Positions 1 through 64,000 of a stretch of 64,000 bases of DNA are shown here, in pieces. The stretch is from a virus (Duplodnaviria; Caudoviricetes). The translations under genes were made by a program, and so were the position numbers. The stretch is taken from the IMG/VR virus record IMGVR_UViG_3300026116_000035; one strand, 5' to 3'. Every line of letters starts with the position of its first letter. Within the stretch, counting starts at the first letter, position 1. Under the pieces are notes generated by a model. It searched no databases and was not told where the DNA came from. It saw only the letters and a program-made list of their open reading frames with translations.

Positions 1-3000
1 ACTTCTAATACTGGTTTACCTGTAAGATTATATTTTGGTGAAGATTCAGTTGGTTTTGATGATCAAAATATAATTGATCAATCGGATACTTCTATAAATT
101 ATCATAGATTTCATGAAATTTATATCTCAGATCAAAAAACTACATTTTCTCATGAACGTGCAAGAATGGCATATACTACCGAAACGTCTAATTTATTAGA
201 TACTAGTAATTGGCATATTCTTTCAGTTTCGCCTAAGTTTAGAGGATATAAAGATACATCTGGATCATTATTAAATAAATACATTAGATTATTAATCACT
301 AATTATAATAGTCAAAGTGGTGAATTTGATGGATATTTAGGAGAAAGAGATAATGTTACAAACCATATATTTAATACTGGTAGATTGATTCGTGGTAAAA
401 AGAACGTTCCAGTTAAATTTTATGATGATACAGATTTAGATTATATTGAATTTGTTTTTAAAGATGAAAGTACAAGCTTACCTACTACTGTTATTCCAAC
501 CAATAAATGGCTGGATATTGAAATTTTTCCATCATTATTATTAGATCAAGAGCTTTTACCTTTAGCTAGTTGTGAAGTCAATTGGACTCCATTAGCTGGT
601 AGAAATATAATTTCATACGTTAAAAATTTAAAGCAATATGGAAGTATTTCCGAGTTAGAATTTACACAATCAGCAGTTAATTTTATAACTTCTGGTGATA
701 GATTCCTTCATGGAAATGGTATTTTATCAGGATTTGATGCCGATATAGCTTTAGGTTCAAATAAAGTTTTAGTACATGGTGGTACTGCTTTAGTAAATGG
801 TAAAATTGTAACTTCTAATAGTTCATTTATTAACATTCCACTTACTCTAACATCACAAGAATATGGTGATGGTGGTGGTAATATGGATTGGATTGTTTGT
901 ATTGATGAGTATGGTGGTATAAAATATTATCCATTAGTTGAAAGTAAACGTGAATTATTAGTTATCGATCCAGATGCAGGCGTTAGTTATATAATTACAT
1001 CTTATACATTTCCGGAATTAATAAGTAATAAATCTGTAACTCCATTATATATAGTTAATGTTACTGTTACTGTCGTTGTGGGTAACAGTACTATTGTTTA
1101 TAATTCATGTTCTGATGCGAGAAAATTTGTAAAAAATGAAACTAATTTAATTCCTCTTACTTGGGTAGGCAAAGAAATAAATGATTCAGATGTTTCTTCT
1201 ACTACAGAATTAAATGGACATTTTAACACTATCAATCAAATAATAACATGGATTAATTGGACTAAATCTCCGTCAAATTTAATTAAATTAAAGGGCAATA
1301 TTATATTAAATAGTTCTTTAGATTTACGCTTTTTGCTTTATCCAACAGTTTTTGATGGTGAAAATGGAGCGAGTATTACTGTTAAAACAAATAGAGGTAT
1401 ATTACCTTCATTATTTGGAAATATAACTTTTAAAAATATATCTTTTAATTGGATATTAGACAGTTTAACTTATGCAGCTGGAGATAATGTTAATTTAGAT
1501 ACATCAGGCTCTCCATCTTTAACTTCTTCTAATGGTCTTATCTATGTATTTAATGATTCTGATGATCTTAAAAACATAACTATTGATAATTGTGTATTTA
1601 CTGGAACTTTTCCACAATCACAAAGGCCACCATACATTGCATTTATCGCTAATACATTTAATGCAAGATTTAATAATATTAAAATCACAAATAATCAATT
1701 CAATGATCCATTTGGTTTAAATAACCAATGCGCTATAGCTATTGTAAGCTTAGGGACTAGTAACATTAGTAGTAACTTAACTGATTCGGGTTTATCAAAT
1801 TCTGTAATTGATAACAATATTGCTAATAATAACCAAAGCATCATTGTTAGCACTTTAGCTAATAATACTCTTAATAGAACTGCATTTTTTTGTTCTAATG
1901 TAAATATTAGTCGAAATAGAGTTGGTGCTATCGGTTATTTAATAAGTTCATATTTCGAAAGTAGTTTAGTATCTGTTTATAAATTTGATTCTAGCGGATT
2001 AAATATATTTAATAATACAACAACATATATTGGTACTTTAGATAGCACTGGTAAAATTTTAGATGACCATTTTTATTCTATTAATAATGTTGGTTCCGGT
2101 GATGTTATTATTAAAGATAATTTTACATCACTTATTTTCTGTAATTTTTATCCATGTTATAACACCGGAAATACAGAATATGGTGAATCATTATTGATTT
2201 CTGGTAATAAATTAAGATTTCCAACTAATTTTAGTTCATTAATTACAGCTTATGGTTATCCAGATTCTAGCACTGCAATTTCTGTAGTTGGCTGGGTAAA
2301 TAGACCTGGTGGTTCAACTACATTACAAACTGATGCAAGAATAGTTCAAATATTAGATAATAATATTATTTATACTGTCAATTCAGTTTCTAATACTGTT
2401 TTATCTTATGATCGAGGCATTAATGTAGAATCAACTGGCGCAATTATAAGAGGAAATGTAATTAGAAACTTCCACTTATATGGAATTAATTTTGATAATA
2501 ATATTGACCGTAATAAACCTGTAAAAGTTGATATTGTAGGAAATCAACTTTATAATATAATTACTACGGCTACTCATTATATTGGCATGAGTGATAATGG
2601 TGGAAATAGTACTTACTTTACCTGTGTAAATAACTTTTTTGATACAACAAGTACTAACGGTTTACCAGAATATATGATTGGAAGAGGCAATATAAATCCA
2701 ACGAATTTTATTATTAAAGATAATACCAATCAAACAGATTCATTTGCTATTAGAGCTATTGATTTTGGTAAAATTGTTTATGATGGCGGTGGTGTTAATT
2801 ACGAACCTCTGTTTAATCCAAGTCCATTTATTGGCCCTGATTCTATTGCTTATTATCCTACTGGTAGTTTATCTAGTCCTGGTAATTTTTCACAACTAAC
2901 TGTTAAGATGAATTTAAATTCATCAGGATTTACTTGGTTCCTTCCCATTTCATCTATTAAACAAAACGTTAAATTTAAATCCGCCAAAATATATTATACA

Positions 3001-3276
3001 CAAATAGAAAATGCCAGTGTTACTAACCAATTGTTTTTAAGATTAAGAGATGCTAGATATTTTAGCGGATTAATACCTACAGGTGGACCAGATATTACTA
3101 TTTCGATAGTTAGTACAAATATCACAGGTAATGCCAGTGGCTTTATTGAATTAAGTTTATCAACTCTGTATCAAATGACGGATAGTTTAAGTTTAGAAGT
3201 TATATTTGAGCCAGGAGGGGGAGTGGGAGATAGAACTCTCTACTTAGAACCATTATTGTATACTTTTATTTATTGA
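1..3276 (+). CDS. Large virion protein with a right-handed beta-helix-like region (tailspike/fibre-like); 5' end lies outside the window
   Basis: The frame of ORF 166..3276 is open back to base 1 (TSNTGLPVRLYFGED...HERAR then M166), so the gene is edge-truncated. Asn/Ile-rich repeats (KNITIDNCVF, NNIKITNNQF, IIRGNVIRNF, VDIVGNQLYN) are typical of parallel beta-helices. Confidence 0.65.
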   Translation, partial: TSNTGLPVRLYFGEDSVGFDDQNIIDQSDTSINYHRFHEIYISDQKTTFSHERARMAYTTETSNLLDTSNWHILSVSPKFRGYKDTSGSLLNKYIRLLITNYNSQSGEFDGYLGERDNVTNHIFNTGRLIRGKKNVPVKFYDDTDLDYIEFVFKDESTSLPTTVIPTNKWLDIEIFPSLLLDQELLPLASCEVNWTPLAGRNIISYVKNLKQYGSISELEFTQSAVNFITSGDRFLHGNGILSGFDADIALGSNKVLVHGGTALVNGKIVTSNSSFINIPLTLTSQEYGDGGGNMDWIVCIDEYGGIKYYPLVESKRELLVIDPDAGVSYIITSYTFPELISNKSVTPLYIVNVTVTVVVGNSTIVYNSCSDARKFVKNETNLIPLTWVGKEINDSDVSSTTELNGHFNTINQIITWINWTKSPSNLIKLKGNIILNSSLDLRFLLYPTVFDGENGASITVKTNRGILPSLFGNITFKNISFNWILDSLTYAAGDNVNLDTSGSPSLTSSNGLIYVFNDSDDLKNITIDNCVFTGTFPQSQRPPYIAFIANTFNARFNNIKITNNQFNDPFGLNNQCAIAIVSLGTSNISSNLTDSGLSNSVIDNNIANNNQSIIVSTLANNTLNRTAFFCSNVNISRNRVGAIGYLISSYFESSLVSVYKFDSSGLNIFNNTTTYIGTLDSTGKILDDHFYSINNVGSGDVIIKDNFTSLIFCNFYPCYNTGNTEYGESLLISGNKLRFPTNFSSLITAYGYPDSSTAISVVGWVNRPGGSTTLQTDARIVQILDNNIIYTVNSVSNTVLSYDRGINVESTGAIIRGNVIRNFHLYGINFDNNIDRNKPVKVDIVGNQLYNIITTATHYIGMSDNGGNSTYFTCVNNFFDTTSTNGLPEYMIGRGNINPTNFIIKDNTNQTDSFAIRAIDFGKIVYDGGGVNYEPLFNPSPFIGPDSIAYYPTGSLSSPGNFSQLTVKMNLNSSGFTWFLPISSIKQNVKFKSAKIYYTQIENASVTNQLFLRLRDARYFSGLIPTGGPDITISIVSTNITGNASGFIELSLSTLYQMTDSLSLEVIFEPGGGVGDRTLYLEPLLYTFIY

Positions 3277-4100
3277 GAATCGCAACAAAAAACTATTCCA
3301 TTTTGAAACTTTCCAGGAACTAAAATACAGGAAGGGTCAGGTGGATTAGTTTCATAATCTGCTGGAGGATTAAAACATGCATATACTTGATATAAATTAT
3401 ATGGATAAGCTAAAGGGCAAGTTTTTCCAGGTAAATAATTACATCCGCCAGTACAAATATTAGCATCAATTGGTGGTAATAATTGTAAAATCGGCTGCTC
3501 TGGCATTTGTGTGTTTATTGTATAATGATGAAAACTATAATCATACGCGCCTCCACCTTCATAACAAACTTGATATGGATCTTTACAACTTCCACAATTA
3601 ATTGTTCCACCACAATTATCTGACATCATACCGCATTCTACTACATTTACATTTTTATGATTATAATTTTCACTAATATTCTTTTGTACTGTATTTGGAT
3701 ATATTTGATTATATGAATTATGAGAAGCTAAAGTTTTTGCATAATCTTCACAAGTTAAAGGTTTACAAGCAGCACCACCAGTTCCTGCATTTCCTCCGTG
3801 TGACATGCTTCCTCCAATATTTACCATTCCAGAAGACCCACCTATATTACTCACTCCAGCTGTACTCCCTCCAGTTTCTAAATCAGAACCACCTATATTA
3901 TTCATTCCAGCTGTACTCCCTCCAGTTTCTAAATCAGAACCACCAGTAGATAAACCAGCAGTTCCAGCATTACTAAATCCAGCTTCAGAATTAGCAAATC
4001 CGGCTTCACCTATATTATTTACTGATTCAGCTGAAAATTTATCTCCACAACCACTTAAAATCATCATAATTCCAATAAATTTAAAAAGTTTCATTTTCAT
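3270..4100 (-). CDS. Lipoprotein with Gly/Ser/Thr linker and Cys-rich C-terminal domain
   Basis: Signal peptide MKLFKFIGIMMILSGC with lipobox LSGC; GGS repeats; Cys-rich CGMMSDNCGGTINCGSC. SD AAGGAG at 4109-4104; the ATG at 4094 has better spacing than 4100. Its stop overlaps the convergent stop of the upstream gene. Confidence 0.8.
   Translation of the reverse strand: MKMKLFKFIGIMMILSGCGDKFSAESVNNIGEAGFANSEAGFSNAGTAGLSTGGSDLETGGSTAGMNNIGGSDLETGGSTAGVSNIGGSSGMVNIGGSMSHGGNAGTGGAACKPLTCEDYAKTLASHNSYNQIYPNTVQKNISENYNHKNVNVVECGMMSDNCGGTINCGSCKDPYQVCYEGGGAYDYSFHHYTINTQMPEQPILQLLPPIDANICTGGCNYLPGKTCPLAYPYNLYQVYACFNPPADYETNPPDPSCILVPGKFQNGIVFCCDSQ
3841..3942. repeat. Two tandem 51-bp copies (49/51 identical) encoding 17-aa GGSDLETGGSTAG(M/V)(N/S)NI
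   Basis: Direct comparison of 3841-3891 with 3892-3942; mismatches only at 3850/3901 and 3854/3905. Confidence 0.95.
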
Positions 4101-4115
4101 TTTCTCCTTGAACTT

Positions 4116-4144
4116 AAATTAAACACTCAAAAATCTATTGTCAA
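4116..4144 (-). promoter_or_regulatory. Sigma70-like promoter for the lipoprotein gene
   Basis: Minus strand TTGACA (4144-4139), 17 nt spacer, TAATTT (4121-4116), followed closely by SD AAGGAG. Confidence 0.55.
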
Positions 4145-4167
4145 GAGCATAGATAATTTAATATATT
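4138..4167 (+). promoter_or_regulatory. Possible sigma70-like promoter for the tail operon, divergent from the lipoprotein promoter
   Basis: TTGTCA (4138-4143), 18 nt spacer, TATATT (4162-4167). Weak evidence in AT-rich DNA. Confidence 0.35.
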
Positions 4168-4200
4168 TCCTAGAAACTATAGATATTTATGCATTAATAT

Positions 4201-5007
4201 ATGGCTACTGGTGGTATTAATTTTGGCTCAACTACTGATTTATATAAAATATATTCAATAGTTCAAAATAATTTTATTAGATATACTAAAGATATTATTC
4301 TATCCACTCTTAAGGAATTTTTTGCTAAAGATTCCATGTATCATTATGTTTATGATGAATACGGTTTTGCTAAAGTTAATGATCATACTGACCAAAATAT
4401 TAATGCTGGCCTTCATGATGATTTAACTACTAGAATTTATATAGGTGAATTAAATAGATTCAATGTAATTCACTATCCATCCGTTCTAGTTGGATTTACT
4501 GGCGCAAGATCCGTACCAATTTCATTAAATCGCGATCAAGGAAGAGTTGATTATGTCACAACTACTTTCATTGATGGATACGGAAATGAAAAAACCGCCC
4601 AAACTCCCTACGCCTATATCCTGTCTGGCGCTTGGGAAGGATCTATCTCAATTGATGTTTACTCTAAAGGCGTTCGAGAAAAAGACGATCTTATCGAATT
4701 AATTTCCATATTATTCGTAGATTTAGCTTGGAATAGCCTTTATCGAGCCGGTGTTGCCATAAAACCTAATGTCCAAATAGGGTCCTTAGGTTTTAGTGAT
4801 GATAGAAATGATCGGCTTTATAAACAATCTATTACGCTTGAATTTAGAACAGAATGGCGTAGAGAAATATTAGTTAAAAATATCCTCGAAGTTATAAATT
4901 TTTGCGCAGATTTTGGTGAACTTTTAACCGACCCAGCTCAATTAGCTCCAAATTTGTCTATTAAAGAATCAATTAATTTATTAGATAACATAAATATTTT
5001 AGCTTAA
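4201..5007 (+). CDS. Putative tail completion/terminator (neck) protein
   Basis: Lies directly upstream of the sheath gene; YPSVLVG and SISIDVYSKGVREKDDLIELI resemble tail-terminator folds. Confidence 0.55.
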   Translation: MATGGINFGSTTDLYKIYSIVQNNFIRYTKDIILSTLKEFFAKDSMYHYVYDEYGFAKVNDHTDQNINAGLHDDLTTRIYIGELNRFNVIHYPSVLVGFTGARSVPISLNRDQGRVDYVTTTFIDGYGNEKTAQTPYAYILSGAWEGSISIDVYSKGVREKDDLIELISILFVDLAWNSLYRAGVAIKPNVQIGSLGFSDDRNDRLYKQSITLEFRTEWRREILVKNILEVINFCADFGELLTDPAQLAPNLSIKESINLLDNINILA

Positions 5008-5110
5008 CTAACAAAATTATTAAAATAAGGGGATAATAACATATTATTTTGAGGTAATAATATCACATAAGATCAAGTTGTTATCAAATAATTTTTTTGA
5101 GGATTAATAA

Positions 5111-7567
5111 ATGTCAAATATTCCTGGCGCACCAAACGCTCTTCCTAACACATATTCTGAAGTTACCACGTTATCAAGCGGTGTTTCTGTTCCTGGTGGC
5201 ATTCGACTTGCCGCTATAATGGGAGAAGGAGCTCGCGTCGAAACTCTTATCTCAAGCGCCAGAGGATCAGGAAATGATGGCCTTAATTCCACTTATACCA
5301 ATACTACTGGTCGTGATGGTCGCCACTTCTTAGTCAGTAAATATCCTCTCATTAGCAATCGTACTACTCTTTATAAAAACGGTATCCCACTAGTAGGTTT
5401 AGAAGATTCCATTGATTCAAGTTCATTTCCCTCTCAATATGATTACCGTGTCGAAATTGCTACAGGTAGAATCGAATTACAAACTGCAGCTCTAGTTGAT
5501 CAGGGTGGAGCTTTTTATTCAGCCTCTGCTCTTAACGTAGGTACAGGTACAATTAATTCATTACAACTTTTAGATGTTAACGCCCCTACTGAAACTTGGA
5601 CTATCCGCTGCACTTCCGTTATTCGTGATGGTTATGGCGCTCCTATTGATGGCTATGCTAAATTTATTGCTCAAGGTTCTGTTTCTGGTTTAGTTCTCGA
5701 TGGTTATGGAAATCAAATCGTTTGGCAATCAAATGGCGTAACTGTTAATAATGGAATATTAACATTTAATATTACTGAAGGTTTAACTGCCCTCCGTGAA
5801 GGTGATAAATTTATTATTAAAGTTAAGAGTGGAGCCTTATTAAACGGTGATTCTCTTTCTGTTACTTATATCGCAGAAAGTGATATTAATGATATTGAAT
5901 TTTTTGATGATATTAATAAATTAACCGCAAAACATGGGTACTCAAGTTTAACTAATAGACTTTCTTTAGGTGCTCAATTAGCTTTTGCAAACGTTCCTCC
6001 AGGTGTATTTACTTGCCAAACTGCTCCCTCTGTTCCCCGCCGAATTTCTTATTTATTAAAAGATTCAGCTACCGGGAAAGTTACTAAAGATGATTTAATG
6101 TTTGATCTTCCTATCGGCGTAACACCCGATCCAGACTCAAGAATTAATTTCTTTATTACCGATCCAGTTACAGGTATCGAAACTCAAATTGTACCGAATA
6201 AAACTGCATTCTATGACCCTACGTTAACAACTACTCCTCAATCATTTATATTCGGTGCAGGTTATACTTTTTCTTATACTGTTGTTATGGAAAATTCAGT
6301 TATCAAAGAAAGTAATGATGGCGTATTAACTGTTACAACTGGTACTCAAGCCACTTTATCCAGCTCTAATGTAAGTTTTAATATTGATGATCTTAGTGGA
6401 ACAAGAAGCGTTTATATTTATGACGCAACTAATTCACAAAATAATGGCGTCGCTACCGTTGTTTCTGTTAAAAATGGTATCGTAACTCTAACTAAAGGTG
6501 GTGGTTTCGTTACTGAATCTCATATCGTTTTTGAAGTTACCGATTCTGCTGCGAAAACTGCTAAAATCTTATTTACCGATGATTTAGTATTAAGTTTAGG
6601 TCAATCATTACGCGCTACTCTAGTTGATGTTAAAGATGCAGATTTCTTTGATGTTGGCTGGACTACCGCTTATGAAGCTCTAGAAAAAATTGATTGTGAT
6701 ATCGTTGTTCCTCTTCCTTCTCAAACAATTTCCGCTATTTTCTCAGAAGGTAAACAACATGTTACCACTATGAGTAATATCGAAAATCAAAAAGAACGTG
6801 TATTATTTATCGGTGCAATTCGTGGTCTAGCTCCAGAAAATGTAATTGGTACCACTGATGCTGCCGTTGAAGATATCGGTGTTCTCGAAGGTATTCAAGG
6901 TGATGATGTATCCGAAGTATTAGCCGGAAATGTTGAAGATCTCGCAAATTATGGTGTTCAAGCTGCTTATGGCGATACCTTTAGAGTTGTTTATTTCTAC
7001 CCTGATGAAATCGTTGTTCAAATTGGCGCCGATAGAACCATAGTTGATGGCTTCTTTATCGCTGCTGCTGCTGCTGGTTTCTTATCTGGCGTAACTAATA
7101 TCGCAATTCCGTTAACTAATAAAACATTATCTGGATTTACGATTCTCCGTGATAAGATTTTCCGCCCAATTACATTACAGCAAATTGCAGCTGCTGGTAT
7201 TACTTTATTACAACCAGTTTCTGGTGGTGGTAAAGTATTATGGGGTAAAACAACTACATTAAGTGGTTTCCCTGAAGAAGAAGAAATCAGCATCGTTTTT
7301 ATTAGAGACCGTGTTGCTAAGATTATGAGAGCCAGTTTCTTAGGGTTTATTGGTGGAGCTGAATCAAGTGCTCTACAAGGATCTCTAATGTCACGTGCTA
7401 CTGGTATATGCAATAGTTTGGTTACTCAGGGTCTAATTACTGCTTATAAAGGTTTGAAGATTGCCAGAGATTCTGTTGATCCGAGGCAATGGAACCTATC
7501 TCTTCAGATACAACCCACCTATCCGGTCAATTGGATCTTTATTAATATCGGCATTGGCATTTTATAA
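5111..7567 (+). CDS. Contractile tail sheath protein with inserted domains
   Basis: The C-terminal half has sheath hallmarks (YEALEKIDCDIVVPL, KERVLFIG, AAAAAGFLSG, EEISIVFIRDRV, LQIQPTYPVNWIFINI); SD GAGG upstream; synteny with the tube gene. Confidence 0.92.
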   Translation: MSNIPGAPNALPNTYSEVTTLSSGVSVPGGIRLAAIMGEGARVETLISSARGSGNDGLNSTYTNTTGRDGRHFLVSKYPLISNRTTLYKNGIPLVGLEDSIDSSSFPSQYDYRVEIATGRIELQTAALVDQGGAFYSASALNVGTGTINSLQLLDVNAPTETWTIRCTSVIRDGYGAPIDGYAKFIAQGSVSGLVLDGYGNQIVWQSNGVTVNNGILTFNITEGLTALREGDKFIIKVKSGALLNGDSLSVTYIAESDINDIEFFDDINKLTAKHGYSSLTNRLSLGAQLAFANVPPGVFTCQTAPSVPRRISYLLKDSATGKVTKDDLMFDLPIGVTPDPDSRINFFITDPVTGIETQIVPNKTAFYDPTLTTTPQSFIFGAGYTFSYTVVMENSVIKESNDGVLTVTTGTQATLSSSNVSFNIDDLSGTRSVYIYDATNSQNNGVATVVSVKNGIVTLTKGGGFVTESHIVFEVTDSAAKTAKILFTDDLVLSLGQSLRATLVDVKDADFFDVGWTTAYEALEKIDCDIVVPLPSQTISAIFSEGKQHVTTMSNIENQKERVLFIGAIRGLAPENVIGTTDAAVEDIGVLEGIQGDDVSEVLAGNVEDLANYGVQAAYGDTFRVVYFYPDEIVVQIGADRTIVDGFFIAAAAAGFLSGVTNIAIPLTNKTLSGFTILRDKIFRPITLQQIAAAGITLLQPVSGGGKVLWGKTTTLSGFPEEEEISIVFIRDRVAKIMRASFLGFIGGAESSALQGSLMSRATGICNSLVTQGLITAYKGLKIARDSVDPRQWNLSLQIQPTYPVNWIFINIGIGIL

Positions 7568-7608
7568 AAAAATAAAATTTCAAAAATCGATATACTTTTG
7601 AAGTTGGT

Positions 7609-7833
7609 ATGTATTTTATTATGGAAGAATACATACCGACACCAGAAGTGATAGAAGAAATTAAACAATTACTTGAACAAAAGTGGTCTATTAATAAAAT
7701 TGCCAAAAAATTCAATGTTGGTTGGAGAGTTATTAAAAAAATAGTTAATAAAAATAATTTTGTAAATAGACAATGTCATGCATCGATTCTAGAAAATGAA
7801 GAATTAGTAAATTCTATAAAAAAAATTATATGA
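7609..7833 (+). CDS. N-terminal HTH fragment of the HNH endonuclease
   Basis: IKQLLEQKWSINKIAKKFNVGWRVIKKI is an HTH-like motif; the ORF stops just after the A8 run. Confidence 0.6.
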   Translation: MYFIMEEYIPTPEVIEEIKQLLEQKWSINKIAKKFNVGWRVIKKIVNKNNFVNRQCHASILENEELVNSIKKII

Positions 7834-7837
7834 TGAA

Positions 7838-8569
7838 ATGGTTCCTTTAAGAGGGATTGCAAAAGAATTAAATTTATCTTTTAAATCAATACTTAAAATT
7901 TGTGAAAAATTAAATTTAAATTATAGAGAATTAAAAGGTGGTAAAAAAGCAATAATTAGACCAACAGAAAAAATTTGTACAAATAATGATGGAAAAGGTT
8001 GTGGTATTAAAAAACCAATTGATCAATTTAGATGTTTAACCAGAACTAGAAATAGTGGAAACTCATATATTTATTATTCAACATATTGTTTAGAATGTGA
8101 ACCTAAATATAATCTTGTTTCTTCTAGAAATCATTATAAAAATAATAAGCAAATATACAGGATGCGAAATAAAAGAATACGGGAAAAAATGAAAACAAAT
8201 CCCGTTTTAAAATTACGAGCTAGAGTATCTGGAGCTGTGTTAAAGCAATTACGTAAGTACCATGGTTCAAAACAAAATAATTCAATTATGAAATATTTAC
8301 CATATTCTATTAAAGAATTAGTTGATCATTTAGAGGCTCAATTTAAAGAACCTGGTAATGAATGGATGAATTGGGAAAATTATGGAAATTATAAGTTTGG
8401 AAAAGGCAGAAAGTGGCATATTGATCATATAGTACCACAATCTGCTTTACCATTTGACTCTATGGAACATCCTAATTTTTTAAAATGTTGGGCTTTAGAA
8501 AACTTAAGACCATTAGACGCAGTTGAGAATATTTCAAAAGGAAATAAAATAATTAACATAAATAAATAA
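7838..8569 (+). CDS. HNH endonuclease with HTH and Cys Zn-finger
   Basis: WHIDHIVPQ...CWALENLRPLDAVENISKGNK is the HNH core; CTNNDGKGC and CLEC Cys pairs; LRGIAKELNLS HTH. Confidence 0.88.
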   Translation: MVPLRGIAKELNLSFKSILKICEKLNLNYRELKGGKKAIIRPTEKICTNNDGKGCGIKKPIDQFRCLTRTRNSGNSYIYYSTYCLECEPKYNLVSSRNHYKNNKQIYRMRNKRIREKMKTNPVLKLRARVSGAVLKQLRKYHGSKQNNSIMKYLPYSIKELVDHLEAQFKEPGNEWMNWENYGNYKFGKGRKWHIDHIVPQSALPFDSMEHPNFLKCWALENLRPLDAVENISKGNKIININK

Positions 8570-8633
8570 CAAGTATTTAAATAATGCAGGGTAAGTTATG
8601 CATATTAAAACATAATTTTATGAGGAACTTATC

Positions 8634-9272
8634 ATGACACTTAGATTAAATAACCCTGGAACTACTAGAGTAGTTGATCCTGCCACTGGTAAAAATAGAA
8701 CCGCCACTCATTTATCTACTAATATTAATATTTTAGTTGAAGGTATTGCTGTTGGAGCAATACAAAAAATGCAAGTTACTGAAAAGCGATCAATTAAAAT
8801 GGTCGATGAGGTAGGGGGAGATGGCCATGTGGACAGTGCACCTACATCGTCTACTGATGTAAGTGGTTCAATTGATCGTACTCGATTTGATGGTCAGAGA
8901 ATTGCCGAAGCATTTATGAGAGGTTTCGTGCATGTTAAGTCTCAGCGTTTACCGTTTGATATTGAGATTCAGGATACGTTTAAGGGTGGTGATGATCAAT
9001 CAGTTGTAATCACTACGATAAGAAACGTATGGATACAGAGTATTGATTATACATACCAAGCTGATAATTTTATAATTGTTGAAGGTATGAGTTGGGTAGC
9101 AGAGACGATCGATAGTATTATGGGTTCAGGAGCTCCAGTTGTTGGGGACGTGAATGCACGAGGCGTAGCGTTAATAATCAATCCATTTGAGCGTCAGGCT
9201 GATATTGGGCTTTATCGTGGTGCATTGGATGGGGCTGGGTTATTAAATGCGATTGAGGGTTCTACGCTTTAA
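8634..9272 (+). CDS. Tail tube protein
   Basis: Position after the sheath; size 212 aa; INILVEGIAVGAIQKMQVTE, FDIEIQD, TIRNVWIQSIDYTY pattern; SD GAGGA. Confidence 0.85.
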   Translation: MTLRLNNPGTTRVVDPATGKNRTATHLSTNINILVEGIAVGAIQKMQVTEKRSIKMVDEVGGDGHVDSAPTSSTDVSGSIDRTRFDGQRIAEAFMRGFVHVKSQRLPFDIEIQDTFKGGDDQSVVITTIRNVWIQSIDYTYQADNFIIVEGMSWVAETIDSIMGSGAPVVGDVNARGVALIINPFERQADIGLYRGALDGAGLLNAIEGSTL

Positions 9273-9344
9273 TAGGCTCCGTAGTTATATAAATTATAAC
9301 ATTTAATACTATTATTTTTACAATTTAGAAAAATATATTATTTA

Positions 9345-9356
9345 GCATATTTATGA
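9345..9356 (+). promoter_or_regulatory. Repeated intergenic motif GCATATTTATGA (candidate phage late promoter)
   Basis: The identical 12-mer occurs at 24745-24756; both copies are intergenic and upstream of structural genes. Confidence 0.4.
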
Positions 9357-9396
9357 CTAAATGATATATATTATATTATTAATTAAGGAGTATTAG

Positions 9397-10032
9397 ATGG
9401 CAAACATAGAAAGTCCGTTAGGTACAGTTACGCATTCAGCTGGGAAGAGAGTATTAACAGTTGATGATCAGTCTGAGGATTTTGAAACGAGAACATTTTC
9501 GTCAAATAATTCTGATGAAGAATTTGAGTCTAGATTTAGTAAAGAAGAGTTAGAGCAATTAGCGGCAGATCGAGATAGATTAAGAAGTACTCGAAAGGAA
9601 GCACAAGCTCAAAAAAATAAAATACCTGAAGCGGTAAAGAAGCGATTAGAAATTTTAACTGGTATTGGTAGATTAACTGAAGATATTGTTGTTGATAATG
9701 TAACATTTTCTATTAGATCATTAAAGCCGAAAGAGAATAGAGAGATAGTGGAGCATGCGGCAACGAAGGATTTAACGGTTAGTCAGGCGTTTGATATTAG
9801 AAGTCAGACGATAGCTAGAGCATTATATAAAATAGATGGTCAGCTGATAGGGGCAGTATTAAATGATAACTCAATAGAAGGTAGAGTTAATTTTGTTGAG
9901 GAGATATTAGAGGAATCGTTAGTAAATCATTTATATAATAGATATCAAGAGTTATTGGTACAGAATAAAAAGAAATTTTCGAGTTTGGGTGATACAGAAG
10001 AAGAGGTGCTTGAGAACGTAAAAAAATTGTAA
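9397..10032 (+). CDS. Tail assembly chaperone (G-like)
   Basis: Lies between tube and tape measure; SD AAGGAG; ends at the slippery site GTA AAA AAA TTG TAA. Confidence 0.8.
   Translation: MANIESPLGTVTHSAGKRVLTVDDQSEDFETRTFSSNNSDEEFESRFSKEELEQLAADRDRLRSTRKEAQAQKNKIPEAVKKRLEILTGIGRLTEDIVVDNVTFSIRSLKPKENREIVEHAATKDLTVSQAFDIRSQTIARALYKIDGQLIGAVLNDNSIEGRVNFVEEILEESLVNHLYNRYQELLVQNKKKFSSLGDTEEEVLENVKKL
10020..10026 (+). other. -1 programmed ribosomal frameshift site A AAA AAA
   Basis: XXXYYYZ heptamer one codon before the stop. The -1 frame is closed upstream (TGA 10011-10013) and open from 10014 to 10406. Confidence 0.75.
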
Positions 10033-10406
10033 AAGAGTCCGATCATAGATTCATTTGGTTTTTGTGTCAGAAGTATCAAAAATTGCCGGATGATGATTGG
10101 TTTGAAGAAATCGATCCTATGGTGTGGCTCTGGATGTATATGAGTTGGATAGAAGATCAAAATTCGAAGCATAAATTTGCTAGAGATTATTCTGTATTTT
10201 TGGGTTCATTTAGTAATCCAGAAGCGGCGAAGCAAATTAATAAGAGAGATGATCCTGATTATGCATTGGATGATGAAGAATTTGAGAAGTCTTGGGAAAG
10301 AGTTATAGCTGATAGAGATAAAGTAATTAATAATGACGTAAATAAAGTTGAAAATGAAGGTAAATTAAGGCATAGAAGAAGAGTCTCTAAAAAGGTAATT
10401 AAATAA
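10020..10406 (+). CDS. Frameshift extension of the tail chaperone (GT-like), reading KIVKESDHRFIWFLCQKYQKLPDDDW...
   Basis: The track ORF 10062..10406 has only a TTG start without an SD; the frame is continuous from the slippery site. Confidence 0.72.
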   Translation, partial: KKIVKESDHRFIWFLCQKYQKLPDDDWFEEIDPMVWLWMYMSWIEDQNSKHKFARDYSVFLGSFSNPEAAKQINKRDDPDYALDDEEFEKSWERVIADRDKVINNDVNKVENEGKLRHRRRVSKKVIK

Positions 10407-12571
10407 TGGCTGACATAAATGATGTTAAATCTGTAACTGATCTGTTATCACAAGTAACGGATGGTTTTAAGGATTTTTTTTCAAATTTAGAAAGTACATT
10501 AGAAAAATTATCTGGAATACCTACACTTTTGGGTGGGGCGGATAACAGTTTAAATAAGGTAATAGATTCTTCAAAATTAGCAAATCGATCATTAAGTGAA
10601 ACGAATGCTACGAGTTTAAATTTAACTAAGACGATAACAGATTTTGGCTCAAGTTCAATTTCTGTATTTAAGGCATTTTCTGAAGGTAGTCATGAAAGTA
10701 TTGATGCATTAGGAGATGTTAATAAAGGTATTACTACAGTTATTTCTTCAGTGGGATTATTAACATTAGGTGGGTCAAATGCGTTTTCTGGATTAAATGA
10801 TGCTTCTAAATATACAATAAGTAATTTAAATGATTCTTTTATTCCTGTTTTAAATAGAGCATTTAGTTTATTAAATATAGGAACAGGTGATGGTCTTACG
10901 AGGACAATAAAAGATATTGCGACTAGTGGGGTTTTAGCTGTAGATTCGATTAATAATTTAGAAACATCATTGTTGGCTTTACATGCTCAAAGTGGTGATT
11001 TAACTACGGTATTGGATAAGACTGGATCATCACAAAGTAATCTAACTAAATTAACTGATGAATATATTGCATCAATAGCGAGAACGGTAAATCAAACTGG
11101 TGCATCAATAAATACGGTAATAAATTATTCCAAGGAAATATTGAAAATTCCTGGATTATATAATGAAATAATAAAGACTCCATTGGGGGAAAATTTAAGT
11201 TTTACTGAAGCAGCAATGAAGGCTACAGCAGGATCTACACAAGATTTAGGTGCTACTTTAGAGATTGCGAAGCAGCAGATGTTAAATTTTAAAAATAGTG
11301 GACAATCTTCATTAGAGTTATTGAGTAGAATGCAATCAGTAAGTCAGTCATTAGCAGTACCGTTTAATTTAATTCAGAGTCAAGTAAAACAAACGGCGGA
11401 TCAATTTAAATTTTTGGGAGATAATACTCAAGGTGCATTAACGATATTTAATCAAGTTGGAGAGGGGTTACAAAAATCAAAAATTGGTCCTGGAGCTATG
11501 GCGGAGTTAGTTAATGATGTTGTTGGGTCTATAGGGCAATTAGATATAGCGCAGAAATCATTTTTATCGGCTCAATCTGGTGGGGCGGGAGGTTTGCAGG
11601 GTGGATATCAAATTGATCAATTATTATCAGAGGGGAAGATAAATGAAGTCTATTCAAAGATAGAGGCTTCATTACGTCAGGAATTTGGTGGTAAGATAAC
11701 TACATTAAAAGAGGGAGCTAGTGATGCTGGTTCTGCTCAGCAATTAACAAAAGAGGTTGCATTTTTAACACAGGGTCCGTTTGGTCAAATTGTTAAGAGT
11801 AGTCAAGAAGCGTATAAATTATTAGAGAGTTTTAAGGCTGGAATTACGCCAGTTAAAGCTCCTACAGAATCTGAATTAAAAACAGGATTAAGTCAAACAA
11901 TTGATAAGGGTTCAGAATTAGAGAAGAATCAATATACTGAATTGCAAAAAATATCCAATAATACTGATATTTTTAGATTATATGCTCAAAAAGAATTGGG
12001 CCAAAATGTAAGAGAAGTAACAAAAACTGAGTTAAATAATGTAGCAAATCCGACATCATTGGAAGAGTCTACACAAAATGCTCCGAATGCAAGTAAAGCT
12101 TTATTATATACTGGTACGGATATTGTTGCTGGAGTTAAGGATGTATTTAATAAATTAACTAGTACAAATTTAGTAGAACCAACAAATATAGAAAGTAATT
12201 TAAAAAATAGAATAAATGTAGAAGCACCAACTGAGTCATTAAAAACGATAACTAATAATATATTTCAACCTACGCCTGTGGAGATTAATTCATCAAGAAA
12301 TAATCAAAATAATATACCGCAAGTTATTTCTCCAGATATAAATGCACAAAGAAATAGAGATGAAATATTGAAACAGCAGCAAGAAGAGAGACCTGATACA
12401 GTTTTGGCTAGTTCAAAGGGTGATCAGACATTAATAATTAAAGTTAATAGTACTGGATTAAGTGGAGTTGAGGAAGAAAGAATAATTGCAAAGGCTAGAG
12501 TTAGTACAATTAAGGCAATAGAAACGAGTGATCATAATTCTAGTATAGTTGGTCATCAGGGTAATCAATAG
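10406..12571 (+). CDS. Tape measure protein
   Basis: Follows the chaperones; Ala/Gly/Ser/Leu-rich helical composition; 721 aa. Confidence 0.8.
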   Translation: MADINDVKSVTDLLSQVTDGFKDFFSNLESTLEKLSGIPTLLGGADNSLNKVIDSSKLANRSLSETNATSLNLTKTITDFGSSSISVFKAFSEGSHESIDALGDVNKGITTVISSVGLLTLGGSNAFSGLNDASKYTISNLNDSFIPVLNRAFSLLNIGTGDGLTRTIKDIATSGVLAVDSINNLETSLLALHAQSGDLTTVLDKTGSSQSNLTKLTDEYIASIARTVNQTGASINTVINYSKEILKIPGLYNEIIKTPLGENLSFTEAAMKATAGSTQDLGATLEIAKQQMLNFKNSGQSSLELLSRMQSVSQSLAVPFNLIQSQVKQTADQFKFLGDNTQGALTIFNQVGEGLQKSKIGPGAMAELVNDVVGSIGQLDIAQKSFLSAQSGGAGGLQGGYQIDQLLSEGKINEVYSKIEASLRQEFGGKITTLKEGASDAGSAQQLTKEVAFLTQGPFGQIVKSSQEAYKLLESFKAGITPVKAPTESELKTGLSQTIDKGSELEKNQYTELQKISNNTDIFRLYAQKELGQNVREVTKTELNNVANPTSLEESTQNAPNASKALLYTGTDIVAGVKDVFNKLTSTNLVEPTNIESNLKNRINVEAPTESLKTITNNIFQPTPVEINSSRNNQNNIPQVISPDINAQRNRDEILKQQQEERPDTVLASSKGDQTLIIKVNSTGLSGVEEERIIAKARVSTIKAIETSDHNSSIVGHQGNQ

Positions 12572-12579
12572 GAAAATAT

Positions 12580-13566
12580 ATGGCATTTCAACCTTTACAA
12601 CCATCAGATCCATTTGAAACAGCTGGAAGATTAAGTGGAAATTCGAAGAGTAATTTTTCGTCTAGTTATAATTCTGGACAAAATTTTACAGCAACACAAG
12701 GGCCGGCGCAGAGTGGATTTGGAACTCGTCAAAGTCAGGTACCAAATAATAGGGCAGCTGGGACGAAGAGAAATTTAATGCGATGGTTGGTTCCAGAGAT
12801 GCCGATAGTTGAGATGTATGTAAATCCGCAATCTGTTAGTTATAATTATTCTAAGCAGATAACTGAGCAAAGAACGAAAGGTGGTTATGTACTTCAATAT
12901 TGGGGAGAAAATTTAACTACATTAACATTGGGAGGAACTACTGGGACATCTGGTATTGAGGGAATTAATGTTTTATATGATGTATATAGGAATGAGCAAT
13001 TGATGTTTGATCCGTATGCATTAGTTTTACAATCTCAAGTTGATGCTCAGGCCCAAAGTGATACGAATTTTGATTTATTTGGAAATTCTGCATTAAATCC
13101 TAGTGGTCCAAATAGTTTTAATGGAGTTGCGAATTTATTAACTGGTAAATCAAATGTAAATACAGGTACACGTCCTAAGCCTACATTAGCATCTATGGCT
13201 TTTACAGTTGAATTATATTGGTCTGGAGAGGTTTATAGAGGATATTTTAAGGATTTTACAGTAGTTGAAAGAGCTGATAATTTGGGAATGTTTGATTATA
13301 CGATTAATTTTAGGGTGACACAGAAGCGTGGATTTAGGCAGAACTTTTTGGGATGGCACAGATCGGCAACGAGTGGCCCGAGTAATTCAAATCCTAATTA
13401 TGGAACGCCTCATAGTTTTGCCGCTTCATTGGATGCGATACCTACAGCTCAGAGAAACAGTGTTGATCAGCCTGGGTTAAATAGTCCATTTGTTGATATA
13501 GGTAGAAATACGAATAGTAATCTTAATGATCAAGGAAATGCTGTTATTAATGCATTTGATGTATAA
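12580..13566 (+). CDS. Tail tube initiator / baseplate protein
   Basis: MYVNPQSVSYNYSKQITEQRTKGGYVLQYWGENLTTLTLGGTTG is typical of tube-initiator proteins that follow the tape measure. Confidence 0.75.
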   Translation: MAFQPLQPSDPFETAGRLSGNSKSNFSSSYNSGQNFTATQGPAQSGFGTRQSQVPNNRAAGTKRNLMRWLVPEMPIVEMYVNPQSVSYNYSKQITEQRTKGGYVLQYWGENLTTLTLGGTTGTSGIEGINVLYDVYRNEQLMFDPYALVLQSQVDAQAQSDTNFDLFGNSALNPSGPNSFNGVANLLTGKSNVNTGTRPKPTLASMAFTVELYWSGEVYRGYFKDFTVVERADNLGMFDYTINFRVTQKRGFRQNFLGWHRSATSGPSNSNPNYGTPHSFAASLDAIPTAQRNSVDQPGLNSPFVDIGRNTNSNLNDQGNAVINAFDV

Positions 13567-16500
13567 TGAGTTTTTTAGGTAATATAAGTACAGCAGGAAA
13601 TAAATTATTAGGAGCGATAAATGAACAATTTACTCCTGGTGAAAATACTCCAAGAAGTTTAGATTCGGTAGATCCATCTGATCCGGATAGAACTACGAAT
13701 TTTGGTACTTTGGGTGATTTTGCGTCAAAAATAGATAAAAGTGCATTACGCTCATATGTGGAAACTGGATTAATTAGAAATGTAAAACCACATAATTTAG
13801 AAATATTAATGCAGGAACCTGAGTTAACAGTAATTGTTAAAAAGCGATTATTTTCATCATTAATTGATAATTATAGATTTGAATTAATGTCACCTGAAGA
13901 TAAGTTATTTATAAGGGCTAGTAAAAAATTATTTAAAAATAAATGTCAGGCTATAGCAACATATGAAAAATTAACAAAGATTGATCGTATTGTAAAAAAT
14001 ACTGGAATTTTAAATGAATTTTTGGTACCTCAAATTATAGCGGGTATTAATGGATTAAGCGCATTAGGTGTAAATATAGTAGATGGAAAAACTAAAAATA
14101 TATTAGATACATTGCAAAAAGTAATGAGTTTTTCTGATCCTTCTCAAATTACAAATTGGAATGTGGCAAATGATCCTGCTTTTTATTCAGAGATGGGTGA
14201 GGGCACTGGTACATTTGATTTAACGTTAATTTCGAGTATAAATACAACAACTTCAACGAAATTTGGTAATGGAAGTTGTAGTTTAACAATTGAAGATCCG
14301 TACAATTTAATGTCAATAACGGAAGAAGATATTGAAAAAGCTTTAGCAGATGCTTCTAGTATATTTAATAGTAGCAGTTTTTTTAGAGAAACCCAAGATA
14401 CATTAGATAAAATTATTAGTGATTATAAAAAACAATTAAATGATTCTAGGGTGCGAAGAGGTGCTGCTCCGATTAATTTTTTGATTAATGATGATACGAT
14501 ATTATATAGAAGAGTTCGGGCAATTGTTGATGAAATTGGGCAAGAAATATTTTTTAATTACGATCCTGGTGTTTTAGGTGTAGCGTCATCAGTTGATGTA
14601 GATGATAAGGGATTGCCTGTATTAAATCAATTAAATTCTGGAGAGTTGAAATTATTTATAAGTATAACAAAAAATATTTATCAATTATTAAATTTACAAA
14701 GATCAACTCAGTCTCAATTAAATAATTTGGATGATGCCACTCATGAAAATGTAAATTATGTACGAGATAAGATGACATTGCATTACATGGGTAAAACGAT
14801 AATTCAAACTATGGATGTAATTCATGTTTTTATGAGTTCTAAAACAAGTTTGGATAATAAGGTAATAGGATTTGATAAAGCTAGTTTAAGTGGTGGTAGT
14901 TTATTAGGAGCTTTGAATAATGCTACAAATAATCTTCAACAAAGTTTTAATAATATTGCTGGTTTTTTTGGTGGTAATGTTCAGAATACTATGATTGAAG
15001 CGGAGAAAGATGCAATAGTTGGGGCAGAATTTCCGACATGGCTTTGGTTATTATTAAGAAATACATTTACGAGACAATCAGCTGGAGTTCAGGTTTTTAC
15101 TGGAGTAGTTGGTCCGGCTACTAGTTCATATAATGCTAGTGATGGAAAATATATAGTAAATATTTCAGCTGAAGATAATACCAAATATATGAGAATGGGT
15201 CAAATTAATATTAAACCTTCTACAGATGTTTATAATGGTCCTTTGTATGATCCGTTAACTCCATTTAAATTAGATTTTGATGCTTCTACTGGGTTTCAAA
15301 ATGGTGAATTTCCTGAATTATTAGATGAAAATAAAAAATTATTACAATCTGGATTAATTAAGTTTAAAAATGGACCAATGCGTGGAAGTATTGCGTCTGA
15401 AAGTTTATATAAATTACAAAATGGAGAACCTGTACAGGGAAGTTCTTCTTTGAATTATAGAGTTGTATTAAATGATCCTGATGGTTTTATTTATCGTTGG
15501 AAATCAGGAATTGGTGCATTAACTACTTTTGGTACTCCTAATCCATTAACTTCTATAGATACTAAATTAGGGCAATCATTAACAAAAGATCCATTTGCTG
15601 GTCAAGATGTAATGAATGTATTGTCATTATTAGTAACAGGTCAGCCATATAATTATAATACTTTCGTTGTTTCTGGAATTAAGTCTGGTAATTTATCTAG
15701 AGATGATATTCTAAATCAAGATGGATCGGTTTCTTTTTATAGAGGTTTGGTGGCAAGTTTAACTAAGGATAATTTAACTTGGGGTAATTTCATTCCATTT
15801 AAGCATGAAATTATTAATGAAAGAAGTTTAAATTTTCTAGTTAAGGGACAATTTGATGTTAGTACGGCTAATACTAAATTAAATGATTTATTGCAACAGA
15901 GAGCTAATTTTCTTGATCAATTGAGTTTAACAGCAAATGGGAAAGAATTTGCGACTAATCCTCAGGCATTTGCGATAAATTCAAATTATGTTCCTAAATT
16001 ATCAAATACTGAAATTACAGCAAATGATCCAGCGGTAATTGCGGCTCAATCTATAGTTAATATAAATAAAGAAATAGCGGTTATTACAAATGATTTATTT
16101 AATTATTTATCATTGGCAAATATTAATAATGGATCTTTAAAGTTTTACGGTGATGATATTTCTTATGATCCTAATATTTCTGATGATAATTCTTTAACTG
16201 AAGAGCAAAAAGTTAAAAATAGAAAAGAATTTAGAAAAAAATTAAATTATTTAACTCAAAGACGATTATGGAAAGTTAAAGCTAATGAGGATGTTAATTT
16301 ATTTATTGTAGATGATCAATATGATAAAAATTATGATATTCAGGCTTTTGAGAAAACATTAGCTGGAAAATTAAGTTTATTAAATCCTGAATATACACAA
16401 GTTGGAGATCAAATACCAAGAATTGCTGCAGAATTGGGATTAGAAGTATTTGCAGATTCTCAGGGTCACATTAGAGCTCGTCCACCTGCTTATAATAAAG

Positions 16501-18440
16501 TTCCTAGTTCTGTTTTTTATAAAATGATTAGGCAGACAATTGAAAAGAAAAAGAGAATATTTCCAAAAGTATTAGAAAGTTTATTTGTAAATCAAGTAGA
16601 TGGAACAAAAGAACAATTAGAAATTAATGAAGATCAAATAAGATATAGATGTGCACTATTGAGTTTTAATGATGATGAAAGTTCAGAAAAATTCTTAAGT
16701 GGAAACGGTTCTAGTTTTAAATTTGTAACTGGGTCTGATGGATTTTTAGGTGGTCGAGATTTAAAAAATATGTTTCAAGAAGCTAATCCAGATTTAAAAG
16801 AAGGATTAACTTATAAACCATTAAAATCTATTAATTCAGTTCTTTCTGGACAGTTAAAACAGACTGCTATATTTAATTTTCAAATTAAGATTACAGCAGT
16901 TCAAACAAATAGTATTTTTGCTGCTGGAGTTAATGTTTCACGAGCTACAGAAATTGCGAATAGATTAAAAACAAAAGGAATTACAGTTACAAATCCTATC
17001 ACCACTCAAATTACAACTCAAGTAGCGGCACTAGGGTTAATTGATGAAATAGCTAGATTAATTGCTGAGAGACAGAATTTAATAAAAACTATATCTAATG
17101 CTATGAAGAATCTTAGTGATGGAGTTGCTGTAAATACTGATCCGAAAAAAGCAAGAGCATTACTTTATCCAGCAATTAACACAAAAACAACTATGCCTGA
17201 TTTATTAGAGCATATGATTGAGGATGAAGATAATGATGATTTAGGTCCAGGATCAGGGGCTAGATATATAATTAGAGATAATCAAATTTTAGACTTAAGT
17301 ATTACGGAAAATGCTCCAGAATATACCAGTGTAGAAGTTCATGGATTATTTGCAGAGGGTTTGGCTTCTCCTCCAAACGCATTTAATTCTAATTCTGGTG
17401 GTAATTTAATTTCTAGTGCATTTGCTACAGATTATGATTTATGGAGAATGTATGGATTTAAAAAATCTCAACCAATTCCAGCGCATTCTTTATCTGATCC
17501 TGATTCGCAACTTGCCCCATTAGCTGTATTTCTTTTAAATAGAGCTAGAAAAAATATATTAAGAGGAAATTGCAGTATTATTGGAAATGAATATATGCAA
17601 GCTGGTGAAGTTATATATATAGAAAGTAAAAATTTATTATTTTATGTAGAAGATGTCAAACATTCTTTTTCTTATAGCGGACAATTTCAAACATCATTAA
17701 GTTTAAGTTTTGGTCATGCTCCTGGTGAATATATACCTACTATGTTAGATATAATTGGTAAAGCCTTATATTCTAAAAAACATAATGCAAATTTGGTTAG
17801 GCATGTTCGTCAGGGTTATGCAAATGGAGAAATTCCAATTACTTCATTAATAACAGAAAATAATATTGCAAATTCTGATATGGATAATTTAATTGGCGGT
17901 ACATTTGGTAATCAGAATAGAAAAAATTTAATTAATATGGTAGTATCAGCTAGTGGTATTTTAACTCCAAATGTAGGTAAAAAACCAGTCTTAGAATTAA
18001 GAATTTATTATAATTCTGCTGCTGATACAAATTTAATTAATATAGCAAATACCGTACATGATTGGATATTAAATCCTACTTCTAAATCTTTGGGAGGTGA
18101 TTTATTACCAGATGCAAAATATGATGGAAAAATTGGATTAAATCCTGAAGATATTAAAGTTGTTCAAGTGAAATTAGATGATACTAGTGTTTCTGCTTCT
18201 CCTTCACCTCAAGCTTGGAATTTGGTAAGAAATGCTATAGATACAAAGCCATTTCCATTTAATCCCGCTATTGAGACTCAGGAACAAAATGTATTGTTCC
18301 ATAATATTATTGATGCTTGGGTAACATTTGAAGATATTCCGCAAACTGTAGCTACTTCAAAAATTGCTATTGGGACGAATCAAGATGCAATAGCGGCAGA
18401 GCAAAAATTATTAAATGATATAGGTGCTAAGAATGGGTAG
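13566..18440 (+). CDS. Baseplate hub protein (gp27/gpD-like) with large insertions
   Basis: C-terminal hub signature LSITENAPEYTSVEV...RGNCSIIGNEYMQAGEVIYIESKNLLFYVEDVKHSFSY; synteny. Confidence 0.75.
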   Translation: MSFLGNISTAGNKLLGAINEQFTPGENTPRSLDSVDPSDPDRTTNFGTLGDFASKIDKSALRSYVETGLIRNVKPHNLEILMQEPELTVIVKKRLFSSLIDNYRFELMSPEDKLFIRASKKLFKNKCQAIATYEKLTKIDRIVKNTGILNEFLVPQIIAGINGLSALGVNIVDGKTKNILDTLQKVMSFSDPSQITNWNVANDPAFYSEMGEGTGTFDLTLISSINTTTSTKFGNGSCSLTIEDPYNLMSITEEDIEKALADASSIFNSSSFFRETQDTLDKIISDYKKQLNDSRVRRGAAPINFLINDDTILYRRVRAIVDEIGQEIFFNYDPGVLGVASSVDVDDKGLPVLNQLNSGELKLFISITKNIYQLLNLQRSTQSQLNNLDDATHENVNYVRDKMTLHYMGKTIIQTMDVIHVFMSSKTSLDNKVIGFDKASLSGGSLLGALNNATNNLQQSFNNIAGFFGGNVQNTMIEAEKDAIVGAEFPTWLWLLLRNTFTRQSAGVQVFTGVVGPATSSYNASDGKYIVNISAEDNTKYMRMGQINIKPSTDVYNGPLYDPLTPFKLDFDASTGFQNGEFPELLDENKKLLQSGLIKFKNGPMRGSIASESLYKLQNGEPVQGSSSLNYRVVLNDPDGFIYRWKSGIGALTTFGTPNPLTSIDTKLGQSLTKDPFAGQDVMNVLSLLVTGQPYNYNTFVVSGIKSGNLSRDDILNQDGSVSFYRGLVASLTKDNLTWGNFIPFKHEIINERSLNFLVKGQFDVSTANTKLNDLLQQRANFLDQLSLTANGKEFATNPQAFAINSNYVPKLSNTEITANDPAVIAAQSIVNINKEIAVITNDLFNYLSLANINNGSLKFYGDDISYDPNISDDNSLTEEQKVKNRKEFRKKLNYLTQRRLWKVKANEDVNLFIVDDQYDKNYDIQAFEKTLAGKLSLLNPEYTQVGDQIPRIAAELGLEVFADSQGHIRARPPAYNKVPSSVFYKMIRQTIEKKKRIFPKVLESLFVNQVDGTKEQLEINEDQIRYRCALLSFNDDESSEKFLSGNGSSFKFVTGSDGFLGGRDLKNMFQEANPDLKEGLTYKPLKSINSVLSGQLKQTAIFNFQIKITAVQTNSIFAAGVNVSRATEIANRLKTKGITVTNPITTQITTQVAALGLIDEIARLIAERQNLIKTISNAMKNLSDGVAVNTDPKKARALLYPAINTKTTMPDLLEHMIEDEDNDDLGPGSGARYIIRDNQILDLSITENAPEYTSVEVHGLFAEGLASPPNAFNSNSGGNLISSAFATDYDLWRMYGFKKSQPIPAHSLSDPDSQLAPLAVFLLNRARKNILRGNCSIIGNEYMQAGEVIYIESKNLLFYVEDVKHSFSYSGQFQTSLSLSFGHAPGEYIPTMLDIIGKALYSKKHNANLVRHVRQGYANGEIPITSLITENNIANSDMDNLIGGTFGNQNRKNLINMVVSASGILTPNVGKKPVLELRIYYNSAADTNLINIANTVHDWILNPTSKSLGGDLLPDAKYDGKIGLNPEDIKVVQVKLDDTSVSASPSPQAWNLVRNAIDTKPFPFNPAIETQEQNVLFHNIIDAWVTFEDIPQTVATSKIAIGTNQDAIAAEQKLLNDIGAKNG

Positions 18441-20418
18441 TACAGGCGGAAAATTAGGATTATTAAGTGAGGCTATCATTGATAGTTACAATGATAATGG
18501 AACTGTTAATGTAAAAATACCTACAAATGATAGTTTAATTGTAGCTTCATTACCTTTGGCATTTTGTAGTCCTAATGGGGCTTTTATTGGCGGTTATCCT
18601 TCGATTGGTACCTCTGTATCTATTTCGTATGGTCAGGGCAAATATTTTATATCTTCTTATTTACCTACATCTAAAGTATTTAATAATTCTACTCGAAATT
18701 TAATGAGTGAATTTGGTCCTGGTAAAATTCTATTACAGACTGAAAAAGCTGCAAATAGAATTTTAATGGATCCGAATGATGGAATTTCAATAGGGACTTC
18801 AGTTGCTAATGAAAAAATTGATAATAAAAGAAGTATTTGGAGTCATAATTTATCTACAGAAATGTCTTTTACGGCAGCACATCGTTCAATAATCGGTGTA
18901 ATTCAAAGAGATATAAAAGAAAATTCAACAAGAAATATTTCTAGTTCGATATTAGACTCTCATGAATATAGTGATTCATTAGTTAATATTGGTATGGATC
19001 CTACTACAACAATATCAATTAATAGTACGAGTAATTTAATTAGAAATTTGCCTTTAGTTGAAAATCATGAAATTATTTATGAATTTCAGAATTTTGATAA
19101 TGGAATAACATTTACTAATGATGAAGATGAAGCTGGCAGGTATATTTCTAAAAAACCTGCAAAAAGACCTACACAAGTATTAAGAAAAGATAGTAGGACA
19201 GATATTTTTAATTTGAATTTAAATAATCCTAATCATTTAATGGAAATATTAAAAGGTACTGGAGTTGATTTATATGGTAATATATTAGATTTAAATAGAA
19301 ATGTTTTACCAATAGGATTATTAGATTCATTTAGTTTATTAAAAAATTCGGATAAAAAAGATGCATTTAGTAAAATTAGAGCTTTACATAGAAAAAGTTT
19401 AGCATTTCATTTTGAATTAAATGCTAGAAAACAAACAGGAAATGATGATGTAAGTCAAATTCCAAATCCTATTTCGGTTGAAAATTATGGAAGAGATCGA
19501 AGTAGATTATTTATTGATATTGATAAAGAGGGGCAATTTAAAATAAATATTCCGGCATCAAGTGAAACTGGAAATGTGCCTTTATTAACTAGATATGAGA
19601 CTGCTTCAACATATGCGGCAAATTTAGGTTTAGTAAATGATCCTGATGTTTTAATAAAAGAATCAAATAATAAAGATATTTTGCATCAAGATTTTAGTAA
19701 TGCTTCTACAGTATTTTTAAAATCAGATTTAGATGGATATGAAGGTCCAATAGATATATTAAAAAATAAACCGATAAATTTAGGTACAGCTTATCATGAT
19801 ATTAAAAAAACAATATTACAGCATCAAAATACAGGTAGAGAGACATTAATTAATTATTTTGATGATGGGCAAATATATTTAAATACTATAGGATATTTAG
19901 ATAAAGTAGTAAGTGATACAGTATTTGTACATGGTCCTAATGCAAATGCTGGAGGAAGATCTGGAACTTTTAATTTTGATGGCATGATTTCGTATTCTAT
20001 TGGGGCAAATACAGTAGATCGTCAATCGGTTTGGGCAGATTATGCTGGTGGAATTGTAAGTAATGTTGGAAGGGATTTAAGAGGGAATAGTCTTTTAACA
20101 ACATTTGATGGAGCTGTTCGTTGGCAAATTGGATCTACTGGAGTTTCGGGAGATTCTAGATTTAAAAATGAAAATAATGCTCATATGGCTGGAACGTTAG
20201 ATATTAGAGTTGTTGATGGAACTGGTCAATTATCTATAATAAGAGTTGATTCAAAAGGTATTTCTATTGCTTCGGCTGGTAGATTGGAAATAGCTGCTGA
20301 ACAAGATTTAATATTAAGATCTAACGGTAATATCTTGATGGAGAGCAAGAATTGTATCTTTTACCCGGAAAATAATATGGGTCGTATTGTTAAGAGAAAT
20401 GGAATTCCTGAAATTTAA
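18433..20418 (+). CDS. Baseplate central spike (gp5/gpV-like)
   Basis: N-terminal OB-fold-like segment (IIDSYNDNGTVNVKIP...GGYPSIGTSVSISY) and C-terminal beta-strand repeats (IRVDSKGISIASAGRLEIAAEQDLILRSNGNI). ATG 18433 preferred over GTG 18424. Confidence 0.7.
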   Translation: MGSTGGKLGLLSEAIIDSYNDNGTVNVKIPTNDSLIVASLPLAFCSPNGAFIGGYPSIGTSVSISYGQGKYFISSYLPTSKVFNNSTRNLMSEFGPGKILLQTEKAANRILMDPNDGISIGTSVANEKIDNKRSIWSHNLSTEMSFTAAHRSIIGVIQRDIKENSTRNISSSILDSHEYSDSLVNIGMDPTTTISINSTSNLIRNLPLVENHEIIYEFQNFDNGITFTNDEDEAGRYISKKPAKRPTQVLRKDSRTDIFNLNLNNPNHLMEILKGTGVDLYGNILDLNRNVLPIGLLDSFSLLKNSDKKDAFSKIRALHRKSLAFHFELNARKQTGNDDVSQIPNPISVENYGRDRSRLFIDIDKEGQFKINIPASSETGNVPLLTRYETASTYAANLGLVNDPDVLIKESNNKDILHQDFSNASTVFLKSDLDGYEGPIDILKNKPINLGTAYHDIKKTILQHQNTGRETLINYFDDGQIYLNTIGYLDKVVSDTVFVHGPNANAGGRSGTFNFDGMISYSIGANTVDRQSVWADYAGGIVSNVGRDLRGNSLLTTFDGAVRWQIGSTGVSGDSRFKNENNAHMAGTLDIRVVDGTGQLSIIRVDSKGISIASAGRLEIAAEQDLILRSNGNILMESKNCIFYPENNMGRIVKRNGIPEI

Positions 20419-20466
20419 AGATATATAGATAGAGTTAATAAATGATAAAACTGTTTGGAAATATTT

Positions 20467-22620
20467 ATGCCGTGTAATCCTAATGATACAACAATTAATG
20501 TACCTGCTGCCCCTGGTGTCCCAATTAATGGATTCGGTATACCTTTTTCGCCTCCCCAATTGCCATTAAAAGGAATTGAGCTTCCAAATATTGAATCAGT
20601 TTTAGATTTAGTCAATGAATTCACGGCCCGTTTTCCATCTTCAGATTTTAAACCAAATTTAGATGATGGGACAAATACAGTTTTAACAGCTTTAATGAGT
20701 TTGTTAGATCAAGTAGCTCCATTTTTATCTTTATATAAATTTTTTCAACCAGCGATAAATATGCTTTTATGCTTATTGGAAATTCTTTGTGCATTTCCTA
20801 ATCCATTTAAAATGTTTAGAGCTATGCGTCGATTATTTAAACGATGCTTACCTGATTTAATGAAGTTATTTCCATTTTTAGCTTTATTAGTAATGATTTT
20901 ATCTTTATTATTAATTATATTAGCTTTAATCGAATACATTATAGCTATGGTAGAAAAGCTAATTGAAGATTTATTAGCTAATATTATTACGTTAGAAAAA
21001 GGTTTATCATTACAAGATGATGATGCTGTATCAGCTACTGCAAGAAAAATTGCTCAATTACTTTGTTTAATGGAAAATTTATTTTCTGTATTAATTGCTA
21101 TTTCTTCTATTATTAGTATTATTCAAGCTTTAGCGGGGATTAGTGGAAAAAGTGCTTGTGGTGGTGGTGGTGCTCCTTCTGCTGGAGATGAAAGTTGTTG
21201 TTCTTCGGATGTTTGCCCTCCATTTGTCACAGATAATCCTGATGGCATTGTTGGAATTAGTGGCGAATTAATTTATTATAATAGAATAAATACTGATCTG
21301 CGAGGAATATTTGGTGCTCTTACAGCTGAACAAGCTGGAGCATTTAATTTACCAGCTCTTAGAAATGAATCTTGGCAATTTATAAATCAGGCTACAAATC
21401 AGCCCTATCCATTTAAGGATATAATTACGGCAATTAATGGTGGTGATATTTTCTTTCCTGAGGGAGTAACATTTAATAAAAATACTCGACCAAATAAAGC
21501 TCCATATACTTTAGATTTAACTTTAACAGATTTTGATCCTAAAGTTTTTCTTAATTATGAATTAAGTGCAGGTAGAGATTTCTTAATAAAAGATTTAATT
21601 ATTACTGAAAAACCTTATATTGGAGTATTAGATTTTGATAATAATTTAAATTATTCATTAAATAGCAATGGTACTTTTAATTTAGCTGGTGGTTTAGTAT
21701 ATGAAATTGATCAAGTTACAAAAGCAGTAAATCCTTATTATGTAAATGGAGCTCATGCAACAATTGAAAGTTTTATTCATCATAATCCTAAATTTGGGTA
21801 TTTGCCGGCAATTGATGATGGATACATGATTGGCGATGTTAAATTTACATTAAATATTAATCATGAAACTTTAATACATTATGGATTAATTACGTTAGGT
21901 TGTCATCCAGATATTGCTCAAGAACGATTTGTAGCTAATACAAGTATTGAGTCTATTGGCTTTGATGCAATATCTGTTAAATTACCTGATGTTGGAGCGA
22001 ATGGAATTTTACCAGATGCTTTAGGGGCTCAAAAATGCACAGCGGCGGCAATTGAAAAATTAAGAGCTAGTGTATCTCCAGAAAATGTAGCAATATTTCA
22101 AGCAGAAATTGATGCATGTTTAAGTCAATTACGTTCAGAGGTATTACAATCTTACTGTAATATTTTAAGAGCTGGGGTTAGTGCATATGAAAGTACTATT
22201 AAGATAAATAATGATATAGAATTTATTACTCGTCCAATTAAAGTTGATGTACAATTATTAGATCCAAATGGTACATTAATTTCATTTAATATTCCTCCGA
22301 GTTGTATTCCAGAGATGGAAGAAGCACTTCAAGGAAATGTTACATTAGGTAAAATTTCTGACTTTAAATATGATGGAACTTCTACATTTAAAGCTGAAAT
22401 AACTAGTAAAGAAGCTGGTAATGGTGAATTAACTGTTACTTTTGATGGAAATACCTTTAAAAAAATAATTGGAACAGATGAAACGCCAAGTATTATTAAA
22501 GATAATATCTTAGCTTATCAATTTATTAGTACAAGTATTATTTCTAAGGTTCCTGGGTCTTCTACTTACGAAGAACAAGTACGTCGTGATGATAGTGATA
22601 TTGCTGGAGATAATCCATGA
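20467..22620 (+). CDS. Unknown virion-associated protein with long hydrophobic helices, Cys-rich segment and C-terminal Ig-like region
   Basis: LFPFLALLVMILSLLLIILALIEYIIAMV; CGGGGAPSAGDESCCSSDVC; AEITSKEAGNGELTVTFDG. ATG 20467 used instead of TTG 20455. Confidence 0.7.
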   Translation: MPCNPNDTTINVPAAPGVPINGFGIPFSPPQLPLKGIELPNIESVLDLVNEFTARFPSSDFKPNLDDGTNTVLTALMSLLDQVAPFLSLYKFFQPAINMLLCLLEILCAFPNPFKMFRAMRRLFKRCLPDLMKLFPFLALLVMILSLLLIILALIEYIIAMVEKLIEDLLANIITLEKGLSLQDDDAVSATARKIAQLLCLMENLFSVLIAISSIISIIQALAGISGKSACGGGGAPSAGDESCCSSDVCPPFVTDNPDGIVGISGELIYYNRINTDLRGIFGALTAEQAGAFNLPALRNESWQFINQATNQPYPFKDIITAINGGDIFFPEGVTFNKNTRPNKAPYTLDLTLTDFDPKVFLNYELSAGRDFLIKDLIITEKPYIGVLDFDNNLNYSLNSNGTFNLAGGLVYEIDQVTKAVNPYYVNGAHATIESFIHHNPKFGYLPAIDDGYMIGDVKFTLNINHETLIHYGLITLGCHPDIAQERFVANTSIESIGFDAISVKLPDVGANGILPDALGAQKCTAAAIEKLRASVSPENVAIFQAEIDACLSQLRSEVLQSYCNILRAGVSAYESTIKINNDIEFITRPIKVDVQLLDPNGTLISFNIPPSCIPEMEEALQGNVTLGKISDFKYDGTSTFKAEITSKEAGNGELTVTFDGNTFKKIIGTDETPSIIKDNILAYQFISTSIISKVPGSSTYEEQVRRDDSDIAGDNP

Positions 22621-24296
22621 GTGATATAAATATAGAAATAATTCAAGAATCAGGTTTTGATGATATTCAAAATGTTATTACTGATATTGAAGAATTATCA
22701 AAGCAATATGTAGGACAAATTGATTTATTAAAAAGTATTTTTAAACCAGCTACATCTAATTCTGTATCTATTGCAAAAAATATTATTAATGTAGCAGATA
22801 TTAATATTGACCATCCTCCAGAAAGTAGGACCCATTGTTTTTATAGAATGATTGGATTTCCTGTTTTAGCACCTGATGGATCATTTTATAATCCAGGATA
22901 TGAACCGAATATAGGAAGTTCATTAGAAAAAAGATCAAAGGTTAATGCAGCTTTTTTAGCTAATAAACAATTAACTATGATTATGCAACAAAGAGAATTA
23001 TCGGTTTTAACTAGGCGTAATATTTTTGCTAATCAAGATATGAATTCTACAATATATGCTTTAGGATTAAGATATATTAAAACATTCTCAGGATATTTTG
23101 ATAAAAATTCTATGGGCTCAGATCCTCTTAAAGGAGATCCGCAAGTATTTACAATAAAGTCTAGAGTTGATGGTTTAGTTGATTTTTATCAAAATAATAA
23201 TGTTGTAAATACTACAAATTCATTTAGTAAACAAAATCATATACTTAGGCCATTCGTTGTAGATCCGTTAATTGCAGAGACGGTTAATCCTGTAGAGAAT
23301 AGAATTTGTGTTCCATTTTTAAATACAAAAGAAGATACAAAAATTAATATTCATTCAGCTCCTCTTAAAAGACCTATAATAGAATTTATTTGTAGATTGA
23401 GGTTACAGCAAGATAATAAAACTGATACATATTTTATAAATCAGGTTAATAAATTAATTTCTGGAACGAGTTCAAATTCTAATAGTTCTTTACAGGATAT
23501 TAAAAATACAATTTTAGCTTTATCTGGAAATGATAATTTATCTGAATTAAAGGATAATACGTTATTTTTGGATAATATTAATAATTTTTCAAGTGTACAG
23601 ACAGCTACATTAAATATGTTAATTAAAACTATTAAAGGATTAGTATTTCAATTAGACGCAACAATAAGAAATTTAGATATAATTACGAGAAAAATTGATT
23701 TTCAACCTATTCCTAATAAAGAAGGGCCAGAATTTGGTGGAGGTATTAGAAGTACAATAAATTCAGTTTATGATCAAAAAATAGCTAACTTAACTATATT
23801 AAATTTAAATAATCAAAGACAGCAACAATTAATTGCGGATAAATTGGGCGGTGGAAATGAATTATTTGCTAGCGCTGTAATTGCTTCTAGTCAAAAAAAT
23901 TACAAAACTGAAATAAATAATTTACAAAGACAGAAGGATGATTTGGCCAATGAAGCTTTAAATAATTTAGCTGATATTGAAAGAATTTGTGGAGAAGTGA
24001 GTGGACTAGGATTAATTGATATTTTAGCAATTTATACGGCATTATGGGCCATAGATATAGATTCATTAATTGGTTTACTTGATGATAAAGCATTTAATAG
24101 ACTTTATGATTTTAATGTTGAGTTAAGAACAAAAGAAGTAGAAGCTAGAAAATCTAGTGGATCAAGTGCAGTTACTTGTTTTGATGCATTAAAAAATTTT
24201 GAAACTAGTTTATTTAATATATTATCATTTGCAGATAAAATATTAGAAATGGCAGAAAGTTCACCATCAATAAATTCTGATAGTTATATTTATTAA
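22617..24296 (+). CDS. Hypothetical protein in the baseplate module
   Basis: 559-aa ORF coupled by an ATGA overlap; no recognised motif. Confidence 0.75.
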   Translation: MSDINIEIIQESGFDDIQNVITDIEELSKQYVGQIDLLKSIFKPATSNSVSIAKNIINVADINIDHPPESRTHCFYRMIGFPVLAPDGSFYNPGYEPNIGSSLEKRSKVNAAFLANKQLTMIMQQRELSVLTRRNIFANQDMNSTIYALGLRYIKTFSGYFDKNSMGSDPLKGDPQVFTIKSRVDGLVDFYQNNNVVNTTNSFSKQNHILRPFVVDPLIAETVNPVENRICVPFLNTKEDTKINIHSAPLKRPIIEFICRLRLQQDNKTDTYFINQVNKLISGTSSNSNSSLQDIKNTILALSGNDNLSELKDNTLFLDNINNFSSVQTATLNMLIKTIKGLVFQLDATIRNLDIITRKIDFQPIPNKEGPEFGGGIRSTINSVYDQKIANLTILNLNNQRQQQLIADKLGGGNELFASAVIASSQKNYKTEINNLQRQKDDLANEALNNLADIERICGEVSGLGLIDILAIYTALWAIDIDSLIGLLDDKAFNRLYDFNVELRTKEVEARKSSGSSAVTCFDALKNFETSLFNILSFADKILEMAESSPSINSDSYIY

Positions 24297-24303
24297 GGAA
24301 ATA

Positions 24304-24732
24304 ATGTCTTTTGATTTAAAAATACTTAATGGAGATTTGGTTATCGGAACGAATGCTGATTTAGCTCAGGTTCAAGATACTGAAAAATTAATTCAGGATG
24401 TATTAAAAATATTAATGACAGAGGTGGGAGCTAATCCCTGGTTTCCCTGGTATGGCTCTTTATTATCAGGATCAATGGTAGGTTCTCCGTTTGATTCTAA
24501 ATTTATTGCTACTATGGCAGAAAATCAGATTCGATCAAGTTTAGAAATAATTCAAGGATTACAAAGAGATCAAGCTACTAAACAATTAGTAACACCAAGT
24601 GAGTTATTGGCAGCCATTAAAAGTGTAAATGTGGCAAGAAATCAAATAAACCCTATGTTTTTTTCTATAAGTTTGGCAATTTTAACTAAAAATTTAACAG
24701 TAGCAAATACTAAATTTAATGTAACACTTTAA
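24304..24732 (+). CDS. Baseplate wedge / sheath initiator (gp25/gpW-like)
   Basis: DLKILNGDLVI...EKLIQDVLKILMTEVGANPWFPWYGSLL; 142 aa; precedes the J-like gene. Confidence 0.85.
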   Translation: MSFDLKILNGDLVIGTNADLAQVQDTEKLIQDVLKILMTEVGANPWFPWYGSLLSGSMVGSPFDSKFIATMAENQIRSSLEIIQGLQRDQATKQLVTPSELLAAIKSVNVARNQINPMFFSISLAILTKNLTVANTKFNVTL

Positions 24733-24744
24733 ACTAATTAAATC

Positions 24745-24756
24745 GCATATTTATGA
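24745..24756 (+). promoter_or_regulatory. Second copy of GCATATTTATGA
   Basis: Intergenic, 21 nt upstream of the J-like start; identical to 9345-9356. Confidence 0.4.
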
Positions 24757-24777
24757 TTTATACTAATTAGGAATTTA

Positions 24778-27700
24778 ATGGCACGTATTCGGAGCTCAAA
24801 CGAAATAATATTAGCATTATTAGATTTTTATCGAAATGCTCAACCTAACTTGGATACAAAACCAGGGACAGTATCTAGAGATCTTTTGGTTGATGGTTTT
24901 GCTTCTCAATTATCTCGCTTATATGAAGAGTTAGCCCGAACATCTTCATTACAATCCTTACGATTAGCTTTAGGTTCAGATTTAGTTAACTTAGCCAGCA
25001 ATTTTGGAGTTTTTAAAAAAAATGGCTCCAAATCTAGTGGTCCAGTATTATTCACATTTAATTCATTAACTTCCGATATACCAATTAATAAAGGTGATAT
25101 TGTTACTGCCAGAAATGGTGCAACATTTGTGGTATCAAATGGTTTAGTAGTTAGCTCAGTTTTTGCTAATTCATTTAAGGCTATAGCATCTCAATTCAGA
25201 ACTGATTTAGATTTAGCAGGAATTTCTGATCAATATGCTGTTCAGGTACAAGTTGAAGCAACAGCAACTGGAATTCAAGGAAATATTTCGAAATATTCTA
25301 TAGTTTCAACATCTACTTCTGGTGTAAGTAATGTACTTAACGTAGTTCCTTTTGGCGGTGGAAAGGCAGCCGAAGATGAATCAGCGTTTAGAAGTAGAAT
25401 TTTATCGGTATTTTCCGGGTCAAATACGGGAACTTCTTTAGGATATAAAAATGCTGTGTTAAGTGATCCGGCTACAATAGATGCTGTAGTTATTGAACCT
25501 GGCGATACATTAATGACTAGGGATGGAACTCAAGTATTTACAGCTGAAAATGGAACAAAAACTATTATTTCTGAAGGATCTGGTGGTAAAATTGATATTT
25601 ATGTATTCGGAGCTAGATTACAAGAAGTATTAGATAGTTATATTTATAGAGATTTAAGTAATACTGGAAATGCTACAAATCCGGCTAACAATTTTGTATT
25701 GGGGCAATTATCTACTGATGATAATAAAACGGTAACTAAAAAACGTTTAGATGATCTGGCTAATGGAATTTTACCATCACAACCAATAAATAATGTAATT
25801 CAAGTTAGCGGTTCATTAAGTGGTAATAATTTTATTGAAAAATCAGTTGATAGTTTGGGTAGAGTATCAGGCAACTATGAAATTATAAAAGATACTGGTG
25901 CATATGGTGGTAGTCCATGGGGATTTGATAAATTATCTTGGATTTCTGACAGAGTTTCTGGATTTAAAGAAGATACTACAAAAGGTATATTTGACGGCCA
26001 AGATTCATTATCATTTTCTGATATTACTGAAATCCAAACAATTCAGCAAAATATTAGTATTGTAAATGAAAATAGTAAAGTTTTGCCGTCAGATCGTTCA
26101 ATGATTCAATTATCACATTATCCTATTTCTAATGTAACTAGAGTATTTAACGTATCAACAGGCGAAAGATATGTTATTGTAAATCAAAATCCTAATGGAA
26201 CAGGATCAGTAAATAATACCGGAAAAATTCAAATATCAGGTGGAAGTTTACCAGCTGTTAATGATATTTTACAAACTGATTATACTTGGTTATTTACATA
26301 TGATCCAAATTTTGATTATGATAATAAGGCTAATAAAAATAATATTAGGGCAGTTCAAGATAGCGTAGATTGGGGATTTTCTAATATTGTAAAGCGAGAA
26401 CAGGCTACATTAATTACTACAAGTTCCACCTTAACTGTAACTACAACTCATCCAATAAATAGTGTTATTAGTGTTAATGTATTTAAAAATGAAACCAACG
26501 CTGTTTCATATGTTTCGAATAGACTTTCAGTTGTTGTAAATTTTCCTGTTACGAATGTGGTTAGTGTAATTAGAACTTCAGATAATGCTGAATTATGGAA
26601 TACAAATAAATTAGACGGTACATTTAGTGGATTTACTATATTTTTACCAACAGATACATCGGCCAGTGTAGGTAATTTAATAGAAGTTGTTTATAATGCT
26701 GTTGATGTTTTTAATGTAGATAATAGTGAGGGAAGTTTTAATGATAATAAAATTACAATAGTTCCTAGTGCTACTGCTATAGCTGGTACTATTGTTGAAG
26801 TAAATTATATAGCAAATATAAATACATTATTACCATCATTAACTCTAGCTAATTTACCTGCAATAAGAGCTGGAAATTATTTTAATACTACAAATTTAAA
26901 TAATATTGGAAATCAACCGACTAGTCATATATTTTCTAATACGGGCGGTATAATTCAAAATTTAAGAAGTGCTCCAACAAGACTTGCTTTAACAATTTCT
27001 GGATCAATTTCTCCCGGAGTTATTACCGTATCTGGAACTACCATTTTTGGAGTTTTAGATGTTGTGTATACTGTAGGAACATCTGGATTAAAACAAGATT
27101 TAAGATCTGCTTTACGGACAGCTTTAGGATTAACTTCAGTATCGGATATTCCTTCTAATTTAAAAATAGCTAGATTAATTAGTTTAGAAAAAGTAGAAAC
27201 TACATCAAATTTAGATGTATTAAATATATTAAATAGTTTTGATATTAAGGGATATGGAATACGAGAAAATACATTTGTTAAAAATGAAGCTGTGGCTGAT
27301 TTAACATTAGGTGTTACAGAAATATCTTTACCAAATACGGTAAATAATAATGATAATTTACCGCAAGTTGGTGAACGATTAAAAGTTTCATTTTATTATA
27401 TATTAGAAAATTCTTCAGAAAATGTATTATTTTCAAAGGGTGGAACGCTTTATACTAATAAATCTTTTGCTTTTGTTGATTCTGTTGTTATTTCAAGTGG
27501 TTTTACTTCTGGATCATCTAGTTCCGCGTTATTAACTATTTCTAATCAAAATCAACCTACAACTGGTTCAAGATATAGTGTAATTTATGATTATATTGCG
27601 CCAAAACAAAATGAAAGAATTACTATTGATTATAATTACAATCAATTAATAGGTGATGCAACATTGGCTGTAGAAAATACTAGGCCAATAAACGCTGATG

Positions 27701-28020
27701 TTTTGGTAAAAGAATCACCTTCTATAAAAGTTGATATAGAAATGAATATTGTGTTAACTGATGATTTTATAAATAATGGAAACACTGTGAAACAAAATGT
27801 TCAAGATATTGTAACTTCAACATTAAATTCTAATAAATTAGGTTTGACTATTGATTCATCTGATTTAATTAATGCTGCATATACAATAGATGGTGTTGAT
27901 AGAGTTAGAGTATTATTTTTTAATAAATCAGATTTGGCCGGAAGTGTATTAAGTATTACGGCACAGAAGAATGAATATATAGTTGCAAATGATGTTGTTA
28001 TAAATATAGAAACGAGATAA
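24778..28020 (+). CDS. Baseplate J-like wedge protein (expanded, 1080 aa)
   Basis: VEATATGIQGN...SGVSNVLNVVPFGGGKAAEDESAFRSRIL is the baseplate J signature; C-terminal IDSSDLINAAYTIDGVDRV. Confidence 0.88.
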   Translation: MARIRSSNEIILALLDFYRNAQPNLDTKPGTVSRDLLVDGFASQLSRLYEELARTSSLQSLRLALGSDLVNLASNFGVFKKNGSKSSGPVLFTFNSLTSDIPINKGDIVTARNGATFVVSNGLVVSSVFANSFKAIASQFRTDLDLAGISDQYAVQVQVEATATGIQGNISKYSIVSTSTSGVSNVLNVVPFGGGKAAEDESAFRSRILSVFSGSNTGTSLGYKNAVLSDPATIDAVVIEPGDTLMTRDGTQVFTAENGTKTIISEGSGGKIDIYVFGARLQEVLDSYIYRDLSNTGNATNPANNFVLGQLSTDDNKTVTKKRLDDLANGILPSQPINNVIQVSGSLSGNNFIEKSVDSLGRVSGNYEIIKDTGAYGGSPWGFDKLSWISDRVSGFKEDTTKGIFDGQDSLSFSDITEIQTIQQNISIVNENSKVLPSDRSMIQLSHYPISNVTRVFNVSTGERYVIVNQNPNGTGSVNNTGKIQISGGSLPAVNDILQTDYTWLFTYDPNFDYDNKANKNNIRAVQDSVDWGFSNIVKREQATLITTSSTLTVTTTHPINSVISVNVFKNETNAVSYVSNRLSVVVNFPVTNVVSVIRTSDNAELWNTNKLDGTFSGFTIFLPTDTSASVGNLIEVVYNAVDVFNVDNSEGSFNDNKITIVPSATAIAGTIVEVNYIANINTLLPSLTLANLPAIRAGNYFNTTNLNNIGNQPTSHIFSNTGGIIQNLRSAPTRLALTISGSISPGVITVSGTTIFGVLDVVYTVGTSGLKQDLRSALRTALGLTSVSDIPSNLKIARLISLEKVETTSNLDVLNILNSFDIKGYGIRENTFVKNEAVADLTLGVTEISLPNTVNNNDNLPQVGERLKVSFYYILENSSENVLFSKGGTLYTNKSFAFVDSVVISSGFTSGSSSSALLTISNQNQPTTGSRYSVIYDYIAPKQNERITIDYNYNQLIGDATLAVENTRPINADVLVKESPSIKVDIEMNIVLTDDFINNGNTVKQNVQDIVTSTLNSNKLGLTIDSSDLINAAYTIDGVDRVRVLFFNKSDLAGSVLSITAQKNEYIVANDVVINIETR

Positions 28021-31000
28021 TGGCTAATATTAGATTAACTAGAATAAAAGTATCAGATAGTACAACAATTAAAGCTGAATTTAATGCAAGTTTAAGTTCT
28101 TTAATTGGTGTAAATAATATAACTGTAACTTCAGGTACTCCAGGAGTTCCAAATGCTGAAGTTTTAAAAGTTAAAGTTTCTGATACAGTTTTAATTATAA
28201 CAACTAGACCGTTGACTCCTTTTATAGCTTATTTTGTAGAATTTAAATCTGTACCAAATTTTCAATTTAAATCAAAAGATGGCCAATCATTTTTATTTGA
28301 AGATGGAAAAACAAATCGTGCTACAGTTTATGGAGTATCTGACCCGGCCGATCCTATTAAAAGTTCATTAACTGATTATTTAAAAGGTAATGTATATAAT
28401 ATAGATGAAAATACTTTAGTTAATACGATATTAAATTCACAAAGTTCTAATTTAAGTAGAGCTTTATATGATATTGGCCAATTAAAAAATGATAATTACT
28501 TAGAAGTATTAATTGAAGATGAAATTAAGGTTCGTGGCTCTGGACCCTATGATAGATTAAATGAAGAAGGGGCTTTTGAAATTATTAGAGTTGGAACAAA
28601 AGCTAGTGGTTCAACCTCTTTTATGGAATTTAATTTTCAAAGTTTTCCGCATAGCAAAATATCATTATTGAAATCTTCTATTGTTAATGAAAGATTAAGT
28701 GCAAGTAATAATTCTACAGGTTTTAATGATTTCATATTAACTGTTTCAAAATATCCAGTTATCACTTTAACTAGTTTAAAAGTAGCATATCAAAATGGTG
28801 GTTCAAGTACATATGATATTAATACTTTTGGATATCAATTAAAAGATCCAAGTTATGATCCAGATAGAGCTTCTACTTATTTACTTTTAAATGACAATCA
28901 AATTAGACTAAGTGAATTAATATTAAATTCAGATTTTATTCTTCCAAAACCAGGCGATACAGTTTATGTAAGTTATGAATTTAAATCATTAGGTAAAATT
29001 ATTAGTGAAGATACTATAGCTGTATCGCAAATAATTGATGCAGTGCGTGAAGTTATTCCGCCATTAAAAAATGATTTTTCTTTAATGAATGCATTATTAG
29101 TTGATAATGATGGAAATACCCCTACAATAGATGGCGTTATATTTTTAGATCCATTATCTAATCCTCCATTTTCTGATGTGCATCCTGCATTTTCTACCGA
29201 AATTCCTTATAAATTAGAAAGATTACCGTCTTTTCCTGGAGAATATTCAATTGATTATGTTAATGGAAGAGTATTTTGTTATGGTGTAAGTGAAAAATTA
29301 AAAGATGGATCAGGTAATTTTCCTCCCGTAGCTACATATAAGTATAAAAAATTATATGATAATAGATTAGATTATACATTTAATAATGAAACATCTGATT
29401 TAGTAGCTTCACCTTTAAGGGAATTAATAGGTGAAAATGTAACTGTATCTTTTAGTTATGAACAAACATTGGTTCCAGGCATTGACTATAAAGCTCAAGT
29501 TCATCAAGAAATAATTAATGAAAGAATTGAAAATAGATTAAAAACATTAGGTTCATTAGGTGTTGAAAATACACCTATTACAAATACGTTTAGAATATTT
29601 AATGAAACTAGTGGTGAAATTTATCCAATAACTAGATTTAATGATAATACTGTATTTTTTACTTACAGTAATCCTCCAGCAATATTAAATATAAATAGAG
29701 AACGAGTTTCATTTACTGACGTTTTGAATGAATTATTAATAGTTAATAATGAATTAATTAATGCTTCTAGTGTTAGAATATTTAAAATAACTTTACAAAA
29801 TAATCAAATTATAAATGGAACTGAAGATGGAATAGGGGCTAGTTTTAATTCTAGTGCTTCATTTAGCAGGACGGATATATTTGAAAAAGAAATTTATTTT
29901 GATGGACAAGAATTAACATTAACTAATAATTTAAATAAATTGGTAATAGGAAATTATCAAATAGATTATGTTAATGGTATTTTATATGTAGCTACTTCTA
30001 ATTCTCAAGATTTAGATTTAGGTACAATTAATTATAAAAAAGCAACTATTTCAACAAAAAATAAACATATAATTAGCGTTTCTAATTTATATAATAGTAT
30101 TAGTTCATTAAAGGGAATTAATAAAACTTTAGATTATAATAGTTTCAGTGATAGTGAAATTGTACCTAGTAAATTAGATCGTTCAGATGAAAGATTTTTA
30201 AATGGTGATGTAACATTATCTTATTTTGTTAATAATGGGACTATATTTGTAACGGATAATATTAAAAATGTTAGAGGTTTATATGATGCTTATGATTTAA
30301 ATAATCATACTCCAATAAATTTTGCTGACACTACTACTGTTGCATCTAATATAATTACATTAAATCCAAATGGCCTTCAGAAAAAAGATACATTAAATAT
30401 TGGGTCATTAGCACAAATTACCGTTCCTTTTATTAGTAATGGCGTAGAAATTGTGAGTGTTTCTAGTGTAATTAGAATTAGTGATGGAGCTCAACTTTGG
30501 GATAATTCAGGAAGTTTTTCAGGATATGTTATTTCATTATCAGGTACGGGTTCACCTTTAATTGGCCAAGCTGTAGTTGTAATTTATAATATTCAATTAA
30601 ATGGGGCAGCTACACCAATTGTAGATTATAATCGTGGAGATTATTTTGTTGATTATTCTTATTTGGCAGATGAAATTTTAGTAAGTTATGAATACGGTGA
30701 TAATTTAATTGATTTTAGAGAATCAGGAACATTAGATGAAGGTGATCAATATTATGTAACTTATAAAGTTGGAGCTTTGCGAGATGCGTTATTAAAGAAT
30801 TTTGGTAGTTTAGTTAATTTACCTATAATGAATAATTTTGACATTTCATTACCAAGAGAAAATTATCGAAATGCATTACAGGGAGCCTTGCAATCATTTC
30901 CTAAAGGCCCAACTATAGCTGCAATTAAAAAATTAGTTTCCAGTATAACTAAAATTGATCCAGCGTTAACTGAATCTGTATTTGATATTTGGTCTTTAGG

Positions 31001-34000
31001 CATAAGTAGATTATTTCAAAATAGAGCTACGATTACTGGTAATCCTACTTTATTAGCAGCTAAATTTGATAACGGCGTATTAATTGATAAATCAGATCAA
31101 ACAATTTCATTTCCAATGACCAGTAATTTAAAATTGGAAAACGGGTCACTTAGATGTTGGGTTATTCCGGAGTGGGATGGATTAGATAATGATGCTACAC
31201 TGACATTTTCTAAAATATTAAAAGATGGTTATCAATTATCTGCTTCAAATATATTTATAGGATCAGATAGTCATAATCCTATTTTTGATATAAATAATAC
31301 ATTTTCAGTAAATAAAGATGATGAATTAACTTCTATTGGTTTGCCATCAAACATTTACACAAAAACTGGTATTTTTATTTATTATGATAATGTAGCTAAA
31401 CGTTGGAAAGTATTAGCTAAAGATTCTACTTCTTCAAACCATACTTATTCTGCTGAAATAAATTCATCAGGTGAAGTTTATGATGTTAAATACATAGAAG
31501 GATTAGGGGAATCTACAGATGTTTTAAGAAGCTTTACTAATAAAATTCAATTTACATTTAATATTGGAACTAGTGAATCAAGTAGTCCTGATGGATATAC
31601 AATAGGTGATGGATATATGGCCGGGTATTCTTTTGATGGAATTACTTTTATGGCTGATGATTTGCATTATTTATTTGATTTTGGTAAAGATGAAACTACC
31701 GAACGATTTTCATTATTTAAAGATGGTAGAGGATATTTAAATTTTGAGGTTTGGGATAAAGGTAATAAATTTAGAAAAAATTCTTATAGAGTTAGTGCTG
31801 ATATTTCTGGATGGTCTGCAGGAGAAAAGCATTTAGTTGGCATTTCTTGGAAAATTAATTCATCAAATAGACAAGATGAAATGCATTTATTTATTGATGG
31901 ATTTGAAGTTCCAAATATTATGAGATATGGTGGTAGACCAGTCGCTTCATCAACTGATCGTTTTAGAGTTATAAAACCAGAAATTATTGCTGGAACGGTT
32001 GCTAAAAAATCTATTTTAGGTAATGATTTAACTACAACAGCTGGTTCAAATATAGTTACTTCTGGTTCAATTTCATTTCAAACACTCGGAATTGTTCCTA
32101 CAGATACAATAGAAATTTTAGAATTAGGTTTTGGCTTATACACAATAACTGGTGTAACAGGAAATACATTAACTTTAAATAATCCTGTTCCAACATCTTT
32201 TTCTGATGCTAGATTTTCAGTAAATCAATTATCTGTAGTAGTATCTTCAGAAATTGATACTTCAGCTAATATAGCTGTTTCAATATTAAGGGGAACTGAG
32301 GAAATTGAAATTCCTGGATTGCGAGCGGATTTACCATCTTATAGAATTAGTAAAGATTCTCAAAATCAAAATATATTAACCATATTGGGTAATGCTAATG
32401 TAGGCGATCAAATTGTAGTAAGAACATTAGGATTAAATCATAGACGTTGTAGAGAAACAGTTTATCTTTGGGGTAATACGACTAATGTATTAAAAACTCA
32501 ATTGCCACCTCCAATAAATCTTGATGAAGTTAAAATTTATCCAGTATTACTGCCATTAGTAACAATTGGGCCAAGCAATTCAACAATTTCTGCTGGTAAA
32601 TTTGTAGCTGTATTTACTCCTAGTCAGCCATCTAATGCATCAGAAGGCAGAACATTATCTGTAAGAATGACTGGTGGAAATATAGATTTTACTACAGCGG
32701 CTACAGTTACAATAGTAGGTGTGGCAGCTTCAGGTCCAGCAACGGTTATTTTATCATTTTCTGCTCCTGGAACTCAATTAACTGTTCAAAAATGGAAAAC
32801 AATTACTTCTATAACTGCAACTATTAAGCCTTTTGTAATTAGTCAAAATTCAGGCTCTGTGGAAGTTAAAGAGGCATATTCACTTACAAATTCTGAAAAT
32901 AATAATTTATTTCCAGTAATTAGATTTAGTTATAAAACTCAAAATGGTAGAACTTTATTTGGAACAGGATCTTCTGCTATTACTGATGATAATGGATTAT
33001 TTGCTGATTCGGATATTGGTAATAAAATTATTATTACTTCCCCTGCCCCTGTAGCCGGAACATATTTAATTACCGATAGAATTGATGAAAAAACGATTAC
33101 AGTTACCCCTAATCCAGGATCTGCCTTTAGTAATGGAGTTTATAGTATTTATAATGTTTCAATTGGTAGAAGTGGATTTCAGAATGGATTTTTTACTTTT
33201 GAAACAGCTGGTTTAACCAATGTTCCATATTATTTACATGAAGGATTATTTCAATTTGATTATACAACATATTTAGAAATAGCATTTAATCCACTAACTG
33301 ATTATAAATTATATATTGGTTCAGATTTAAATGGCAATAATCAAGCAAAAGCAATATTGGATGAGTTTGTAACTACTTCAAATATGCTAACTGATGTTCG
33401 AGTTGGAGAATCAATTGCTGTAAATCAAAAATCATTTACTACTGATTATAATGCATTAAGACCTTATTCGGTAGATAAAAATACATTAATGTTATTAAGA
33501 TTTAATGATAATACATTTATAAACGAAGCGCCATTTTATACTACAGCTATAAAAGATTTTATTCAATCCGGTGATAGTATTAACGATAAATTTAGTCAAT
33601 CTGTTGTTATTAATAACAACCCTTTAATTTTTGATAATAAAGGATTATTATCAACTAGTTCAGAAGGAACAATTGAATTTTGGGTTAGTCCGATTTTTGA
33701 CACATATAATGATCCAAAAATTAGATTCTATTTTGATGCCTCTGGGTCTTTTATAGAAGAAATGATTAGTTTAACTAGTGGTACAGTTAAAGTGAATAAT
33801 TTAATACAAAATGTAGTTAGCGTTAGATTAATTACAGATGTAGATAATAGTGGAGTTAATTATTTTGATGGTGGCAGTATTGCGTCAGATTTTAAAACAA
33901 TAAATCTTGGAATAGCATTACCATATCAGCAAACACCAGTTAAAATTGTATATGTTCCCTCTGGATTAAATGGAAATCGGCTTTCAATTTATAAGGATAC

Positions 34001-34673
34001 AGCCGGATTTATTACATTTAGTGTTAAATCGGGCGGAGTAGATTATCAAGTTCGTCAGCCTGTTTTTTGGGCTCGGAATACTTGGCATAGAGTTAAGGCT
34101 ACATATTTATTTAATTCAGCAAATAATAGAGATGAAATTAGATTATTTGTAGATGGTGAAGAACGTGGTGTTATATTATTCGGAACAGGTTTAGTTTTCG
34201 GTACAGAGACAGTTTTCGGTCAAGGATTAGCTGGATTAAGTGAAACGAGATTGATTACAGATATTAATTTTACAGATCCGGTAAATCAAATATATATTGG
34301 TTCAGATTTTATGATGGCAAATTGCGCTCAAGCTAGAATAGATAATTTTAAAATAAGTAATATAAGGCAACCGTCATTTATTTTGGCAGGACAGGCCAAA
34401 GATATTAATTATAGTTCAAATATATCTACAGTTTATCCAGTAATTGAAGATGCTTTTACTACATTTTTAATGAATTTCGATCAATTAATTCAAAAATCTG
34501 AAGATTTTGCTGTATTAAGAGATGAACTATTTGGCATATTTAATTTTACTTTACAAATCATAGATTCATTTGGTATAGTTATAGATAATGCAAAATTGAA
34601 ACAAGTTTTAGAAAGTCTTATTTTTGCTCTTAAACCGGCTCAAAGTCGCGTAAATTTGGAATATATAACATGA
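28020..34673 (+). CDS. Very large baseplate wedge protein (gpI-like) with two LamG/ConA-like regions
   Basis: LLKNFGSLVNLP...RENYRNALQGALQSFPKGPTIAAIKKLV and the terminal LKPAQSRVNLEY are gpI-like. GSLRCWVIP/KHLVGISW...MHLFIDG and GTIEFWVSP/TWHRVKATY...IRLFVDG are LamG-like. Confidence 0.7.
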   Translation: MANIRLTRIKVSDSTTIKAEFNASLSSLIGVNNITVTSGTPGVPNAEVLKVKVSDTVLIITTRPLTPFIAYFVEFKSVPNFQFKSKDGQSFLFEDGKTNRATVYGVSDPADPIKSSLTDYLKGNVYNIDENTLVNTILNSQSSNLSRALYDIGQLKNDNYLEVLIEDEIKVRGSGPYDRLNEEGAFEIIRVGTKASGSTSFMEFNFQSFPHSKISLLKSSIVNERLSASNNSTGFNDFILTVSKYPVITLTSLKVAYQNGGSSTYDINTFGYQLKDPSYDPDRASTYLLLNDNQIRLSELILNSDFILPKPGDTVYVSYEFKSLGKIISEDTIAVSQIIDAVREVIPPLKNDFSLMNALLVDNDGNTPTIDGVIFLDPLSNPPFSDVHPAFSTEIPYKLERLPSFPGEYSIDYVNGRVFCYGVSEKLKDGSGNFPPVATYKYKKLYDNRLDYTFNNETSDLVASPLRELIGENVTVSFSYEQTLVPGIDYKAQVHQEIINERIENRLKTLGSLGVENTPITNTFRIFNETSGEIYPITRFNDNTVFFTYSNPPAILNINRERVSFTDVLNELLIVNNELINASSVRIFKITLQNNQIINGTEDGIGASFNSSASFSRTDIFEKEIYFDGQELTLTNNLNKLVIGNYQIDYVNGILYVATSNSQDLDLGTINYKKATISTKNKHIISVSNLYNSISSLKGINKTLDYNSFSDSEIVPSKLDRSDERFLNGDVTLSYFVNNGTIFVTDNIKNVRGLYDAYDLNNHTPINFADTTTVASNIITLNPNGLQKKDTLNIGSLAQITVPFISNGVEIVSVSSVIRISDGAQLWDNSGSFSGYVISLSGTGSPLIGQAVVVIYNIQLNGAATPIVDYNRGDYFVDYSYLADEILVSYEYGDNLIDFRESGTLDEGDQYYVTYKVGALRDALLKNFGSLVNLPIMNNFDISLPRENYRNALQGALQSFPKGPTIAAIKKLVSSITKIDPALTESVFDIWSLGISRLFQNRATITGNPTLLAAKFDNGVLIDKSDQTISFPMTSNLKLENGSLRCWVIPEWDGLDNDATLTFSKILKDGYQLSASNIFIGSDSHNPIFDINNTFSVNKDDELTSIGLPSNIYTKTGIFIYYDNVAKRWKVLAKDSTSSNHTYSAEINSSGEVYDVKYIEGLGESTDVLRSFTNKIQFTFNIGTSESSSPDGYTIGDGYMAGYSFDGITFMADDLHYLFDFGKDETTERFSLFKDGRGYLNFEVWDKGNKFRKNSYRVSADISGWSAGEKHLVGISWKINSSNRQDEMHLFIDGFEVPNIMRYGGRPVASSTDRFRVIKPEIIAGTVAKKSILGNDLTTTAGSNIVTSGSISFQTLGIVPTDTIEILELGFGLYTITGVTGNTLTLNNPVPTSFSDARFSVNQLSVVVSSEIDTSANIAVSILRGTEEIEIPGLRADLPSYRISKDSQNQNILTILGNANVGDQIVVRTLGLNHRRCRETVYLWGNTTNVLKTQLPPPINLDEVKIYPVLLPLVTIGPSNSTISAGKFVAVFTPSQPSNASEGRTLSVRMTGGNIDFTTAATVTIVGVAASGPATVILSFSAPGTQLTVQKWKTITSITATIKPFVISQNSGSVEVKEAYSLTNSENNNLFPVIRFSYKTQNGRTLFGTGSSAITDDNGLFADSDIGNKIIITSPAPVAGTYLITDRIDEKTITVTPNPGSAFSNGVYSIYNVSIGRSGFQNGFFTFETAGLTNVPYYLHEGLFQFDYTTYLEIAFNPLTDYKLYIGSDLNGNNQAKAILDEFVTTSNMLTDVRVGESIAVNQKSFTTDYNALRPYSVDKNTLMLLRFNDNTFINEAPFYTTAIKDFIQSGDSINDKFSQSVVINNNPLIFDNKGLLSTSSEGTIEFWVSPIFDTYNDPKIRFYFDASGSFIEEMISLTSGTVKVNNLIQNVVSVRLITDVDNSGVNYFDGGSIASDFKTINLGIALPYQQTPVKIVYVPSGLNGNRLSIYKDTAGFITFSVKSGGVDYQVRQPVFWARNTWHRVKATYLFNSANNRDEIRLFVDGEERGVILFGTGLVFGTETVFGQGLAGLSETRLITDINFTDPVNQIYIGSDFMMANCAQARIDNFKISNIRQPSFILAGQAKDINYSSNISTVYPVIEDAFTTFLMNFDQLIQKSEDFAVLRDELFGIFNFTLQIIDSFGIVIDNAKLKQVLESLIFALKPAQSRVNLEYIT

Positions 34674-37564
34674 CACGTAGAATTCCCATAAGTACTGTTC
34701 AAAATTTATATCATGATGCTCAGCGAGTGGATAAAAATGATTTAGATGTAGAGCAAAATTATAATACACAAACAAATGCAGCAATTGTTAATAATTTTTT
34801 TGGGTCCGGTGTATTAGTTAATAGTCCAGAACAAACTATATTATTTGATTCAAATAATTTGGATGTAATACAAGCTGCATTAGCGGCAGCCAATAAATTT
34901 GATGGCAGTGGAATTAATCCAACTTTTCAGCCATCAGATAATAATTTGGGCAATCAAATAGAGATTGAATTATTAGATTCTGAAATATTTGGAAGGTTAA
35001 CAACTAGTGTATTAATTATAGGTTTATCTTTTAATGATGAATTAATTTATGATAGATTTATATTTCATAGAAACGAAAAACAAGTCTCAAGTAAACACTA
35101 TAAAAAAATATTAACTATATTATTTAACGATTTTATGGGAAACAATAATTGTTCTAGAAATAATGGTGGAAGAATTATTGTTCGTGAAGCTTTTTCATTT
35201 CAATTATCTAGAGATGCCATTATGGTTTCTCAAGATGTAGAACCGAATATATTTTTTAGAGATTTTAAAGTTGCTGATGGATATGTAGGTTTATATCATA
35301 CAATACAAAATGCTATTGGATCTGCTTATAACGCTGACGATTTGCAAATAAATATTACTGGAGCAGGTAGAAGAAGTATTGGCCCAAATGATGTAACAAC
35401 GCAAGTAGGGCAAAAATTTTTAGCAACTACGAATAATATTCAAAAAGTTACATTTTTAATGGGAGCTTACAGAAATGATTCAGTTCCTGTGGCAAATCGA
35501 TTTGATTGGGCAGGTGATTTAATTGTTAGTATATATCCATTACAAACTACTGTCAGTTGTCCTACAGATATTATTCCTGAATTAGCAATAGATTTTGATC
35601 CGGCTAGAACACCTTTAGTTGAAGTTAGTTTTAGTCAATCTGAGTTAAGGGATTTAGGATATGTGTTAACTGATGTAGCTCAACCTGTAGATTTTATTTT
35701 TAATTCTACAAAAATAGCAAATGCTGGCGGGATTATTATTGGTAATTATTATGCAGTAACATTTAGACGATCTGGTTCTTCTTCAAGTGGAACAATATTT
35801 GTAGAAACTGGAGCAAATTGGATTGATAATTCCCGTTTAACTGTATTTAATAATGTTTGGGTTGATACAAATGAAGAAGATTTATGGTTTCAGATTTGGT
35901 CTGATGCAGCAAAAGTAGCAGATGGTCAAGGGTTTGATGCTGGAAATGGTATGTTATTTGAAAAAACCAAAATTGATGAAAAAACTGGAGCTACAGTTGA
36001 TAATCAAGTTGGTCATTTTTCTTTTAGTACTACTGGTCAAGGTACAATAAATACAGGAATTATACAAGCTATTTTAAATGATAGCGTATCTATTCAAGAT
36101 GAACGGACTGGAAATCCTACATTTTCTAGAAAACAATTTGTACCATCGTTTAGCTTTGTAGATAATGCAAATTTAGCTAAATTAAATAGTATTTCAGAGC
36201 CATTAATTATTGGATCAGTTGCTGATAATAATCCTAAAATAAATCCATCACTTAATAAAACTCAAAAAATTCCAGGGTTAGTTAAAAATGATTCTTTTTG
36301 TATTTTAAATCCTGATCCTGATTTATTAAGTTTACAATTAATTGGCAGTAAATTAATTCCTAATACCAGTAAAGCTTATGATTATCGAATATTTAAAGTT
36401 CAATATTGTGTAGATGGTTATGGTGATGTTAATGGTGATGGTATCATTGATGATAGTGATGTTACAAGAGCTTCTGAATTATTAGGCGAGGGTATTAATA
36501 TAACTAGCACTCAGACTAAAATTGTAAATGGTCAAATTGACACATTAGAATTATTGCGAGCAGATGTTGATGGAGATGGAGTTATAACTACAAATGACGT
36601 TAATTTGATACAAAATTATGTAAATCGTTCAAATAATACATTTCCTGTTGGCTCAAGTTTTACTCATATGTGTTTATTGGTTCAACAAAGTATTGGTAGA
36701 AGTGATGGATATTATGATTGTACACAAGGTTATATAAGATTAGATGGATATGTTGGTGCCAATAAAGTCTTGGCTTCTTCATTAGACCCTACAGTATTAA
36801 TTTATGATGGTTATTATACAAATGTAATTATGAATCAAACGGATACATCGTGGAATACTGTGCCATTTTCACCAATTAATTATCAGATTAAATTTCAATC
36901 ATTTTGGCAAGATTATTTATTAACATTAAGGAGTAATGCCAGGCTAATCCCTACGACATTTACATATAAAAACGGAATTATACCCGAAGACTGTTCTGTA
37001 CTTTCATCATTTAATTGCGTTGATAAAGTTGGTTTAATACCTACAGTTGATTCGGGCAGAAATGATTATTTCGTTCCTGATAATTTAATTCTTGGCAAAG
37101 GTGAAATTTTAAGACCTGATGGAAGTAGTTATAAGACTGATTTTGAAATAGGCACAATTATATTAGAACTTCCATCTTCTTCAATTTCTGAAAAATCTAT
37201 AAATATATTTGATGCATTTGTGGCCGATGTAGGTGATGGTAGGACGGCTTCTGGGTATAATGCATTAAGATATTCTGATTGTTCTACAGTAAAACCTTTA
37301 GATATATTAAATAATAAAATTAGATTTGATGTTTCTATACAATCTATTAATCATGATAAAACAGCACCAGATGATATTATTGGAGTATATGTTGATCAAA
37401 GTACCGGTTTAATGAATTTAACTTCTAAACATACGTTATCTGATCCTATTTTTGCTGATCTGAGAACTAGAATTCAAATTTTAGTATACTTAAAGAAAGG
37501 CGGCTGGAACAATGCGGCATTAGTTGTTTTAGGTAATGAAGTAACCGGATTATTCGCTTCATAA
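34670..37564 (+). CDS. Baseplate/fibre-attachment protein with a dockerin-like EF-hand pair
   Basis: N-terminal YHDAQRVDKNDLDVEQNY resembles wedge/fibre-base proteins; GDVNGDGIIDDSD and ADVDGDGVITTNDVNLIQNYV. Confidence 0.65.
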   Translation: MTRRIPISTVQNLYHDAQRVDKNDLDVEQNYNTQTNAAIVNNFFGSGVLVNSPEQTILFDSNNLDVIQAALAAANKFDGSGINPTFQPSDNNLGNQIEIELLDSEIFGRLTTSVLIIGLSFNDELIYDRFIFHRNEKQVSSKHYKKILTILFNDFMGNNNCSRNNGGRIIVREAFSFQLSRDAIMVSQDVEPNIFFRDFKVADGYVGLYHTIQNAIGSAYNADDLQINITGAGRRSIGPNDVTTQVGQKFLATTNNIQKVTFLMGAYRNDSVPVANRFDWAGDLIVSIYPLQTTVSCPTDIIPELAIDFDPARTPLVEVSFSQSELRDLGYVLTDVAQPVDFIFNSTKIANAGGIIIGNYYAVTFRRSGSSSSGTIFVETGANWIDNSRLTVFNNVWVDTNEEDLWFQIWSDAAKVADGQGFDAGNGMLFEKTKIDEKTGATVDNQVGHFSFSTTGQGTINTGIIQAILNDSVSIQDERTGNPTFSRKQFVPSFSFVDNANLAKLNSISEPLIIGSVADNNPKINPSLNKTQKIPGLVKNDSFCILNPDPDLLSLQLIGSKLIPNTSKAYDYRIFKVQYCVDGYGDVNGDGIIDDSDVTRASELLGEGINITSTQTKIVNGQIDTLELLRADVDGDGVITTNDVNLIQNYVNRSNNTFPVGSSFTHMCLLVQQSIGRSDGYYDCTQGYIRLDGYVGANKVLASSLDPTVLIYDGYYTNVIMNQTDTSWNTVPFSPINYQIKFQSFWQDYLLTLRSNARLIPTTFTYKNGIIPEDCSVLSSFNCVDKVGLIPTVDSGRNDYFVPDNLILGKGEILRPDGSSYKTDFEIGTIILELPSSSISEKSINIFDAFVADVGDGRTASGYNALRYSDCSTVKPLDILNNKIRFDVSIQSINHDKTAPDDIIGVYVDQSTGLMNLTSKHTLSDPIFADLRTRIQILVYLKKGGWNNAALVVLGNEVTGLFAS

Positions 37565-37576
37565 GGTAAAAATAAA

Positions 37577-38167
37577 ATGACAATGCTATCAATTTCAGTT
37601 CCAGAGAATATTTCTAAAATATTACAATCAATATCATTAAATAGCGAAATAATCCAAGGAGACAAGTCTGATCATTGTACTTGTTTTTATTTTGAAGATG
37701 ACGGTATGGAGATTGAAACTGTATTAAAAATAATACCATTAGTTTATAAAATTACACAGAAAATTAAACCATTTATTGTAAATATTAAATCTTATGATAG
37801 TTTTTCTGAAGGTAAATATGGGTTTCCAATTGTTTCAAAAATAAATAGTAAAGAATTAATTAAATTACGCAATGATATTAAAGATATATTTGAAGAAAAC
37901 GATATAGATTTTTCTAAAAAATTTCCAAAATTTGTACCGCATATTACTCTAGCTTACGCAAAAAAAGAATGTTCTGGAAAATTTGATGAGATAGCATTTC
38001 CGGTTCAATCTATTTCTTTATATTATAATACTGATTCTAAACAAAAAGAAAATCTATATGTCGAGTTTCCGTTTGGCAAAATAATTAAAAATTCAAGTTC
38101 GTTTCTTGACCATTTTGCCGGATATTTTGAAAAACTTGCCTACAATAAAAATTTCTTCAAAGCATAA
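37577..38167 (+). CDS. 2H phosphoesterase (LigT/ThpR/Acb1-like)
   Basis: Two HxT motifs, DHCTCFYF and PHITLAY, about 90 aa apart; SD AAGG. Confidence 0.8.
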   Translation: MTMLSISVPENISKILQSISLNSEIIQGDKSDHCTCFYFEDDGMEIETVLKIIPLVYKITQKIKPFIVNIKSYDSFSEGKYGFPIVSKINSKELIKLRNDIKDIFEENDIDFSKKFPKFVPHITLAYAKKECSGKFDEIAFPVQSISLYYNTDSKQKENLYVEFPFGKIIKNSSSFLDHFAGYFEKLAYNKNFFKA

Positions 38168-38369
38168 AAATTATATATTAATAAAAAATTTAAAATTCTA
38201 TTTAAATAGAAGTTCACGCAAAGATTTTATATTAAAAATAATAAGTGGAGATCCTCCTACATATTTTTTATTATCTCATAATTCTGGAGAATTTGCTCCG
38301 GATAGAGTTAATCGATTATTAATTATGAATAGAGTAAATGTAAAAAGAAAATTTAAAAGAGTAAAATGA
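38106..38369 (+). CDS. Small basic hypothetical protein (doubtful)
   Basis: ORF only; TTG start deep inside the previous gene; very AT-rich. Confidence 0.3.
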   Translation: MTILPDILKNLPTIKISSKHKNYILIKNLKFYLNRSSRKDFILKIISGDPPTYFLLSHNSGEFAPDRVNRLLIMNRVNVKRKFKRVK

Positions 38370-38581
38370 GAATAAGAAATTTAAATAAAAATTTGGAAAT
38401 ATTAAGAGCTGTATCATGTTCTAAAACATCTATGTCATCATATGATTATAATACATCTAGAATTTTTCATATTAATTATAAATTAATAAATTTTTTACAT
38501 ATTAATATTATTAATAAAAGATCAATTGAAGAAAATGTTATAAAGGCAGTTTTGCAATATAAATGTAAAATAAAAAATTAA
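38366..38581 (+). CDS. Small basic hypothetical protein
   Basis: ATGA overlap with the preceding ORF; fills the gap before the first glycosyltransferase. Confidence 0.4.
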   Translation: MRIRNLNKNLEILRAVSCSKTSMSSYDYNTSRIFHINYKLINFLHINIINKRSIEENVIKAVLQYKCKIKN

Positions 38582-38592
38582 GAAAGTATTGA

Positions 38593-39693
38593 ATGAAGGT
38601 AAAAATACAACAATTTTTATTTGGTAAAAATCATAGTTGGAGTGTAGTTGGAAAAGAAATTGGCCGAGAATTAATTCATCGCGGTCATGAAGTTCATTTT
38701 ATTTCTACTGATGGAATTAATAAAGAATTTATAGATTCTGATCTAGCTAAATATATTAAATATTATCCAGATAATAATTATGATATAAATTATTCTTATA
38801 CCGCCCCAAAGAATTTTATTAATTATTTAAATGGAAATAAAGGAATTAGATTAGGATGCTGGAATTATGAATGGCCGTATATGCCGCGAACTTTTGTTCA
38901 AGCTATAGCGTCTAAAAATAATGTAGATAAATTTTTACCATCATCTAAATGGTTTTATGATATTTGTTTGCAAAATAAAATTCCAGAAGAAAAACTTTGT
39001 TTAATGCCTCATGGTATTGATGTTGATAAATTTATTAACGCTGTACCAATGCAATTAAAAACTGATAAAAAAATTAAAATATTAATTAATGTCACTCAAT
39101 TACATATAAGAAAAAATTTACCAGGTACATTAAAAGCTATTGGAGAAGCATTAAATAAAAATGATGATGTATGTTTGGTATTGAAGGTTTCAGATACTAA
39201 ACCAAAAATGGCATTTGAATTATCTTTTTCGCAAGTTTTTAATGAATTTAATAAAAAATATCCAAATCATGTAGAATGTTTAATATTAAAAGAATATATT
39301 CCAAATATAGAATGTTTATATAAAGCTTGTGATATTTTATTTTTATTAAGTCATGCTGAAGCTTATTCTTTAACTCATGCAGAAGGTTTAATTTCTGGGC
39401 AGGTGGTTTTTTCTAGTAATTATGGAGGAGCCTTAGATTTTTTAAATGATAATAATTCATTTTTGATTCCAGGTAAAATGGTGAGAGCCCCTACTTTATC
39501 TCAATATTGGGAACCTAATGTTTTGAATGGACATTTTGAACCTGATGTAAAAATTGCCGCTGAAAAACTACGATATTGTATAGATAATTTTGAAACTGTT
39601 AAAAAAGAAAAATTATCATTTGTAACTAAAAATGATATAGATAATTTTAGATGGGGCAAACAAGTTGATATTTTAGAAGGATTAGTTAAATGA
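38593..39693 (+). CDS. GT-B glycosyltransferase (GT4-like)
   Basis: HSWSVVGKEIGRELIHRGHEV; PHGIDVDKF; RKNLPG; LYKACDILFLLSHAEAYSLTHAEG (Ex7E motif). Confidence 0.85.
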   Translation: MKVKIQQFLFGKNHSWSVVGKEIGRELIHRGHEVHFISTDGINKEFIDSDLAKYIKYYPDNNYDINYSYTAPKNFINYLNGNKGIRLGCWNYEWPYMPRTFVQAIASKNNVDKFLPSSKWFYDICLQNKIPEEKLCLMPHGIDVDKFINAVPMQLKTDKKIKILINVTQLHIRKNLPGTLKAIGEALNKNDDVCLVLKVSDTKPKMAFELSFSQVFNEFNKKYPNHVECLILKEYIPNIECLYKACDILFLLSHAEAYSLTHAEGLISGQVVFSSNYGGALDFLNDNNSFLIPGKMVRAPTLSQYWEPNVLNGHFEPDVKIAAEKLRYCIDNFETVKKEKLSFVTKNDIDNFRWGKQVDILEGLVK

Positions 39694-40433
39694 AAGTATC
39701 TATAATAATACCTGTATTTAATAATTGGAATTTAACTAAAGCTTGTTTAAATGATTTATCTAAATTACCTGATGATCATGAAATTATTTTAGTTGATAAT
39801 GGATCTACAGATGAAACTAAAAATATATTAAATTTATCTAAAAATCAATTACCAGTTAATTTTGTTTTAATTAGAAATGAAGATAATTTAGGATTTGCTA
39901 AAAGTTCAAATCAAGGAGCTAAAATAGCAAAAGGTGAATATTTAATATTTTTAAATAATGACATTAGGGTTAAAAAAGATTTAAGTAATTGGACAAATTT
40001 ATTAACTAAAGTAGCTGAAAATGATTGTTTGGTTAGTCCTACAGTAGGTTTATTAAATGCTAGCTTTAATTTTATAAATGAAAATAATATTAGAGAAAGT
40101 GATGATATAATAAATAATGTAGATGAATTTAAATATTATAATCGATATCCAAATTCAATTATTTATTTAAGTGGATGGTGTTTATGTGCTAAAAAAGAAA
40201 TATTTAATAAATTAATAATAAATGATTATGATGGACCGTTTACTGAAGAATTTTTTACTTATTTTGAAGATACTGATTTAAGTATTCGGGCTAAAAAATT
40301 AAATATAAAAAAGGCTCAAGTATATATTCCATTAGTACATTTTGGAAGAATGACAAGTACAAAAGTAGGATTACAAAGTTTATATAGAGTAGCAAGGGAA
40401 AAATTCATAAATAAATGGAAGAACCAACTTTAG
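39690..40433 (+). CDS. GT2 glycosyltransferase
   Basis: VSIIIPVFN; ILVDNGSTD; NLGFAKSSNQG; FLNND; YFEDTDL. Confidence 0.9.
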   Translation: MKVSIIIPVFNNWNLTKACLNDLSKLPDDHEIILVDNGSTDETKNILNLSKNQLPVNFVLIRNEDNLGFAKSSNQGAKIAKGEYLIFLNNDIRVKKDLSNWTNLLTKVAENDCLVSPTVGLLNASFNFINENNIRESDDIINNVDEFKYYNRYPNSIIYLSGWCLCAKKEIFNKLIINDYDGPFTEEFFTYFEDTDLSIRAKKLNIKKAQVYIPLVHFGRMTSTKVGLQSLYRVAREKFINKWKNQL

Positions 40434-40558
40434 AAAATCAAATATATTTTATATGTAGTGTATTTATGAGGATAGTATTATTTTCATTATTTGGCTTATT
40501 TTTCTGTATATATGTAATATTGATCCTTATATTGGCTATAAAATTATTATTTCCATGA
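40415..40558 (+). CDS. 47-aa hydrophobic small ORF (not in the track)
   Basis: MEEPTLENQIYFICSVFMRIVLFSLFGLFFCIYVILILILAIKLLFP; fills a 176-nt gap; its stop overlaps the ATG of a 20-aa ORF (40555-40617). Confidence 0.3.
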   Translation: MEEPTLENQIYFICSVFMRIVLFSLFGLFFCIYVILILILAIKLLFP

Positions 40559-40609
40559 CTTTATTAGGTGCTGTTATTGGGGTTGGTGATGTTTTGAAGA
40601 GGATGAGTA

Positions 40610-41437
40610 ATGGTTAATTTGCACGTATTTACTTTATCATGGAATGGTTTAGATAAATTAAATAAATTAAAAACTGGTTTATTTGATAATTTAAATTACA
40701 TAAAAGAAAATAAAAATATTAATTATTTATGGAATATACGTGATAATGGAAGTAAAGATAATACAGTAAAAGAAGTTAATTCATGGATTTCTGAAGGTTT
40801 ACCGATTAATCTTACAGAAGTTGGACATAATCGATTAAATTTTTCACAGGGAATGAATTGTATTTTTAAAAATATCATTTATTCTGATAATGATTTAATA
40901 TTATTGTTAAATAATGATATTACATTTGAAGATAATAAATCACTTTTTAATATGTTGAATTTAATGAAAGACGATGTTGGAATTGTGGGTTCTAAATTAT
41001 TATTTACAGGAACTAATAAATTACAACATGCTGGAATTGTATATTCAAATTATCGTGGTGGTAATGCTTGGAATTATCGAACTGGAGAAATTGATGATAG
41101 TGATGCTTCAAAAAATCGATATTTTCAAGGAGTGTCTGGAGCTGTATTATTAACTAAAGCTAAAATTTATGAAGAAGTAAATGGATTATCAGAAGATTTA
41201 CATTGGGCTTTTGATGATTGTGATTATGGTTTAAAAATCAAACAATTAGGTAAAAAAATTATATATTGTGGAGATACTAAAATTTTTCATGAAAATTCAG
41301 CTTCATTAAAAAAGAATCCGGTTAATACTTTATTTTTAAATGAAAATTTAAGAATATTTAAAACTAGGTGGTTTGGCAAATATGAAATTGATCATGATAA
41401 GTATTTAAAAAATAAAAATTATAATGAAATTAAATGA
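40610..41437 (+). CDS. GT2 glycosyltransferase
   Basis: RDNGSKD; NFSQGMN; LLNNDI; LQHAG; VSGAVLL; AFDDCDYGL. Confidence 0.88.
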   Translation: MVNLHVFTLSWNGLDKLNKLKTGLFDNLNYIKENKNINYLWNIRDNGSKDNTVKEVNSWISEGLPINLTEVGHNRLNFSQGMNCIFKNIIYSDNDLILLLNNDITFEDNKSLFNMLNLMKDDVGIVGSKLLFTGTNKLQHAGIVYSNYRGGNAWNYRTGEIDDSDASKNRYFQGVSGAVLLTKAKIYEEVNGLSEDLHWAFDDCDYGLKIKQLGKKIIYCGDTKIFHENSASLKKNPVNTLFLNENLRIFKTRWFGKYEIDHDKYLKNKNYNEIK

Positions 41438-42390
41438 GTGTTTGTTATTTTCCTTTTTGTCCTGGTATTCCTTGGCAATTAAATTCAAGTAGAGTAGTCC
41501 AACCTACATTAAATAGTGAAATTTGGTTTAAAGCTATAAATGATAAAAATCCTATAATTACTTGTTTTGGTGGATTATTTGAAACTTTTTTTGCTTTATC
41601 TTATGCAGAAGCTTTAAATAAATTAATACCCACCAAAAAATTAATATTTAATGGCAATCCTACATTTAATAAATTAATTAGTTTAAATGGTTTAGCCACT
41701 TCGGGAAATTTAATTTCTAAAAGTGAAGTTGAACAATATCCATTACCATTATTTTTCGATCAAGAAAATAATGTTTATTTTAATTGTTTATTTAATTATT
41801 TAAAAATTTATAATAATATTAATGTTTACGCATACAAAAATTTAAAAGCATTAAGTAAACAAATATTTATAAATTCATGTTTACCTTGGAATATTAATTA
41901 TATACCTAAATTAAGAAACTTAATAGAACCACCTGAATTTGCTAAATGGAAATTATCTAAAAAATTTAATATAGATAAGCCCTTTGTATTAATTTTTCCA
42001 GATAAAACAGGATTATCTGAGCATCCACAATCTGCATTAAAATGGTCAATAAATGATATTAAATCATTTATATCAATGATTTATGGTTCTGGAATGGAGT
42101 CAGTAATTGTAACAAAAAATATTGGAAGATATACAGGAATTAATAGTTTGGTTATTGAGCCAAATTTAGAGCATATTTTTTATTTAATTGAAAAATGTGG
42201 CGTTATATTAGCAGAAGAGATAGATTTTTTATTAATCAGTTTAATGATTTCGAAAAATGCAACAGTGGTTAGTAGGAAAAATAAATATCAATATTCTATT
42301 AAATCTAATAAAAAATTTTATAAAACTGATATAAAAATAATTGAAAGTAAAAAATTAATTCCATTTGAAGTTTATAAAGCAATTAAATAA
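41434..42390 (+). CDS. Divergent GT9 (heptosyltransferase)-like protein
   Basis: CFGGLFETFFALSYAEALNKLIP resembles the GxGD...alk..P motif, and KPFVLIFPDKTG...KWSIND resembles kpyvvihpg...krW. Confidence 0.45.
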   Translation: MSVCYFPFCPGIPWQLNSSRVVQPTLNSEIWFKAINDKNPIITCFGGLFETFFALSYAEALNKLIPTKKLIFNGNPTFNKLISLNGLATSGNLISKSEVEQYPLPLFFDQENNVYFNCLFNYLKIYNNINVYAYKNLKALSKQIFINSCLPWNINYIPKLRNLIEPPEFAKWKLSKKFNIDKPFVLIFPDKTGLSEHPQSALKWSINDIKSFISMIYGSGMESVIVTKNIGRYTGINSLVIEPNLEHIFYLIEKCGVILAEEIDFLLISLMISKNATVVSRKNKYQYSIKSNKKFYKTDIKIIESKKLIPFEVYKAIK

Positions 42391-42413
42391 TTTGATTGTA
42401 AATTAAAGGTAGT

Positions 42414-43166
42414 ATGAAAATAGCAGAATCTGTAATTTCTATTATGATGGTCACTTATAATCGTTTAGAATTAACTAAACAAACTATAACTAATATTTAT
42501 GAAACTGTAAAAACTCCATTTGAATTTGTTATTATTGATAACGCTTCTACTGATGGAACCATAGAATATTTAAATGAATTAAATAAACAATATAATAATA
42601 TACATTTAAAATTTAATAAAATAAATAAGGGAATTGGTTGGGGAAGGTCTCAAGCTCTTTTATTGGCGGACACATTAAATACAGAATGGTATGTTACTAT
42701 AGATAATGATGTTTTATTTCATAGTGGCTGGTTAGATGAGTGTATTGAAATATTAACTCATAATAAACATTTTGGAGCTATTGGTGTAAGTTTTGAACCT
42801 ACAGTGTATCCAATTATTAAGTCAAATGGATATGAATTTGAATATAAATCTAAAGGTAATTTAGGAACAGCATGTATGGTTTTTCATAAATCATTACATA
42901 AAATGATTGGATTTTTTAATACTACATTTGATAAATATGCTCATGAAGATGCCGATTGGGGAAATAGAGTTGTTTTTGCTGGATTAAAATTAGGATATAT
43001 TAAAACTCATGGTACTCATATAGGTGAAGGGGTAAATGATCAAGGCACTTATCGTGAGTTTAAAAATAAACAACATCAAGATAACCTTCAAAAATATTAT
43101 AAAGATTATACATTATATGCTTCTGGTAAAAAATCATTATATATTCCATTTAAGGATAATGAATGA
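42414..43166 (+). CDS. GT2 glycosyltransferase
   Basis: ISIMMVTYNRLELTK; IIDNASTDGT; TIDND; HEDADW. Confidence 0.9.
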   Translation: MKIAESVISIMMVTYNRLELTKQTITNIYETVKTPFEFVIIDNASTDGTIEYLNELNKQYNNIHLKFNKINKGIGWGRSQALLLADTLNTEWYVTIDNDVLFHSGWLDECIEILTHNKHFGAIGVSFEPTVYPIIKSNGYEFEYKSKGNLGTACMVFHKSLHKMIGFFNTTFDKYAHEDADWGNRVVFAGLKLGYIKTHGTHIGEGVNDQGTYREFKNKQHQDNLQKYYKDYTLYASGKKSLYIPFKDNE

Positions 43167-45244
43167 ATGATATTGAATTAAATGGATTAGAAATAAAACC
43201 ATATATTCATTCTCAAAAAAATTGCCGACCCTCAGCTTCTGGCTATGTTATGGAGGCTTTAGATTCTTCTTTTATTATAGATTTATCAAATTTTCAAAAT
43301 ATATCTAAGATTGCAATTATAACTAAACGAATATCTGGAAATGGTAAAGTTATTATAAATGATTTAAACTTTGATGTTTTATCTAAAGATTCCAATATAT
43401 TAGAAATAGGTCCCACAAAAACATTAACTTTTTTAAGGAATGATTTATGTATTGGTAAAATTATTATTGCTAATATTAAAATATCAATAAATGATGTACA
43501 ATTAAATATTAATCCATCATTTATTGATCAAAGAATTATTGCTCAAAATCCAGAAAATTGGCGAAATTTACTTATGAAGTGTGGGGAAATAAGGGGAATT
43601 AAGTTAGTTAATAATAAGCTATTAGTTTCAGAAGGTGCCTTTATTCAAAAAAGCGATTTAATAAATTATATCGAAACTGAACCACCCAATTGTTTTATTA
43701 AATCAGATGTGATTAAATTCATATATCCTTGTGAAATAACGAATATTTCATTTAGTGAAAATACAATATTAGTCGATAAATCAAATACAATTTATAAACA
43801 TTTTAATGAGCCTGTTAATACTATGATTAATGTATTACCTAGTATTTTAGCTAATGACAACTTTACCGCAAAAGAAAATATGACAAAAAGTGATAATATT
43901 ATATATGATTCTTTAGAAAATGGTATAAATCCATCAACATTAACTAAAGTTGATGATGTAGAGGCCCATCAAGGTAAAAATAATAAAGGGGCTATTATTA
44001 AAAAAGATGGAACTTTTTGTGTTCCGTTGTCTATGTTGCAACCAAATATGCAGTATGTAGTTGTTGTTAATATTAAGAAAATAAATGGAAATGGTAAATT
44101 TGGTATTCAAATAACTACAACTGATAATATTCCTAAAGGTTCAGTTGTTACAGTTGCTACAGATCGTGAAACAGAATTATATCTTAAATTAAATACTGAT
44201 TCTGAACCGACCCCTGGAAATTCCTATATGTTAAAATTCTTCCGTCCAGAAGAATCTAGTTTTGGAGATTTATTATTAAATCGTTTGATGGTAATTAGCG
44301 GTATTGCTTTGGCTAATTTAGTTAATCCACAAAATAATAAACCAGCTCAAATTAAAGTAAGTAAATTTAATAATAAAAATGAAACAGACCCAATTAGAGG
44401 ATTAGCTAAACTTTATCATAGAAATTTACCACATAAAAAAACTAATCCTATTTTTAATTACTCTGGAGAAATTTCTCTTAAAAGCAGTTCAGCTATCAAT
44501 TGGTTTAATAAATTAAGTCCTCTTTGTTCTAAAATAAAAGTTACAGATAATGCAAAAATATTATTTAGTGAACTAACTTCCTTAAATTCAGCTGATATTA
44601 TATTTTTGGAACCATTTACGGAAGACATATCATCTGAAGATATGAATATTTTACAATGTGCAAAAATTATTATTTCTTCATCCTCAGAAAATGTAAAATT
44701 ATTAACCGAATTATTTCCAAATGTTTCAGTTAAATTGCTAGAACGTACTTGGCCAATGATTGAATCAACGCCAATAAAACATTTACCTAAAGATTATTGT
44801 GTAATGTTTCACAGAAATGCTGAAATTACACATAAAGTTGTAAGTAATTATCCTAATAATTATCCACCATTAGTATTAATCGGGGCACAACATTCTTATA
44901 ATGAAAATATAATTCAATTAAATGAATATATTAGTTATGATAAAATTTTAGACGTATTAATTAATTGTAAAATTCTAATTGATTTTCCTGAATATAATCA
45001 GTATATGTCAGGATTGTTATCATTAGCTTTTGATTATGGTATCCCTGTTGTTACTTCTAATAATTTTGGAAAAGATAAATATAATTGTAAATTTTTAATA
45101 TCAAATAAAAATGATAAAATTAATTTGCCAGAAGTCGAGAATATTCAAAAAGCAATAGTTGAATTATTAGAATTTAAAAAACTTGAAGTTAATTCAGAAC
45201 ATAATAAAAAATTAGATGAATTATTTTCAACAATATTTAATTGA
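43163..45244 (+). CDS. Multidomain protein: repeated beta-sandwich-like N-terminal modules plus a degenerate GT-B C-terminus
   Basis: KRISGNGK and KKINGNGK repeat; C-terminal KILIDFPEYNQYMSGLLSLAFDYGIPVVTSN resembles the GT4 donor-binding region but lacks the Ex7E pair. Confidence 0.5.
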   Translation: MNDIELNGLEIKPYIHSQKNCRPSASGYVMEALDSSFIIDLSNFQNISKIAIITKRISGNGKVIINDLNFDVLSKDSNILEIGPTKTLTFLRNDLCIGKIIIANIKISINDVQLNINPSFIDQRIIAQNPENWRNLLMKCGEIRGIKLVNNKLLVSEGAFIQKSDLINYIETEPPNCFIKSDVIKFIYPCEITNISFSENTILVDKSNTIYKHFNEPVNTMINVLPSILANDNFTAKENMTKSDNIIYDSLENGINPSTLTKVDDVEAHQGKNNKGAIIKKDGTFCVPLSMLQPNMQYVVVVNIKKINGNGKFGIQITTTDNIPKGSVVTVATDRETELYLKLNTDSEPTPGNSYMLKFFRPEESSFGDLLLNRLMVISGIALANLVNPQNNKPAQIKVSKFNNKNETDPIRGLAKLYHRNLPHKKTNPIFNYSGEISLKSSSAINWFNKLSPLCSKIKVTDNAKILFSELTSLNSADIIFLEPFTEDISSEDMNILQCAKIIISSSSENVKLLTELFPNVSVKLLERTWPMIESTPIKHLPKDYCVMFHRNAEITHKVVSNYPNNYPPLVLIGAQHSYNENIIQLNEYISYDKILDVLINCKILIDFPEYNQYMSGLLSLAFDYGIPVVTSNNFGKDKYNCKFLISNKNDKINLPEVENIQKAIVELLEFKKLEVNSEHNKKLDELFSTIFN

Positions 45245-45250
45245 GGTATA

Positions 45251-46207
45251 ATGACTGAAAAAGTAAAAGTTAATTTAATTTATACTCCCCAAAATGTTGA
45301 TGCTACATCTCCTAGATTTCAAAATGAATTTGGTGAATTATGGATGAATGCACATCATAAATCAGATATGCATAATATTAGTATGAGTTTTTATTCAGCT
45401 AATTATCCAAACCCGATAGCTTTAGGTGATTCAATATATGTAATTGAACCTAAATGTGTTTCAGAGCGAGATTATGAAATTGAATTTTTAGAACGATTTA
45501 AATATATTTTTACTTGGGCTGATAATGCTTTTAAAAATACTAGAATTCAAAATAAAATAATTCCATTAAATCATCCAAGTTGTTGGGGTATGGATAAACA
45601 AGGTTTTGAAAATAGAAAAAAACAATGGGCTTCTTGGAATAATAGAAGGGATGAAATTACTTTTATTGCTAATAATAAAGCTTCAACACATAGAACAGAA
45701 TTATATAGTGTTAGAGTTATGTTAGCTCAATGGCTAAATAATAATTCAGAGAAATATAAAGTTAGTTGGTATGCTCAAGGAAATATTACTCAGCCATATT
45801 TTAAAGGTACAATTGGGGAAAAATCAGAAGTATTAAATAATGTCAAATTTTCTATTTGTACTGAAAATTGCTATGATGAAAAATATAGCTCTAATTATTT
45901 TACTGAGAAAATGCCTGAAGTTTGGTTTTCAGGAGCCGTTCCAATTTATACAGGATGTTATAATATAGATAAATTTGGCTTTCATCCGGATTCTTACATT
46001 GATTTACGAAAATTTATGGATCATAAAGCAATTAAATATAGAGAATTATTAAATGAAATAAATTCTTTTAATGAAGAAAAATACAATAAATATTTAGAAG
46101 CTGTTAATTATAATATATATAATGCAGATTTATTTAATATAATTTCGGAAGAAAAAGTCATGAGTAAAATGATTGAAACTTTTTATAAGGAAAAGAATGG
46201 ACTATAA
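45251..46207 (+). CDS. GT10 alpha-1,3-fucosyltransferase-like
   Basis: KFSICTENCY...NYFTEKMPEVWFSGAVPIYTG matches the alpha-1,3-FucT motif. Confidence 0.85.
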   Translation: MTEKVKVNLIYTPQNVDATSPRFQNEFGELWMNAHHKSDMHNISMSFYSANYPNPIALGDSIYVIEPKCVSERDYEIEFLERFKYIFTWADNAFKNTRIQNKIIPLNHPSCWGMDKQGFENRKKQWASWNNRRDEITFIANNKASTHRTELYSVRVMLAQWLNNNSEKYKVSWYAQGNITQPYFKGTIGEKSEVLNNVKFSICTENCYDEKYSSNYFTEKMPEVWFSGAVPIYTGCYNIDKFGFHPDSYIDLRKFMDHKAIKYRELLNEINSFNEEKYNKYLEAVNYNIYNADLFNIISEEKVMSKMIETFYKEKNGL

Positions 46208-46946
46208 AAATTTTGTAATTATTATTCCTTCATATAATAATGCTAAATGGTATGAGCAAAATGTAATTTCTGCTATGCAACAAAATTATCCTAAAGATAA
46301 ATTTAGAGTAATATATACCAATGATGCGTCTATAGATGATACTGGTACTTTAGTTAATAATTTAATTGAAAAACATAAATGGGATAACATTAAATTAATT
46401 AATAATATTGAAAGATTAGGTGCTTTACATAATATATATAATATGATTCATTCTTGTAATGATGATGAAATTATTGTTGATTTGGATGCAGATGATACTT
46501 TAGCCGGCCCACATGTATTAGAAAGATTAAATCAAGAATATCAAAATCCTAATGTATGGATGACGTGGGGTTCCTATTTAGATTCTTGTAATATGACTCG
46601 TGGATGTTGTAAACCATATGAGCAAACTGTTATTGATAGGAATGCTTATCATGTTGTTCCCTGGAGATGTTCTCATTTACGAACAAGGATAGCTAAATTA
46701 TTTAAATTAGTTAAAAAAGAAGATTTAATGTATCAAGGTAAATTTTTTATGTCCGCTTGGGATCTTTCTTATCAATTAAGAATGTTAAGTATGGCTGGTG
46801 GGAGATTTTCTTATATAAATGATATTTTGTATATTTATAATAATGATAATCCTATTTCTGATTATAAAGTAAGAGCACAAGAACAAGCTTTTTTTGATCA
46901 GTATATTAGACGTCAAAAACCTTATGAAAAAATAGATTCATTATGA
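46197..46946 (+). CDS. GT2 glycosyltransferase
   Basis: IIIPSYNN; TNDASIDDT; VDLDADD; SAWDLSY. Start moved to ATG 46197 (SD AAGG). Confidence 0.85.
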   Translation: MDYKNFVIIIPSYNNAKWYEQNVISAMQQNYPKDKFRVIYTNDASIDDTGTLVNNLIEKHKWDNIKLINNIERLGALHNIYNMIHSCNDDEIIVDLDADDTLAGPHVLERLNQEYQNPNVWMTWGSYLDSCNMTRGCCKPYEQTVIDRNAYHVVPWRCSHLRTRIAKLFKLVKKEDLMYQGKFFMSAWDLSYQLRMLSMAGGRFSYINDILYIYNNDNPISDYKVRAQEQAFFDQYIRRQKPYEKIDSL

Positions 46947-47671
46947 GTATTACTTTTTCTGATTTAGGTAAAATGGGACGCTTGGGTAATATATTATTTC
47001 AAGCATCTGCTACTATTGCTTTAGCATTAGATAATAATGTAGATTATCAATTTCCTAAATTTTGGTCTGATCGTAAATATTTTAATATACCAGAAGAAAA
47101 ATTTGTAGATAAATTATATTATTTAAATAATTACAAAGAATTAAATTACCATTATAATAAAATAATATTTAAAGATAATTTAAATTTAAATGGATATTTT
47201 CAAAGTTATTATTATTTTAATTCTCAAGATAAAATAATAAAAAAATTATTAACACCTAATATTATAATTAATAAACAAGATTATGTTAGTTTGCATGTTA
47301 GGCGAACTGATTATTTAATTCACAATAATTGTTATAAAATATTAAATAGAAATAATTATTATGATAAAGCAATGGAAATTTCTAGTGGAAAGAAATTTTT
47401 AATATTTTCTGATGATATAAATTGGTGTAAACAAAATTTTACTGGTAATGAATTTGATTTTGTAGAGGGTAATAATGCACCAACAGATTTAAAGTTAATG
47501 GCAAATTGTTTGGGTGGAAATATAATTGCAAATAGTAGTTTTTCATGGTGGGGAGCCTATCTTAATGAAAATATTAATAATTGCGTTATATCTCCTAATG
47601 ATTGGTTTGGTCCTGAGTTGTCAATGAATAATACTAAAGATTTATATTTGCCGAGTTGGATAAGGATTTAA
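46943..47671 (+). CDS. GT11 alpha-1,2-fucosyltransferase-like
   Basis: GRLGNILFQ; GYFQS; VSLHVRRTDY; FSDDINWCK; NSSFSWWGAYL. Confidence 0.92.
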   Translation: MSITFSDLGKMGRLGNILFQASATIALALDNNVDYQFPKFWSDRKYFNIPEEKFVDKLYYLNNYKELNYHYNKIIFKDNLNLNGYFQSYYYFNSQDKIIKKLLTPNIIINKQDYVSLHVRRTDYLIHNNCYKILNRNNYYDKAMEISSGKKFLIFSDDINWCKQNFTGNEFDFVEGNNAPTDLKLMANCLGGNIIANSSFSWWGAYLNENINNCVISPNDWFGPELSMNNTKDLYLPSWIRI

Positions 47672-47676
47672 GAGAA

Positions 47677-48657
47677 ATGAGAGTATTATATTTACCTTTA
47701 AATTATGGAAGTACAGTTCAGGACGGAGTATATGACGCATTTAATCAATTAAATTGTCAATTAGAAATATTTGATTATTTTGAACATTATAATAATGCCG
47801 GAAATAATCAAAGAAATGTTAGGCAAATGTTAATTGAGGTAGCAAAACGATTTAGACCTGATTTAATTTATTGTCAAATTCAACATACAGTTATTATTGA
47901 TGCCGATACAATTAATGGAATTAGGAATTATTGTCCAATGGTTAAAATAGTTAATTATACTATTGATGCCAGAAATTATATTCCTGGTCCATATTTTAGT
48001 GTGTCTAGAATTTCTGATCTTAATTTAATTACATCAACTGGACAATTACAAATGTATAAGGATAATAATGTTCCTAATATACATTATTTGCAAGTTGGTT
48101 ATAATCCTAAACATTATTTTCCTGAAGTTGAAGCTAAATCATCATATGAATTTGATACAGTATTTTTAGCTAATGTTAATAATGTTGAAAATTATCCTGG
48201 TCATTCTCAAAGAATTGATACAGTACATGCGTTAAGAAAAGCTTTTGGAAATAGATTTGGTTTATTTGGTCACGGTTGGCCTAAAGAATTAAAATCTCTA
48301 GGGTCTGTTGATATAAATTTAGCTGTTAAAAATGTATATGCAAATAGTTTTTCTACAATCAGTGTGAGTCATTTTAATGAAATTACTCATTATTTTTCTG
48401 ATAGATTATTAATGTGTTTAGCTTCCGGCAGACCTACTGTTTCTTGGCATTTTCCAGGTTATGAAAGTTATTTTGTTAATAAGCAAGATTTATTAATTGG
48501 AAATAGTCCTGATGAAATTGTAAATAATGTTAAATGGTTGTTAGAAAATCCTGATAGAGCTAATTTAATTGGTCAAAATGGAGCAAGTAAAGTATTTTGT
48601 GAACATACATATTTAAGCAGAATTAAAGAAATGCTTGAAATGATCGGATTACAATAA
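47677..48657 (+). CDS. CgeB-like GT-B glycosyltransferase
   Basis: LQVGYNPKHY; R-x-D...FGLFGHGW; YFSDRLLMCLASG; SPDEIVNNVKWLLENP...HTYLSRI. Start at ATG 47677. Confidence 0.82.
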   Translation: MRVLYLPLNYGSTVQDGVYDAFNQLNCQLEIFDYFEHYNNAGNNQRNVRQMLIEVAKRFRPDLIYCQIQHTVIIDADTINGIRNYCPMVKIVNYTIDARNYIPGPYFSVSRISDLNLITSTGQLQMYKDNNVPNIHYLQVGYNPKHYFPEVEAKSSYEFDTVFLANVNNVENYPGHSQRIDTVHALRKAFGNRFGLFGHGWPKELKSLGSVDINLAVKNVYANSFSTISVSHFNEITHYFSDRLLMCLASGRPTVSWHFPGYESYFVNKQDLLIGNSPDEIVNNVKWLLENPDRANLIGQNGASKVFCEHTYLSRIKEMLEMIGLQ

Positions 48658-48665
48658 GGAATATT

Positions 48666-48770
48666 TTGTTTGGGTATCAATATAGTGCTAAATTAACTCC
48701 CGAGGAAAGACAAAGAATTATTAATTCAATCATTAAAAATATTAAAAAATCAAGATATATTTGTTATTAA
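48666..48770 (+). CDS. 34-aa small basic protein (not in the track)
   Basis: SD AAGGA 5 nt before TTG; MFGYQYSAKLTPEERQRIINSIIKNIKKSRYICY; its TAA forms part of the next gene's SD. Confidence 0.4.
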   Translation: MFGYQYSAKLTPEERQRIINSIIKNIKKSRYICY

Positions 48771-48776
48771 GGAAAT

Positions 48777-50357
48777 ATGGAACCGTTAATTGCTGCATTT
48801 TTTTCTCATGATTCTTCTATTTGTATAAGAGATACTAATGGAAAATTTACAATATTTGAATTTGAACGTTTATTAAAAGAGCGTTTTGTTAAATTAACTG
48901 GAAGAAAAGATTTAAAGAATATTTTAATTAATCTTAAAGAAATAATAAAAAAAGATTATAATATTGAATCATTTAATATTTGTTATCATTTAGGGTTGAC
49001 CGAAGAAGAAAAAATAATATTAAATGAAGTATGGGGTATTTCGGATTTTCATGAAACTGGCCATCATTTATCACATGCTTCTTGTGCTTATTATCAAGCT
49101 CCATTTAATGAATGTTTAGTAATGTCATATGATGGTGGTGGATATGATGGCGGTTTTGAAGATGAAAGAATTGGCTATTTTAATGTTTATTATGTAAATG
49201 ATGGTATTTTTAAAAAGATAAATCATATAAAGTATGATTTAGGTACGGCTTATGGTTTATCAGCTATTCCTATAAGTGAAGTTCAAAAAACAGAAGAAAA
49301 TTGGGAAGAACGCTTTTTATCATTTAGTGGTAAAATGATGGGTTTAGTTGGATACGGTTCTGTTAGAGAAGAATGGCTAATTCCATTTAAGAATTTTTAT
49401 AAAGAGCATAAGCATGTTTCTTTAATTGATTTAAATAAAAGTTTAGCTCCATCTATTAATTTACCTTTAAATATTAATAGTTTAAGTGGACAAGATAGTT
49501 ATGATTTTGCAGCTACTTCACAGAGAGCATTTGAAGAAGTAATATATAAAGAAATTATTCATTTAATAAATTGTTATAAATTACCCATATGCTTAACAGG
49601 TGGCTGTGCATTAAATGTAATATTAAATCAAAAATTAAGTGATTTGTTAGGTAATGATAAAGTATTTATTCCACCAAATCCAAGTGATTGTGGATTAACT
49701 TTTGGAATGCTTGCTTATAAAACATCTCCGCAAAATGCTATAAATTTAATGTATGACGGATTTCCTATATTAGATATTGATGAATTATCTAAATATGTAA
49801 AAAAATATAATGCTAAAAAAATAAAATTACCTGAATTAGCCAAATTATTATATGATGGTAAAATTATTGGATTAATGAGAGGAAAATCTGAAGTAGGACC
49901 GAGGGCTTTAGGAAATCGAAGCATTTTATGTGACCCTTCTTATTCAGATATGAAAGATACATTAAATCATAAAATTAAATTTAGAGAATGGTTTAGGCCA
50001 TTTGCCCCAATATCTAAATTAGAAAATGCCAATAAATATTTTGAATTTAATGGTGACGCTTCTTTTATGTCTTTTTCTCCTAAAGTTAGAAAAGAATATT
50101 TAGGTAAAATACCAGCTGTAGTTCATAAGGATAATACAGCTAGATTGCAAACCATCTCTGAAAAGCAAAATAAATACATATATGATTTATTAACTGAATT
50201 TGAAAATTTGCGTGGCATTGGGTGTTTATTAAATACTTCTTTTAATATAAAAGGAAAGCCAATATTAACTACGATTAAAGATGCAATTGAAGTATTGGAA
50301 ACTACACAAATAGATGCTGTGATTATTGAAGATTATTTATTTGAAAGAATTAAATGA
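48777..50357 (+). CDS. O-carbamoyltransferase (NodU/CmcH/TobZ family)
   Basis: HDSSICI; HHLSHA; SYDGGG; GKMMGL; TGGCALN; PPNPSDCG; SEVGPRALGNRSIL; KFREWFRPFAP; LLNTSFN. Confidence 0.95.
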   Translation: MEPLIAAFFSHDSSICIRDTNGKFTIFEFERLLKERFVKLTGRKDLKNILINLKEIIKKDYNIESFNICYHLGLTEEEKIILNEVWGISDFHETGHHLSHASCAYYQAPFNECLVMSYDGGGYDGGFEDERIGYFNVYYVNDGIFKKINHIKYDLGTAYGLSAIPISEVQKTEENWEERFLSFSGKMMGLVGYGSVREEWLIPFKNFYKEHKHVSLIDLNKSLAPSINLPLNINSLSGQDSYDFAATSQRAFEEVIYKEIIHLINCYKLPICLTGGCALNVILNQKLSDLLGNDKVFIPPNPSDCGLTFGMLAYKTSPQNAINLMYDGFPILDIDELSKYVKKYNAKKIKLPELAKLLYDGKIIGLMRGKSEVGPRALGNRSILCDPSYSDMKDTLNHKIKFREWFRPFAPISKLENANKYFEFNGDASFMSFSPKVRKEYLGKIPAVVHKDNTARLQTISEKQNKYIYDLLTEFENLRGIGCLLNTSFNIKGKPILTTIKDAIEVLETTQIDAVIIEDYLFERIK

Positions 50358-51121
50358 AAGACATACAATTTACTTTTGGAATAATTACACAATCTACTAC
50401 AGAGGCGTCTGAACATTTAAAATTATCCATTAATTCTATTATTAATTTAAATATTCCCGAATATCAAATTATTATTATAGGAGATGGATTTAATTTAAAA
50501 AATGATAATTTTTTATTATCACTTAATAATATTAAAATAATAGACTTTGATTATACAATTAAAAAAGATTGGATAACAAGAAAGAAAAATTTAATTACAC
50601 AAAATGCTAAATATGAAAATATAGTTTACCAACATGATTATATTTCTTATGAACAAGATTGGTATGAAGGCTTTAAAGTATATGGTGATGATTTTAAAGC
50701 TTGTATGACTAAGATATTAAATAATGATAATACGCGTTTTAGGGATTGGGTATTATTCCCTTGGCATCATTGTTACGGTGAGAATTATATTAAAAAGGCT
50801 AAAGAATTGTGGGAATTTGCTAATATTCAAAATAATGAAAGTATGATTCCTTATAATGAAACGCGATTTAGTAGATTTCAATATTTTTCAGGATCTTACT
50901 GGGTAGCTAAAAAACAAATAATGTTAGAAATACCTTTAGATGAAGGATTAGTTTGGGGGCAGGGGGAGGATTGTGTATGGTCATCTCAATTTAGCTCAAA
51001 ATATAATTTTAGTATGAATGCAAATTCTACGGTTAAACTATTAAAATGGAAACAAGATGCATTTAGTATAATTCGTCCAGAATGCTATGAAAAAGCCATT
51101 AAATACATTGAAAATAGCTAA
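50354..51121 (+). CDS. GT-A fold glycosyltransferase (GT2-like)
   Basis: FTFGIIT; WITRKKNLITQNAKYENIVYQHDY; GQGEDCVWS. Confidence 0.7.
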   Translation: MKDIQFTFGIITQSTTEASEHLKLSINSIINLNIPEYQIIIIGDGFNLKNDNFLLSLNNIKIIDFDYTIKKDWITRKKNLITQNAKYENIVYQHDYISYEQDWYEGFKVYGDDFKACMTKILNNDNTRFRDWVLFPWHHCYGENYIKKAKELWEFANIQNNESMIPYNETRFSRFQYFSGSYWVAKKQIMLEIPLDEGLVWGQGEDCVWSSQFSSKYNFSMNANSTVKLLKWKQDAFSIIRPECYEKAIKYIENS

Positions 51122-51138
51122 TATTGTTATATTAAGAT

Positions 51139-51945
51139 ATGGTTAAAAAAGTTGTAGTTTCCATACCTGTTCATGAAGAACCGTTAGTAGTAGCAGATCA
51201 TTTAAGAAATATTAAAAAATTTGTACCTGATTCATTTGTAGTTCTTCATGCTTCGGCGGATAGTCCAAGTCCATTTAAAAACATATTGAATGATATGTCT
51301 AAAAATGAATTTGATGGATTTATGTATGTTAATGATATTTCTTATCATACCCATGCACCGAATGAAGCTGGATCTGTTTATGGATTAAGTACAGTACATT
51401 CATCTAATTTTCAATTTGCAAATAAAGTAATTTCAGATTTTGATGTTTTTGCTTTAGAAACATCAAATGACATGTTTGTAAGAAAAGGTGTTGAACGACT
51501 TTGGAATAACTTTAAATGTGGATGTGGTGCTAGAAAAAATGATTTATCCGCTTATAGAAATGTTCGCGAAAAAGAAGTGATTGATATACTTAATATTGTT
51601 ATACCATTAAAAACTATTGAAATTCATGCTCAGGAGGGAACATTTTATCCCAAAGAAGTGTTTAGTGAAATTTCAAATATTATATTAAATAAGCTTGGTG
51701 GATTTATTGCACATGAAGAATTAGTACTTCATACATTGGCATTTAATTTATTTCCTGAATTATATGATAGTAATTGTGGTGAGGGATATATGTTTCATAA
51801 TGCAACTCATTATGCCACTACTAATGAAGATATTTTAAAAGTTAAAAATGGAATATTAAATAATAAATATGCCGTTAAAAGAGTTCCTAGAAGGATAAAT
51901 GATCCTTGTAGAATTTTTGTTAATAAGGTTAATGAAAATGAATAA
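51139..51945 (+). CDS. Hypothetical protein, possibly GT-A-like
   Basis: VVVSIPVHE...FVVLHAS and TSNDMFVR suggest a Rossmann-like GT-A fold; family not recognised. Confidence 0.45.
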   Translation: MVKKVVVSIPVHEEPLVVADHLRNIKKFVPDSFVVLHASADSPSPFKNILNDMSKNEFDGFMYVNDISYHTHAPNEAGSVYGLSTVHSSNFQFANKVISDFDVFALETSNDMFVRKGVERLWNNFKCGCGARKNDLSAYRNVREKEVIDILNIVIPLKTIEIHAQEGTFYPKEVFSEISNIILNKLGGFIAHEELVLHTLAFNLFPELYDSNCGEGYMFHNATHYATTNEDILKVKNGILNNKYAVKRVPRRINDPCRIFVNKVNENE

Positions 51946-52297
51946 AAGACCTTATACACTTATTATAGATATAGATGGAACATTAATTAAACATTCTGGT
52001 GATATTTGTCATCAATATACAGAAGAAATTGAAATTTTGCCAGGTGTTATTGAAAAATGGAAAGAATTTGATATTGCAGGTCATAATATAATATTAATAA
52101 CTGGAAGAAGAGAAAGTAATAGAAAATTTATTGAAGAAAAATTACAAGATGCAGGATTGTTTTGGGATCAATTAATAATGGGTGTCGGGGGAGGAAATCG
52201 GATTTTAATTAATGATCTAAAACCTTTAAGTGAAGAACCTACAGCAATAGCTATAAATGTAAGACGAAATACAGGATTAAAGGATATAAAAATATGA
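51932..52297 (+). CDS. Small HAD-superfamily phosphatase
   Basis: Motif I DIDGT; motif II ITGR; IND at motif IV. Confidence 0.8.
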   Translation: MKMNKRPYTLIIDIDGTLIKHSGDICHQYTEEIEILPGVIEKWKEFDIAGHNIILITGRRESNRKFIEEKLQDAGLFWDQLIMGVGGGNRILINDLKPLSEEPTAIAINVRRNTGLKDIKI

Positions 52298-52635
52298 AAT
52301 TTGTAGAAAAACCTTGGGGTTCTGAAAAAATCATTATATTAAATAATATTGTATTAAAAGAATTATTTATGAAGGCCGGTTGTAAATGTAGTTTACAATA
52401 TCATAATTTTAAAAATGAAATTATCAGAGTTTTAAGTGGTAAATTAAAATTATCTTATTCACCAAATAAAGAAACATCATTAATTAATTTAGAATTATCG
52501 CCTGGTGATAGTTTTGCTATTGAACACGGAATTATACATAGAATGGAGGCTATTGAAGACTCAATTTATATTGAAGCATCATCTAATGAATTAGATGATG
52601 TTATTCGACTTGAGGATTCATATGGCCGAGTATAA
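52294..52635 (+). CDS. Cupin protein (mannose-6-phosphate isomerase type II-like)
   Basis: EKPWG; CSLQYH...E; GDSFAIEHGIIHRM. Confidence 0.85.
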   Translation: MKFVEKPWGSEKIIILNNIVLKELFMKAGCKCSLQYHNFKNEIIRVLSGKLKLSYSPNKETSLINLELSPGDSFAIEHGIIHRMEAIEDSIYIEASSNELDDVIRLEDSYGRV

Positions 52636-54187
52636 AGTTCTTTTAACAGCCTCCGGTATTGGTCAAAGACTCGGCGATTTAACTAAATATACTAATAAAT
52701 CTTTAGTTAAAATTGGTAAAAAACCAGCTATAAGCTATATAATCGAACGATATCCAGATGATGTAGAAATTATTGTTACATTAGGTTATTTCGGAAATCA
52801 AGTAAAAGAATTTTTAACATTAGCTTATCCTGAAAAAAAGTTTAATTTTATTAATGTTGATAAATATGAAGGTTACGGCAGTAGTTTATTATATTCAATG
52901 TTATGTGCAAAAGACGAATTACAATGTCCATTTATATTTCATGCTTGTGATTCTATTATTTTAGATGAACCTATTCCATCATTAGAAGATAATTGGCTTG
53001 GCGGGTATAATAAAACTGATAGTGCTCAATATAGAACATTTAATATTGAAAATGAATTTGTTAAAAAAATCAATGAAAAAGGTGAAATGTCCTATGATTT
53101 TGAATACATAGGCGTTTGTGGTATAAAGGATTTTGATTTATTCTGGAAAACAGCTGAAAAAATTTATTTTAATTATTCAGAAGACAGTTCATTATCTGAT
53201 TGTCATATATTTAAATTTATGATTAAAAAAATAATATTTAAATACTACATATTTAATTCATGGTTAGATATTGGAAATATTTATTCTTTAAAGAAAGCGC
53301 GAGAATTTATTTATGATAAATTTGAAATTTTAGATAAATTAGATGAATCAATTTTTATAATTAATAATTTTGTTATTAAATTTTTTTATGATGTTAATAT
53401 AGTTAAAAATCGCGTTATTCGTGGTGAAAGTTTACTTCCAAACGTTCCTAAAATAACAGGATCAACAAATCATTTTTATAAATATGATTATGTTGAAGGT
53501 AAATTATTTTCTAAATCAGTTAATGAAGTTAAATTTAAACAATTTTTAGAATGGGCTAATAAAGAAATATGGTCAAATAAAATTATAGAAAATTTTAAAG
53601 AAAGCTGCTTTGATTTTTATATTACGAAAACTTATAATAGAGTGAATAAATTTTTAATAAATAATAATATTATTGATAAACAAGATTGCATTAATGGAAT
53701 TTTAGTACCGTCTATTGCTGATTTAATGAAATTAGTAAAAGAATATAATATCATTGACGGAATACCAGTTAATTTTCATGGAGATTTTATTTTGGATAAT
53801 ATTATTGAAACTGATGATGGATTTATGCTTTTAGATTGGCGACAAGATTTTTCAGGAAAAACTTCTGGCGGAGATTTATTTTATGATTTAGCCAAATTAA
53901 ATCATAATCTTACAGTGAATCATGATGTAATTAATAAAAATTTATTCGAAATACATGTAAATAAAGACAATTCTATTAATTGTGATATTTTAATTAATTA
54001 TAAATTAGTTGAATGTAATAAAATTCTTAAAGAATTTATTAAAAATAATAAATATGATTATAAAAAAATACAAATAATTACAGGATTAATTTGGATTAAT
54101 ATGAGCCCCTTACATCATTATCCATTTGATCAATTTTTATTTTATTTTGGTAAATATAATTTATTTAAAGCTTTAGGAATGGAATGA
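52622..54187 (+). CDS. Nucleotidyltransferase fused to an APH/choline-kinase-like phosphotransferase
   Basis: N-term LLTASGIGQRLGDLTKYTNKSL; C-term HGDFILDNI, LLDWR, YDLAKL. Start at ATG 52622. Confidence 0.85.
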   Translation: MAEYKVLLTASGIGQRLGDLTKYTNKSLVKIGKKPAISYIIERYPDDVEIIVTLGYFGNQVKEFLTLAYPEKKFNFINVDKYEGYGSSLLYSMLCAKDELQCPFIFHACDSIILDEPIPSLEDNWLGGYNKTDSAQYRTFNIENEFVKKINEKGEMSYDFEYIGVCGIKDFDLFWKTAEKIYFNYSEDSSLSDCHIFKFMIKKIIFKYYIFNSWLDIGNIYSLKKAREFIYDKFEILDKLDESIFIINNFVIKFFYDVNIVKNRVIRGESLLPNVPKITGSTNHFYKYDYVEGKLFSKSVNEVKFKQFLEWANKEIWSNKIIENFKESCFDFYITKTYNRVNKFLINNNIIDKQDCINGILVPSIADLMKLVKEYNIIDGIPVNFHGDFILDNIIETDDGFMLLDWRQDFSGKTSGGDLFYDLAKLNHNLTVNHDVINKNLFEIHVNKDNSINCDILINYKLVECNKILKEFIKNNKYDYKKIQIITGLIWINMSPLHHYPFDQFLFYFGKYNLFKALGME

Positions 54188-55191
54188 ATAGAAATGGTTT
54201 AAAAGAAATTAAATTATATGTCGGTCCAATGACAAAAAATGTTGTTGATGCAGTTATTGAATTTGCGAATAAATTTAATATTAAAATAGGGTTTATTCCA
54301 TCTAGAAGGCAAATCGAATTTGATCAATCTGGATATGTTAATAATTGGACCACCAGAACTTTTATGCAATATATTAGGTCAAAAACCAATTTAATAGGTT
54401 TAGAAAGAGATCATGGTGGTCCTAATCAAGGTTTAACTAATGATGATGGATTTGCTAGTTTATTTCAGGATACTCAGAATTTTGATATTGTTCATATTGA
54501 TGTTTGGAAAAAATATCCCAATTTTGATGATGGTGTTAAAAAAACTATAGAATATATTAAATATTGCCATAATGTAAATCATCTTACTTTGTTTGAAGTT
54601 GGTACTGAGCAAAGTATTAGGCCATTTAATTTATTCGAATTAGATAATTTTTTATTTGAACTCCAGCATAATTTAACTAATGAAGAATTTAGTAAAATAC
54701 TTTATTGTGTTATTCAATCTGGCACTTCTTTAAAAGGAACAATTAATACTGGAAAATATGATTCTGTAAAATTAAAAGATATGTGCTATATTGTAAATAA
54801 ATATAATATATTATCTAAAGAACATAATTCCGATTTTGTTGATATAAATGAAATATATGATAGATATAATAATGGATTAAATGCTATTAATATTGCTCCA
54901 GAATTTGGACAGATTGAAACTAATTGCATTTTGGAATTAATTAATAATAATGCTTATTTATTAAATATATTTTATACAATATGTCTAAATTCTAATCGAT
55001 GGGTTAAATGGGTAGCTTCAAATTTTAAGCCTGAAGATAATAAAATTGAATTAATTAAAATCTGTGGACATTATGTATTATCTGATCCGAAAATGAAAGA
55101 AATTATAAGTAAATTTCCTGAATTGTCTGATTTAGTCAAACAAGGTGTATTTGAAAAGTTATATAGTATATTAACTCCAAGGATATCATGA
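54184..55191 (+). CDS. TIM-barrel protein resembling the GatZ/KbaZ/UxaE ketose epimerase family
   Basis: IPSRRQIE...GY; LERDHGGP; YCVIQSGT; KEHNSD; INIAPEFG. Confidence 0.55.
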   Translation: MNRNGLKEIKLYVGPMTKNVVDAVIEFANKFNIKIGFIPSRRQIEFDQSGYVNNWTTRTFMQYIRSKTNLIGLERDHGGPNQGLTNDDGFASLFQDTQNFDIVHIDVWKKYPNFDDGVKKTIEYIKYCHNVNHLTLFEVGTEQSIRPFNLFELDNFLFELQHNLTNEEFSKILYCVIQSGTSLKGTINTGKYDSVKLKDMCYIVNKYNILSKEHNSDFVDINEIYDRYNNGLNAINIAPEFGQIETNCILELINNNAYLLNIFYTICLNSNRWVKWVASNFKPEDNKIELIKICGHYVLSDPKMKEIISKFPELSDLVKQGVFEKLYSILTPRIS

Positions 55192-55820
55192 TAAAAGGAA
55201 TTTTATACGATTTAGATAATACTTTATGTTATTGTGCTGATTGGCATAAATTAGCCTTAAATAAAGCATTAAAAGAAATATGTGGATTTGAAATTTCAGA
55301 AGATGAACATATTTCTACATTTAATGGATTACCAACCAAAAAGAAATTAGATTTATTAATTAATCAAAGACGAATTAAAATAAATGATTATGATTTAATT
55401 TCTCAAAAAAAACAAGAATATACAAAAGATATAATTTTTGAAGAAGCAATTGTAGACCCAATAAAAGTTAAATTACATCGGCAAAATAAATTAAATGGAT
55501 TAAAATCAGCATGTGTTACTAATAGTATTACTGAAACAGCAGCATTAATTTTAGAGAAAACTGGACAATTACAATATATGGATTTTTTAATTTCTAATGA
55601 AGTAGTTAAATATCCTAAACCGCACGGAGAAGGATATATTATCTCTATGATTAAATTAGGAATTTATCCTTCTGAAACTCTTATCGTAGAAGATAGTCCT
55701 GTTGGAATTCAAGCTGCAAAATCTACTGGAGCTCATGTCTGGGAAGTTAAAGATTCTATTGAAGTTACTTATGAAAATTTCCAGCAATTTATAAGTTCAA
55801 TAAATATAAGAAAGGTATAA
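55188..55820 (+). CDS. HAD phosphatase (beta-phosphoglucomutase-like)
   Basis: YDLDNTL; VTNS; YPKPHGEGY; IVEDSPVG. Confidence 0.9.
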   Translation: MIKGILYDLDNTLCYCADWHKLALNKALKEICGFEISEDEHISTFNGLPTKKKLDLLINQRRIKINDYDLISQKKQEYTKDIIFEEAIVDPIKVKLHRQNKLNGLKSACVTNSITETAALILEKTGQLQYMDFLISNEVVKYPKPHGEGYIISMIKLGIYPSETLIVEDSPVGIQAAKSTGAHVWEVKDSIEVTYENFQQFISSINIRKV

Positions 55821-56546
55821 ATGGCTTTAAATATTTTGGTGCCTATGGGTGGAAAGGGCCGGAGGTTCGCAAATCTTGGGTACACATTCCCTAAACCATT
55901 AATAGAAGTTCAAGGTAAACCTATGATTCAAGTTGTTGTTGAAAATTTGAATTTAGATGGAAAGTATATATTTTTGGTTTCTAGAGAACATTATACAAAA
56001 TATGCTTTAAATTATTTATTACCATTAATAACAAAACCATATCAATGTGAAATTATTATTGAAGAACCTCCTATTTATGGAGCAGCTTATGCTTGTCTTT
56101 TAGCCAAACATTTAATAAATAATGATGATAATTTACTTATAGCTAATTCTGATCAATGGATAGATTATGATCCGGAAAGTTTTTTAAAATCAGTTAAAAA
56201 TGTTGATGGAGCTATTTTAACATTTTATGGTACACATCCTAAATGGAGTTTTAGTAAAATTAATGAAGAAACTGGTTTTATTTCCGAAGTGGCAGAAAAA
56301 CAACCAATTAGCACAAATGCCAATACAGGAATATATTATTGGAATAAAGGTAGCGATTTTATTTCATCAGTAGAAGAAATGATTGCTGATGAATTTAAAG
56401 TGAACAATGAATATTATGTAGCTCCTTCTTATAATTATTTAATTAATAAAGGTAAAAAAATAATTAATTATCCAGTTAAACAAATGTTTGGAATTGGAAC
56501 TCCAGAAGATTTACAAAATTTTTTGCAATTAAATATTAAGGTTTAA
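55821..56546 (+). CDS. Sugar-phosphate nucleotidyltransferase
   Basis: ILVPMGGKGRRF...PKPLIEV; ANSDQ; HPKWSF; AEKQPIS; EYYVAPSYN; GTPEDL. Confidence 0.9.
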   Translation: MALNILVPMGGKGRRFANLGYTFPKPLIEVQGKPMIQVVVENLNLDGKYIFLVSREHYTKYALNYLLPLITKPYQCEIIIEEPPIYGAAYACLLAKHLINNDDNLLIANSDQWIDYDPESFLKSVKNVDGAILTFYGTHPKWSFSKINEETGFISEVAEKQPISTNANTGIYYWNKGSDFISSVEEMIADEFKVNNEYYVAPSYNYLINKGKKIINYPVKQMFGIGTPEDLQNFLQLNIKV

Positions 56547-56549
56547 TAA

Positions 56550-57215
56550 ATGTTGATATTGACACGAACAGCTTGTTTAGGTGGGGAAGTTATAAATTAT
56601 AAAATTGGTGGAAATCATGATTTTTATAATCAGCAAAAAGTTAGAGTTGATATGTTTAATGAAGTTGTAAGTGGGAATACAATTAAACCTAAAAAATCTG
56701 AAATATTACCTTGGTTAGCTGATGCATCTGATACTGGTGGAGTTTATTCACAATCAGAAGAATTTAGATGGTTTACTATTAATAGTAAACCAAACTATTT
56801 AATTATGGATAATTATTCCGAACTTGTTGATAAACAAATAATTCATAAAGATGGTTGGTCTTTTTGTGGTGTTTATGGTGATTTTAAACATGAGGCATTT
56901 ACAAGTAGTACTTTTATTGATGGCAGTCTTTTACCTCTTGATAAGATTTATGATTCTTATGATAATTTTTTCCAATTTGTAAAAAACAAATGGAATATTC
57001 CTATTATTTTTATTCATTTTCCTACAATTTTTGATCATAGAGAAATGTATATAAATCAGGGAATAGCAATAACTGATGCTTTAAATATACTTGCTCCTAA
57101 ATATAATATACAAAATATTCATGCAGACTTATCAGAAATAGAAAAACAAGATAGTAATTATTATCATTTTACAAAAAGAACATTTAAAAACTTGGCTGAT
57201 AAGATTATTATTTAA
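56550..57215 (+). CDS. Hypothetical protein, possibly SGNH-like
   Basis: YLIMDNYSELVD and the terminal DSNYYHF resemble SGNH-type D-x-x-H regions; weak. Confidence 0.4.
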   Translation: MLILTRTACLGGEVINYKIGGNHDFYNQQKVRVDMFNEVVSGNTIKPKKSEILPWLADASDTGGVYSQSEEFRWFTINSKPNYLIMDNYSELVDKQIIHKDGWSFCGVYGDFKHEAFTSSTFIDGSLLPLDKIYDSYDNFFQFVKNKWNIPIIFIHFPTIFDHREMYINQGIAITDALNILAPKYNIQNIHADLSEIEKQDSNYYHFTKRTFKNLADKIII

Positions 57216-57231
57216 TATAAGGTAAATTTAA

Positions 57232-57921
57232 ATGTTAAAATATAATGATTTAATAAATATAATGAATGAAACTGAATATAAATTAGTTCCATTTTATAAA
57301 GGATTACGTATGGAAACTCATATGAATCCTGTTTCTATTGCCGAACCAGAATTTAATTTTATTTATGATTTTATTTTAAACAATAAATTAAAAAAAGGTT
57401 ATGAAGTTGCTACTGCTTTTGGTATTTCAATGTTGGCGGCAGGATTAGCGTTTAAAGAAACAAATGGTAAATTAGTTACAATGGATGCTTATATAGAAGA
57501 GCAATTTAATAGTTGCTCTTCATATGATGAAAAACACACAATTACTTATCAAAATTCAGATGGATTTAAAACTGCCACTAAATTAATTGAAATATTTAAA
57601 TTAGAAAATACAGCATCATTAAATGTAGGATTTAGTCCAACAGACACTTTTAATGTAATTAAAAATACATTCGATAATGAAAAATTAGATTATGTTTTTA
57701 TAGATGCTTTACATACAGAAGAAGCGGTAATAAAAGATATTGAAGCAGTATTACCATTTTTAGATGAAAAATTTGTTTTATTTTTGCATGATGTACATTG
57801 TTTTGAATCTGGTAAAGTTCAAAATTATGTTTACGAAAAATTTGGAACCGCTTGGACTGTAGCTAAAGGTTGTGAACATCCTGGCGAAGGTTACAATTTA
57901 TCTTATATAAATAAATTATAA
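57232..57921 (+). CDS. Class I SAM-dependent methyltransferase (Methyltransf_24-like)
   Basis: YEVATAFGIS; LDYVFIDALHTEEAVIKD; LFLHD. Confidence 0.85.
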   Translation: MLKYNDLINIMNETEYKLVPFYKGLRMETHMNPVSIAEPEFNFIYDFILNNKLKKGYEVATAFGISMLAAGLAFKETNGKLVTMDAYIEEQFNSCSSYDEKHTITYQNSDGFKTATKLIEIFKLENTASLNVGFSPTDTFNVIKNTFDNEKLDYVFIDALHTEEAVIKDIEAVLPFLDEKFVLFLHDVHCFESGKVQNYVYEKFGTAWTVAKGCEHPGEGYNLSYINKL

Positions 57922-57983
57922 TTTAATATTTAAATAAAATATAAAATGTTCGATAAGAATTTGATAATCACATATTTAATTAT

Positions 57984-58448
57984 ATGAATAAAGTTCTGAT
58001 CTGTCACAAAGGTAACATCGCTGGACCAAATCCATTAAGAGAAAATCAGCCAGAATATTTAAAAGAAGCTTTAAATTTAGGTTTTCATGTAGAGACTGAT
58101 GTTTGGTTATTAAATAATACATTTTATTTGGGTCATGATAGGCCAGAATATATAATAAATTTTGAATTTTTATTGAATGAAAAAGTTTGGGCTCATTGTA
58201 AAAATTTAGCAGCTTTAGATGCTTTAATATTAGAACCTGATGCTAATTGTTTTTTTCATGATAAAGATGATTTCACTTTAACTAGTAAATGTTATATATG
58301 GACATATCCGAGAAATTTGAGATTAACTTCAAATTCAATAGCTGTTTTGCCTGAAAAAGTTAAGAATTGGAATTTAAAAGGTTGTCATGGAATTTGTACG
58401 GATTATGTTTTAAGTTATCAACGTTGGGATGAAGAAGGTAAAATATAA
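57984..58448 (+). CDS. GDPD-like phosphodiesterase-fold protein
   Basis: ICHKGN...ENQPEY; VETDVW; LGHD; WAHCKN; FFHDKDD; ICTDY. Confidence 0.7.
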   Translation: MNKVLICHKGNIAGPNPLRENQPEYLKEALNLGFHVETDVWLLNNTFYLGHDRPEYIINFEFLLNEKVWAHCKNLAALDALILEPDANCFFHDKDDFTLTSKCYIWTYPRNLRLTSNSIAVLPEKVKNWNLKGCHGICTDYVLSYQRWDEEGKI

Positions 58449-58483
58449 AATAATTTAATATTATTTATATACATAAGGATTAA

Positions 58484-59491
58484 TTGATGAAGAATGTTGA
58501 AGAAAATAAAGTTTGTAGTATTACTGGAATAAACGGCCAAACTGGTAGTTTTTTAGCTGAATTATTACTAGAAAAAGGATATAAAGTTTATGGCATGGTT
58601 AGAAAAAGCTCTGTCTTTAACACGGAAAGAATTGAAAATATTTATAATCATCCAAATTTAAAACTTATTTATGGCGATTTGGCTGACACATTAAGTGTTG
58701 TAGATTTTATTACTCAAACTAGGCCTGATTATTTTTTTAATTTAGGTGGATTATCACATGTTAGAACCAGTATAGATATGCCTTTATCAGCTATTGATGT
58801 TGATGGTCTAGGTGTTGTTAGATGCTTAGAAGGGATTAGAAAATATAGTTCTCATACACGATTTTTACAAGCATCAACTTCAGAATTATTTGGTAATTCT
58901 CCTGCACCACAAAATGAACTTACCCCTATGGTTCCATGTAGCCCTTATTCAATAGGAAAATTGACTGGATATAGTGCTGTTAATTATTATAAACTCGCAT
59001 ATGGAATGTTTGCTGTAAATGCAATTAGTTTTAATCATGAATCATATCGCAGAAATCCAACATTTGTAACAAGAAAAATTACAAAAACATTATCAGAAAT
59101 AAAACTCGGATTAAAAACTGAATTAAATTTAGGAAATTTAGTCTCAAAACGCGATTTTTCTCATGCTTCGGACGTTGCTGAAGCTATGTATTTAATGATT
59201 ACTGCAGAAAATCCGGAAAATTATGTAATATCGAGTGGAGAAACTTATTCAATTGAACAATTTTTAGATTTAGTAGCTGCAAAATTAGAATTAAATTGGA
59301 AAGATTATGTTAAATTTGATAAACGATTGTTGAGACCTGTAGAAGTTAATTGTCTTTTAGGAGATAGTACTAAAATTCGTACAGAACTTTCATGGAAGCC
59401 AAAATATAATATTAATTCATTAGTGGATGAAATGGTTGAATATGATTTAAAATTGGCTAGACGGCAATTATTATTAAAAAATAATGAATAA
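58484..59491 (+). CDS. gmd: GDP-mannose 4,6-dehydratase
   Basis: TGINGQTGSFLAELL; YGDLAD; LGGLSHV; QASTSELFG; SPYSIGK; FNHES...FVTRKI; GNLVSKRD. Confidence 0.95.
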   Translation: MMKNVEENKVCSITGINGQTGSFLAELLLEKGYKVYGMVRKSSVFNTERIENIYNHPNLKLIYGDLADTLSVVDFITQTRPDYFFNLGGLSHVRTSIDMPLSAIDVDGLGVVRCLEGIRKYSSHTRFLQASTSELFGNSPAPQNELTPMVPCSPYSIGKLTGYSAVNYYKLAYGMFAVNAISFNHESYRRNPTFVTRKITKTLSEIKLGLKTELNLGNLVSKRDFSHASDVAEAMYLMITAENPENYVISSGETYSIEQFLDLVAAKLELNWKDYVKFDKRLLRPVEVNCLLGDSTKIRTELSWKPKYNINSLVDEMVEYDLKLARRQLLLKNNE

Positions 59492-59500
59492 AAGGAATAA

Positions 59501-60457
59501 ATGAGAGTTTTAATTACCGGTTCCAATGGCATGCTTGGAAGAAATTTAATATCTAAATTATTACAATCAAGTTCCAGTCATACATTTTTAACTCCATCTT
59601 CTAGTGAATTAGATTTAAGTAATTCTGGTCATACTTGGGATTATTTTTACAAATTTAAACCTGAAATAATAATTCATTTAGCCGCCTTTGTTGGAGGAAT
59701 TGGATTAAATAAAAAACAACCAGCCGATTTAACTCATTTAAATTTAAAAATGACTGTTAATTTATTTGACGCCATACGAGAACATAAGACAAAATATTTC
59801 TATGGCATGGGTTCAGTTTGCTCTTATCCTAAATTTCTACCCCACGGTTTAAATAAATTTTCAGAAGAAGATATGTGGGGTAAACGTAGCGAATTTACCA
59901 ATTTCGGATATGGCGAAAATAAGAAAATGATGATCGTTGAATTCGAAACCCATAAAAGACAATATGGTTTAAAAGGTGCTAATTTAGTTTTATGTAATAT
60001 GTATGGACCTCACGATCATTTTTTTGATCTAGAAAATTCCCATGTTATACCCGCCTTAATAAGAAAATTTTATGAAGCTAAATTAAATAATTTACCACAA
60101 GTTGAATGTTGGGGAACAGGTAAGGCAACTAGAAGTTTCCTTTATGTTGAAGATGCTTGTGATGCTATTTCAAAAGCTTTAAATATGAAATTAGATACAG
60201 ATGAATATATAAACATTGGTCCCGAAGATGATATATCAATATTAGATTTAGCTAATATGATCTCTGAATTAGTTGATTATAAGGGAAATATAGTTTTTTC
60301 TGGAGAATTAGATGGACAACCAAAACGTTTATTATCTGTAGAAAAGGCTAAATCAATATTAAATTGGAAAACTGAAACTGAATTAAAAATTGGATTAATG
60401 AAAACTATCGAGTTTTATAAAGAAAATAGATTAAATTATGTAAGTGAATCAAAATGA
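59501..60457 (+). CDS. fcl: GDP-L-fucose synthase (epimerase/reductase)
   Basis: TGSNGMLG; HLAAFVGGI; GSVCSYP; YGENK; NMYGPHD; SHVIPALIRK; WGTGKATR. Confidence 0.92.
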   Translation: MRVLITGSNGMLGRNLISKLLQSSSSHTFLTPSSSELDLSNSGHTWDYFYKFKPEIIIHLAAFVGGIGLNKKQPADLTHLNLKMTVNLFDAIREHKTKYFYGMGSVCSYPKFLPHGLNKFSEEDMWGKRSEFTNFGYGENKKMMIVEFETHKRQYGLKGANLVLCNMYGPHDHFFDLENSHVIPALIRKFYEAKLNNLPQVECWGTGKATRSFLYVEDACDAISKALNMKLDTDEYINIGPEDDISILDLANMISELVDYKGNIVFSGELDGQPKRLLSVEKAKSILNWKTETELKIGLMKTIEFYKENRLNYVSESK

Positions 60458-61422
60458 GTAAAATTAATTTATTAGTAACTGGGTCATCTGGATTTATATA
60501 TGGAAATTTTATTCGATATATGCTTAAAAATTCTAATGATTATAAAATTTCCAGTATAGATGATATTAAAGATGTTAAATTAATTAATACCATTTACGCT
60601 AATAAAGGTCATCAATTTTATATGGGTGACATTACAAATCAACATTTTGTAAATAATGTTTTTGAGATTGAACGTCCAGACATAGTAATTCATGGAGCGG
60701 CAGAATCATTTGTAGATAAATCTTTAATTGCCGGCCAAGAATTTGTAAAATCAAATGTATTAGGAACTCAAATTTTAATTGATGTAGCTTTAAAATATAA
60801 AGTTAAAAAATTTATTTATGCATCAACTGATGAGATATACGGAGCTTTAAATAATGAAAATGAACCTTCTTGGACTGAGGAATCTCCATTAGCTCCACGA
60901 AATCCGTATTCTGCCACAAAAGCTGCTGGAGAATTATTAGTTAATGCAGCTCATATTACTCATGGATTAAATTATATAATAACTAGAGCTTGTAATAATT
61001 ATGGTCCAAGACAGCCAAGAAGAAATTTAATTCCAGTAACAATTGGAAATATATTAGAAGGAAAAGAAGTTCCAATATATGGACAAGGTTCTCAAATTAG
61101 AGAATGGATATATGTGCAAGATATGTGTTCAGCTATAAAAACAATTATTGAAAATAATACTATTAATGAAATATATAATATATCTTCTGGACAAGAATTT
61201 TCAAATATAGAAGTTTGTAATGAAATTTGTAATATACTTGGAAAAGGTCATAATTTATTAAAATTTGTAACTGATCCACGAGGAAATGGTCATGATTTTA
61301 GATATTCAGTAATATGCGATAAATTGAAAAAACTCGGATGGAAACCACAATATAATTTTAAAAAAAATGGGCTCGAGGCTTGCGTAAATTGGTATGTAAC
61401 AAACAATTGGTTTTTAAAATAA
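60454..61422 (+). CDS. rfbB: dTDP-glucose 4,6-dehydratase
   Basis: HGAAESFVD; STDEIYG; PRNPYSATK; NNYGPRQ; YGQGSQIREW; DPRGNGHDFRY. The NAD motif is altered (GSSGFIY). Confidence 0.88.
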   Translation: MSKINLLVTGSSGFIYGNFIRYMLKNSNDYKISSIDDIKDVKLINTIYANKGHQFYMGDITNQHFVNNVFEIERPDIVIHGAAESFVDKSLIAGQEFVKSNVLGTQILIDVALKYKVKKFIYASTDEIYGALNNENEPSWTEESPLAPRNPYSATKAAGELLVNAAHITHGLNYIITRACNNYGPRQPRRNLIPVTIGNILEGKEVPIYGQGSQIREWIYVQDMCSAIKTIIENNTINEIYNISSGQEFSNIEVCNEICNILGKGHNLLKFVTDPRGNGHDFRYSVICDKLKKLGWKPQYNFKKNGLEACVNWYVTNNWFLK

Positions 61423-61482
61423 AGAATTAAAATGCGCAATGTTCGTGGCTCTATATTAAATAGATACTCTAATAAGGATATA

Positions 61483-62868
61483 ATGTCAGTAAAGAATGAA
61501 ACAATAAAAATGGAACAAAACGAATTAGTCGATGATATTTCAAACGAAGAAATTAAAAAATCAAACGAAGAAGAAAATTTAAATGATGATGTGATGGCTC
61601 AATTAAAAGCAAAATTGGCAGCCAAAACAGAAAAAGCTGAGGAAAAAGTTATGACACCACGAATAGTAGAAAAGAAAAAGCGCAGTATTGATCTAGGAGT
61701 TGTAGCTTCTGGTCAGGCTGGCGGAAGAATTGCAGAAACTTTTAATACTCTAGGATATCCCGTTGTAGCTGTAAATACTGCCCAACAAGATTTAGAATTT
61801 TTAAATATTGACGAATCTTGCAAACTCCATCTTCAATGGACTTTAGGTGGTACTGCAAAAGATCAAATTACCTCTAAGGATGCTACTGATAATAATATTG
61901 ATTCAATTCGTCAGATTATTGCAGAAAAATTAGATTCTTCAGTACACGGTTATATTTTTACTACATCTTTGGCTGGTGGTTCTGGTTCAGGTTCTGCCGA
62001 ATCAATTATCCAAATGATGCAGGAATTTGGAAAGCCTATTGTAGTTGTTGCCGTACTACCTCTTTCAAATGATGATGCTATTGGTAAAAATAATACTATT
62101 TCAGCTTTAGCTAAATTAACTTCTATGGCTCAAAATAAACAAATATCTAATTTAATTTTAGTTGATAATAGCCGAATTGAAACCATTTTTGCTGATGTTT
62201 CTCAAATGGATTTCTTTAATGTTTCAAATTTAGCTATTGTGGATGGTTTAGATTCATTTAATAAATATAGTGCTCAGCCATCAAAAGTAAAGAGTTTTGA
62301 TCCAATGGAATGGGCTACTGTACTTTTTTCATCTAATGGCATTTCTACTTATGGTTCTATCGATGTAGATAACGTTCAAGAACCTACAAGAATTGCTGAA
62401 TCTGTTATTGAGAGCTTATCTGGAGGATTATTGGCTAGTGGGTTTGATCTTAAACAAGCTAGTCATGTAGGTGTATTATTTGTTGGAAATGAAGAAACTA
62501 TGAAATCAATTCCTAGCGCAAATATTAACTATGCTATGAGTATAATTAAAGAAACTAGTCCAAGTGCTACAGGAGTTTTTCGAGGCTTATATGAGGATGA
62601 ATCAATTAAGCCTGGAATATTAAGAGTTTATTCTATTTTTGCTGGATTAGGATTGCCAACTGAACGTATTAATTCTTTACAAAAATCTGCTAAAGAAGAG
62701 ATGGAAAAAACTAAGGGTAGAGATCAAAATAGAAATTTAACTCTTAAATTAGAAACTGGAGTTGAAGAAACAGCCTCTGCTGCTGATAAGGTACGTGAAT
62801 TAATTAAGAGAAATAGTTCAACGTTTACTAAGAATTTTGTCGGTATTAAAGATTTTCGCAAGAAATGA
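61483..62868 (+). CDS. Tubulin/FtsZ-superfamily GTPase (PhuZ/TubZ/CetZ-like)
   Basis: T1 SGQAGGRI; AVNTAQQD; T4 signature LAGGSGSG; LVDNS; T7-like FDPME. Start ATG 61483 has SD AAGGA (the track starts at 61432). Confidence 0.9.
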   Translation: MSVKNETIKMEQNELVDDISNEEIKKSNEEENLNDDVMAQLKAKLAAKTEKAEEKVMTPRIVEKKKRSIDLGVVASGQAGGRIAETFNTLGYPVVAVNTAQQDLEFLNIDESCKLHLQWTLGGTAKDQITSKDATDNNIDSIRQIIAEKLDSSVHGYIFTTSLAGGSGSGSAESIIQMMQEFGKPIVVVAVLPLSNDDAIGKNNTISALAKLTSMAQNKQISNLILVDNSRIETIFADVSQMDFFNVSNLAIVDGLDSFNKYSAQPSKVKSFDPMEWATVLFSSNGISTYGSIDVDNVQEPTRIAESVIESLSGGLLASGFDLKQASHVGVLFVGNEETMKSIPSANINYAMSIIKETSPSATGVFRGLYEDESIKPGILRVYSIFAGLGLPTERINSLQKSAKEEMEKTKGRDQNRNLTLKLETGVEETASAADKVRELIKRNSSTFTKNFVGIKDFRKK

Positions 62869-62886
62869 TATATAATATATAAGTTA

Positions 62887-62921
62887 ATAGCCTATATATT
62901 TATTATAAGTATATAGGCTAT
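62887..62921 (+). terminator. Near-perfect hairpin after the tubulin gene
   Basis: ATAGCCTATATA (62887-62898) pairs with TATATAGGCTAT (62910-62921), extendable inward with one G-U pair, and is followed by ATTTATTT. Confidence 0.6.
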
Positions 62922-62947
62922 ATTTATTTAATGGGTTAAGGAAATGA

Positions 62948-64000
62948 TTGGTTGAAATTATAATAAATGGAACATCTTGTAAATTAATAGATGATTCAAT
63001 ACCTACTAGAGTTTTGCAGAAATTAGATTTAGAACTATCTTATAAAATCGAAGGCGCTGAATTTAGTGAAGCGTATAAATCTCGTGGATGGGATGGTACG
63101 AAACATTTATTAAGTAAAAAATTAGAATTTCCATACGGTTTATTAGATAGAGTTAAAGATTTTTTAAAAGTATATGATATTGAATATACGATTAAAGATA
63201 ATCGTGATATTTTTAAACCGAGACCAATAGATATTTCAGAACGATTAAAAGAACTTAAAAAAATTCCATATGATTATCAAATAAAAGCCGCAAGTATAGT
63301 TTTAGAAAAAGATTGTGGAATAATTCGTATGGCTACTGGCGCTGGCAAGTCGATTGTATGCTGTATGATGATTGCTAACTTGGGTCGAAATGCTAATGTA
63401 TATGTTATTGGAAAAGATTTATTATATCAATTACATTCATTATTAAAACAAGTATTTGTAAATATTAAAGTTGGCATTATTGGTGATGGATTATGTGAAA
63501 TTGGTGATATAAATGTAATTTCTATTTTTACTGCTGGTATTTGTTGTGGTATTGATAAAAAGAAAATTATTAATGATGATTTTGATGGCGAAAATATTGT
63601 GCCAGAAAATAAACATCAATTTATTAGAGAAGCATTAAAAAAAGCCAAAGTTCATATATTAGATGAATGCCAAGTAGTAACAGCAGAAACAATTAACATT
63701 ATACATAAAAATATAAATGCAGCTTATATTTATGGAATGAGCGCTACTCCATATAGAGGAGATAATAGTTCAATTTTAATTTCTGAATCAATTCTTGGCA
63801 GAAATATAGTAGATATTTCAGCGTCATATTTAATTGAACGTGGTTTTTTGGTACAACCTGTTATTAAATTTATTGATGTTCCAAAATATAAAGGAGTTCT
63901 ACCTAAAACTTATCAACAAATATATACGACATATATAGTTGAAAATAAAGTTAGAAACGATCTAATTATAGAACATGCAAAAGATTTAGTTGCAAAAGGT
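62948..64000 (+). CDS. Superfamily 2 helicase (UvsW-like), 3' truncated; absent from the ORF track
   Basis: Translated by hand: TTG start with SD AAGGA; PYDYQ; Walker A MATGAGKS; motif II LDECQ (63662-63673); motif III MSATPYRGD; open to the window end. Confidence 0.88.
   Translation, partial: MVEIIINGTSCKLIDDSIPTRVLQKLDLELSYKIEGAEFSEAYKSRGWDGTKHLLSKKLEFPYGLLDRVKDFLKVYDIEYTIKDNRDIFKPRPIDISERLKELKKIPYDYQIKAASIVLEKDCGIIRMATGAGKSIVCCMMIANLGRNANVYVIGKDLLYQLHSLLKQVFVNIKVGIIGDGLCEIGDINVISIFTAGICCGIDKKKIINDDFDGENIVPENKHQFIREALKKAKVHILDECQVVTAETINIIHKNINAAYIYGMSATPYRGDNSSILISESILGRNIVDISASYLIERGFLVQPVIKFIDVPKYKGVLPKTYQQIYTTYIVENKVRNDLIIEHAKDLVAKG

What the first reader, a model, noticed from the sequence alone, without database searches (positions are those of the whole stretch)
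328..36814. D-G-Y tripeptide strongly enriched in structural proteins: candidate acceptor motif for the phage glycosylation machinery
DGY occurs 15 times in tail/baseplate proteins, at 328, 4573, 5627, 5648, 5699, 19732, 21817, 31224, 31590, 31608, 35276, 36413, 36704, 36743 and 36806. By hand count that is 15 of about 73 DG dipeptides, versus 0 of about 25 in the enzymes and tubulin, while Tyr makes up only a few percent of residues. Copies cluster in loop-like inserts (RDGYGAPIDGY in the sheath, PDGYTIGDGYMAGY, five in the dockerin protein). Tyr O-glycosylation is established for some Gram-positive S-layer proteins. Inference: DGY is a recognition or modification sequon, or a docking motif for a decoration protein.
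Basis: partly seen in the sequence, partly recalled or inferred. Interest (0 to 1): 0.8.

Follow-up and report, generated by a model that had tools for sequence, protein, structure and literature searches.

The report
DGY motif on outer tail proteins
The outward-facing tail and baseplate proteins of this uncultured huge phage and its many relatives carry the three-residue motif Asp-Gly-Tyr far more often than chance, which points to an undescribed surface mark that something reads, most plausibly the phage's own sugar-adding enzymes, though no modification has been shown.

Summary
All 15 DGY sites are at the stated coordinates: 15 of 75 DG in the structural genes against 0 of 28 in the enzyme genes. 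DGY is the most over-represented of all 8000 tripeptides (15 against about 2 expected; 0 of 1000 shuffles reach it).

It replicates outside the window (9 more in two upstream virion proteins) and across the clade:
- 75 related loci with GC 29-54% give observed/expected about 9.
- In nine genomes, seven outer-protein families have 243 DGY per 611 DG. Inner tail proteins have 7 per 245 and the glycan-locus enzymes 1 per 167.
- Unrelated myovirus modules give 21 per 364.

The motif is ordered and residue-specific: NGY, EGY and the five permutations are not enriched, DGF only about 2.5-fold. Tyr-to-Phe replacement is unusually rare. Sites lie in loops, and new sites arise in indel regions.

The glycosylation reading is only circumstantial. 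A soluble multi-glycosyltransferase locus follows the two DGY-richest genes in all 11 long genome records examined, so I found no relative lacking either trait. A sister clade with a different, GT4-rich locus also keeps DGY.

This phage is a DGY-poor member of its clade. The scan had already noted the same motif on at least eight related genomes.

The parts
1..3276 (+). C-terminal 1091 aa of a 1789-aa virion protein that starts 2094 nt upstream of the window. DGY at 328-336; three more DGY lie upstream of the window.
   Evidence: Orthologs in 9 genomes carry 2-11 DGY per 11-23 DG. Only 1 DGY column is shared by all 9 genomes and 14 of 22 occur in a single genome. The window's site at 328 is shared by 6 of 9.
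4201..5007 (+). 268-aa protein between the large virion protein and the sheath. Its single DG is a DGY at 4573-4581.
   Evidence: The sole or one of two DG is DGY in 7 of 9 orthologs.
5111..7567 (+). Tail sheath (818 aa) with DGY at 5627, 5648 and 5699 (aa 173, 180, 197), in loops of an N-terminal beta insertion domain.
   Evidence: AF2 model pLDDT 82.9, with DSSP '-' at all three sites. Fold match to the phi812 sheath: Z 33.5, rmsd 2.5, 320 residues aligned. DGY is kept in 108, 115 and 113 of 120 homologs.
8634..18440 (+). Inner tail proteins without DGY: 212-aa tube-like protein, 211 aa, 114 aa, 721 aa, 328-aa tube-initiator-like protein, and a 1624-aa protein (likely tape measure).
   Evidence: 0 DGY here. 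0 of 60 DG in the 1624-aa family across 9 genomes. Weak hits to Pfam PF23980 and phrog_985.
18424..20418 (+). 664-aa protein with one DGY at 19732-19740 that is not conserved.
   Evidence: DGY is present only here and in one of eight relatives. Counted with the DGY-poor class.
20455..22620 (+). 721-aa baseplate-region protein with DGY at 21817-21825.
   Evidence: This column is DGY in 8 of 9 genomes. Orthologs carry 1-3 DGY per 3-8 DG.
24304..28020 (+). Sheath-initiator-like (gp25-like) protein and Baseplate J protein, both DGY-poor.
   Evidence: PF10934 (weak) and PF04865 at E 1.7e-17. 0 DGY here and 3 per 61 DG in the J family across 9 genomes.
28020..34673 (+). 2217-aa peripheral baseplate protein with DGY at 31224, 31590 and 31608.
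   Evidence: These three are the near-universal sites (8-9 of 9 genomes). The ortholog in G004 has 16. There are 28 distinct DGY columns, 18 of them in a single genome.
34670..37564 (+). 964-aa baseplate protein with a type I dockerin (aa 584-652). DGY at 35276, 36413, 36704, 36743 and 36806.
   Evidence: PF00404 at E 1e-7. AF2 pLDDT 85.4. Foldseek finds phi812 baseplate chains and a dockerin. 120 homologs average 8.6 DGY per 14.7 DG.
38593..48657 (+). Glycosyltransferase block: GT4, GT2 x4, GT11, a GT1-like protein and three proteins with no Pfam family. 0 DGY.
   Evidence: Pfam. The first five genes are conserved in all 9 genomes; the 693-aa protein was not found in G004 and the distal genes are missing from one to three genomes. 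No membrane proteins. The GT4 at 38593-39693 is the only transferase with a full-length match in sister clade B; the GT2 at 39690-40433 and the GT1-like gene have partial matches.
48777..57921 (+). Block largely specific to this phage: carbamoyltransferase, HAD phosphatases, nucleotidyltransferases, cupin, methyltransferase.
   Evidence: Pfam. No ortholog in seven of the eight compared relatives; only G009 has hits, to three of the genes.
58484..61422 (+). GDP-mannose 4,6-dehydratase and two NAD-dependent epimerase/reductases (GDP-6-deoxyhexose supply).
   Evidence: PF16363 at E 6e-102 and PF01370. Conserved in most of the 9 genomes.

Best explanation
DGY is a short linear motif kept by selection on loops of the outward-facing tail proteins: a large protein encoded upstream of the sheath, the sheath's insertion domain, and peripheral baseplate proteins. 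It is kept off the tube, the likely tape measure, the hub-side proteins, the block holding terminase and portal, and the enzymes. The most likely single mechanism is that it is the acceptor site of the phage's own soluble, cytoplasmic glycosylation machinery. An initiating transferase would recognise Asp at -2 and Gly at -1 and put the first sugar on the Tyr hydroxyl. The neighbouring transferases would extend it with a 6-deoxyhexose-containing glycan made from GDP-mannose. The candidate initiator is the GT4 gene that follows the dockerin protein gene, directly in relatives and after one small inserted gene here. Shown: the enrichment, its order and residue specificity, its outer/inner partition, its loop context, its turnover, and the constant synteny with a membrane-free transferase locus. 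Inferred: that the locus acts on proteins, that Tyr is the modified residue, and which enzyme initiates.
For: - Enrichment: DGY ranks first of 8000 tripeptides in the window. It ranks first again in G004 (69 against 3.7 expected) and in sister-clade G010 (13 against 2.55).
- Partition over nine genomes: outer 243/611, inner 7/245, enzymes 1/167. No DGY occurs in any ORF of 250 aa or more (about 47 DG) in the 43-kb block of G004 that holds terminase and portal.
- Chemistry-like specificity in G004: NGY 0.8x, EGY 0.4x, SGY 0.6x, DAY 0.3x, the five permutations 0.3-2.4x, DGF 2.5x, against DGY 18.6x.
- Tyr-to-Phe makes up 14% of replacements at 12 DGY columns against 59% at 35 other Tyr columns.
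- Context independence: no extended consensus around the sites. Tandem copies occur in inserts, such as three DGY within a 12-residue insert in L006 and six within about 40 residues in a 301-aa protein of G004. Even the dockerin's calcium loops carry DGY in most relatives.
- New sites arise preferentially at indel columns (7/27 against 5% background).
- Loop context in two confident models.
- Machinery: at least 8 transferases plus GDP-mannose dehydratase and reductases follow the two DGY-richest genes, with only one small gene between them. None has transmembrane segments. The same arrangement holds in all 11 long genome records checked.
- Precedents: chloroviruses glycosylate their capsid in the cytoplasm with viral enzymes, including GMD and GMER, at non-canonical sites (PMC5408694). 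[quoted passage not shown]
Against: - No direct evidence of any modification.
- Synteny is shared ancestry across one super-clade, in effect a single observation.
- The sister clade's locus is GT4-rich with one GT2, against GT2-rich here, yet DGY persists there.
- This phage has the most elaborate glycan locus but nearly the fewest DGY: 3 against 16 in the 2217-aa family and 5 against a family mean of 8.6.
- DGY is not avoided in the rest of the G004 proteome (22 against 13-17 expected), which a promiscuous cytoplasmic enzyme might be expected to cause.
- The head-module block has no DGY, which is odd for a general glycan shield.
- T4, with no known virion glycosylation, shows a mild excess (10/68).
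- The locus could instead serve DNA or small-molecule glycosylation.
Confidence: 0.4

Rival explanations
1. DGY is an intrinsic ligand-binding element. Asp plus an exposed Tyr on a flexible Gly turn would form many weak binding sites for host surface glycans, or for metal ions, on the outside of the tail. This would resemble the Ig-like or lectin-like adhesion domains of other phages, and nothing would modify it.
For: Restricted to outward-facing, beta-rich domains. The dockerin protein's weak fold neighbours include malectin-like, glycan-binding and PNGase F-type beta sandwiches. Asp plus an aromatic residue is the usual make-up of sugar-binding sites (established knowledge). In G004 a DGY cluster sits beside His-rich tracts. 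The need for Tyr rather than Phe fits hydrogen-bonding contacts as well as modification. The absence from the head-module block fits a role in adsorption.
Against: Binding sites are normally built from a fold, not from a portable tripeptide that works in unrelated contexts, in tandem arrays and in inserts. It gives no reason for the conserved transferase locus. The sheath is an unusual place for receptor binding.
Confidence: 0.25
2. DGY is read by something other than a glycosyltransferase. Candidates are a docking site for a decoration, fibre or assembly protein, or the site of another Tyr or Asp chemistry (cross-link, phosphorylation, nucleotidylation, sulfation).
Against: No candidate kinase, sulfotransferase or cohesin-like partner was seen in the window by Pfam. 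Tandem and very dense copies are unlike a stoichiometric docking site.
Confidence: 0.15
3. DGY is only a favoured structural turn (Asp-Gly turn followed by an aromatic strand start) of the beta-rich domains these proteins are built from. It would have been inherited and amplified by domain duplication, with no reader.
For: Several sites are strongly conserved in position together with their surroundings (sheath). Some read D-G-Y-G-x-P/Q-I/V, like the DxxGxP hairpin common in bacterial Ig-like domains (my recollection, not tested). T4 tail proteins show a mild excess.
Against: Asn-Gly, the best type I' turn, is not enriched before Tyr (0.8x), and Phe does not substitute for Tyr. There is no common flanking sequence. 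In the models the sites sit in longer loops, not two-residue hairpins. 18 of 28 sites in one family occur in a single genome against about 4 expected by chance (my estimate from the composition), often in inserts. Inner beta-rich proteins have none.
Confidence: 0.15
4. Chance, composition or DNA-level artefact.
For: Sites cluster. The window alone, with clusters collapsed, gives p 4e-5, which is not significant across 8000 tripeptides.
Against: Replication outside the window, in 75 loci of GC 29-54% and in whole genomes. All codon combinations are used, and none of the GATGGNTAY words in this record is out of frame.
Confidence: 0.02

Closest known systems
[quoted passage not shown]
   Same: The virus encodes soluble glycosyltransferases together with GDP-mannose 4,6-dehydratase and a reductase/epimerase. 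Glycosylation is cytoplasmic and uses sites that are not the canonical sequon. Here too there are at least 8 soluble transferases plus GMD and reductases.
   Different: In chloroviruses the acceptor is Asn (beta-Glc-Asn) on the capsid. Here the candidate acceptor is Tyr in a DGY motif on tail and baseplate proteins, and the block holding terminase and portal has no DGY. Nothing is demonstrated here.
Virion glycosylation of mycobacteriophages by phage-encoded glycosyltransferases (Freeman et al. 2023, as cited in PMC12619734)
   Same: Phage-encoded transferases decorate the phage's own structural proteins.
   Different: There the glycans are described at the C-termini of capsid and tail tube subunits, made by one or two transferases. 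Here the tube and head-module proteins lack the motif, the motif is internal and loop-borne, and the locus holds 20-odd genes.
Tyrosine O-glycosylation of S-layer proteins (Paenibacillus alvei SpaA, Thermoanaerobacter; PMC2943079)
   Same: Establishes Gal- or Glc-beta-Tyr linkages on surface proteins of Gram-positive bacteria. Gram-positive bacteria are the possible host group (a dockerin domain; one homolog binned to Anaerovoracaceae).
   Different: The S-layer route builds the glycan on a lipid carrier, exports it and transfers it outside the membrane with an O-oligosaccharyltransferase. The window has no membrane protein at all. No DGY sequon is reported for S-layers in the paper I could read.
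Short bacterial sequons with an upstream acidic residue: Campylobacter PglB D/E-X-N-X-S/T and the Bacteroidetes O-glycosylation motif D-(S/T)-(A/I/L/V/M/T) (from my own knowledge; the latter also named in scan note e1-5380317)
   Same: Three- to five-residue motifs in which Asp near the modified residue is required. In D-G-Y the Asp is at -2 from the hydroxyl residue, as in the PglB sequon.
   Different: Those systems are periplasmic, lipid-linked and modify Asn or Ser/Thr. Membership was not tested and is not claimed.

Membership tests
Enzyme-read linear motif (sequon-like) | Order- and residue-specific enrichment not explained by composition | tested here: met
   In G004, DGY is 18.6x. The permutations are 0.3-2.4x, NGY 0.8x, EGY 0.4x, DGF 2.5x. 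In the window DGY ranks first of 8000 tripeptides.
Enzyme-read linear motif (sequon-like) | Works in unrelated sequence contexts, with sites gained and lost | tested here: met
   No flanking consensus. 28 DGY columns in the 2217-aa family, 18 in a single genome, enriched at indel columns. Tandem copies in inserts.
Enzyme-read linear motif (sequon-like) | Sites accessible on the folded protein surface | tested here: inconclusive
   DSSP places the sites in loops or at element ends in two models of pLDDT 83-85. No coordinates are returned, so solvent exposure could not be computed.
Enzyme-read linear motif (sequon-like) | Covalent modification found at the motif | not testable with these tools
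   Needs mass spectrometry or a structure.
Virus-encoded cytoplasmic virion glycosylation (chlorovirus type) | Soluble viral glycosyltransferases with nucleotide-sugar enzymes and no lipid-carrier, flippase or ligase genes | tested here: met
   Pfam finds GT4, GT2 x4, GT11, a GT1-like protein, GMD at E 6e-102 and epimerases. No protein in the locus has more than one weak hydrophobic segment.
Virus-encoded cytoplasmic virion glycosylation (chlorovirus type) | Motif and locus gained or lost together across lineages | tested here: inconclusive
   All 11 long genome records have both. No lineage lacking one was found, and sister clade B keeps DGY with a differently composed locus.
S-layer type Tyr O-glycosylation | Membrane O-oligosaccharyltransferase, initiating phosphoglycosyltransferase and exporter | tested here: not met
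   No such Pfam families and no polytopic membrane protein in the window. The rest of the genome was not examined.
Mycobacteriophage-type virion glycosylation | Glycan acceptors on capsid and tail tube subunits | tested here: not met
   The tube-like protein family has 0 DGY in 9 genomes. The block with terminase and portal in G004 has no DGY in ORFs of 250 aa or more, about 47 DG. This tests only the DGY motif, not Ser/Thr tails.
Generic type I' beta-turn | Asn-Gly at least as favoured as Asp-Gly, aromatic residues interchangeable, two-residue hairpin | tested here: not met
   NGY 0.8x and DGF 2.5x against DGY 18.6x. Phe makes up 14% of replacements against 59% elsewhere. The sheath sites lie in 5-residue loops.
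Contractile tail sheath (gene 5111-7567) | Sheath core fold | tested here: met
   VIA-align Z 33.5, rmsd 2.5 A, 320 residues aligned to the phi812 sheath; about 50 sheath entries at Z above 22.
Type I dockerin (aa 584-652 of gene 34670-37564) | Pfam PF00404 above its cut-off, and the dockerin fold | tested here: met
   32.5 bits against a cut-off of 22.9. Foldseek probability 1.0 and target TM 0.75 to the ScaB dockerin.

The most novel reading that the evidence does not exclude
Huge phages of this clade carry a new kind of protein glycosylation. A soluble, phage-encoded transferase would recognise the tripeptide Asp-Gly-Tyr on folded tail proteins in the cytoplasm and start a Tyr-O-linked, deoxyhexose-containing glycan. 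The contractile tail and baseplate, but not the head, would then be sugar-coated. DGY would be the first defined tyrosine sequon and a portable tag for glycoengineering.
Probability: 0.35. Interest if true: 0.85.

Novelty: new variant of a known kind. Interest (0 to 1): 0.68.

Why it matters
If DGY is read by an enzyme, it would be the first tyrosine-directed sequon and the first evidence that huge phages decorate their tails rather than their heads. That bears on host recognition, on evasion of defences that sense tail proteins, and on glycoengineering, because a three-residue tag works in many folds. If it is instead an intrinsic binding element, it is still an unusually simple and strongly selected surface feature shared by hundreds of uncultured phages. 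It also gives a cheap sequence rule for telling outer from inner tail proteins in these poorly annotated genomes. The statistical pattern is solid. The function is open and can be tested directly by co-expression and mass spectrometry.

Tried and rejected
- DNA-level motif: rejected. All 22 GATGGNTAY words are in-frame, there are none on the other strand, and 14 of 16 codon combinations are used in a relative with 43% GC.
- One repeated domain carrying DGY: rejected, because there is no flanking consensus.
- Calcium-loop (DxDxDG) explanation: it fits only the dockerin loops. Elsewhere Asp at -2 or -4 is not typical.
- Search for relatives without DGY or without transferases:
  - 75 loci of the clade are all enriched.
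  - Nine long records all have a GT2 cluster.
  - A profile search found sheaths with 0 DGY. Their clade B looked DGY-free around the sheath (33/755 DG) and had one GT2 at most.
  - Its baseplate orthologs are nevertheless enriched (13/86), and it has 6-10 GT4 genes in the syntenic place. The apparent contrast therefore dissolved.
- More distant sheaths vary widely in DGY content (0/14 up to 5/9). They sit on contigs of 4-20 kb or gave no DNA, and two IMG/VR scans found nothing.
- Literature: no paper holds the phrase 'DGY motif'. Two papers could not be read.
- The moraphage paper (PMC12619734) describes a different lineage.
- PDB sequence search of the conserved GT4 gave only generic GT4 hits, among them a chlorovirus transferase (E 5e-4). 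The 693-aa protein gave none. An Atlas lead (score 0.89, below the 0.9 line) suggests a divergent GT-B with an N-terminal extension.
- No complex prediction was run, because no specific binding pair is claimed.
Full report
**What the window is.** The 64-kb window lies in an 84.6-kb IMG/VR fragment (CheckV completeness 20%, GC about 28%). It comes from an uncultured huge phage. The same sheath protein also occurs on a 390-kb contig. Genes 1..37564 form a contractile-tail and baseplate module:
- a sheath (fold Z 33.5 to the phi812 sheath);
- weak tube-initiator and sheath-initiator matches;
- Baseplate J;
- a 964-aa protein with a type I dockerin.

Genes 38593..61422 form a glycan locus: GT4, four GT2, GT11, a GT1-like protein, carbamoyltransferase, HAD phosphatases, nucleotidyltransferases, a methyltransferase, GDP-mannose 4,6-dehydratase and two epimerase/reductases. 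A TubZ-like tubulin and a UvsW-like helicase follow. No protein of the locus is a membrane protein.

They are 15 of 75 DG in the structural genes and 0 of 28 in the rest.
- Against composition, 1.96 are expected (p 2.9e-9). Against a first-order Markov model, 3.24 are expected (p 1.7e-6). DGY ranks first of all tripeptides, and no within-protein shuffle out of 1000 comes near.
- The sites are clustered. With clusters collapsed, the window alone would be only suggestive (10 against 1.97).
- What makes the pattern certain is replication. Upstream of the window, the same record has a 960-aa protein with 6 DGY in 13 DG. The N-terminal part of the window's first gene adds 3 more.
- The signal is in the protein. 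Every GATGGNTAY word is an in-frame DGY and none lies on the other strand.

**It is a trait of a large clade.**
- The sheath has more than 600 metagenomic homologs, and 203 IMG/VR stretches encode a relative.
- In 75 loci around the sheath, with GC from 29 to 54%, DGY is 569 against 63 expected.
- I fetched one whole 392-kb relative (G004, GC 43%). It has 91 DGY, 69 of them in the 63-kb tail block against 3.7 expected. Fourteen codon combinations are used.
- I built an ortholog table over nine genomes. Seven protein families carry the motif: the 960-aa and 1789-aa proteins upstream of the sheath, a 268-aa protein, the sheath, a 721-aa protein, the 2217-aa protein and the dockerin protein. Together they have 243 DGY per 611 DG.
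- The tube-like protein, the 1624-aa likely tape measure (0 of 60 DG), the initiator-like proteins and Baseplate J have 7 per 245. The enzymes of the glycan locus have 1 per 167.
- In G004, the 43-kb block that contains terminase and portal has no DGY in any ORF of 250 aa or more, about 47 DG.
- Tail modules of T4, phiKZ, phage G and Eggerthella phage LE2-3 give 21 per 364. T4 alone shows a mild excess of 10 per 68.

**Nature of the motif.**
- It is ordered and residue-specific. In G004 the five permutations, NGY, EGY, SGY and DAY are at or below about 2.4-fold. DGF and DGW are about 2.5-fold. DGY is 18.6-fold.
- A plain Asp/Asn-Gly turn followed by an aromatic residue would not discriminate in this way.
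- At 12 DGY columns of the sheath and dockerin-protein alignments, Phe makes up 14% of replacements. At 35 other Tyr columns it makes up 59%. The cells are phylogenetically dependent, so the size of the effect counts, not the p value.
- There is no consensus around the sites.
- Some sites are nearly universal: the three in the sheath (108-115 of 120) and about eleven columns in the dockerin protein. Many others are lineage-specific. The 2217-aa family has 28 DGY columns in nine genomes, 18 of them in a single genome, where my estimate from composition is about 4 by chance. They fall preferentially at indel columns (7 of 27 against 5% of columns).
- Inserts can consist largely of the motif.
- In AF2 models of the sheath (pLDDT 82.9) and the dockerin protein (pLDDT 85.4), the sites lie in loops or at the ends of elements. 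The sheath sites lie outside the roughly 320 residues that align with minimal sheaths. By what is known of sheath architecture, that means the outer surface. This last step is an inference.

**This phage is a DGY-poor member of its clade.** Its 2217-aa protein keeps only the three near-universal sites, against 16 in G004. Its dockerin protein has 5 against a family mean of 8.6. It has DGI, NGQ, DGV and QGY where most relatives have DGY.

**The link to glycosylation.**
- For it: the transferase locus follows the two DGY-richest genes. It is entirely soluble and includes a GDP-6-deoxyhexose pathway. It is syntenic in every long genome record examined. Chloroviruses set a precedent for cytoplasmic, virus-encoded glycosylation at non-canonical sites with GMD and GMER (PMC5408694). 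Tyr-linked glycans are known on Gram-positive S-layers (PMC2943079).
- Against it, or neutral:
  - I could not find a lineage that lacks one trait. A sister clade with long sheaths first looked like one: 33 DGY per 755 DG around the sheath and at most one GT2 gene. Its baseplate orthologs are nevertheless enriched (13 of 86, inner 0 of 21, DGY again the top tripeptide). It also has 6-10 GT4 genes in the syntenic position.
  - So an earlier scan note saying the two traits appear and disappear together was not reproduced on my sample.
  - Only the GT4 next to the dockerin protein gene has a full-length match in both clades. This makes it my candidate initiator, by inference only.
  - DGY is not avoided in the rest of the G004 proteome.
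  - The phage with the largest locus has nearly the fewest sites.

**Verdict.** I give 0.4 to the Tyr-glycosylation sequon. About 0.25 goes to an intrinsic ligand-binding element, 0.15 to another reader or chemistry, 0.15 to a purely structural turn, and almost nothing to chance.

**Prior notes and literature.** The scan had already flagged the same motif on at least eight related genomes. Those notes are not independent evidence. My tests agree with them on the enrichment and on the outer/inner split. They disagree on two points: the co-variation with transferase genes, and the claim that the number of sites is kept constant. I found no paper describing the motif.

Noticed in passing
L002:2500-5382 (own record, upstream of the window): The 960-aa DGY-rich virion protein has PHROG matches in aa 340-775 to families annotated as anaerobic RNR, HNH endonuclease and DNA polymerase. 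This pattern is typical of an intein with a homing endonuclease. The G004 homolog is only 697 aa.
   Followed up: no
window:7838-8569: An endonuclease VII-like gene (phrog_1035, E 2e-8) sits between sheath and tube. Orthologs are present in only some relatives, so it is probably a mobile nuclease.
   Followed up: no
window:37577-38167: A 2H phosphoesterase (LigT-like, weak Acb1 match at E 0.002) is inserted between the dockerin protein gene and the first glycosyltransferase. It is absent at this place in seven of eight relatives. It could be a cyclic-nucleotide-degrading counter-defence gene.
   Followed up: no
window:48777-57921: The block from carbamoyltransferase through methyltransferase has no ortholog in seven of the eight compared relatives; only G009 has hits to three of its genes. 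The glycan locus therefore has a conserved core and a variable, lineage-specific tailoring part.
   Followed up: partly
window:3270-4100 (- strand): This is the only minus-strand gene of the module (276 aa, 14.5% Gly, no family match). A minus-strand ORF of 235-263 aa occupies the same position in several relatives.
   Followed up: no
L100:12547-13452 (- strand; G004 332547-333452): A 301-aa protein in which all 9 DG are DGY. Six lie within about 40 residues of a Pro/Tyr-rich segment next to His-rich and Cys/His-rich tracts. It would be a good test substrate, and it hints at metal binding.
   Followed up: no
window:36413-36640 (dockerin, aa 584-652): In most of 120 homologs the residue after the DG of the dockerin calcium loops is Tyr (57, 71 and 106 of 120). 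This phage has Ile, Gln and Val there.
   Followed up: partly
P0304, P0320, P0324 against P0362, P0365, P0381 (distant sheath representatives): Very long sheaths (1065-1474 aa) of other lineages vary widely in DGY: 4/9, 4/7 and 5/9 against 0/12, 0/14 and 0/11. The trait may recur outside this clade. Contigs were too short to check for transferase loci.
   Followed up: partly
L106 (phage T4, 75-125 kb): The T4 structural region has 10 DGY per 68 DG over called ORFs. Seven DGY fall in annotated proteins: gp7, gp8, gp12, gp18, gp27, gp28 and UvsW. This mild excess is unexplained.
   Followed up: no

Follow-up and report, generated by a model that had tools for sequence, protein, structure and literature searches.

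A lineage-conserved glycan-synthesis island between the tail and tubulin genes of a soil megaphage, possibly serving virion glycosylation

Mycobacteriophages, chloroviruses and mimiviruses glycosylate their own virions, and enzymes of the CgeB-like family work in the cytoplasm to glycosylate a protein surface, the spore crust. Islands with many glycosyltransferases (GTs) are already known in cyanomyoviruses: S-SCSM2R is reported to encode 13 GTs, including GT10 and GT11 (PMC12801897), and GT/NDP-sugar clusters of jumbo phages have been reviewed and interpreted as host-surface modification (PMC7824862). The complexity of the locus described here, a block of ~23 kb (38593–61422) in a soil megaphage, thus has precedents among phages; an earlier reading of the letters alone (the sequence-only reading) had called it unusual beside a myovirus tail module. 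The locus is best explained as a lineage-conserved, phage-autonomous glycan assembly line working in the host cytoplasm, whose enzymes should make a complex sugar chain that contains fucose and add decorations to it, all in the absence of export machinery.

The window is the whole 64,000-nucleotide stretch that was analysed, and the features in and around the island are collected in Table 1. The ORF listing for the island gives 25 open reading frames (ORFs) of at least 100 aa, all on the plus strand, with a summed length equal to 98.7% of the block; about 24 co-oriented genes had been claimed, and the co-orientation stands with a corrected count. All nine ATGA start/stop overlaps reported before (39690, 41434, 43163, 46943, 50354, 52294, 54184, 55188 and 60454) were found. 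The contig (84.6 kb) is estimated by CheckV to be 20% of a genome of ~420 kb, and Bacillus phage G is its closest and only cultured relative, a distant one. Its phage identity is supported by baseplate, tubulin, UvsW, DnaB, sigma-factor and intein-split RNR genes, and the tail genes are contiguous upstream, with Baseplate_J above the Pfam cut-off, tube-initiator and sheath-initiator below it, and giant fibre-like proteins. It is scarcely credible that the contig is instead a piece of bacterial chromosome or a host polysaccharide locus carried by a prophage, its export genes being encoded at another site of the cell genome. The IMG/VR label of the relative G001 (336 kb, 78% complete) is 'provirus', but G001 is predominantly one-strand coding and carries no multi-pass transporters, and its island, with a GC content below the rest of that contig, is still typical for this phage. 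The 84.6-kb contig itself holds only phage-type genes on a single strand, and all relatives are virus records of 124–336 kb sharing the tail–island–tubulin order.

Table 1. Features of the glycan-synthesis island and its flanks (G001–G004, relatives).
Feature	Position	Strand	Evidence
Last tail/baseplate-distal (fibre-like) protein, 964 aa, dockerin-type Ca-binding domain	34670..37564	+	Pfam Dockerin_1 E 1e-7
2H/LigT-like phosphoesterase	37577..38167	+	Pfam 2_5_RNA_ligase2, AKAP7_NLS, LigT_PEase; weak Acb1 match
GT4-family (GT-B) glycosyltransferase	38593..39693	+	Glycos_transf_1 34.7 bits (cut-off 26.4); phrog_2170
GT2 glycosyltransferase (GT-A), soluble	39690..40433	+	Glycos_transf_2 85.7 bits; no TM segment
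GT2 glycosyltransferase, divergent	40610..41437	+	Glycos_transf_2 25.7 bits (cut-off 23.3); orthologues G001, G003, G004
GT9-like (heptosyltransferase-fold, GT-B), lead without Pfam match	41434..42390	+	Atlas TM 0.66 to Glyco_transf_9 cluster; feature score 0.96; orthologues G001, G002, G003
GT2 glycosyltransferase	42414..43166	+	Glycos_transf_2 70 bits; orthologues G001, G003 (53–54% identical)
CBM/CgeB-like fusion, 693 aa (lead)	43163..45244	+	AlphaFold, Foldseek; no Pfam match
GT10-like (alpha-1,3-fucosyltransferase-like), lead only	45251..46207	+	Atlas feature score 0.97; no Pfam match
GT2 glycosyltransferase	46173..46946	+	Glycos_transf_2 48.9 bits
GT11 (alpha-1,2-fucosyltransferase family)	46943..47671	+	Glyco_transf_11 76.7 bits (cut-off 23.9)
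CgeB-like glycosyltransferase (Glyco_trans_1_2)	47656..48657	+	PF13524 64.6 bits (cut-off 25); orthologues G001, G002, G003
NodU/CmcH-type O-carbamoyltransferase (glycan tailoring)	48777..50357	+	Carbam_trans_C 209.9 bits, Carbam_trans_N 62 bits; NodU E 4e-56
Two conserved proteins, 255 aa and 268 aa	50354..51945	+	Orthologues: first G001 and G003, second G001 only
Small HAD-IIIA-like phosphatase	start 51899, module 51899..55191	+	
Cupin/PMI-like isomerase	start 52294, module 51899..55191	+	
Nucleotidyltransferase and APH-type kinase fusion, 530 aa	start 52595, module 51899..55191	+	Weak APH match
Class-II-aldolase/GatZ-like TIM-barrel protein	start 54184, module 51899..55191	+	Atlas TM 0.86 to GatZ/KbaZ cluster
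HAD beta-phosphoglucomutase-family enzyme, candidate hexose-phosphate mutase	within 55188..56546	+	HAD_2 78 bits; NCBIfam subfamily match
Sugar-1-phosphate nucleotidyltransferase, 241 aa	within 55188..56546	+	NTP_transferase 65.8 bits; NCBIfam subfamily match
SGNH/GDSL-fold protein	56550..57215	+	Model pLDDT 94; AFDB TM 0.90 to SGNH/GDSL hydrolase
Class I SAM-dependent methyltransferase (Methyltransf_24)	57232..57921	+	PF13578 45.1 bits
Phage protein, 154 aa	57984..58448	+	phrog_34507 E 3e-23; orthologues G001, G003
Gmd (GDP-mannose 4,6-dehydratase) and Fcl (GDP-fucose-synthase-like SDR)	58484..60457	+	GDP_Man_Dehyd 341.8 bits
RmlB-like NDP-glucose 4,6-dehydratase, final island gene	60454..61422	+	TIGR01181 332.8 bits (cut-off 365)
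TubZ/PhuZ-like phage tubulin	61432..62868	+	Tubulin and TubZ-like_C

Ten soluble GTs from six or more families are encoded in the island, together with the enzymes that supply their donors and with tailoring enzymes of three kinds; for donors and GTs it is self-contained. The total of ten agrees with the number first given and comprises seven GTs above the Pfam cut-offs (starting at 38593, 39690, 40610, 42414, 46173, 46943 and 47656) and three structure or language-model leads (41434, 43163 and 45251). GT2 genes are confined almost entirely to the island; the PDB relatives of the one at 39690 are generic GT2 enzymes, e.g. chondroitin synthase, TarS and SpsA. For the GT10-like lead, PF00852 is present in 52–80% of the members of the matched virus clusters, and in G001 and G003 its orthologues are encoded on the opposite strand. 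The AlphaFold model of the 693-aa protein (pLDDT 75) suggests three N-terminal β-sandwich (CBM/lectin-like) domains and a C-terminal CgeB/GumK/SenB-like GT-B domain, a lead drawn from Foldseek matches to CBM51 tandems, SenB and GumK in the PDB and to YkvP/CgeB GT-like proteins in AFDB. The protein is also found on a 390-kb contig, and none of its 18 homologues is named. The island would hence hold two CgeB-like domains, one of them fused to lectin-like modules.

Profile matches confirmed the donor-synthesis and tailoring genes beside the GTs. The gene pair at 58484 is, by its profile matches, the predicted GDP-L-fucose arm (NCBIfam TIGR01472, 343.6 bits; NF047922, 210.7 bits; both under the equivalog cut-offs). 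GDP-mannose for Gmd would come from the cupin, the HAD mutase-like enzyme and the 241-aa nucleotidyltransferase, Gmd and Fcl would convert it to GDP-L-fucose, and the RmlB-like dehydratase would supply a 6-deoxyhexose donor. The genes of 51899..55191 form a conserved NDP-sugar module, clustered in the marine virus AG-345-E15 as well; the GxGxRL and HGDxxxxN..DW motifs are kept in three orthologues. Its small HAD, kinase/nucleotidyltransferase fusion, aldolase-like protein and cupin may together make a second, unusual NDP-sugar by a logic like that of heptose pathways (isomerase, anomeric kinase, phosphatase, nucleotidyltransferase). As for tailoring, the SGNH/GDSL-fold protein, with PatB and acetyl-xylan esterases as PDB matches, is probably a glycan O-acyl transferase or esterase, judging from its model; Cys9 is invariant and His206 nearly invariant in the conserved alignment columns. 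The methyltransferase probably O-methylates the glycan. The 255-aa and 268-aa proteins gave no matches in Pfam, NCBIfam, PHROG or PDB.

On its left the island is anchored by the conserved tail-fibre gene at 34670, with orthologues 42–50% identical in five IMG/VR contigs, and on its right by the conserved tubulin gene, with orthologues directly past the island in G001–G004. Between these anchors lie 4.7 kb in G004, 16.8 kb in G002, 24 kb in G001 and 26.8 kb in G003 (n = 4). A survey of relatives for co-occurrence with tail genes found the GT4 gene that opens the island just downstream of the tail-fibre gene in five of five; it is the sole island gene common to them all (orthologues 39–42% identical). 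In G004 its start lies 39 bp past the tail gene, leaving no space for an obvious promoter of its own, and this minimal island also retains the RmlB-like gene (51% identical). Island enzymes are mostly 35–60% identical to their orthologues and tail proteins 42–62%. The relatives span 28–40% GC, and their hosts probably differ. The island's GC content is 25.6% versus 29.8% for the tail genes, and the 6/60 and 24/60 counts first cited for its AT-richness are exact; as a sign of separate origin, however, they fail. Since GC3 is identical (11.7% versus 11.8%), the gap is confined to codon positions 1 and 2 and reflects amino-acid composition rather than foreign origin; by the same match the island is old and long resident in the phage, with no recent import.

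What is the acceptor of the glycan? No TM segment was found in the locus proteins or in the relatives' islands (coding-strand ORFs), the 84.6-kb contig has no multi-pass membrane ORFs, and in G001 membrane ORFs are limited to a tape-measure-like protein and small holin-like ones. PF02397, PF00953, PF01943, PF04932 and PF01061 gave no match in the contig and four relatives (907 kb in total, controls positive), a reach of ~20% of this phage's genome and 78% of the best relative's. The claimed lack of a priming transferase, Wzx, Wzy and ABC-2 permease is thereby upheld over these five related phages, and ligase is likewise absent. The lack of membrane anchors on the GTs, in contrast, is no argument for a cytoplasmic acceptor, because a soluble or peripheral location is also the norm for GTs that use undecaprenyl-linked or teichoic-acid acceptors.

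The phage could borrow both the primed carrier and the exporters of its host. A glycopolymer of the host, be it an O-antigen or capsule repeat, teichoic acid, S-layer or cell-wall polysaccharide, might be lengthened or given new decorations by the phage enzymes while on the host lipid carrier at the inner membrane face, and a host flippase or ABC transporter would export the product; if so, superinfection would be blocked, or released particles would be kept from sticking to the cell surface. The GT2, GT4, GT9-like, GT10 and GT11 enzymes, Gmd/Fcl, RmlB and the carbamoyl- and methyltransferases are what O-antigen and capsule loci typically contain, and the GTs of such loci are normally soluble; TarS and a teichoic-acid enzyme are among the PDB relatives of the GT2 enzymes. 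Gene content varies among relatives as in a serotype locus (DegT aminotransferase in G002, FkbM methyltransferase in G001), and the usual published interpretation of GT clusters in cyanophages and jumbo phages is host-surface modification (PMC7824862, PMC12801897). We nevertheless rate this possibility somewhat below virion glycosylation. Besides the missing export genes, a lytic megaphage with ten GTs and complete donor synthesis would be wholly reliant on a compatible host pathway; a GT4 gene fixed behind the tail-fibre gene across phages of such different GC is unexpected for a host-matched accessory gene, and GC3 speaks for long phage residence.

We tentatively favour the phage's own structural proteins as the acceptor, with a probability of roughly 0.4. 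The phage identity, donor and GT self-sufficiency, export absence (over the 907 kb searched) and tail linkage behind the earlier proposal of virion glycosylation all hold; the virion acceptor itself is the part that carries this figure. The chain would be initiated by the GT4 adjoining the tail-fibre gene in every relative, and the remaining GTs would extend it into a branched hetero-oligosaccharide bearing fucose, methyl, carbamoyl and acyl groups, attached to the tail fibres, the periphery of the baseplate or the capsid decoration, in the cytoplasm and before or during assembly. Such a system would be akin to those of the viruses that glycosylate their own virions, and to the CgeB/Sps enzymes with which Bacillus glycosylates its spore crust. 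The tail proteins in the window share no C-terminal or Ser/Thr-rich acceptor motif. If virion glycosylation is correct, diversity of the particle surface would come from the island's variable outer part.

Another cytoplasmic or soluble acceptor appears improbable; here the island would glycosylate a phage or host protein outside the virion, or else make a free, secondary-metabolite-like oligosaccharide or glycoside for host takeover or defence evasion. By sequence, the GT4 is closest in the PDB to BshA, an enzyme whose acceptor is a small molecule, the SenB-like part of the 693-aa protein suggests a small-molecule GT, and secondary metabolites have been suggested as products of sugar clusters in jumbo cyanophages (PMC7824862). 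These PDB matches are weak and generic, however, the island has no polyketide, NRPS or aglycone-synthesis genes, and ten multi-family GTs with lectin-like modules seem better suited to building a large polymer or oligosaccharide on a macromolecule than a small glycoside.

Far more remote is DNA hypermodification, in which the sugars would be placed on 5hmC, 5hmU or 5hoC and evade restriction and CRISPR. Phage GTs related to those of LPS and teichoic acid do glycosylate DNA, in clusters that can adjoin structural genes (bioRxiv 10.1101/2023.12.21.572611), and poly-arabinosylated 5hoC is known (PMC13326640). DNA glycans in the literature range from mono- to trisaccharides, unlike a ten-GT product with carbamoyl, methyl and acyl tailoring, and the known routes all require a ThyA homologue, or a C5-methylase with a TET/JBP dioxygenase. 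No PF00303 match was obtained in G000, G002, G003 or the 78%-complete G001, nor one to PF00145 in any of the five records; in the Tet_JBP profile search the control was silent. G001, with neither a ThyA homologue nor a C5-methylase in its 336 kb, supports the sequence-only reading, which had deemed a DNA-base sugar unlikely. A ThyA-family gene is present in G004. Asn marks dUMP-type ThyA enzymes and Asp dCMP hydroxymethylases, and the G004 homologue has the Asn.

Two flanking genes stand apart from the pathway. The phosphoesterase between tail gene and island, which has a 24%-identical homologue at the equivalent place in G002, probably lies outside glycan synthesis, and the tubulin has no role in it. 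Because the tubulin and replication genes begin 10 bp past the island, the island is not clearly 'late'.

The glycan-synthesis island occupies 38593-61422 of the window, which itself spans bases 7981-71980 of the 84.6-kb virus record. It consists of 25 ORFs, each 100 aa or longer and each on the + strand, whose summed lengths amount to 98.7% of the interval. The nine ATGA start/stop overlaps that a sequence-only reading had proposed to chain these genes are all present. Its count of about ten glycosyltransferases (GTs), offered together with family guesses, was borne out, with seven GTs above the Pfam cut-off and three recognised by structure or language-model comparison, and Pfam and NCBIfam confirmed the donor-synthesis and tailoring enzymes that it had placed in the locus. 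The enzyme set is complete for the production of activated sugars, their assembly by ten transferases and tailoring. All of these enzymes are soluble; a hydropathy scan gave 0 transmembrane segments in the locus proteins, in agreement with the proposal that the GTs carry no membrane anchors.

Enzymes of the glycan-synthesis island, with window positions (gene start, or start-end) and the evidence for each assignment
Feature	Position	Strand	Evidence
GT4-type Glycos_transf_1	38593	+	Pfam above cut-off
GT2 (four genes)	39690, 40610, 42414, 46173	+	Pfam above cut-off
GT9-like fold	41434	+	Atlas structure, TM 0.66
CBM-tandem/CgeB-like GT fusion, 693 aa	43163	+	predicted structure
GT10-like	45251	+	resembles phage GT10 clusters, feature score 0.97; language-model lead only
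GT11	46943	+	Pfam above cut-off, 76.7 bits
CgeB-like Glyco_trans_1_2 (PF13524)	47656	+	Pfam above cut-off
NodU-type carbamoyltransferase	48777	+	
Small HAD-IIIA-like phosphatase	51899	+	
PMI-type cupin	52294	+	
Nucleotidyltransferase/APH-type kinase fusion, 530 aa	52595	+	motifs
Class-II aldolase/GatZ-KbaZ TIM-barrel-like protein	54184	+	TM 0.86
Beta-phosphoglucomutase-family HAD enzyme	55188	+	
Sugar-1-phosphate nucleotidyltransferase, 241 aa	55821	+	
SGNH/GDSL-fold protein	56550-57215	+	predicted structure
Methyltransf_24 methyltransferase	57232	+	
Gmd, GDP-mannose 4,6-dehydratase	58484	+	Pfam GDP_Man_Dehyd, 341.8 bits; TIGR01472, 343.6 bits
Fcl-like SDR (GDP-4-keto-6-deoxymannose epimerase/reductase)	59501	+	NF047922, 210.7 bits
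RmlB-like 4,6-dehydratase	60454	+	

As had also been noticed, the island is richer in AT than the tail genes (GC 25.6% versus 29.8%). GC3 is equal in the two (11.7% and 11.8%, respectively), so the GC gap reflects amino-acid composition, and the island is a long-term resident of the phage rather than a recent import. Between two of the GT2 genes lies a 176-bp non-coding gap at 40434-40609. At its place two related IMG/VR phage contigs, G003 and G004, carry an uncharacterised 337-349-aa gene and a third, the 336-kb G001, has no gap, which makes it probably a deletion scar. A 52-codon hydrophobic frame within the gap was rejected as a gene because it is unconserved in the relatives.

How might the donor sugars be supplied? 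Judging from family chemistry, a supply of GDP-mannose could come from three enzymes: the 241-aa nucleotidyltransferase, the mutase-like HAD enzyme and the cupin (a ketose/aldose phosphate isomerase). Gmd and Fcl would then turn it into GDP-L-fucose, to be used by the GT11, a Pfam-supported fucosyltransferase, and by the GT10-like enzyme, a language-model lead. The RmlB-like enzyme would yield an NDP-4-keto-6-deoxyhexose. TIGR01472 and NF047922 are the best models for the Gmd/Fcl pair and both matches fall below the NCBIfam equivalog cut-offs, so the two proteins are divergent members of their families.

A second, unusual NDP-sugar would probably be made by the small HAD enzyme, the kinase/nucleotidyltransferase fusion, the aldolase-like protein and the cupin. 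Isomerase, anomeric kinase, phosphatase and nucleotidyltransferase, the activities that make up the heptose pathway, are all four represented in this block. The N-terminal half of the fusion bears the GxGxRL signature of nucleotidyltransferases and its C-terminal half the HGDxxxxN...DW catalytic loop of the APH/choline-kinase type, and both motifs are kept in two distant orthologues. In the unrelated Marine virus AG-345-E15 (L033, MH319741.1, 11889-18235), the small HAD, fusion and aldolase-like genes are adjacent, with 33-51% identity to window 51899-55191, and a cupin, a NodU carbamoyltransferase and a GT11 are found near them. The Atlas clusters of the GT10-like protein and of the aldolase-like one consist almost entirely of viral members. 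This recurrence, together with the viral clusters, argues for a phage-borne pathway in its own right, and the module looks like an undescribed phage NDP-sugar pathway.

Two further enzymes were modelled. The 693-aa fusion (pLDDT 75, folded from 17 homologues) is predicted to contain three beta-sandwich domains matching CBM51/CBM6-type modules, followed at the C-terminus by a Rossmann domain resembling SenB, GumK and YkvP/CgeB-like transferases. The protein at 56550 (pLDDT 94, folded from 24 homologues) matches SGNH/GDSL proteins in AFDB with a TM of 0.90, and PatB and acetyl-xylan esterases in the PDB. In its family an invariant Cys9 takes the place of the catalytic Ser of SGNH enzymes, and His206 is kept almost without exception; the family was found only in metagenomic and phage contigs, with two paralogues in G001. 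From this model we read it as a putative glycan O-acyl transferase or esterase. PDB sequence searches with 50354, 51139, 56550 and 57984 returned no match, and PHROGs and NCBIfam added little for the island proteins, leaving 50354, 51139 and 57984 without an assigned family.

The position of the island is conserved. Orthologues of the last tail gene, which encodes a fibre-like protein, occur at 42-50% identity on five IMG/VR contigs of 43-336 kb, and a survey for co-occurrence of GT and tail genes, suggested by the sequence-only reading, placed a GT4 orthologue shortly downstream of this gene in all five. Four of these contigs extend as far as tubulin, and in each of them a glycan island (4.7, 16.8, 24 or 26.8 kb) fills the space from the tail gene to the tubulin gene. 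In the window the GT4 gene and nine further GTs stand directly after the tail-fibre genes, an arrangement that recurs in the five relatives, and in G004 the GT4 start is 39 bp past the tail gene. The gene content varies. Most window genes have orthologues in G001 and G003 at 35-60% identity, similar to that of the tail proteins, and the G001 island has an extra FkbM methyltransferase. G002, another of the relatives, keeps the GT4, GT9-like, CBM-GT and CgeB-like GT genes and Gmd, with an extra DegT aminotransferase; the G004 island holds only GT4, GT2, one uncharacterised gene, GT2 and an RmlB-like gene. The order of tail-fibre gene, island and tubulin gene offers a fixed landmark for finding such loci in megaphage metagenomes.

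Some rearrangement was seen within this frame. The GT10-like gene is on the plus strand in the window, on the minus strand in G001 (L009 7481-8419) and G003, and duplicated in G003 (L011 8450-9355 and 10101-11168); as judged from these sequences, the strand switch is a single-gene inversion within an otherwise co-linear island. Homing endonucleases occur in the G003 island (LAGLIDADG; NUMOD3 plus TnsA-like; L011 11047-11997, L012 11228-12124), and in G001 and G003 the stretch from the tail gene to GT4 contains HNH-like genes with relatives at window 7838-8569. A family search of five records found the GT2 genes of these phages almost confined to the island. A GT2 domain at G002:C1:147410-147718, far from the G002 island, belongs to a 1153-aa ORF, the sole large GT-containing protein seen beyond the islands of these phages.

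What, then, is the acceptor of the glycan? The sequence-only reading had found neither a priming transferase nor a flippase, polymerase or ABC exporter. Family searches of five records (907 kb; the phage itself and G001-G004) bear this out: PF02397 and PF00953 gave no match, with positive controls in 9 and 12 of 14 genomes, and PF01943, PF04932 and PF01061 were absent, again with positive controls. No multi-pass membrane ORF was detected by hydropathy in the 84.6-kb contig or in the 336-kb G001, and G001 has no transporter-like ORF. Of the constituents of a surface-polysaccharide locus, the island has the GT cluster, NDP-sugar synthesis and tailoring genes, and lacks priming, flippase, polymerase/ligase and ABC-2 permease genes. 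We consider the virion to be the best-placed acceptor, with a probability of about 0.4. The total absence of priming and export genes argues for it, as do the constant site of the island and GT4 beside the tail-fibre gene in phages whose GC ranges over 28-40% and the presence of two CgeB-like domains, one of them fused to lectin-like modules. Transfer to some other soluble or protein acceptor would be distinctly improbable.

On the other hand, soluble GTs are equally normal in lipid-carrier pathways, and a phage is able to use host carriers and exporters, so that the glycan might end on the host envelope, a reading that we hold to be rather unlikely. Among the closest parallels of the island are the clusters of cyanomyoviruses (P-SSM2, S-SCSM1, S-SCSM2R) and the jumbo-phage GT/NDP-sugar clusters (Iyer et al. 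2021, PMC7824862). S-SCSM2R has 13 GTs, including GT10, GT11, GT1 and GT2 (PMC12801897). Like the island, these clusters give a single phage a large set of paralogous GTs from several families, accompanied by NDP-sugar epimerases/dehydratases, nucleotidyltransferases, HAD phosphatases, cupins and O-methyltransferases, and their gene content differs from one related phage to the next (PMC7824862). The cyanomyovirus clusters are described as "cell-wall synthesis and modification", and host-surface modification has been proposed for them, which counts against a virion acceptor here (PMC7824862, PMC12801897). Cyanomyoviruses are T4-like and marine, whereas the present phage is a putative phage-G-like soil megaphage; its island is one unbroken 23-kb block at a fixed tail-fibre/tubulin site, without the KDO or PgaA-type envelope genes.

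A virion acceptor finds its own parallels. In the Bacillus subtilis spore crust/coat, CgeB and Sps enzymes glycosylate a protein surface inside the mother-cell cytoplasm without a flippase. This system (CgeB, SpsA-L) has in common with the island PF13524 (47656, and structurally 43163), an SpsA-like GT2 and an RmlB-type dehydratase, but it is cellular and without fucose or carbamoyl arms, and the likeness is at family level only. Mycobacteriophage systems act in the cytoplasm on virion proteins, with soluble GTs, and in some a methyltransferase, encoded in or beside structural genes and without export genes. The acceptor sites are reportedly at the C-termini of capsid and tail-tube subunits, as is said to have been experimentally shown. 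Their likeness to the island is one of gene type and placement, that is, soluble GTs by structural genes without export genes; in contrast, they make do with two to four GTs, lack genes for donor synthesis, belong to actinobacterial siphoviruses, and show a C-terminal acceptor motif for which no counterpart was found in the window's tail proteins. Virion O-glycosylation of the Che8, Corndog and Myrna types is due to Freeman et al. (2023, Cell Host Microbe 31:1216), as far as it is relayed in PMC12619734. Megavirinae fibril glycans and chlorovirus capsid N-glycans are made in the cytoplasm with self-encoded donors and GTs from clade-specific variable clusters, and contain methylated or rare bacterial-like sugars (PMC10117803, PMC9614988). 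The island resembles them in combining donor synthesis with GTs in variable clusters, and its GT4 has a weak PDB match to chlorovirus B736L. Giant viruses, however, infect eukaryotes, the homology is one of generic GT folds, and their acceptors and glycans are known.

The tail proteins and regulatory scans lend the virion reading no help. The 17 tail/baseplate proteins encoded in the window have no C-terminal motif in common (genes for capsid and tail tube lie outside this DNA), and no shared Ser/Thr-rich acceptor motif was found in tail proteins. Scans bearing on timing gave no signal: a sigma-70 promoter/terminator scan of 37000-56900 was uninformative, with counts at or below shuffled expectation, and no k-mer of at least 8 bases upstream of GT4 is common to at least four of the six sequences (the window and five relatives). 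The intergenic motif CATATTTATG, which precedes three structural genes, was rejected (23 matches versus 22 expected in the window); it is absent upstream of the island.

DNA is a highly improbable acceptor. Known DNA glycosylation begins from a ThyA homologue or from a methylase plus TET (bioRxiv 10.1101/2023.12.21.572611; PMC13326640). A search for hm-dCMP synthesis genes, also suggested earlier, found ThyA (PF00303) absent from the phage itself, G001 (336 kb), G002 and G003, all incomplete genomes; the ThyA homologue present in G004 belongs to the dUMP type. C5-methylase (PF00145) is absent from all five records, and the PF12851 (Tet_JBP) search was uninformative, its control being silent. 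DNA-hypermodification clusters (Pyle et al., bioRxiv 10.1101/2023.12.21.572611; Lee et al. 2026, PMC13326640) likewise use GTs derived from LPS/teichoic-acid enzymes and UDP-sugar genes, sometimes beside structural genes, but their products are of one to three sugars and, unlike the island, they require ThyA or methylase plus TET. Because the ThyA homologue (in four of five records) and the C5-methylase are missing, a DNA acceptor is unlikely. The real contest is between virion and host envelope.

More tentatively, we propose that members of this soil/freshwater megaphage lineage would cover their virions, most probably on the tail fibres or the surface of the capsid, with a complex, lineage-variable heteroglycan carrying fucosyl, carbamoyl, methyl and acyl groups, which would be built wholly by phage enzymes in the cytoplasm, partly via an undescribed NDP-sugar pathway common to unrelated marine phages. 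Multi-GT islands in large phages have already been described, and mycobacteriophages and giant viruses are established cases of virion glycosylation; the island is a large, well-anchored addition with several uncharacterised enzymes. If the lineage-wide particle coating holds, it would be the most elaborate known bacteriophage virion-glycosylation system and a bacterial-virus counterpart of mimivirus fibril glycans. With a virion acceptor, bacteriophages would join giant viruses in having complex self-encoded surface glycans, with a bearing on host recognition, host/predator evasion, particle stability in soil and therapeutic-phage immunogenicity. With a host-envelope acceptor, the island would show, on a very large scale, a lytic phage altering the surface of its host without export machinery of its own. 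Either way it offers uncharacterised enzymes: the lectin-tandem/CgeB-like GT, the Cys-type SGNH enzyme, and the kinase/nucleotidyltransferase fusion with its aldolase-like partner, which recurs in other phages.

Upstream of the island are a Baseplate_J protein that passes the Pfam cut-off, a tail-tube initiator and a sheath initiator that both fall below it, and three proteins with lengths of 1624, 2217 and 964 aa, of which the 964-aa one has a dockerin-type domain. Downstream come a TubZ/PhuZ-like tubulin, UvsW, DnaB, a sigma factor and an intein-split ribonucleotide reductase. The sole cultured-phage match of the baseplate protein and tubulin is Bacillus phage G (baseplate wedge, 30% identity over 38% of the query; tubulin, 23%), in which no glycan genes or island were found after the baseplate genes. 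CheckV rates the record 20% complete; a protein identical to the 693-aa fusion occurs on a 390-kb contig, and the sequence occurs in rhizosphere and soil metagenomes, with no RNA dataset among those listed; metagenomes are the sole source from which the phage is known. For host inference, the CgeB-like GT profile found no relative in 185,579 species genomes, and the nearest cellular relatives of Gmd, at most 47% identical, are scattered over Planctomycetota, archaea and Pelagibacteraceae. Single-protein IMG/VR scans with tubulin and the aldolase-like protein gave no match.

Several minor features were observed in the flanking DNA. In the structural proteins of window 328-36814 there are 15 copies of the tripeptide DGY against 1.8 expected (within-protein shuffles; 0/1000 reach 15), and in the enzymes there are 0; several of the copies cluster (5627-5699, 31590-31608 and 36704-36806), which suggests repeat units, with nothing to tie the motif to glycosylation. 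The ribonucleotide reductase large subunit (L002 9087-12894) is encoded in two pieces; intein halves mark the break, and an unrelated ORF of 370 aa separates the pieces. After the helicase genes, 2.9 kb (L002 1743-4682; contig 73442-76381) has no ORF of at least 80 aa and many short genes. Between the last tail gene and the island, window 37577-38167 encodes a 2H/LigT-type phosphoesterase with a weak match to Acb1 (anti-CBASS), and a distant homologue stands at the same place in G002.

Follow-up and report, generated by a model that had tools for sequence, protein, structure and literature searches.

What is made by the nine-gene run that holds a four-enzyme cassette inside the large sugar-coat gene cluster of a huge soil phage? 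The window analysed here is a stretch of 64,000 nucleotides from this virus (Duplodnaviria; Caudoviricetes; IMGVR_UViG_3300026116_000035). On its + strand, 51899-58448 is filled by nine co-directional ORFs (A to I in Table 1); four of their junctions overlap and the remaining gaps are 0-62 nt. The run is thus as claimed in an earlier note made from the letters of the DNA, and the labels given there to A (HAD), B (cupin), C (nucleotidyltransferase-kinase fusion), D (GatZ-like), E (HAD), F (second nucleotidyltransferase) and H (methyltransferase) all agree with the evidence presented below. The ORF of A opens at 51899 and its homologues begin near 51932, which from sequence comparison is likely the true start because it matches the length of the homologues. 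The true start of C is likely 52622, since the gene as called in the database encodes 521 aa.

Table 1 Genes of the run and the adjoining Gmd and Fcl genes
Feature	Coordinates	Strand	Assignment
A	51932..52297	+	minimal capless HAD phosphatase (HAD-IIIA/PNKP-like), putative AfhF/GmhB-like step
B	52294..52635	+	type-II phosphomannose-isomerase (PMI)-like cupin, putative sugar-6-P ketose/aldose isomerase
C N-terminal domain	52622..53320	+	sugar-phosphate nucleotidyltransferase (NT)
C C-terminal domain	53321..54187	+	APH/choline-kinase-fold kinase, AfhE-CTD-like
D	54184..55191	+	GatZ/KbaZ-like TIM barrel, probable ketose-phosphate C4-epimerase
E	55188..55820	+	HAD-IA hydrolase, beta-phosphoglucomutase family (phosphatase or mutase)
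F	55821..56546	+	second sugar-1-phosphate nucleotidyltransferase
G	56550..57215	+	SGNH-fold protein, TviD_N/DUF6270-like; candidate glycan O-acyl transferase or esterase
H	57232..57921	+	class I SAM methyltransferase (Methyltransf_24)
I	57984..58448	+	virus-only protein family travelling with E-F
Gmd (J) and Fcl (K)	58484..60457	+	context: GDP-mannose to GDP-L-fucose

We searched with HMMs of A, B, the NT and kinase domains of C, and D, required all of them within 9 kb, and counted non-redundant viral loci with at least 3 kb on each side. A to D occur all together in 87 of the 89 loci, most often in the order B|C|D|A (37 loci), followed by A|B|C|D (14) and by B-C fused|D|A (12); where the contigs were binned as giant-virus MAGs, the strands are mixed. 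Relatives have A-B, B-C, D-C and D-A fusions, the last of these in P0017, where D is joined to a HAD, and D is elsewhere joined to SnoaL. The cassette ranges over hundreds of viruses and tiny bacteria, and is found on MAG/SAG contigs labelled Saccharibacteria, Legionellales, Alphaproteobacteria and Pelagibacteraceae. The earlier proposal was open to refutation by the genes being absent together elsewhere, and A to D co-occur. No published description of the A-D cassette was found in the literature. We conclude that these genes are a widespread cassette of four enzymes, of which the present phage holds one copy.

Among characterised systems the phage Afh route to UDP-D-arabinofuranose comes closest. 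In HY126 it consists of an arabinose-5-P isomerase, AfhE and AfhF, with genes elsewhere in RB69 (gp55, gp52:53 and gp51) and DLP3 (gp83-81) (PMC13326640). AfhE and AfhF of HY126, whose counterparts are RB69 gp52/53 and gp51, are reported to act as kinase, then phosphatase, then UDP-sugar pyrophosphorylase (PMC13326640). With hhalign, the kinase domain of C matches RB69 gp52 (probability 94%, E = 1.6e-7), with the motifs HGD..N and D.R..FG....YD.AK in common; its NT domain matches gp53 (77%, E = 2e-5), and A matches gp51 (97%, E = 6e-11). RB69 was not found by tblastn at 1e-5, the similarity being too low. Both systems have a bifunctional protein in which a nucleotidyltransferase at the N-terminus is joined to a kinase of the APH fold at the C-terminus, a HAD phosphatase of ~120-130 aa, and the logic of aldose-n-P to 1,n-bisphosphate to 1-phosphate to NDP-sugar. 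They differ in the isomerase, a PMI-type cupin in A-D and a SIS-type API in the Afh route, and in the GatZ-like enzyme that is obligatory in A-D. The kinase, phosphatase and nucleotidyltransferase logic that the earlier note had recognised is therefore upheld by the remote homology of C and A to the RB69 proteins. Its statement that the set could not be matched to a characterised pathway no longer applies to the back half, which maps onto the Afh route published in 2026; the front end differs from that route.

Among the relatives of C and A, the only ones characterised take part in the arabinosylation of DNA (PMC13326640), and the activated sugar could likewise go into phage DNA as a hypermodification, the fate of UDP-arabinofuranose in RB69, DLP3 and HY126, instead of into a protein or cell-surface glycan. 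The locus proteins, all soluble, would fit this use: no TM-like segment was found in any protein of 38.6-62.9 kb (glycan locus and tubulin gene). We regard it as highly improbable. The Afh genes lie in a 5-hydroxycytosine DNA modification cluster, whereas the cassette lies in a glycan locus, behind the tail module and among fucose-type genes; it is also present in CPR bacteria and other cells; and the 84.6-kb record (~20% of the genome) has no thymidylate-synthase-like gene.

A carries the HAD motifs DxDxT, TGR and ND, with D13xD15, T57 and D95 conserved in the alignment of homologues, and resembles the HAD-IIIA/GmhB class; its HAD matches in Pfam and NCBIfam are all sub-threshold. The kinase domain of C has the motifs HGDxxxxN and DWRQDF and an AF2 model with a pLDDT of 94.3, for which Foldseek returned ethanolamine/choline kinases, APH(2''), maltokinase, MTR kinase and NahK, a ranking by which sugar kinases cannot be told from choline/ethanolamine kinases. 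In a PDB profile search the NT domain matched LicC (1e-10), RmlA (6e-9) and HddC (7e-7). With LicC as the best PDB sequence match of one domain, and ethanolamine/choline kinases and LicA as the best fold matches of the other, C might directly activate a phospho-alcohol or ketose phosphate, as in LicA/LicC or CDP-alditol synthesis. A teichoic-acid-like decoration would then be supplied with a polyol or ketose linked to CDP. An AroE-like reductase inside the cassette in 17 other loci is in keeping with such a product, but it is absent from this window. Since this scheme leaves the obligatory PMI cupin and HAD unexplained, and the RB69 homologue of C is an AfhE-type enzyme, we consider it very unlikely. 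MurU is among the weak matches of both NT domains, and the MupP/AmgK/MurU system of UDP-MurNAc recycling likewise combines an anomeric kinase of the APH fold with a HAD phosphatase and a small nucleotidyltransferase. There, however, the phosphatase acts first and the kinase on free sugar, the genes are unfused, and there is no isomerase or epimerase. In 63 of 77 loci no NTP-transferase other than C lies within 10 kb, and many of those loci also have NDP-sugar dehydratases, DegT aminotransferases and glycosyltransferases.

B scores 24.4 bits against PF01050 (threshold 23.6). Q35, H37, E42 and H82 are invariant across homologues, and so are D102, R105, D108, Y110 and R112 of the C-terminal motif (D/E/Y)DV(I/V)R..D.Y.R; B retains the PMI metal ligands. 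The cassette has no GmhA/SIS isomerase by Pfam and NCBIfam, as the earlier note had observed, and the role of GmhA is filled by B, a predicted PMI-type isomerase. This bears on the resemblance to the route to GDP-/ADP-D-glycero-D-manno-heptose (GmhA, HddA or HldE, GmhB, HddC), which has the same order of isomerase, anomeric kinase, distal phosphatase and nucleotidyltransferase, a HAD-IIIA phosphatase and, in HddC, a relative of the C NT domain. That route differs in its SIS isomerase and GHMP or ribokinase-type kinase, and lacks a GatZ-like step. The shared step order, the likeness of A to GmhB and the HddC profile match would all be accounted for if the substrate were the phosphate of a heptulose or of another ketose that is not a hexose (sedoheptulose-7-P, for instance, with manno-heptulose-7-P as its epimer) and the product an NDP-heptose of unusual configuration. 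This is unlikely in our judgement: the full PMI-type signature of B, including the C-terminal Arg motif, is suggestive of a fit to hexose-6-P geometry, and J, the neighbouring 4,6-dehydratase, is by its scores a Gmd (310 bits to the Arabidopsis enzyme) and not a heptose 4,6-dehydratase (104 bits).

The AF2 model of D (pLDDT 89.8) best matches the GatZ-family structures 3txv and 2fiq in Foldseek (E = 5e-14 to 1e-12), with class II aldolases next. The hhalign probability against GatZ is only 34%, and D has no Pfam match, falling below the PF08013 threshold. In the alignment D76/H77/E142/H214, all invariant in 28 relatives, fall on D87/H88/E171/H257 of E. coli GatZ. The family includes the fructose-6-P/tagatose-6-P C4 epimerases E. 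coli GatZ and KbaZ and an A. tumefaciens enzyme; for GatZ, the Asp-His, Glu and His are predicted to provide zinc binding and the base, and conversion of F6P to T6P by GatZ and KbaZ has been reported in vivo (PMC11907403). D is shorter than GatZ (335 vs 420 aa), has Ile38 in place of Glu44 and an invariant Arg pair, R41 and R42, at the positions of S47 and N48, and would be anabolic where GatZ is catabolic. Because the Glu44 equivalent is missing and the two Arg are invariant, its substrate is perhaps other than F6P. Searching with the kinase domain gave 78 loci, 76 of which have D; D also occurs without the rest of the cassette in marine Flavobacteriaceae. We regard it as a probable ketose-phosphate C4-epimerase. 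A true aldolase, joining DHAP and an aldehyde into a new ketose phosphate ahead of phosphatase, isomerase, anomeric kinase and nucleotidyltransferase, would agree with the class II aldolase superfamily of D, with the common gene orders, which are rotations of D-A-B-C, and with the D-A, A-B and B-C fusions, each of which would couple consecutive steps. It is nonetheless quite unlikely, given that the D site is of the two-His-plus-Glu type of GatZ and not the three-His type of FBA/TBP aldolases (PMC11907403), that AfhE, a homologue of the kinase, reportedly uses a sugar phosphate and not a free sugar (PMC13326640), and that B resembles an isomerase of phosphosugars.

Our preferred reading rests on the folds and motifs, on co-occurrence and gene fusions, and on the remote homology to the Afh genes of RB69. 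In this reading A to D probably start from a central ketose phosphate and make a rare NDP-activated sugar, with no need of a phosphomutase; all substrates, the nucleotide used and the acceptor are inferred. D, as a GatZ-type metal-dependent C4 epimerase, would convert a ketose 6-phosphate to its 4-epimer, most likely fructose-6-P to tagatose-6-P. B would turn the ketose phosphate into an aldose-6-P, expected to be D-talose-6-P if the stereochemistry is as in PMI. The C kinase domain would then act on the anomeric hydroxyl to give the 1,6-bisphosphate and A would remove the distal phosphate, an order suggested by analogy with AfhE/AfhF, leaving the 1-phosphate for conversion to the NDP-sugar by the C NT domain. 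This and other donors may supply ~8 soluble glycosyltransferases encoded upstream of A-D, and the acceptor is probably cytoplasmic, for example virion proteins; the lack of TM-like segments across 38.6-62.9 kb is in keeping with this reading.

The neighbouring genes bring in a further alternative. J is a true Gmd and K, with 161 bits to the GDP-fucose synthetase of E. coli, a true Fcl; a GT11 gene is present in the locus, and in two other loci (L131 and L137) Gmd/Fcl-like genes lie immediately 5' of B-C-D-A with no other nucleotidyltransferase detected. The cassette could therefore be a phosphomutase-free route to GDP-mannose, with B as PMI, the kinase and phosphatase replacing ManB and the nucleotidyltransferase serving as ManC, its product passing to Gmd/Fcl and fucosyltransferase-like enzymes and D having a side or scaffolding role. 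Were the cassette to feed Gmd/Fcl, C4 epimerisation would be undone by the 4,6-dehydratase, which counts against our preferred reading. The PMI type of B fits either. We consider the GDP-mannose route rather unlikely, as D is inseparable from C in the counts above, its invariant catalytic set would be superfluous, Gmd is present in just 27 of 114 loci, and F, whose best PDB matches are 4evw (1e-17) and then, as its best named relatives, mannose-1-P guanylyltransferases (3e-9), offers an alternative supplier within the window.

E (PF13419, HAD-IA, 1e-21; 75.7 bits to TIGR02009, under the 153 cut-off) and F (PF00483, NTP_transferase, 6e-18) are a module separate from A-D, because an E- or F-like gene occurs in only 24 of 114 loci, against the 87 of 89 with A to D, and E and F are fused in 13 related loci. 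They may form a second, separable NDP-hexose supply, possibly of GDP-mannose to the neighbouring Gmd/Fcl. The two modules fit the earlier suggestion of two donors; its reading of all nine genes as a single pathway was not borne out, and A to I do not form one pathway. G and H are local tailoring genes, which may modify the glycan, and stand outside the shared pathway because they have no counterpart in the 114 related loci (no homologue for G, none past the BLAST filter for H). H matches PF13578 (Methyltransf_24, 2e-11), and a TylF/Methyltransf_24-type gene lies within the cassette in ~10 other loci. The SGNH-like label of G stands as a lead only: SGNH, TviD_N and DUF6270 clusters are nearest in the ESM Atlas (feature scores 0.91-0.97; structure TM 0.72-0.78, and 0.92 to one unnamed cluster), and there is no Pfam or PDB sequence match. 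For I, the GDPD-like label is unsupported: GDPD came up only weakly, with a score of 0.85 and on 25% of one cluster's members. I instead matches phrog_34507 (3e-23), its Atlas neighbours are viral hypothetical proteins throughout, and it is present in 21 of the 114 loci.

The nine-gene run at 51932-58448 encodes, in order, a small HAD protein (A), a phosphomannose isomerase (PMI)-type cupin (B), a nucleotidyltransferase-kinase fusion (C), a GatZ-like barrel (D), a HAD-IA protein (E), a second nucleotidyltransferase (F), an SGNH-like protein (G), a methyltransferase (H) and a member of a virus-only family (I). All nine ORFs delimited in the earlier note are present and tightly packed, with 4-nt overlaps at the A/B, C/D and D/E junctions, a further overlap between B and C, and gaps of 0-62 nt elsewhere. 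Eight of the nine labels assigned there hold; "GDPD-like" for I is a weak lead at most. The genes around the run all lie on the + strand, with a G+C content of 24-29%, and the run is enclosed by a glycan locus that follows the tail genes. Promoter and terminator scans stayed at chance level within this locus. The window corresponds to bases 7981-71980 of an 84.6-kb IMG/VR record with a CheckV completeness of ~20%. A 390-kb contig is recorded as carrying this D protein too.

Coordinates of features in the window and in the related loci compared (L-numbers)
Feature	Locus	Position
Glycan locus (23 kb)	window	38.6-61.4 kb
About eight glycosyltransferases (GT1, GT2, GT11, a Glyco_trans_1_2 protein)	window, glycan locus	
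NodU-type carbamoyltransferase	window, glycan locus	
Gmd, Fcl and RfbB-like 4,6-dehydratase	window, glycan locus, after the nine genes	
Protein of 255 aa without family assignment	window	50354-51121
Protein of 154 aa without family assignment (I)	window	57984-58448
TubZ-like tubulin gene	window, after Gmd, Fcl and the RfbB-like gene	
Strong hairpin with 16-bp stem, after the tubulin gene	window	62887-62921
Cassette HAD, sequence types	L131; L147; L023	11562-11939; 9018-9404; 2961-3359
Inserted or fused extra enzymes (AroE-like, C-methyltransferase-like, TylF, SnoaL_2-D)	L032; L032; L045; L035	9384-10007; 10944-12080; 9456-9995; 9992-11302
Lone D-like gene, Flavobacteriaceae	L005-L025, e.g. L010	9995-10972
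D-like gene and neighbors, Sinorhizobium shofinae scaffold	L027	3431-8068
RB69 AfhE counterpart (ORF052c/053c)	L194	10095-11781

The first four genes form a cassette that recurs as a unit. A profile of D matched 222 viral contigs and one of the C kinase domain 436; we took 80 viral loci from each search and scanned them with an HMM of each part. This gave 115 non-redundant loci with the kinase, 89 of them flanked by 3 kb or more on each side. Of these 89 loci, 87 have all four cassette genes within 9 kb. Of the loci found through the kinase alone, 76 out of 78 carry D, and the two exceptions end <500 nt from the kinase gene. The order B|C|D|A is found in 37 loci, the A|B|C|D order of the window in 14, and a fused B-C followed by D and A in 12; several mixed-strand orders are on contigs binned as giant-virus MAGs. 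Related loci contain A-B, B-C and D-C fusions, and the protein database contains fusions of D with a HAD and with SnoaL_2. Contigs assigned to Legionellales, Saccharibacteria, Alphaproteobacteria and Pelagibacteraceae carry the cassette as well, and close homologs of C are listed under Gribaldobacteria, Moraniibacteriota and other Patescibacteria. Among cultured phages there was no relative with both C and D, the only record being one uncultured marine virus, and a literature search found no paper describing the cassette. We class the cassette with sugar-activation systems of the kinase-phosphatase-nucleotidyltransferase kind; it occurs widely among large viruses and bacteria with small genomes.

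The closest characterized system is the Afh route, by which phages synthesize UDP-arabinofuranose. According to PMC13326640, the bifunctional AfhE of phage HY126 phosphorylates arabinofuranose-5-phosphate to the 1,5-bisphosphate, the HAD enzyme AfhF strips the 5-phosphate, and UDP-arabinofuranose is finally formed by the N-terminal domain of AfhE. The RB69 counterparts are gp52:53 and gp51, supplied by the arabinose-5-phosphate isomerase gp55 (PMC13326640). As annotated in AY303349, the RB69 counterpart of AfhE is two overlapping ORFs, a split attributed in PMC13326640 to a sequencing error. C resembles AfhE in joining an N-terminal NTP-transferase to a C-terminal APH-fold kinase in one polypeptide. 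Its nucleotidyltransferase domain aligns with RB69 gp53 (hhalign, 77% probability, E 2e-5) and its kinase domain with gp52 (94%, E 1.6e-7), the latter two having the motifs HGD..N and D.R..FG....YD.AK in common. A is a minimal HAD with conserved DIDGT, TGR and ND motifs that aligns with RB69 gp51 (97%, E 6e-11), and would fit the small Mg-dependent HAD phosphatase partner of the Afh route. The HADs of the cassette fall into two sequence types. One has DIDGT...TGR...ND, like A of the window; the second has DLDDV...TAR...DDK, motifs nearer to those of gp51, and was missed by plain tblastn with A. At the level of sequence, the back half of the cassette (A and C) is thus a remote relative of an experimentally demonstrated route, and the kinase therefore likely acts before the phosphatase, as in NDP-heptose synthesis. 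The analogy with the kinase, phosphatase and nucleotidyltransferase logic of that pathway, drawn in the earlier note, gains support from the RB69 homology of A and C. Neither GmhA (a SIS isomerase) nor a heptose kinase of the GHMP or ribokinase type was found, the kinase here having the APH/ChoK fold. The cassette differs from the Afh route in two respects: a PMI-type cupin stands where the latter has a SIS-type arabinose-5-phosphate isomerase, and there is an additional, obligatory GatZ-like protein.

Profile matches of the N-terminal NTP-transferase of C are to LicC (1e-10), RmlA (6e-9) and HddC (7e-7). The C-terminal domain is modeled with a pLDDT of 94 as an APH/choline-kinase-type fold, and the fold ranking does not name a substrate, all matches having E-values of 1e-6 to 1e-4 and TM-scores of ~0.5. 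A phosphocholine pathway of the LicA/LicC type was considered, given that LicC is the best PDB sequence match and that the top-ranking folds are those of choline/ethanolamine kinases. Sugar enzymes, however, score about as well as LicC and LicA, which both rank among the best matches of C, and no LicB or LicD partners were seen. In view of the homology with the RB69 Afh proteins and of three obligatory partners (the cupin, the GatZ-like protein and the HAD), we set this reading aside.

B scores 24.4 bits with PF01050 (type-II phosphomannose isomerase domain), above the gathering threshold of 23.6. Its Gln/His/Glu/His metal site (Q35, H37, E42 and H82) is invariant in 21 aligned sequences, and the C-terminal motif (D/E/Y)DV(I/V)R..D.Y.R is kept in all 21. 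The intact PMI signature points to a ketose/aldose isomerase acting on hexose 6-phosphates. No SIS/API isomerase was matched in the nine genes, in agreement with the reported absence of GmhA, and none among the two ORFs that precede the run or the three SDR genes that follow it. B occupies the position of the SIS isomerase in the cassette.

The assignment of D as a GatZ-like barrel is borne out by its predicted fold and by an aligned Asp/His/Glu/His set. In Foldseek, the model (pLDDT 89.8) best matches the two GatZ-family proteins of solved structure, 3txv (5.5e-14) and 2fiq (1e-12), with class II FBP/TBP aldolases ranking behind them. GatZ and KbaZ of E. coli, long annotated as aldolase chaperones, convert fructose-6-phosphate (F6P) to tagatose-6-phosphate in vivo (PMC11907403). 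The predicted zinc site of GatZ is His88, Glu171 and His257, with Asp87 as base, whereas true class II aldolases use three His (PMC11907403). Overall, the profile of the D family matches E. coli GatZ weakly (34% probability, E 4e-4). Like GatZ, D has a modeled TIM barrel and residues at the four predicted zinc-site and base positions: D76/H77/E142/H214 align by hhalign with GatZ D87/H88/E171/H257 and are invariant across 28 relatives. The second His of FBA-type enzymes is absent from D. D of the window has no Pfam match, and a relative reaches 21.8 bits with PF08013, below the threshold of 26.7. D also departs from GatZ in having an invariant Ile (Ile38) at the position of Glu44, invariant R41 and R42 where GatZ has Ser47 and Asn48, and a length shorter by 85 residues. 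Its substrate therefore need not be F6P.

D-like genes also occur outside the cassette. Many marine Flavobacteriaceae MAGs and SAGs have a lone D-like gene, 44-53% identical to viral D, at a conserved housekeeping site where its neighbors encode a beta-lactamase-like protein and the succinate dehydrogenase Fe-S subunit. A role as the sole FBP aldolase of these bacteria was rejected, as four of the five genomes searched keep a canonical PF01116 class II aldolase. A strong PMI-cupin match lies elsewhere in four of the five genomes, once inside a polysaccharide locus, and a C-type kinase was found in none of the five. A distant D-like gene (30% identity) on a scaffold of Sinorhizobium shofinae is accompanied by genes for a cupin, a DegT-type aminotransferase, a HAD-IA hydrolase and a DeoR regulator, apparently a distinct though related sugar-phosphate pathway, here in a bacterium that has been cultured. 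A D-like gene of 25% identity is present in four database entries labeled as Listeria phage contigs (LM 4-11-1 / 4-14-1).

These assignments suggest a route in which D would epimerize a ketose 6-phosphate at C4 and B would turn the epimerized ketose into an aldose 6-phosphate. Phosphorylation by the C kinase domain would then give the 1,6-bisphosphate, A would take off the distal phosphate, and the nucleotidyltransferase domain of C would form the NDP-sugar. A hexose-type NDP-sugar, used as such or modified further, is indicated because 63 of 77 loci have no NTP-transferase other than C within 10 kb and because other viruses insert an AroE-like reductase or methyltransferases in the cassette. 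Specifically, 17 loci encode a 207-aa AroE-like protein (shikimate dehydrogenase N-domain) between C and D, 23 have a gene for a C-methyltransferase-like protein between D and A, and about ten contain one for a TylF-type O-methyltransferase within the cassette. Together with the SnoaL_2 fusion, these insertions hint at variant products. The same enzymes could in principle serve as a route to ordinary GDP-mannose, a reading favored by those viral loci in which the cassette comes immediately after Gmd- and Fcl-like genes; we nevertheless consider this unlikely, because the association of D with the cassette is invariant, which disfavors plain mannose.

A more speculative possibility is a sugar nucleotide new to biochemistry, with candidates such as NDP-D-talose or a different 4-epimeric hexose or heptose derived from a glycolytic ketose phosphate. 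On this reading, it would be a signature sugar of huge phages, giant-virus-like genomes and CPR bacteria, and would here glycosylate the virion proteins of the phage in the cytoplasm. If the substrate were F6P and B kept the stereochemistry of PMI, the product might be NDP-D-talose itself, a more specific proposal that we regard as rather doubtful. None of the 26 proteins encoded between 38593 and 62921 has a TM-like hydrophobic segment, so a flippase, a polymerase, a permease and a membrane-bound initiating transferase are all lacking from the locus. We favor an acceptor in the cytoplasm, for example virion proteins, because all proteins of the locus are soluble and because the locus follows the tail genes. 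DNA as the acceptor, as in the Afh phages, seems very improbable. The Afh route is linked to a 5-hydroxy-dCMP synthase (a ThyA homolog) and DNA glycosyltransferases; the 84.6-kb record, ~20% of the genome, contains no thymidylate synthase/ThyA-like gene (PF00303).

If the proposed route is correct, a phosphomutase-free combination of epimerase, isomerase, 1-kinase, phosphatase and nucleotidyltransferase would rank among the commonest sugar-activation modules of large viruses, with relatives of the kinase domain on 436 viral contigs and of the GatZ-like protein on 222, and with the cassette in CPR bacteria as well. The identity of the sugar would enlarge the microbial glycan alphabet by one building block and provide a marker of virus-made glycans. 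Afh chemistry, a recent discovery made with a single DNA sugar, would also be widened into an enzyme platform of general scope. The four cassette enzymes are small and soluble.

The interpretation in the earlier note was largely right, but the nine genes have to be divided into two modules plus tailoring genes. An E- or F-like gene is present in 24 of 114 loci, and in 13 loci of the D-profile set E and F are joined in a single protein. E scores best with beta-phosphoglucomutase-family models of NCBIfam, all below cut-off (TIGR02009, 75.7 bits versus 153; TIGR01990, 61.5 versus 189), and an E-F fusion reaches 98.8 bits against the cut-off of 153; E may be a mutase or a phosphatase. The nearest match of F, the second NTP-transferase, is an uncharacterized NDP-sugar pyrophosphorylase structure, followed by mannose-1-phosphate guanylyltransferases. 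Downstream of I, the Gmd-like gene is confirmed as a Gmd gene, its product scoring 310 bits with the enzyme of Arabidopsis and 104 with a heptose 4,6-dehydratase; an Fcl-like gene accompanies it. Gmd is present in 13 of 24 loci with E-F versus 14 of 90 without (Fisher test, P = 2e-4), an enrichment that is only suggestive because the loci are interrelated. G has no sequence-family match, and its ESM Atlas neighbors are TviD_N, DUF6270 and SGNH clusters, so that "SGNH-like" stands as a lead; H is a Methyltransf_24 enzyme. Counterparts of G and H were found in none of the 114 loci. A reasonable, if unproven, reading is that E and F provide the GDP-mannose needed to make fucose, with G and H tailoring the glycan. 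I occurs in 21 of the 114 loci and the gene that starts at 50354, upstream of the run, in 17, largely the same loci as E-F, and both may belong to this second pathway.
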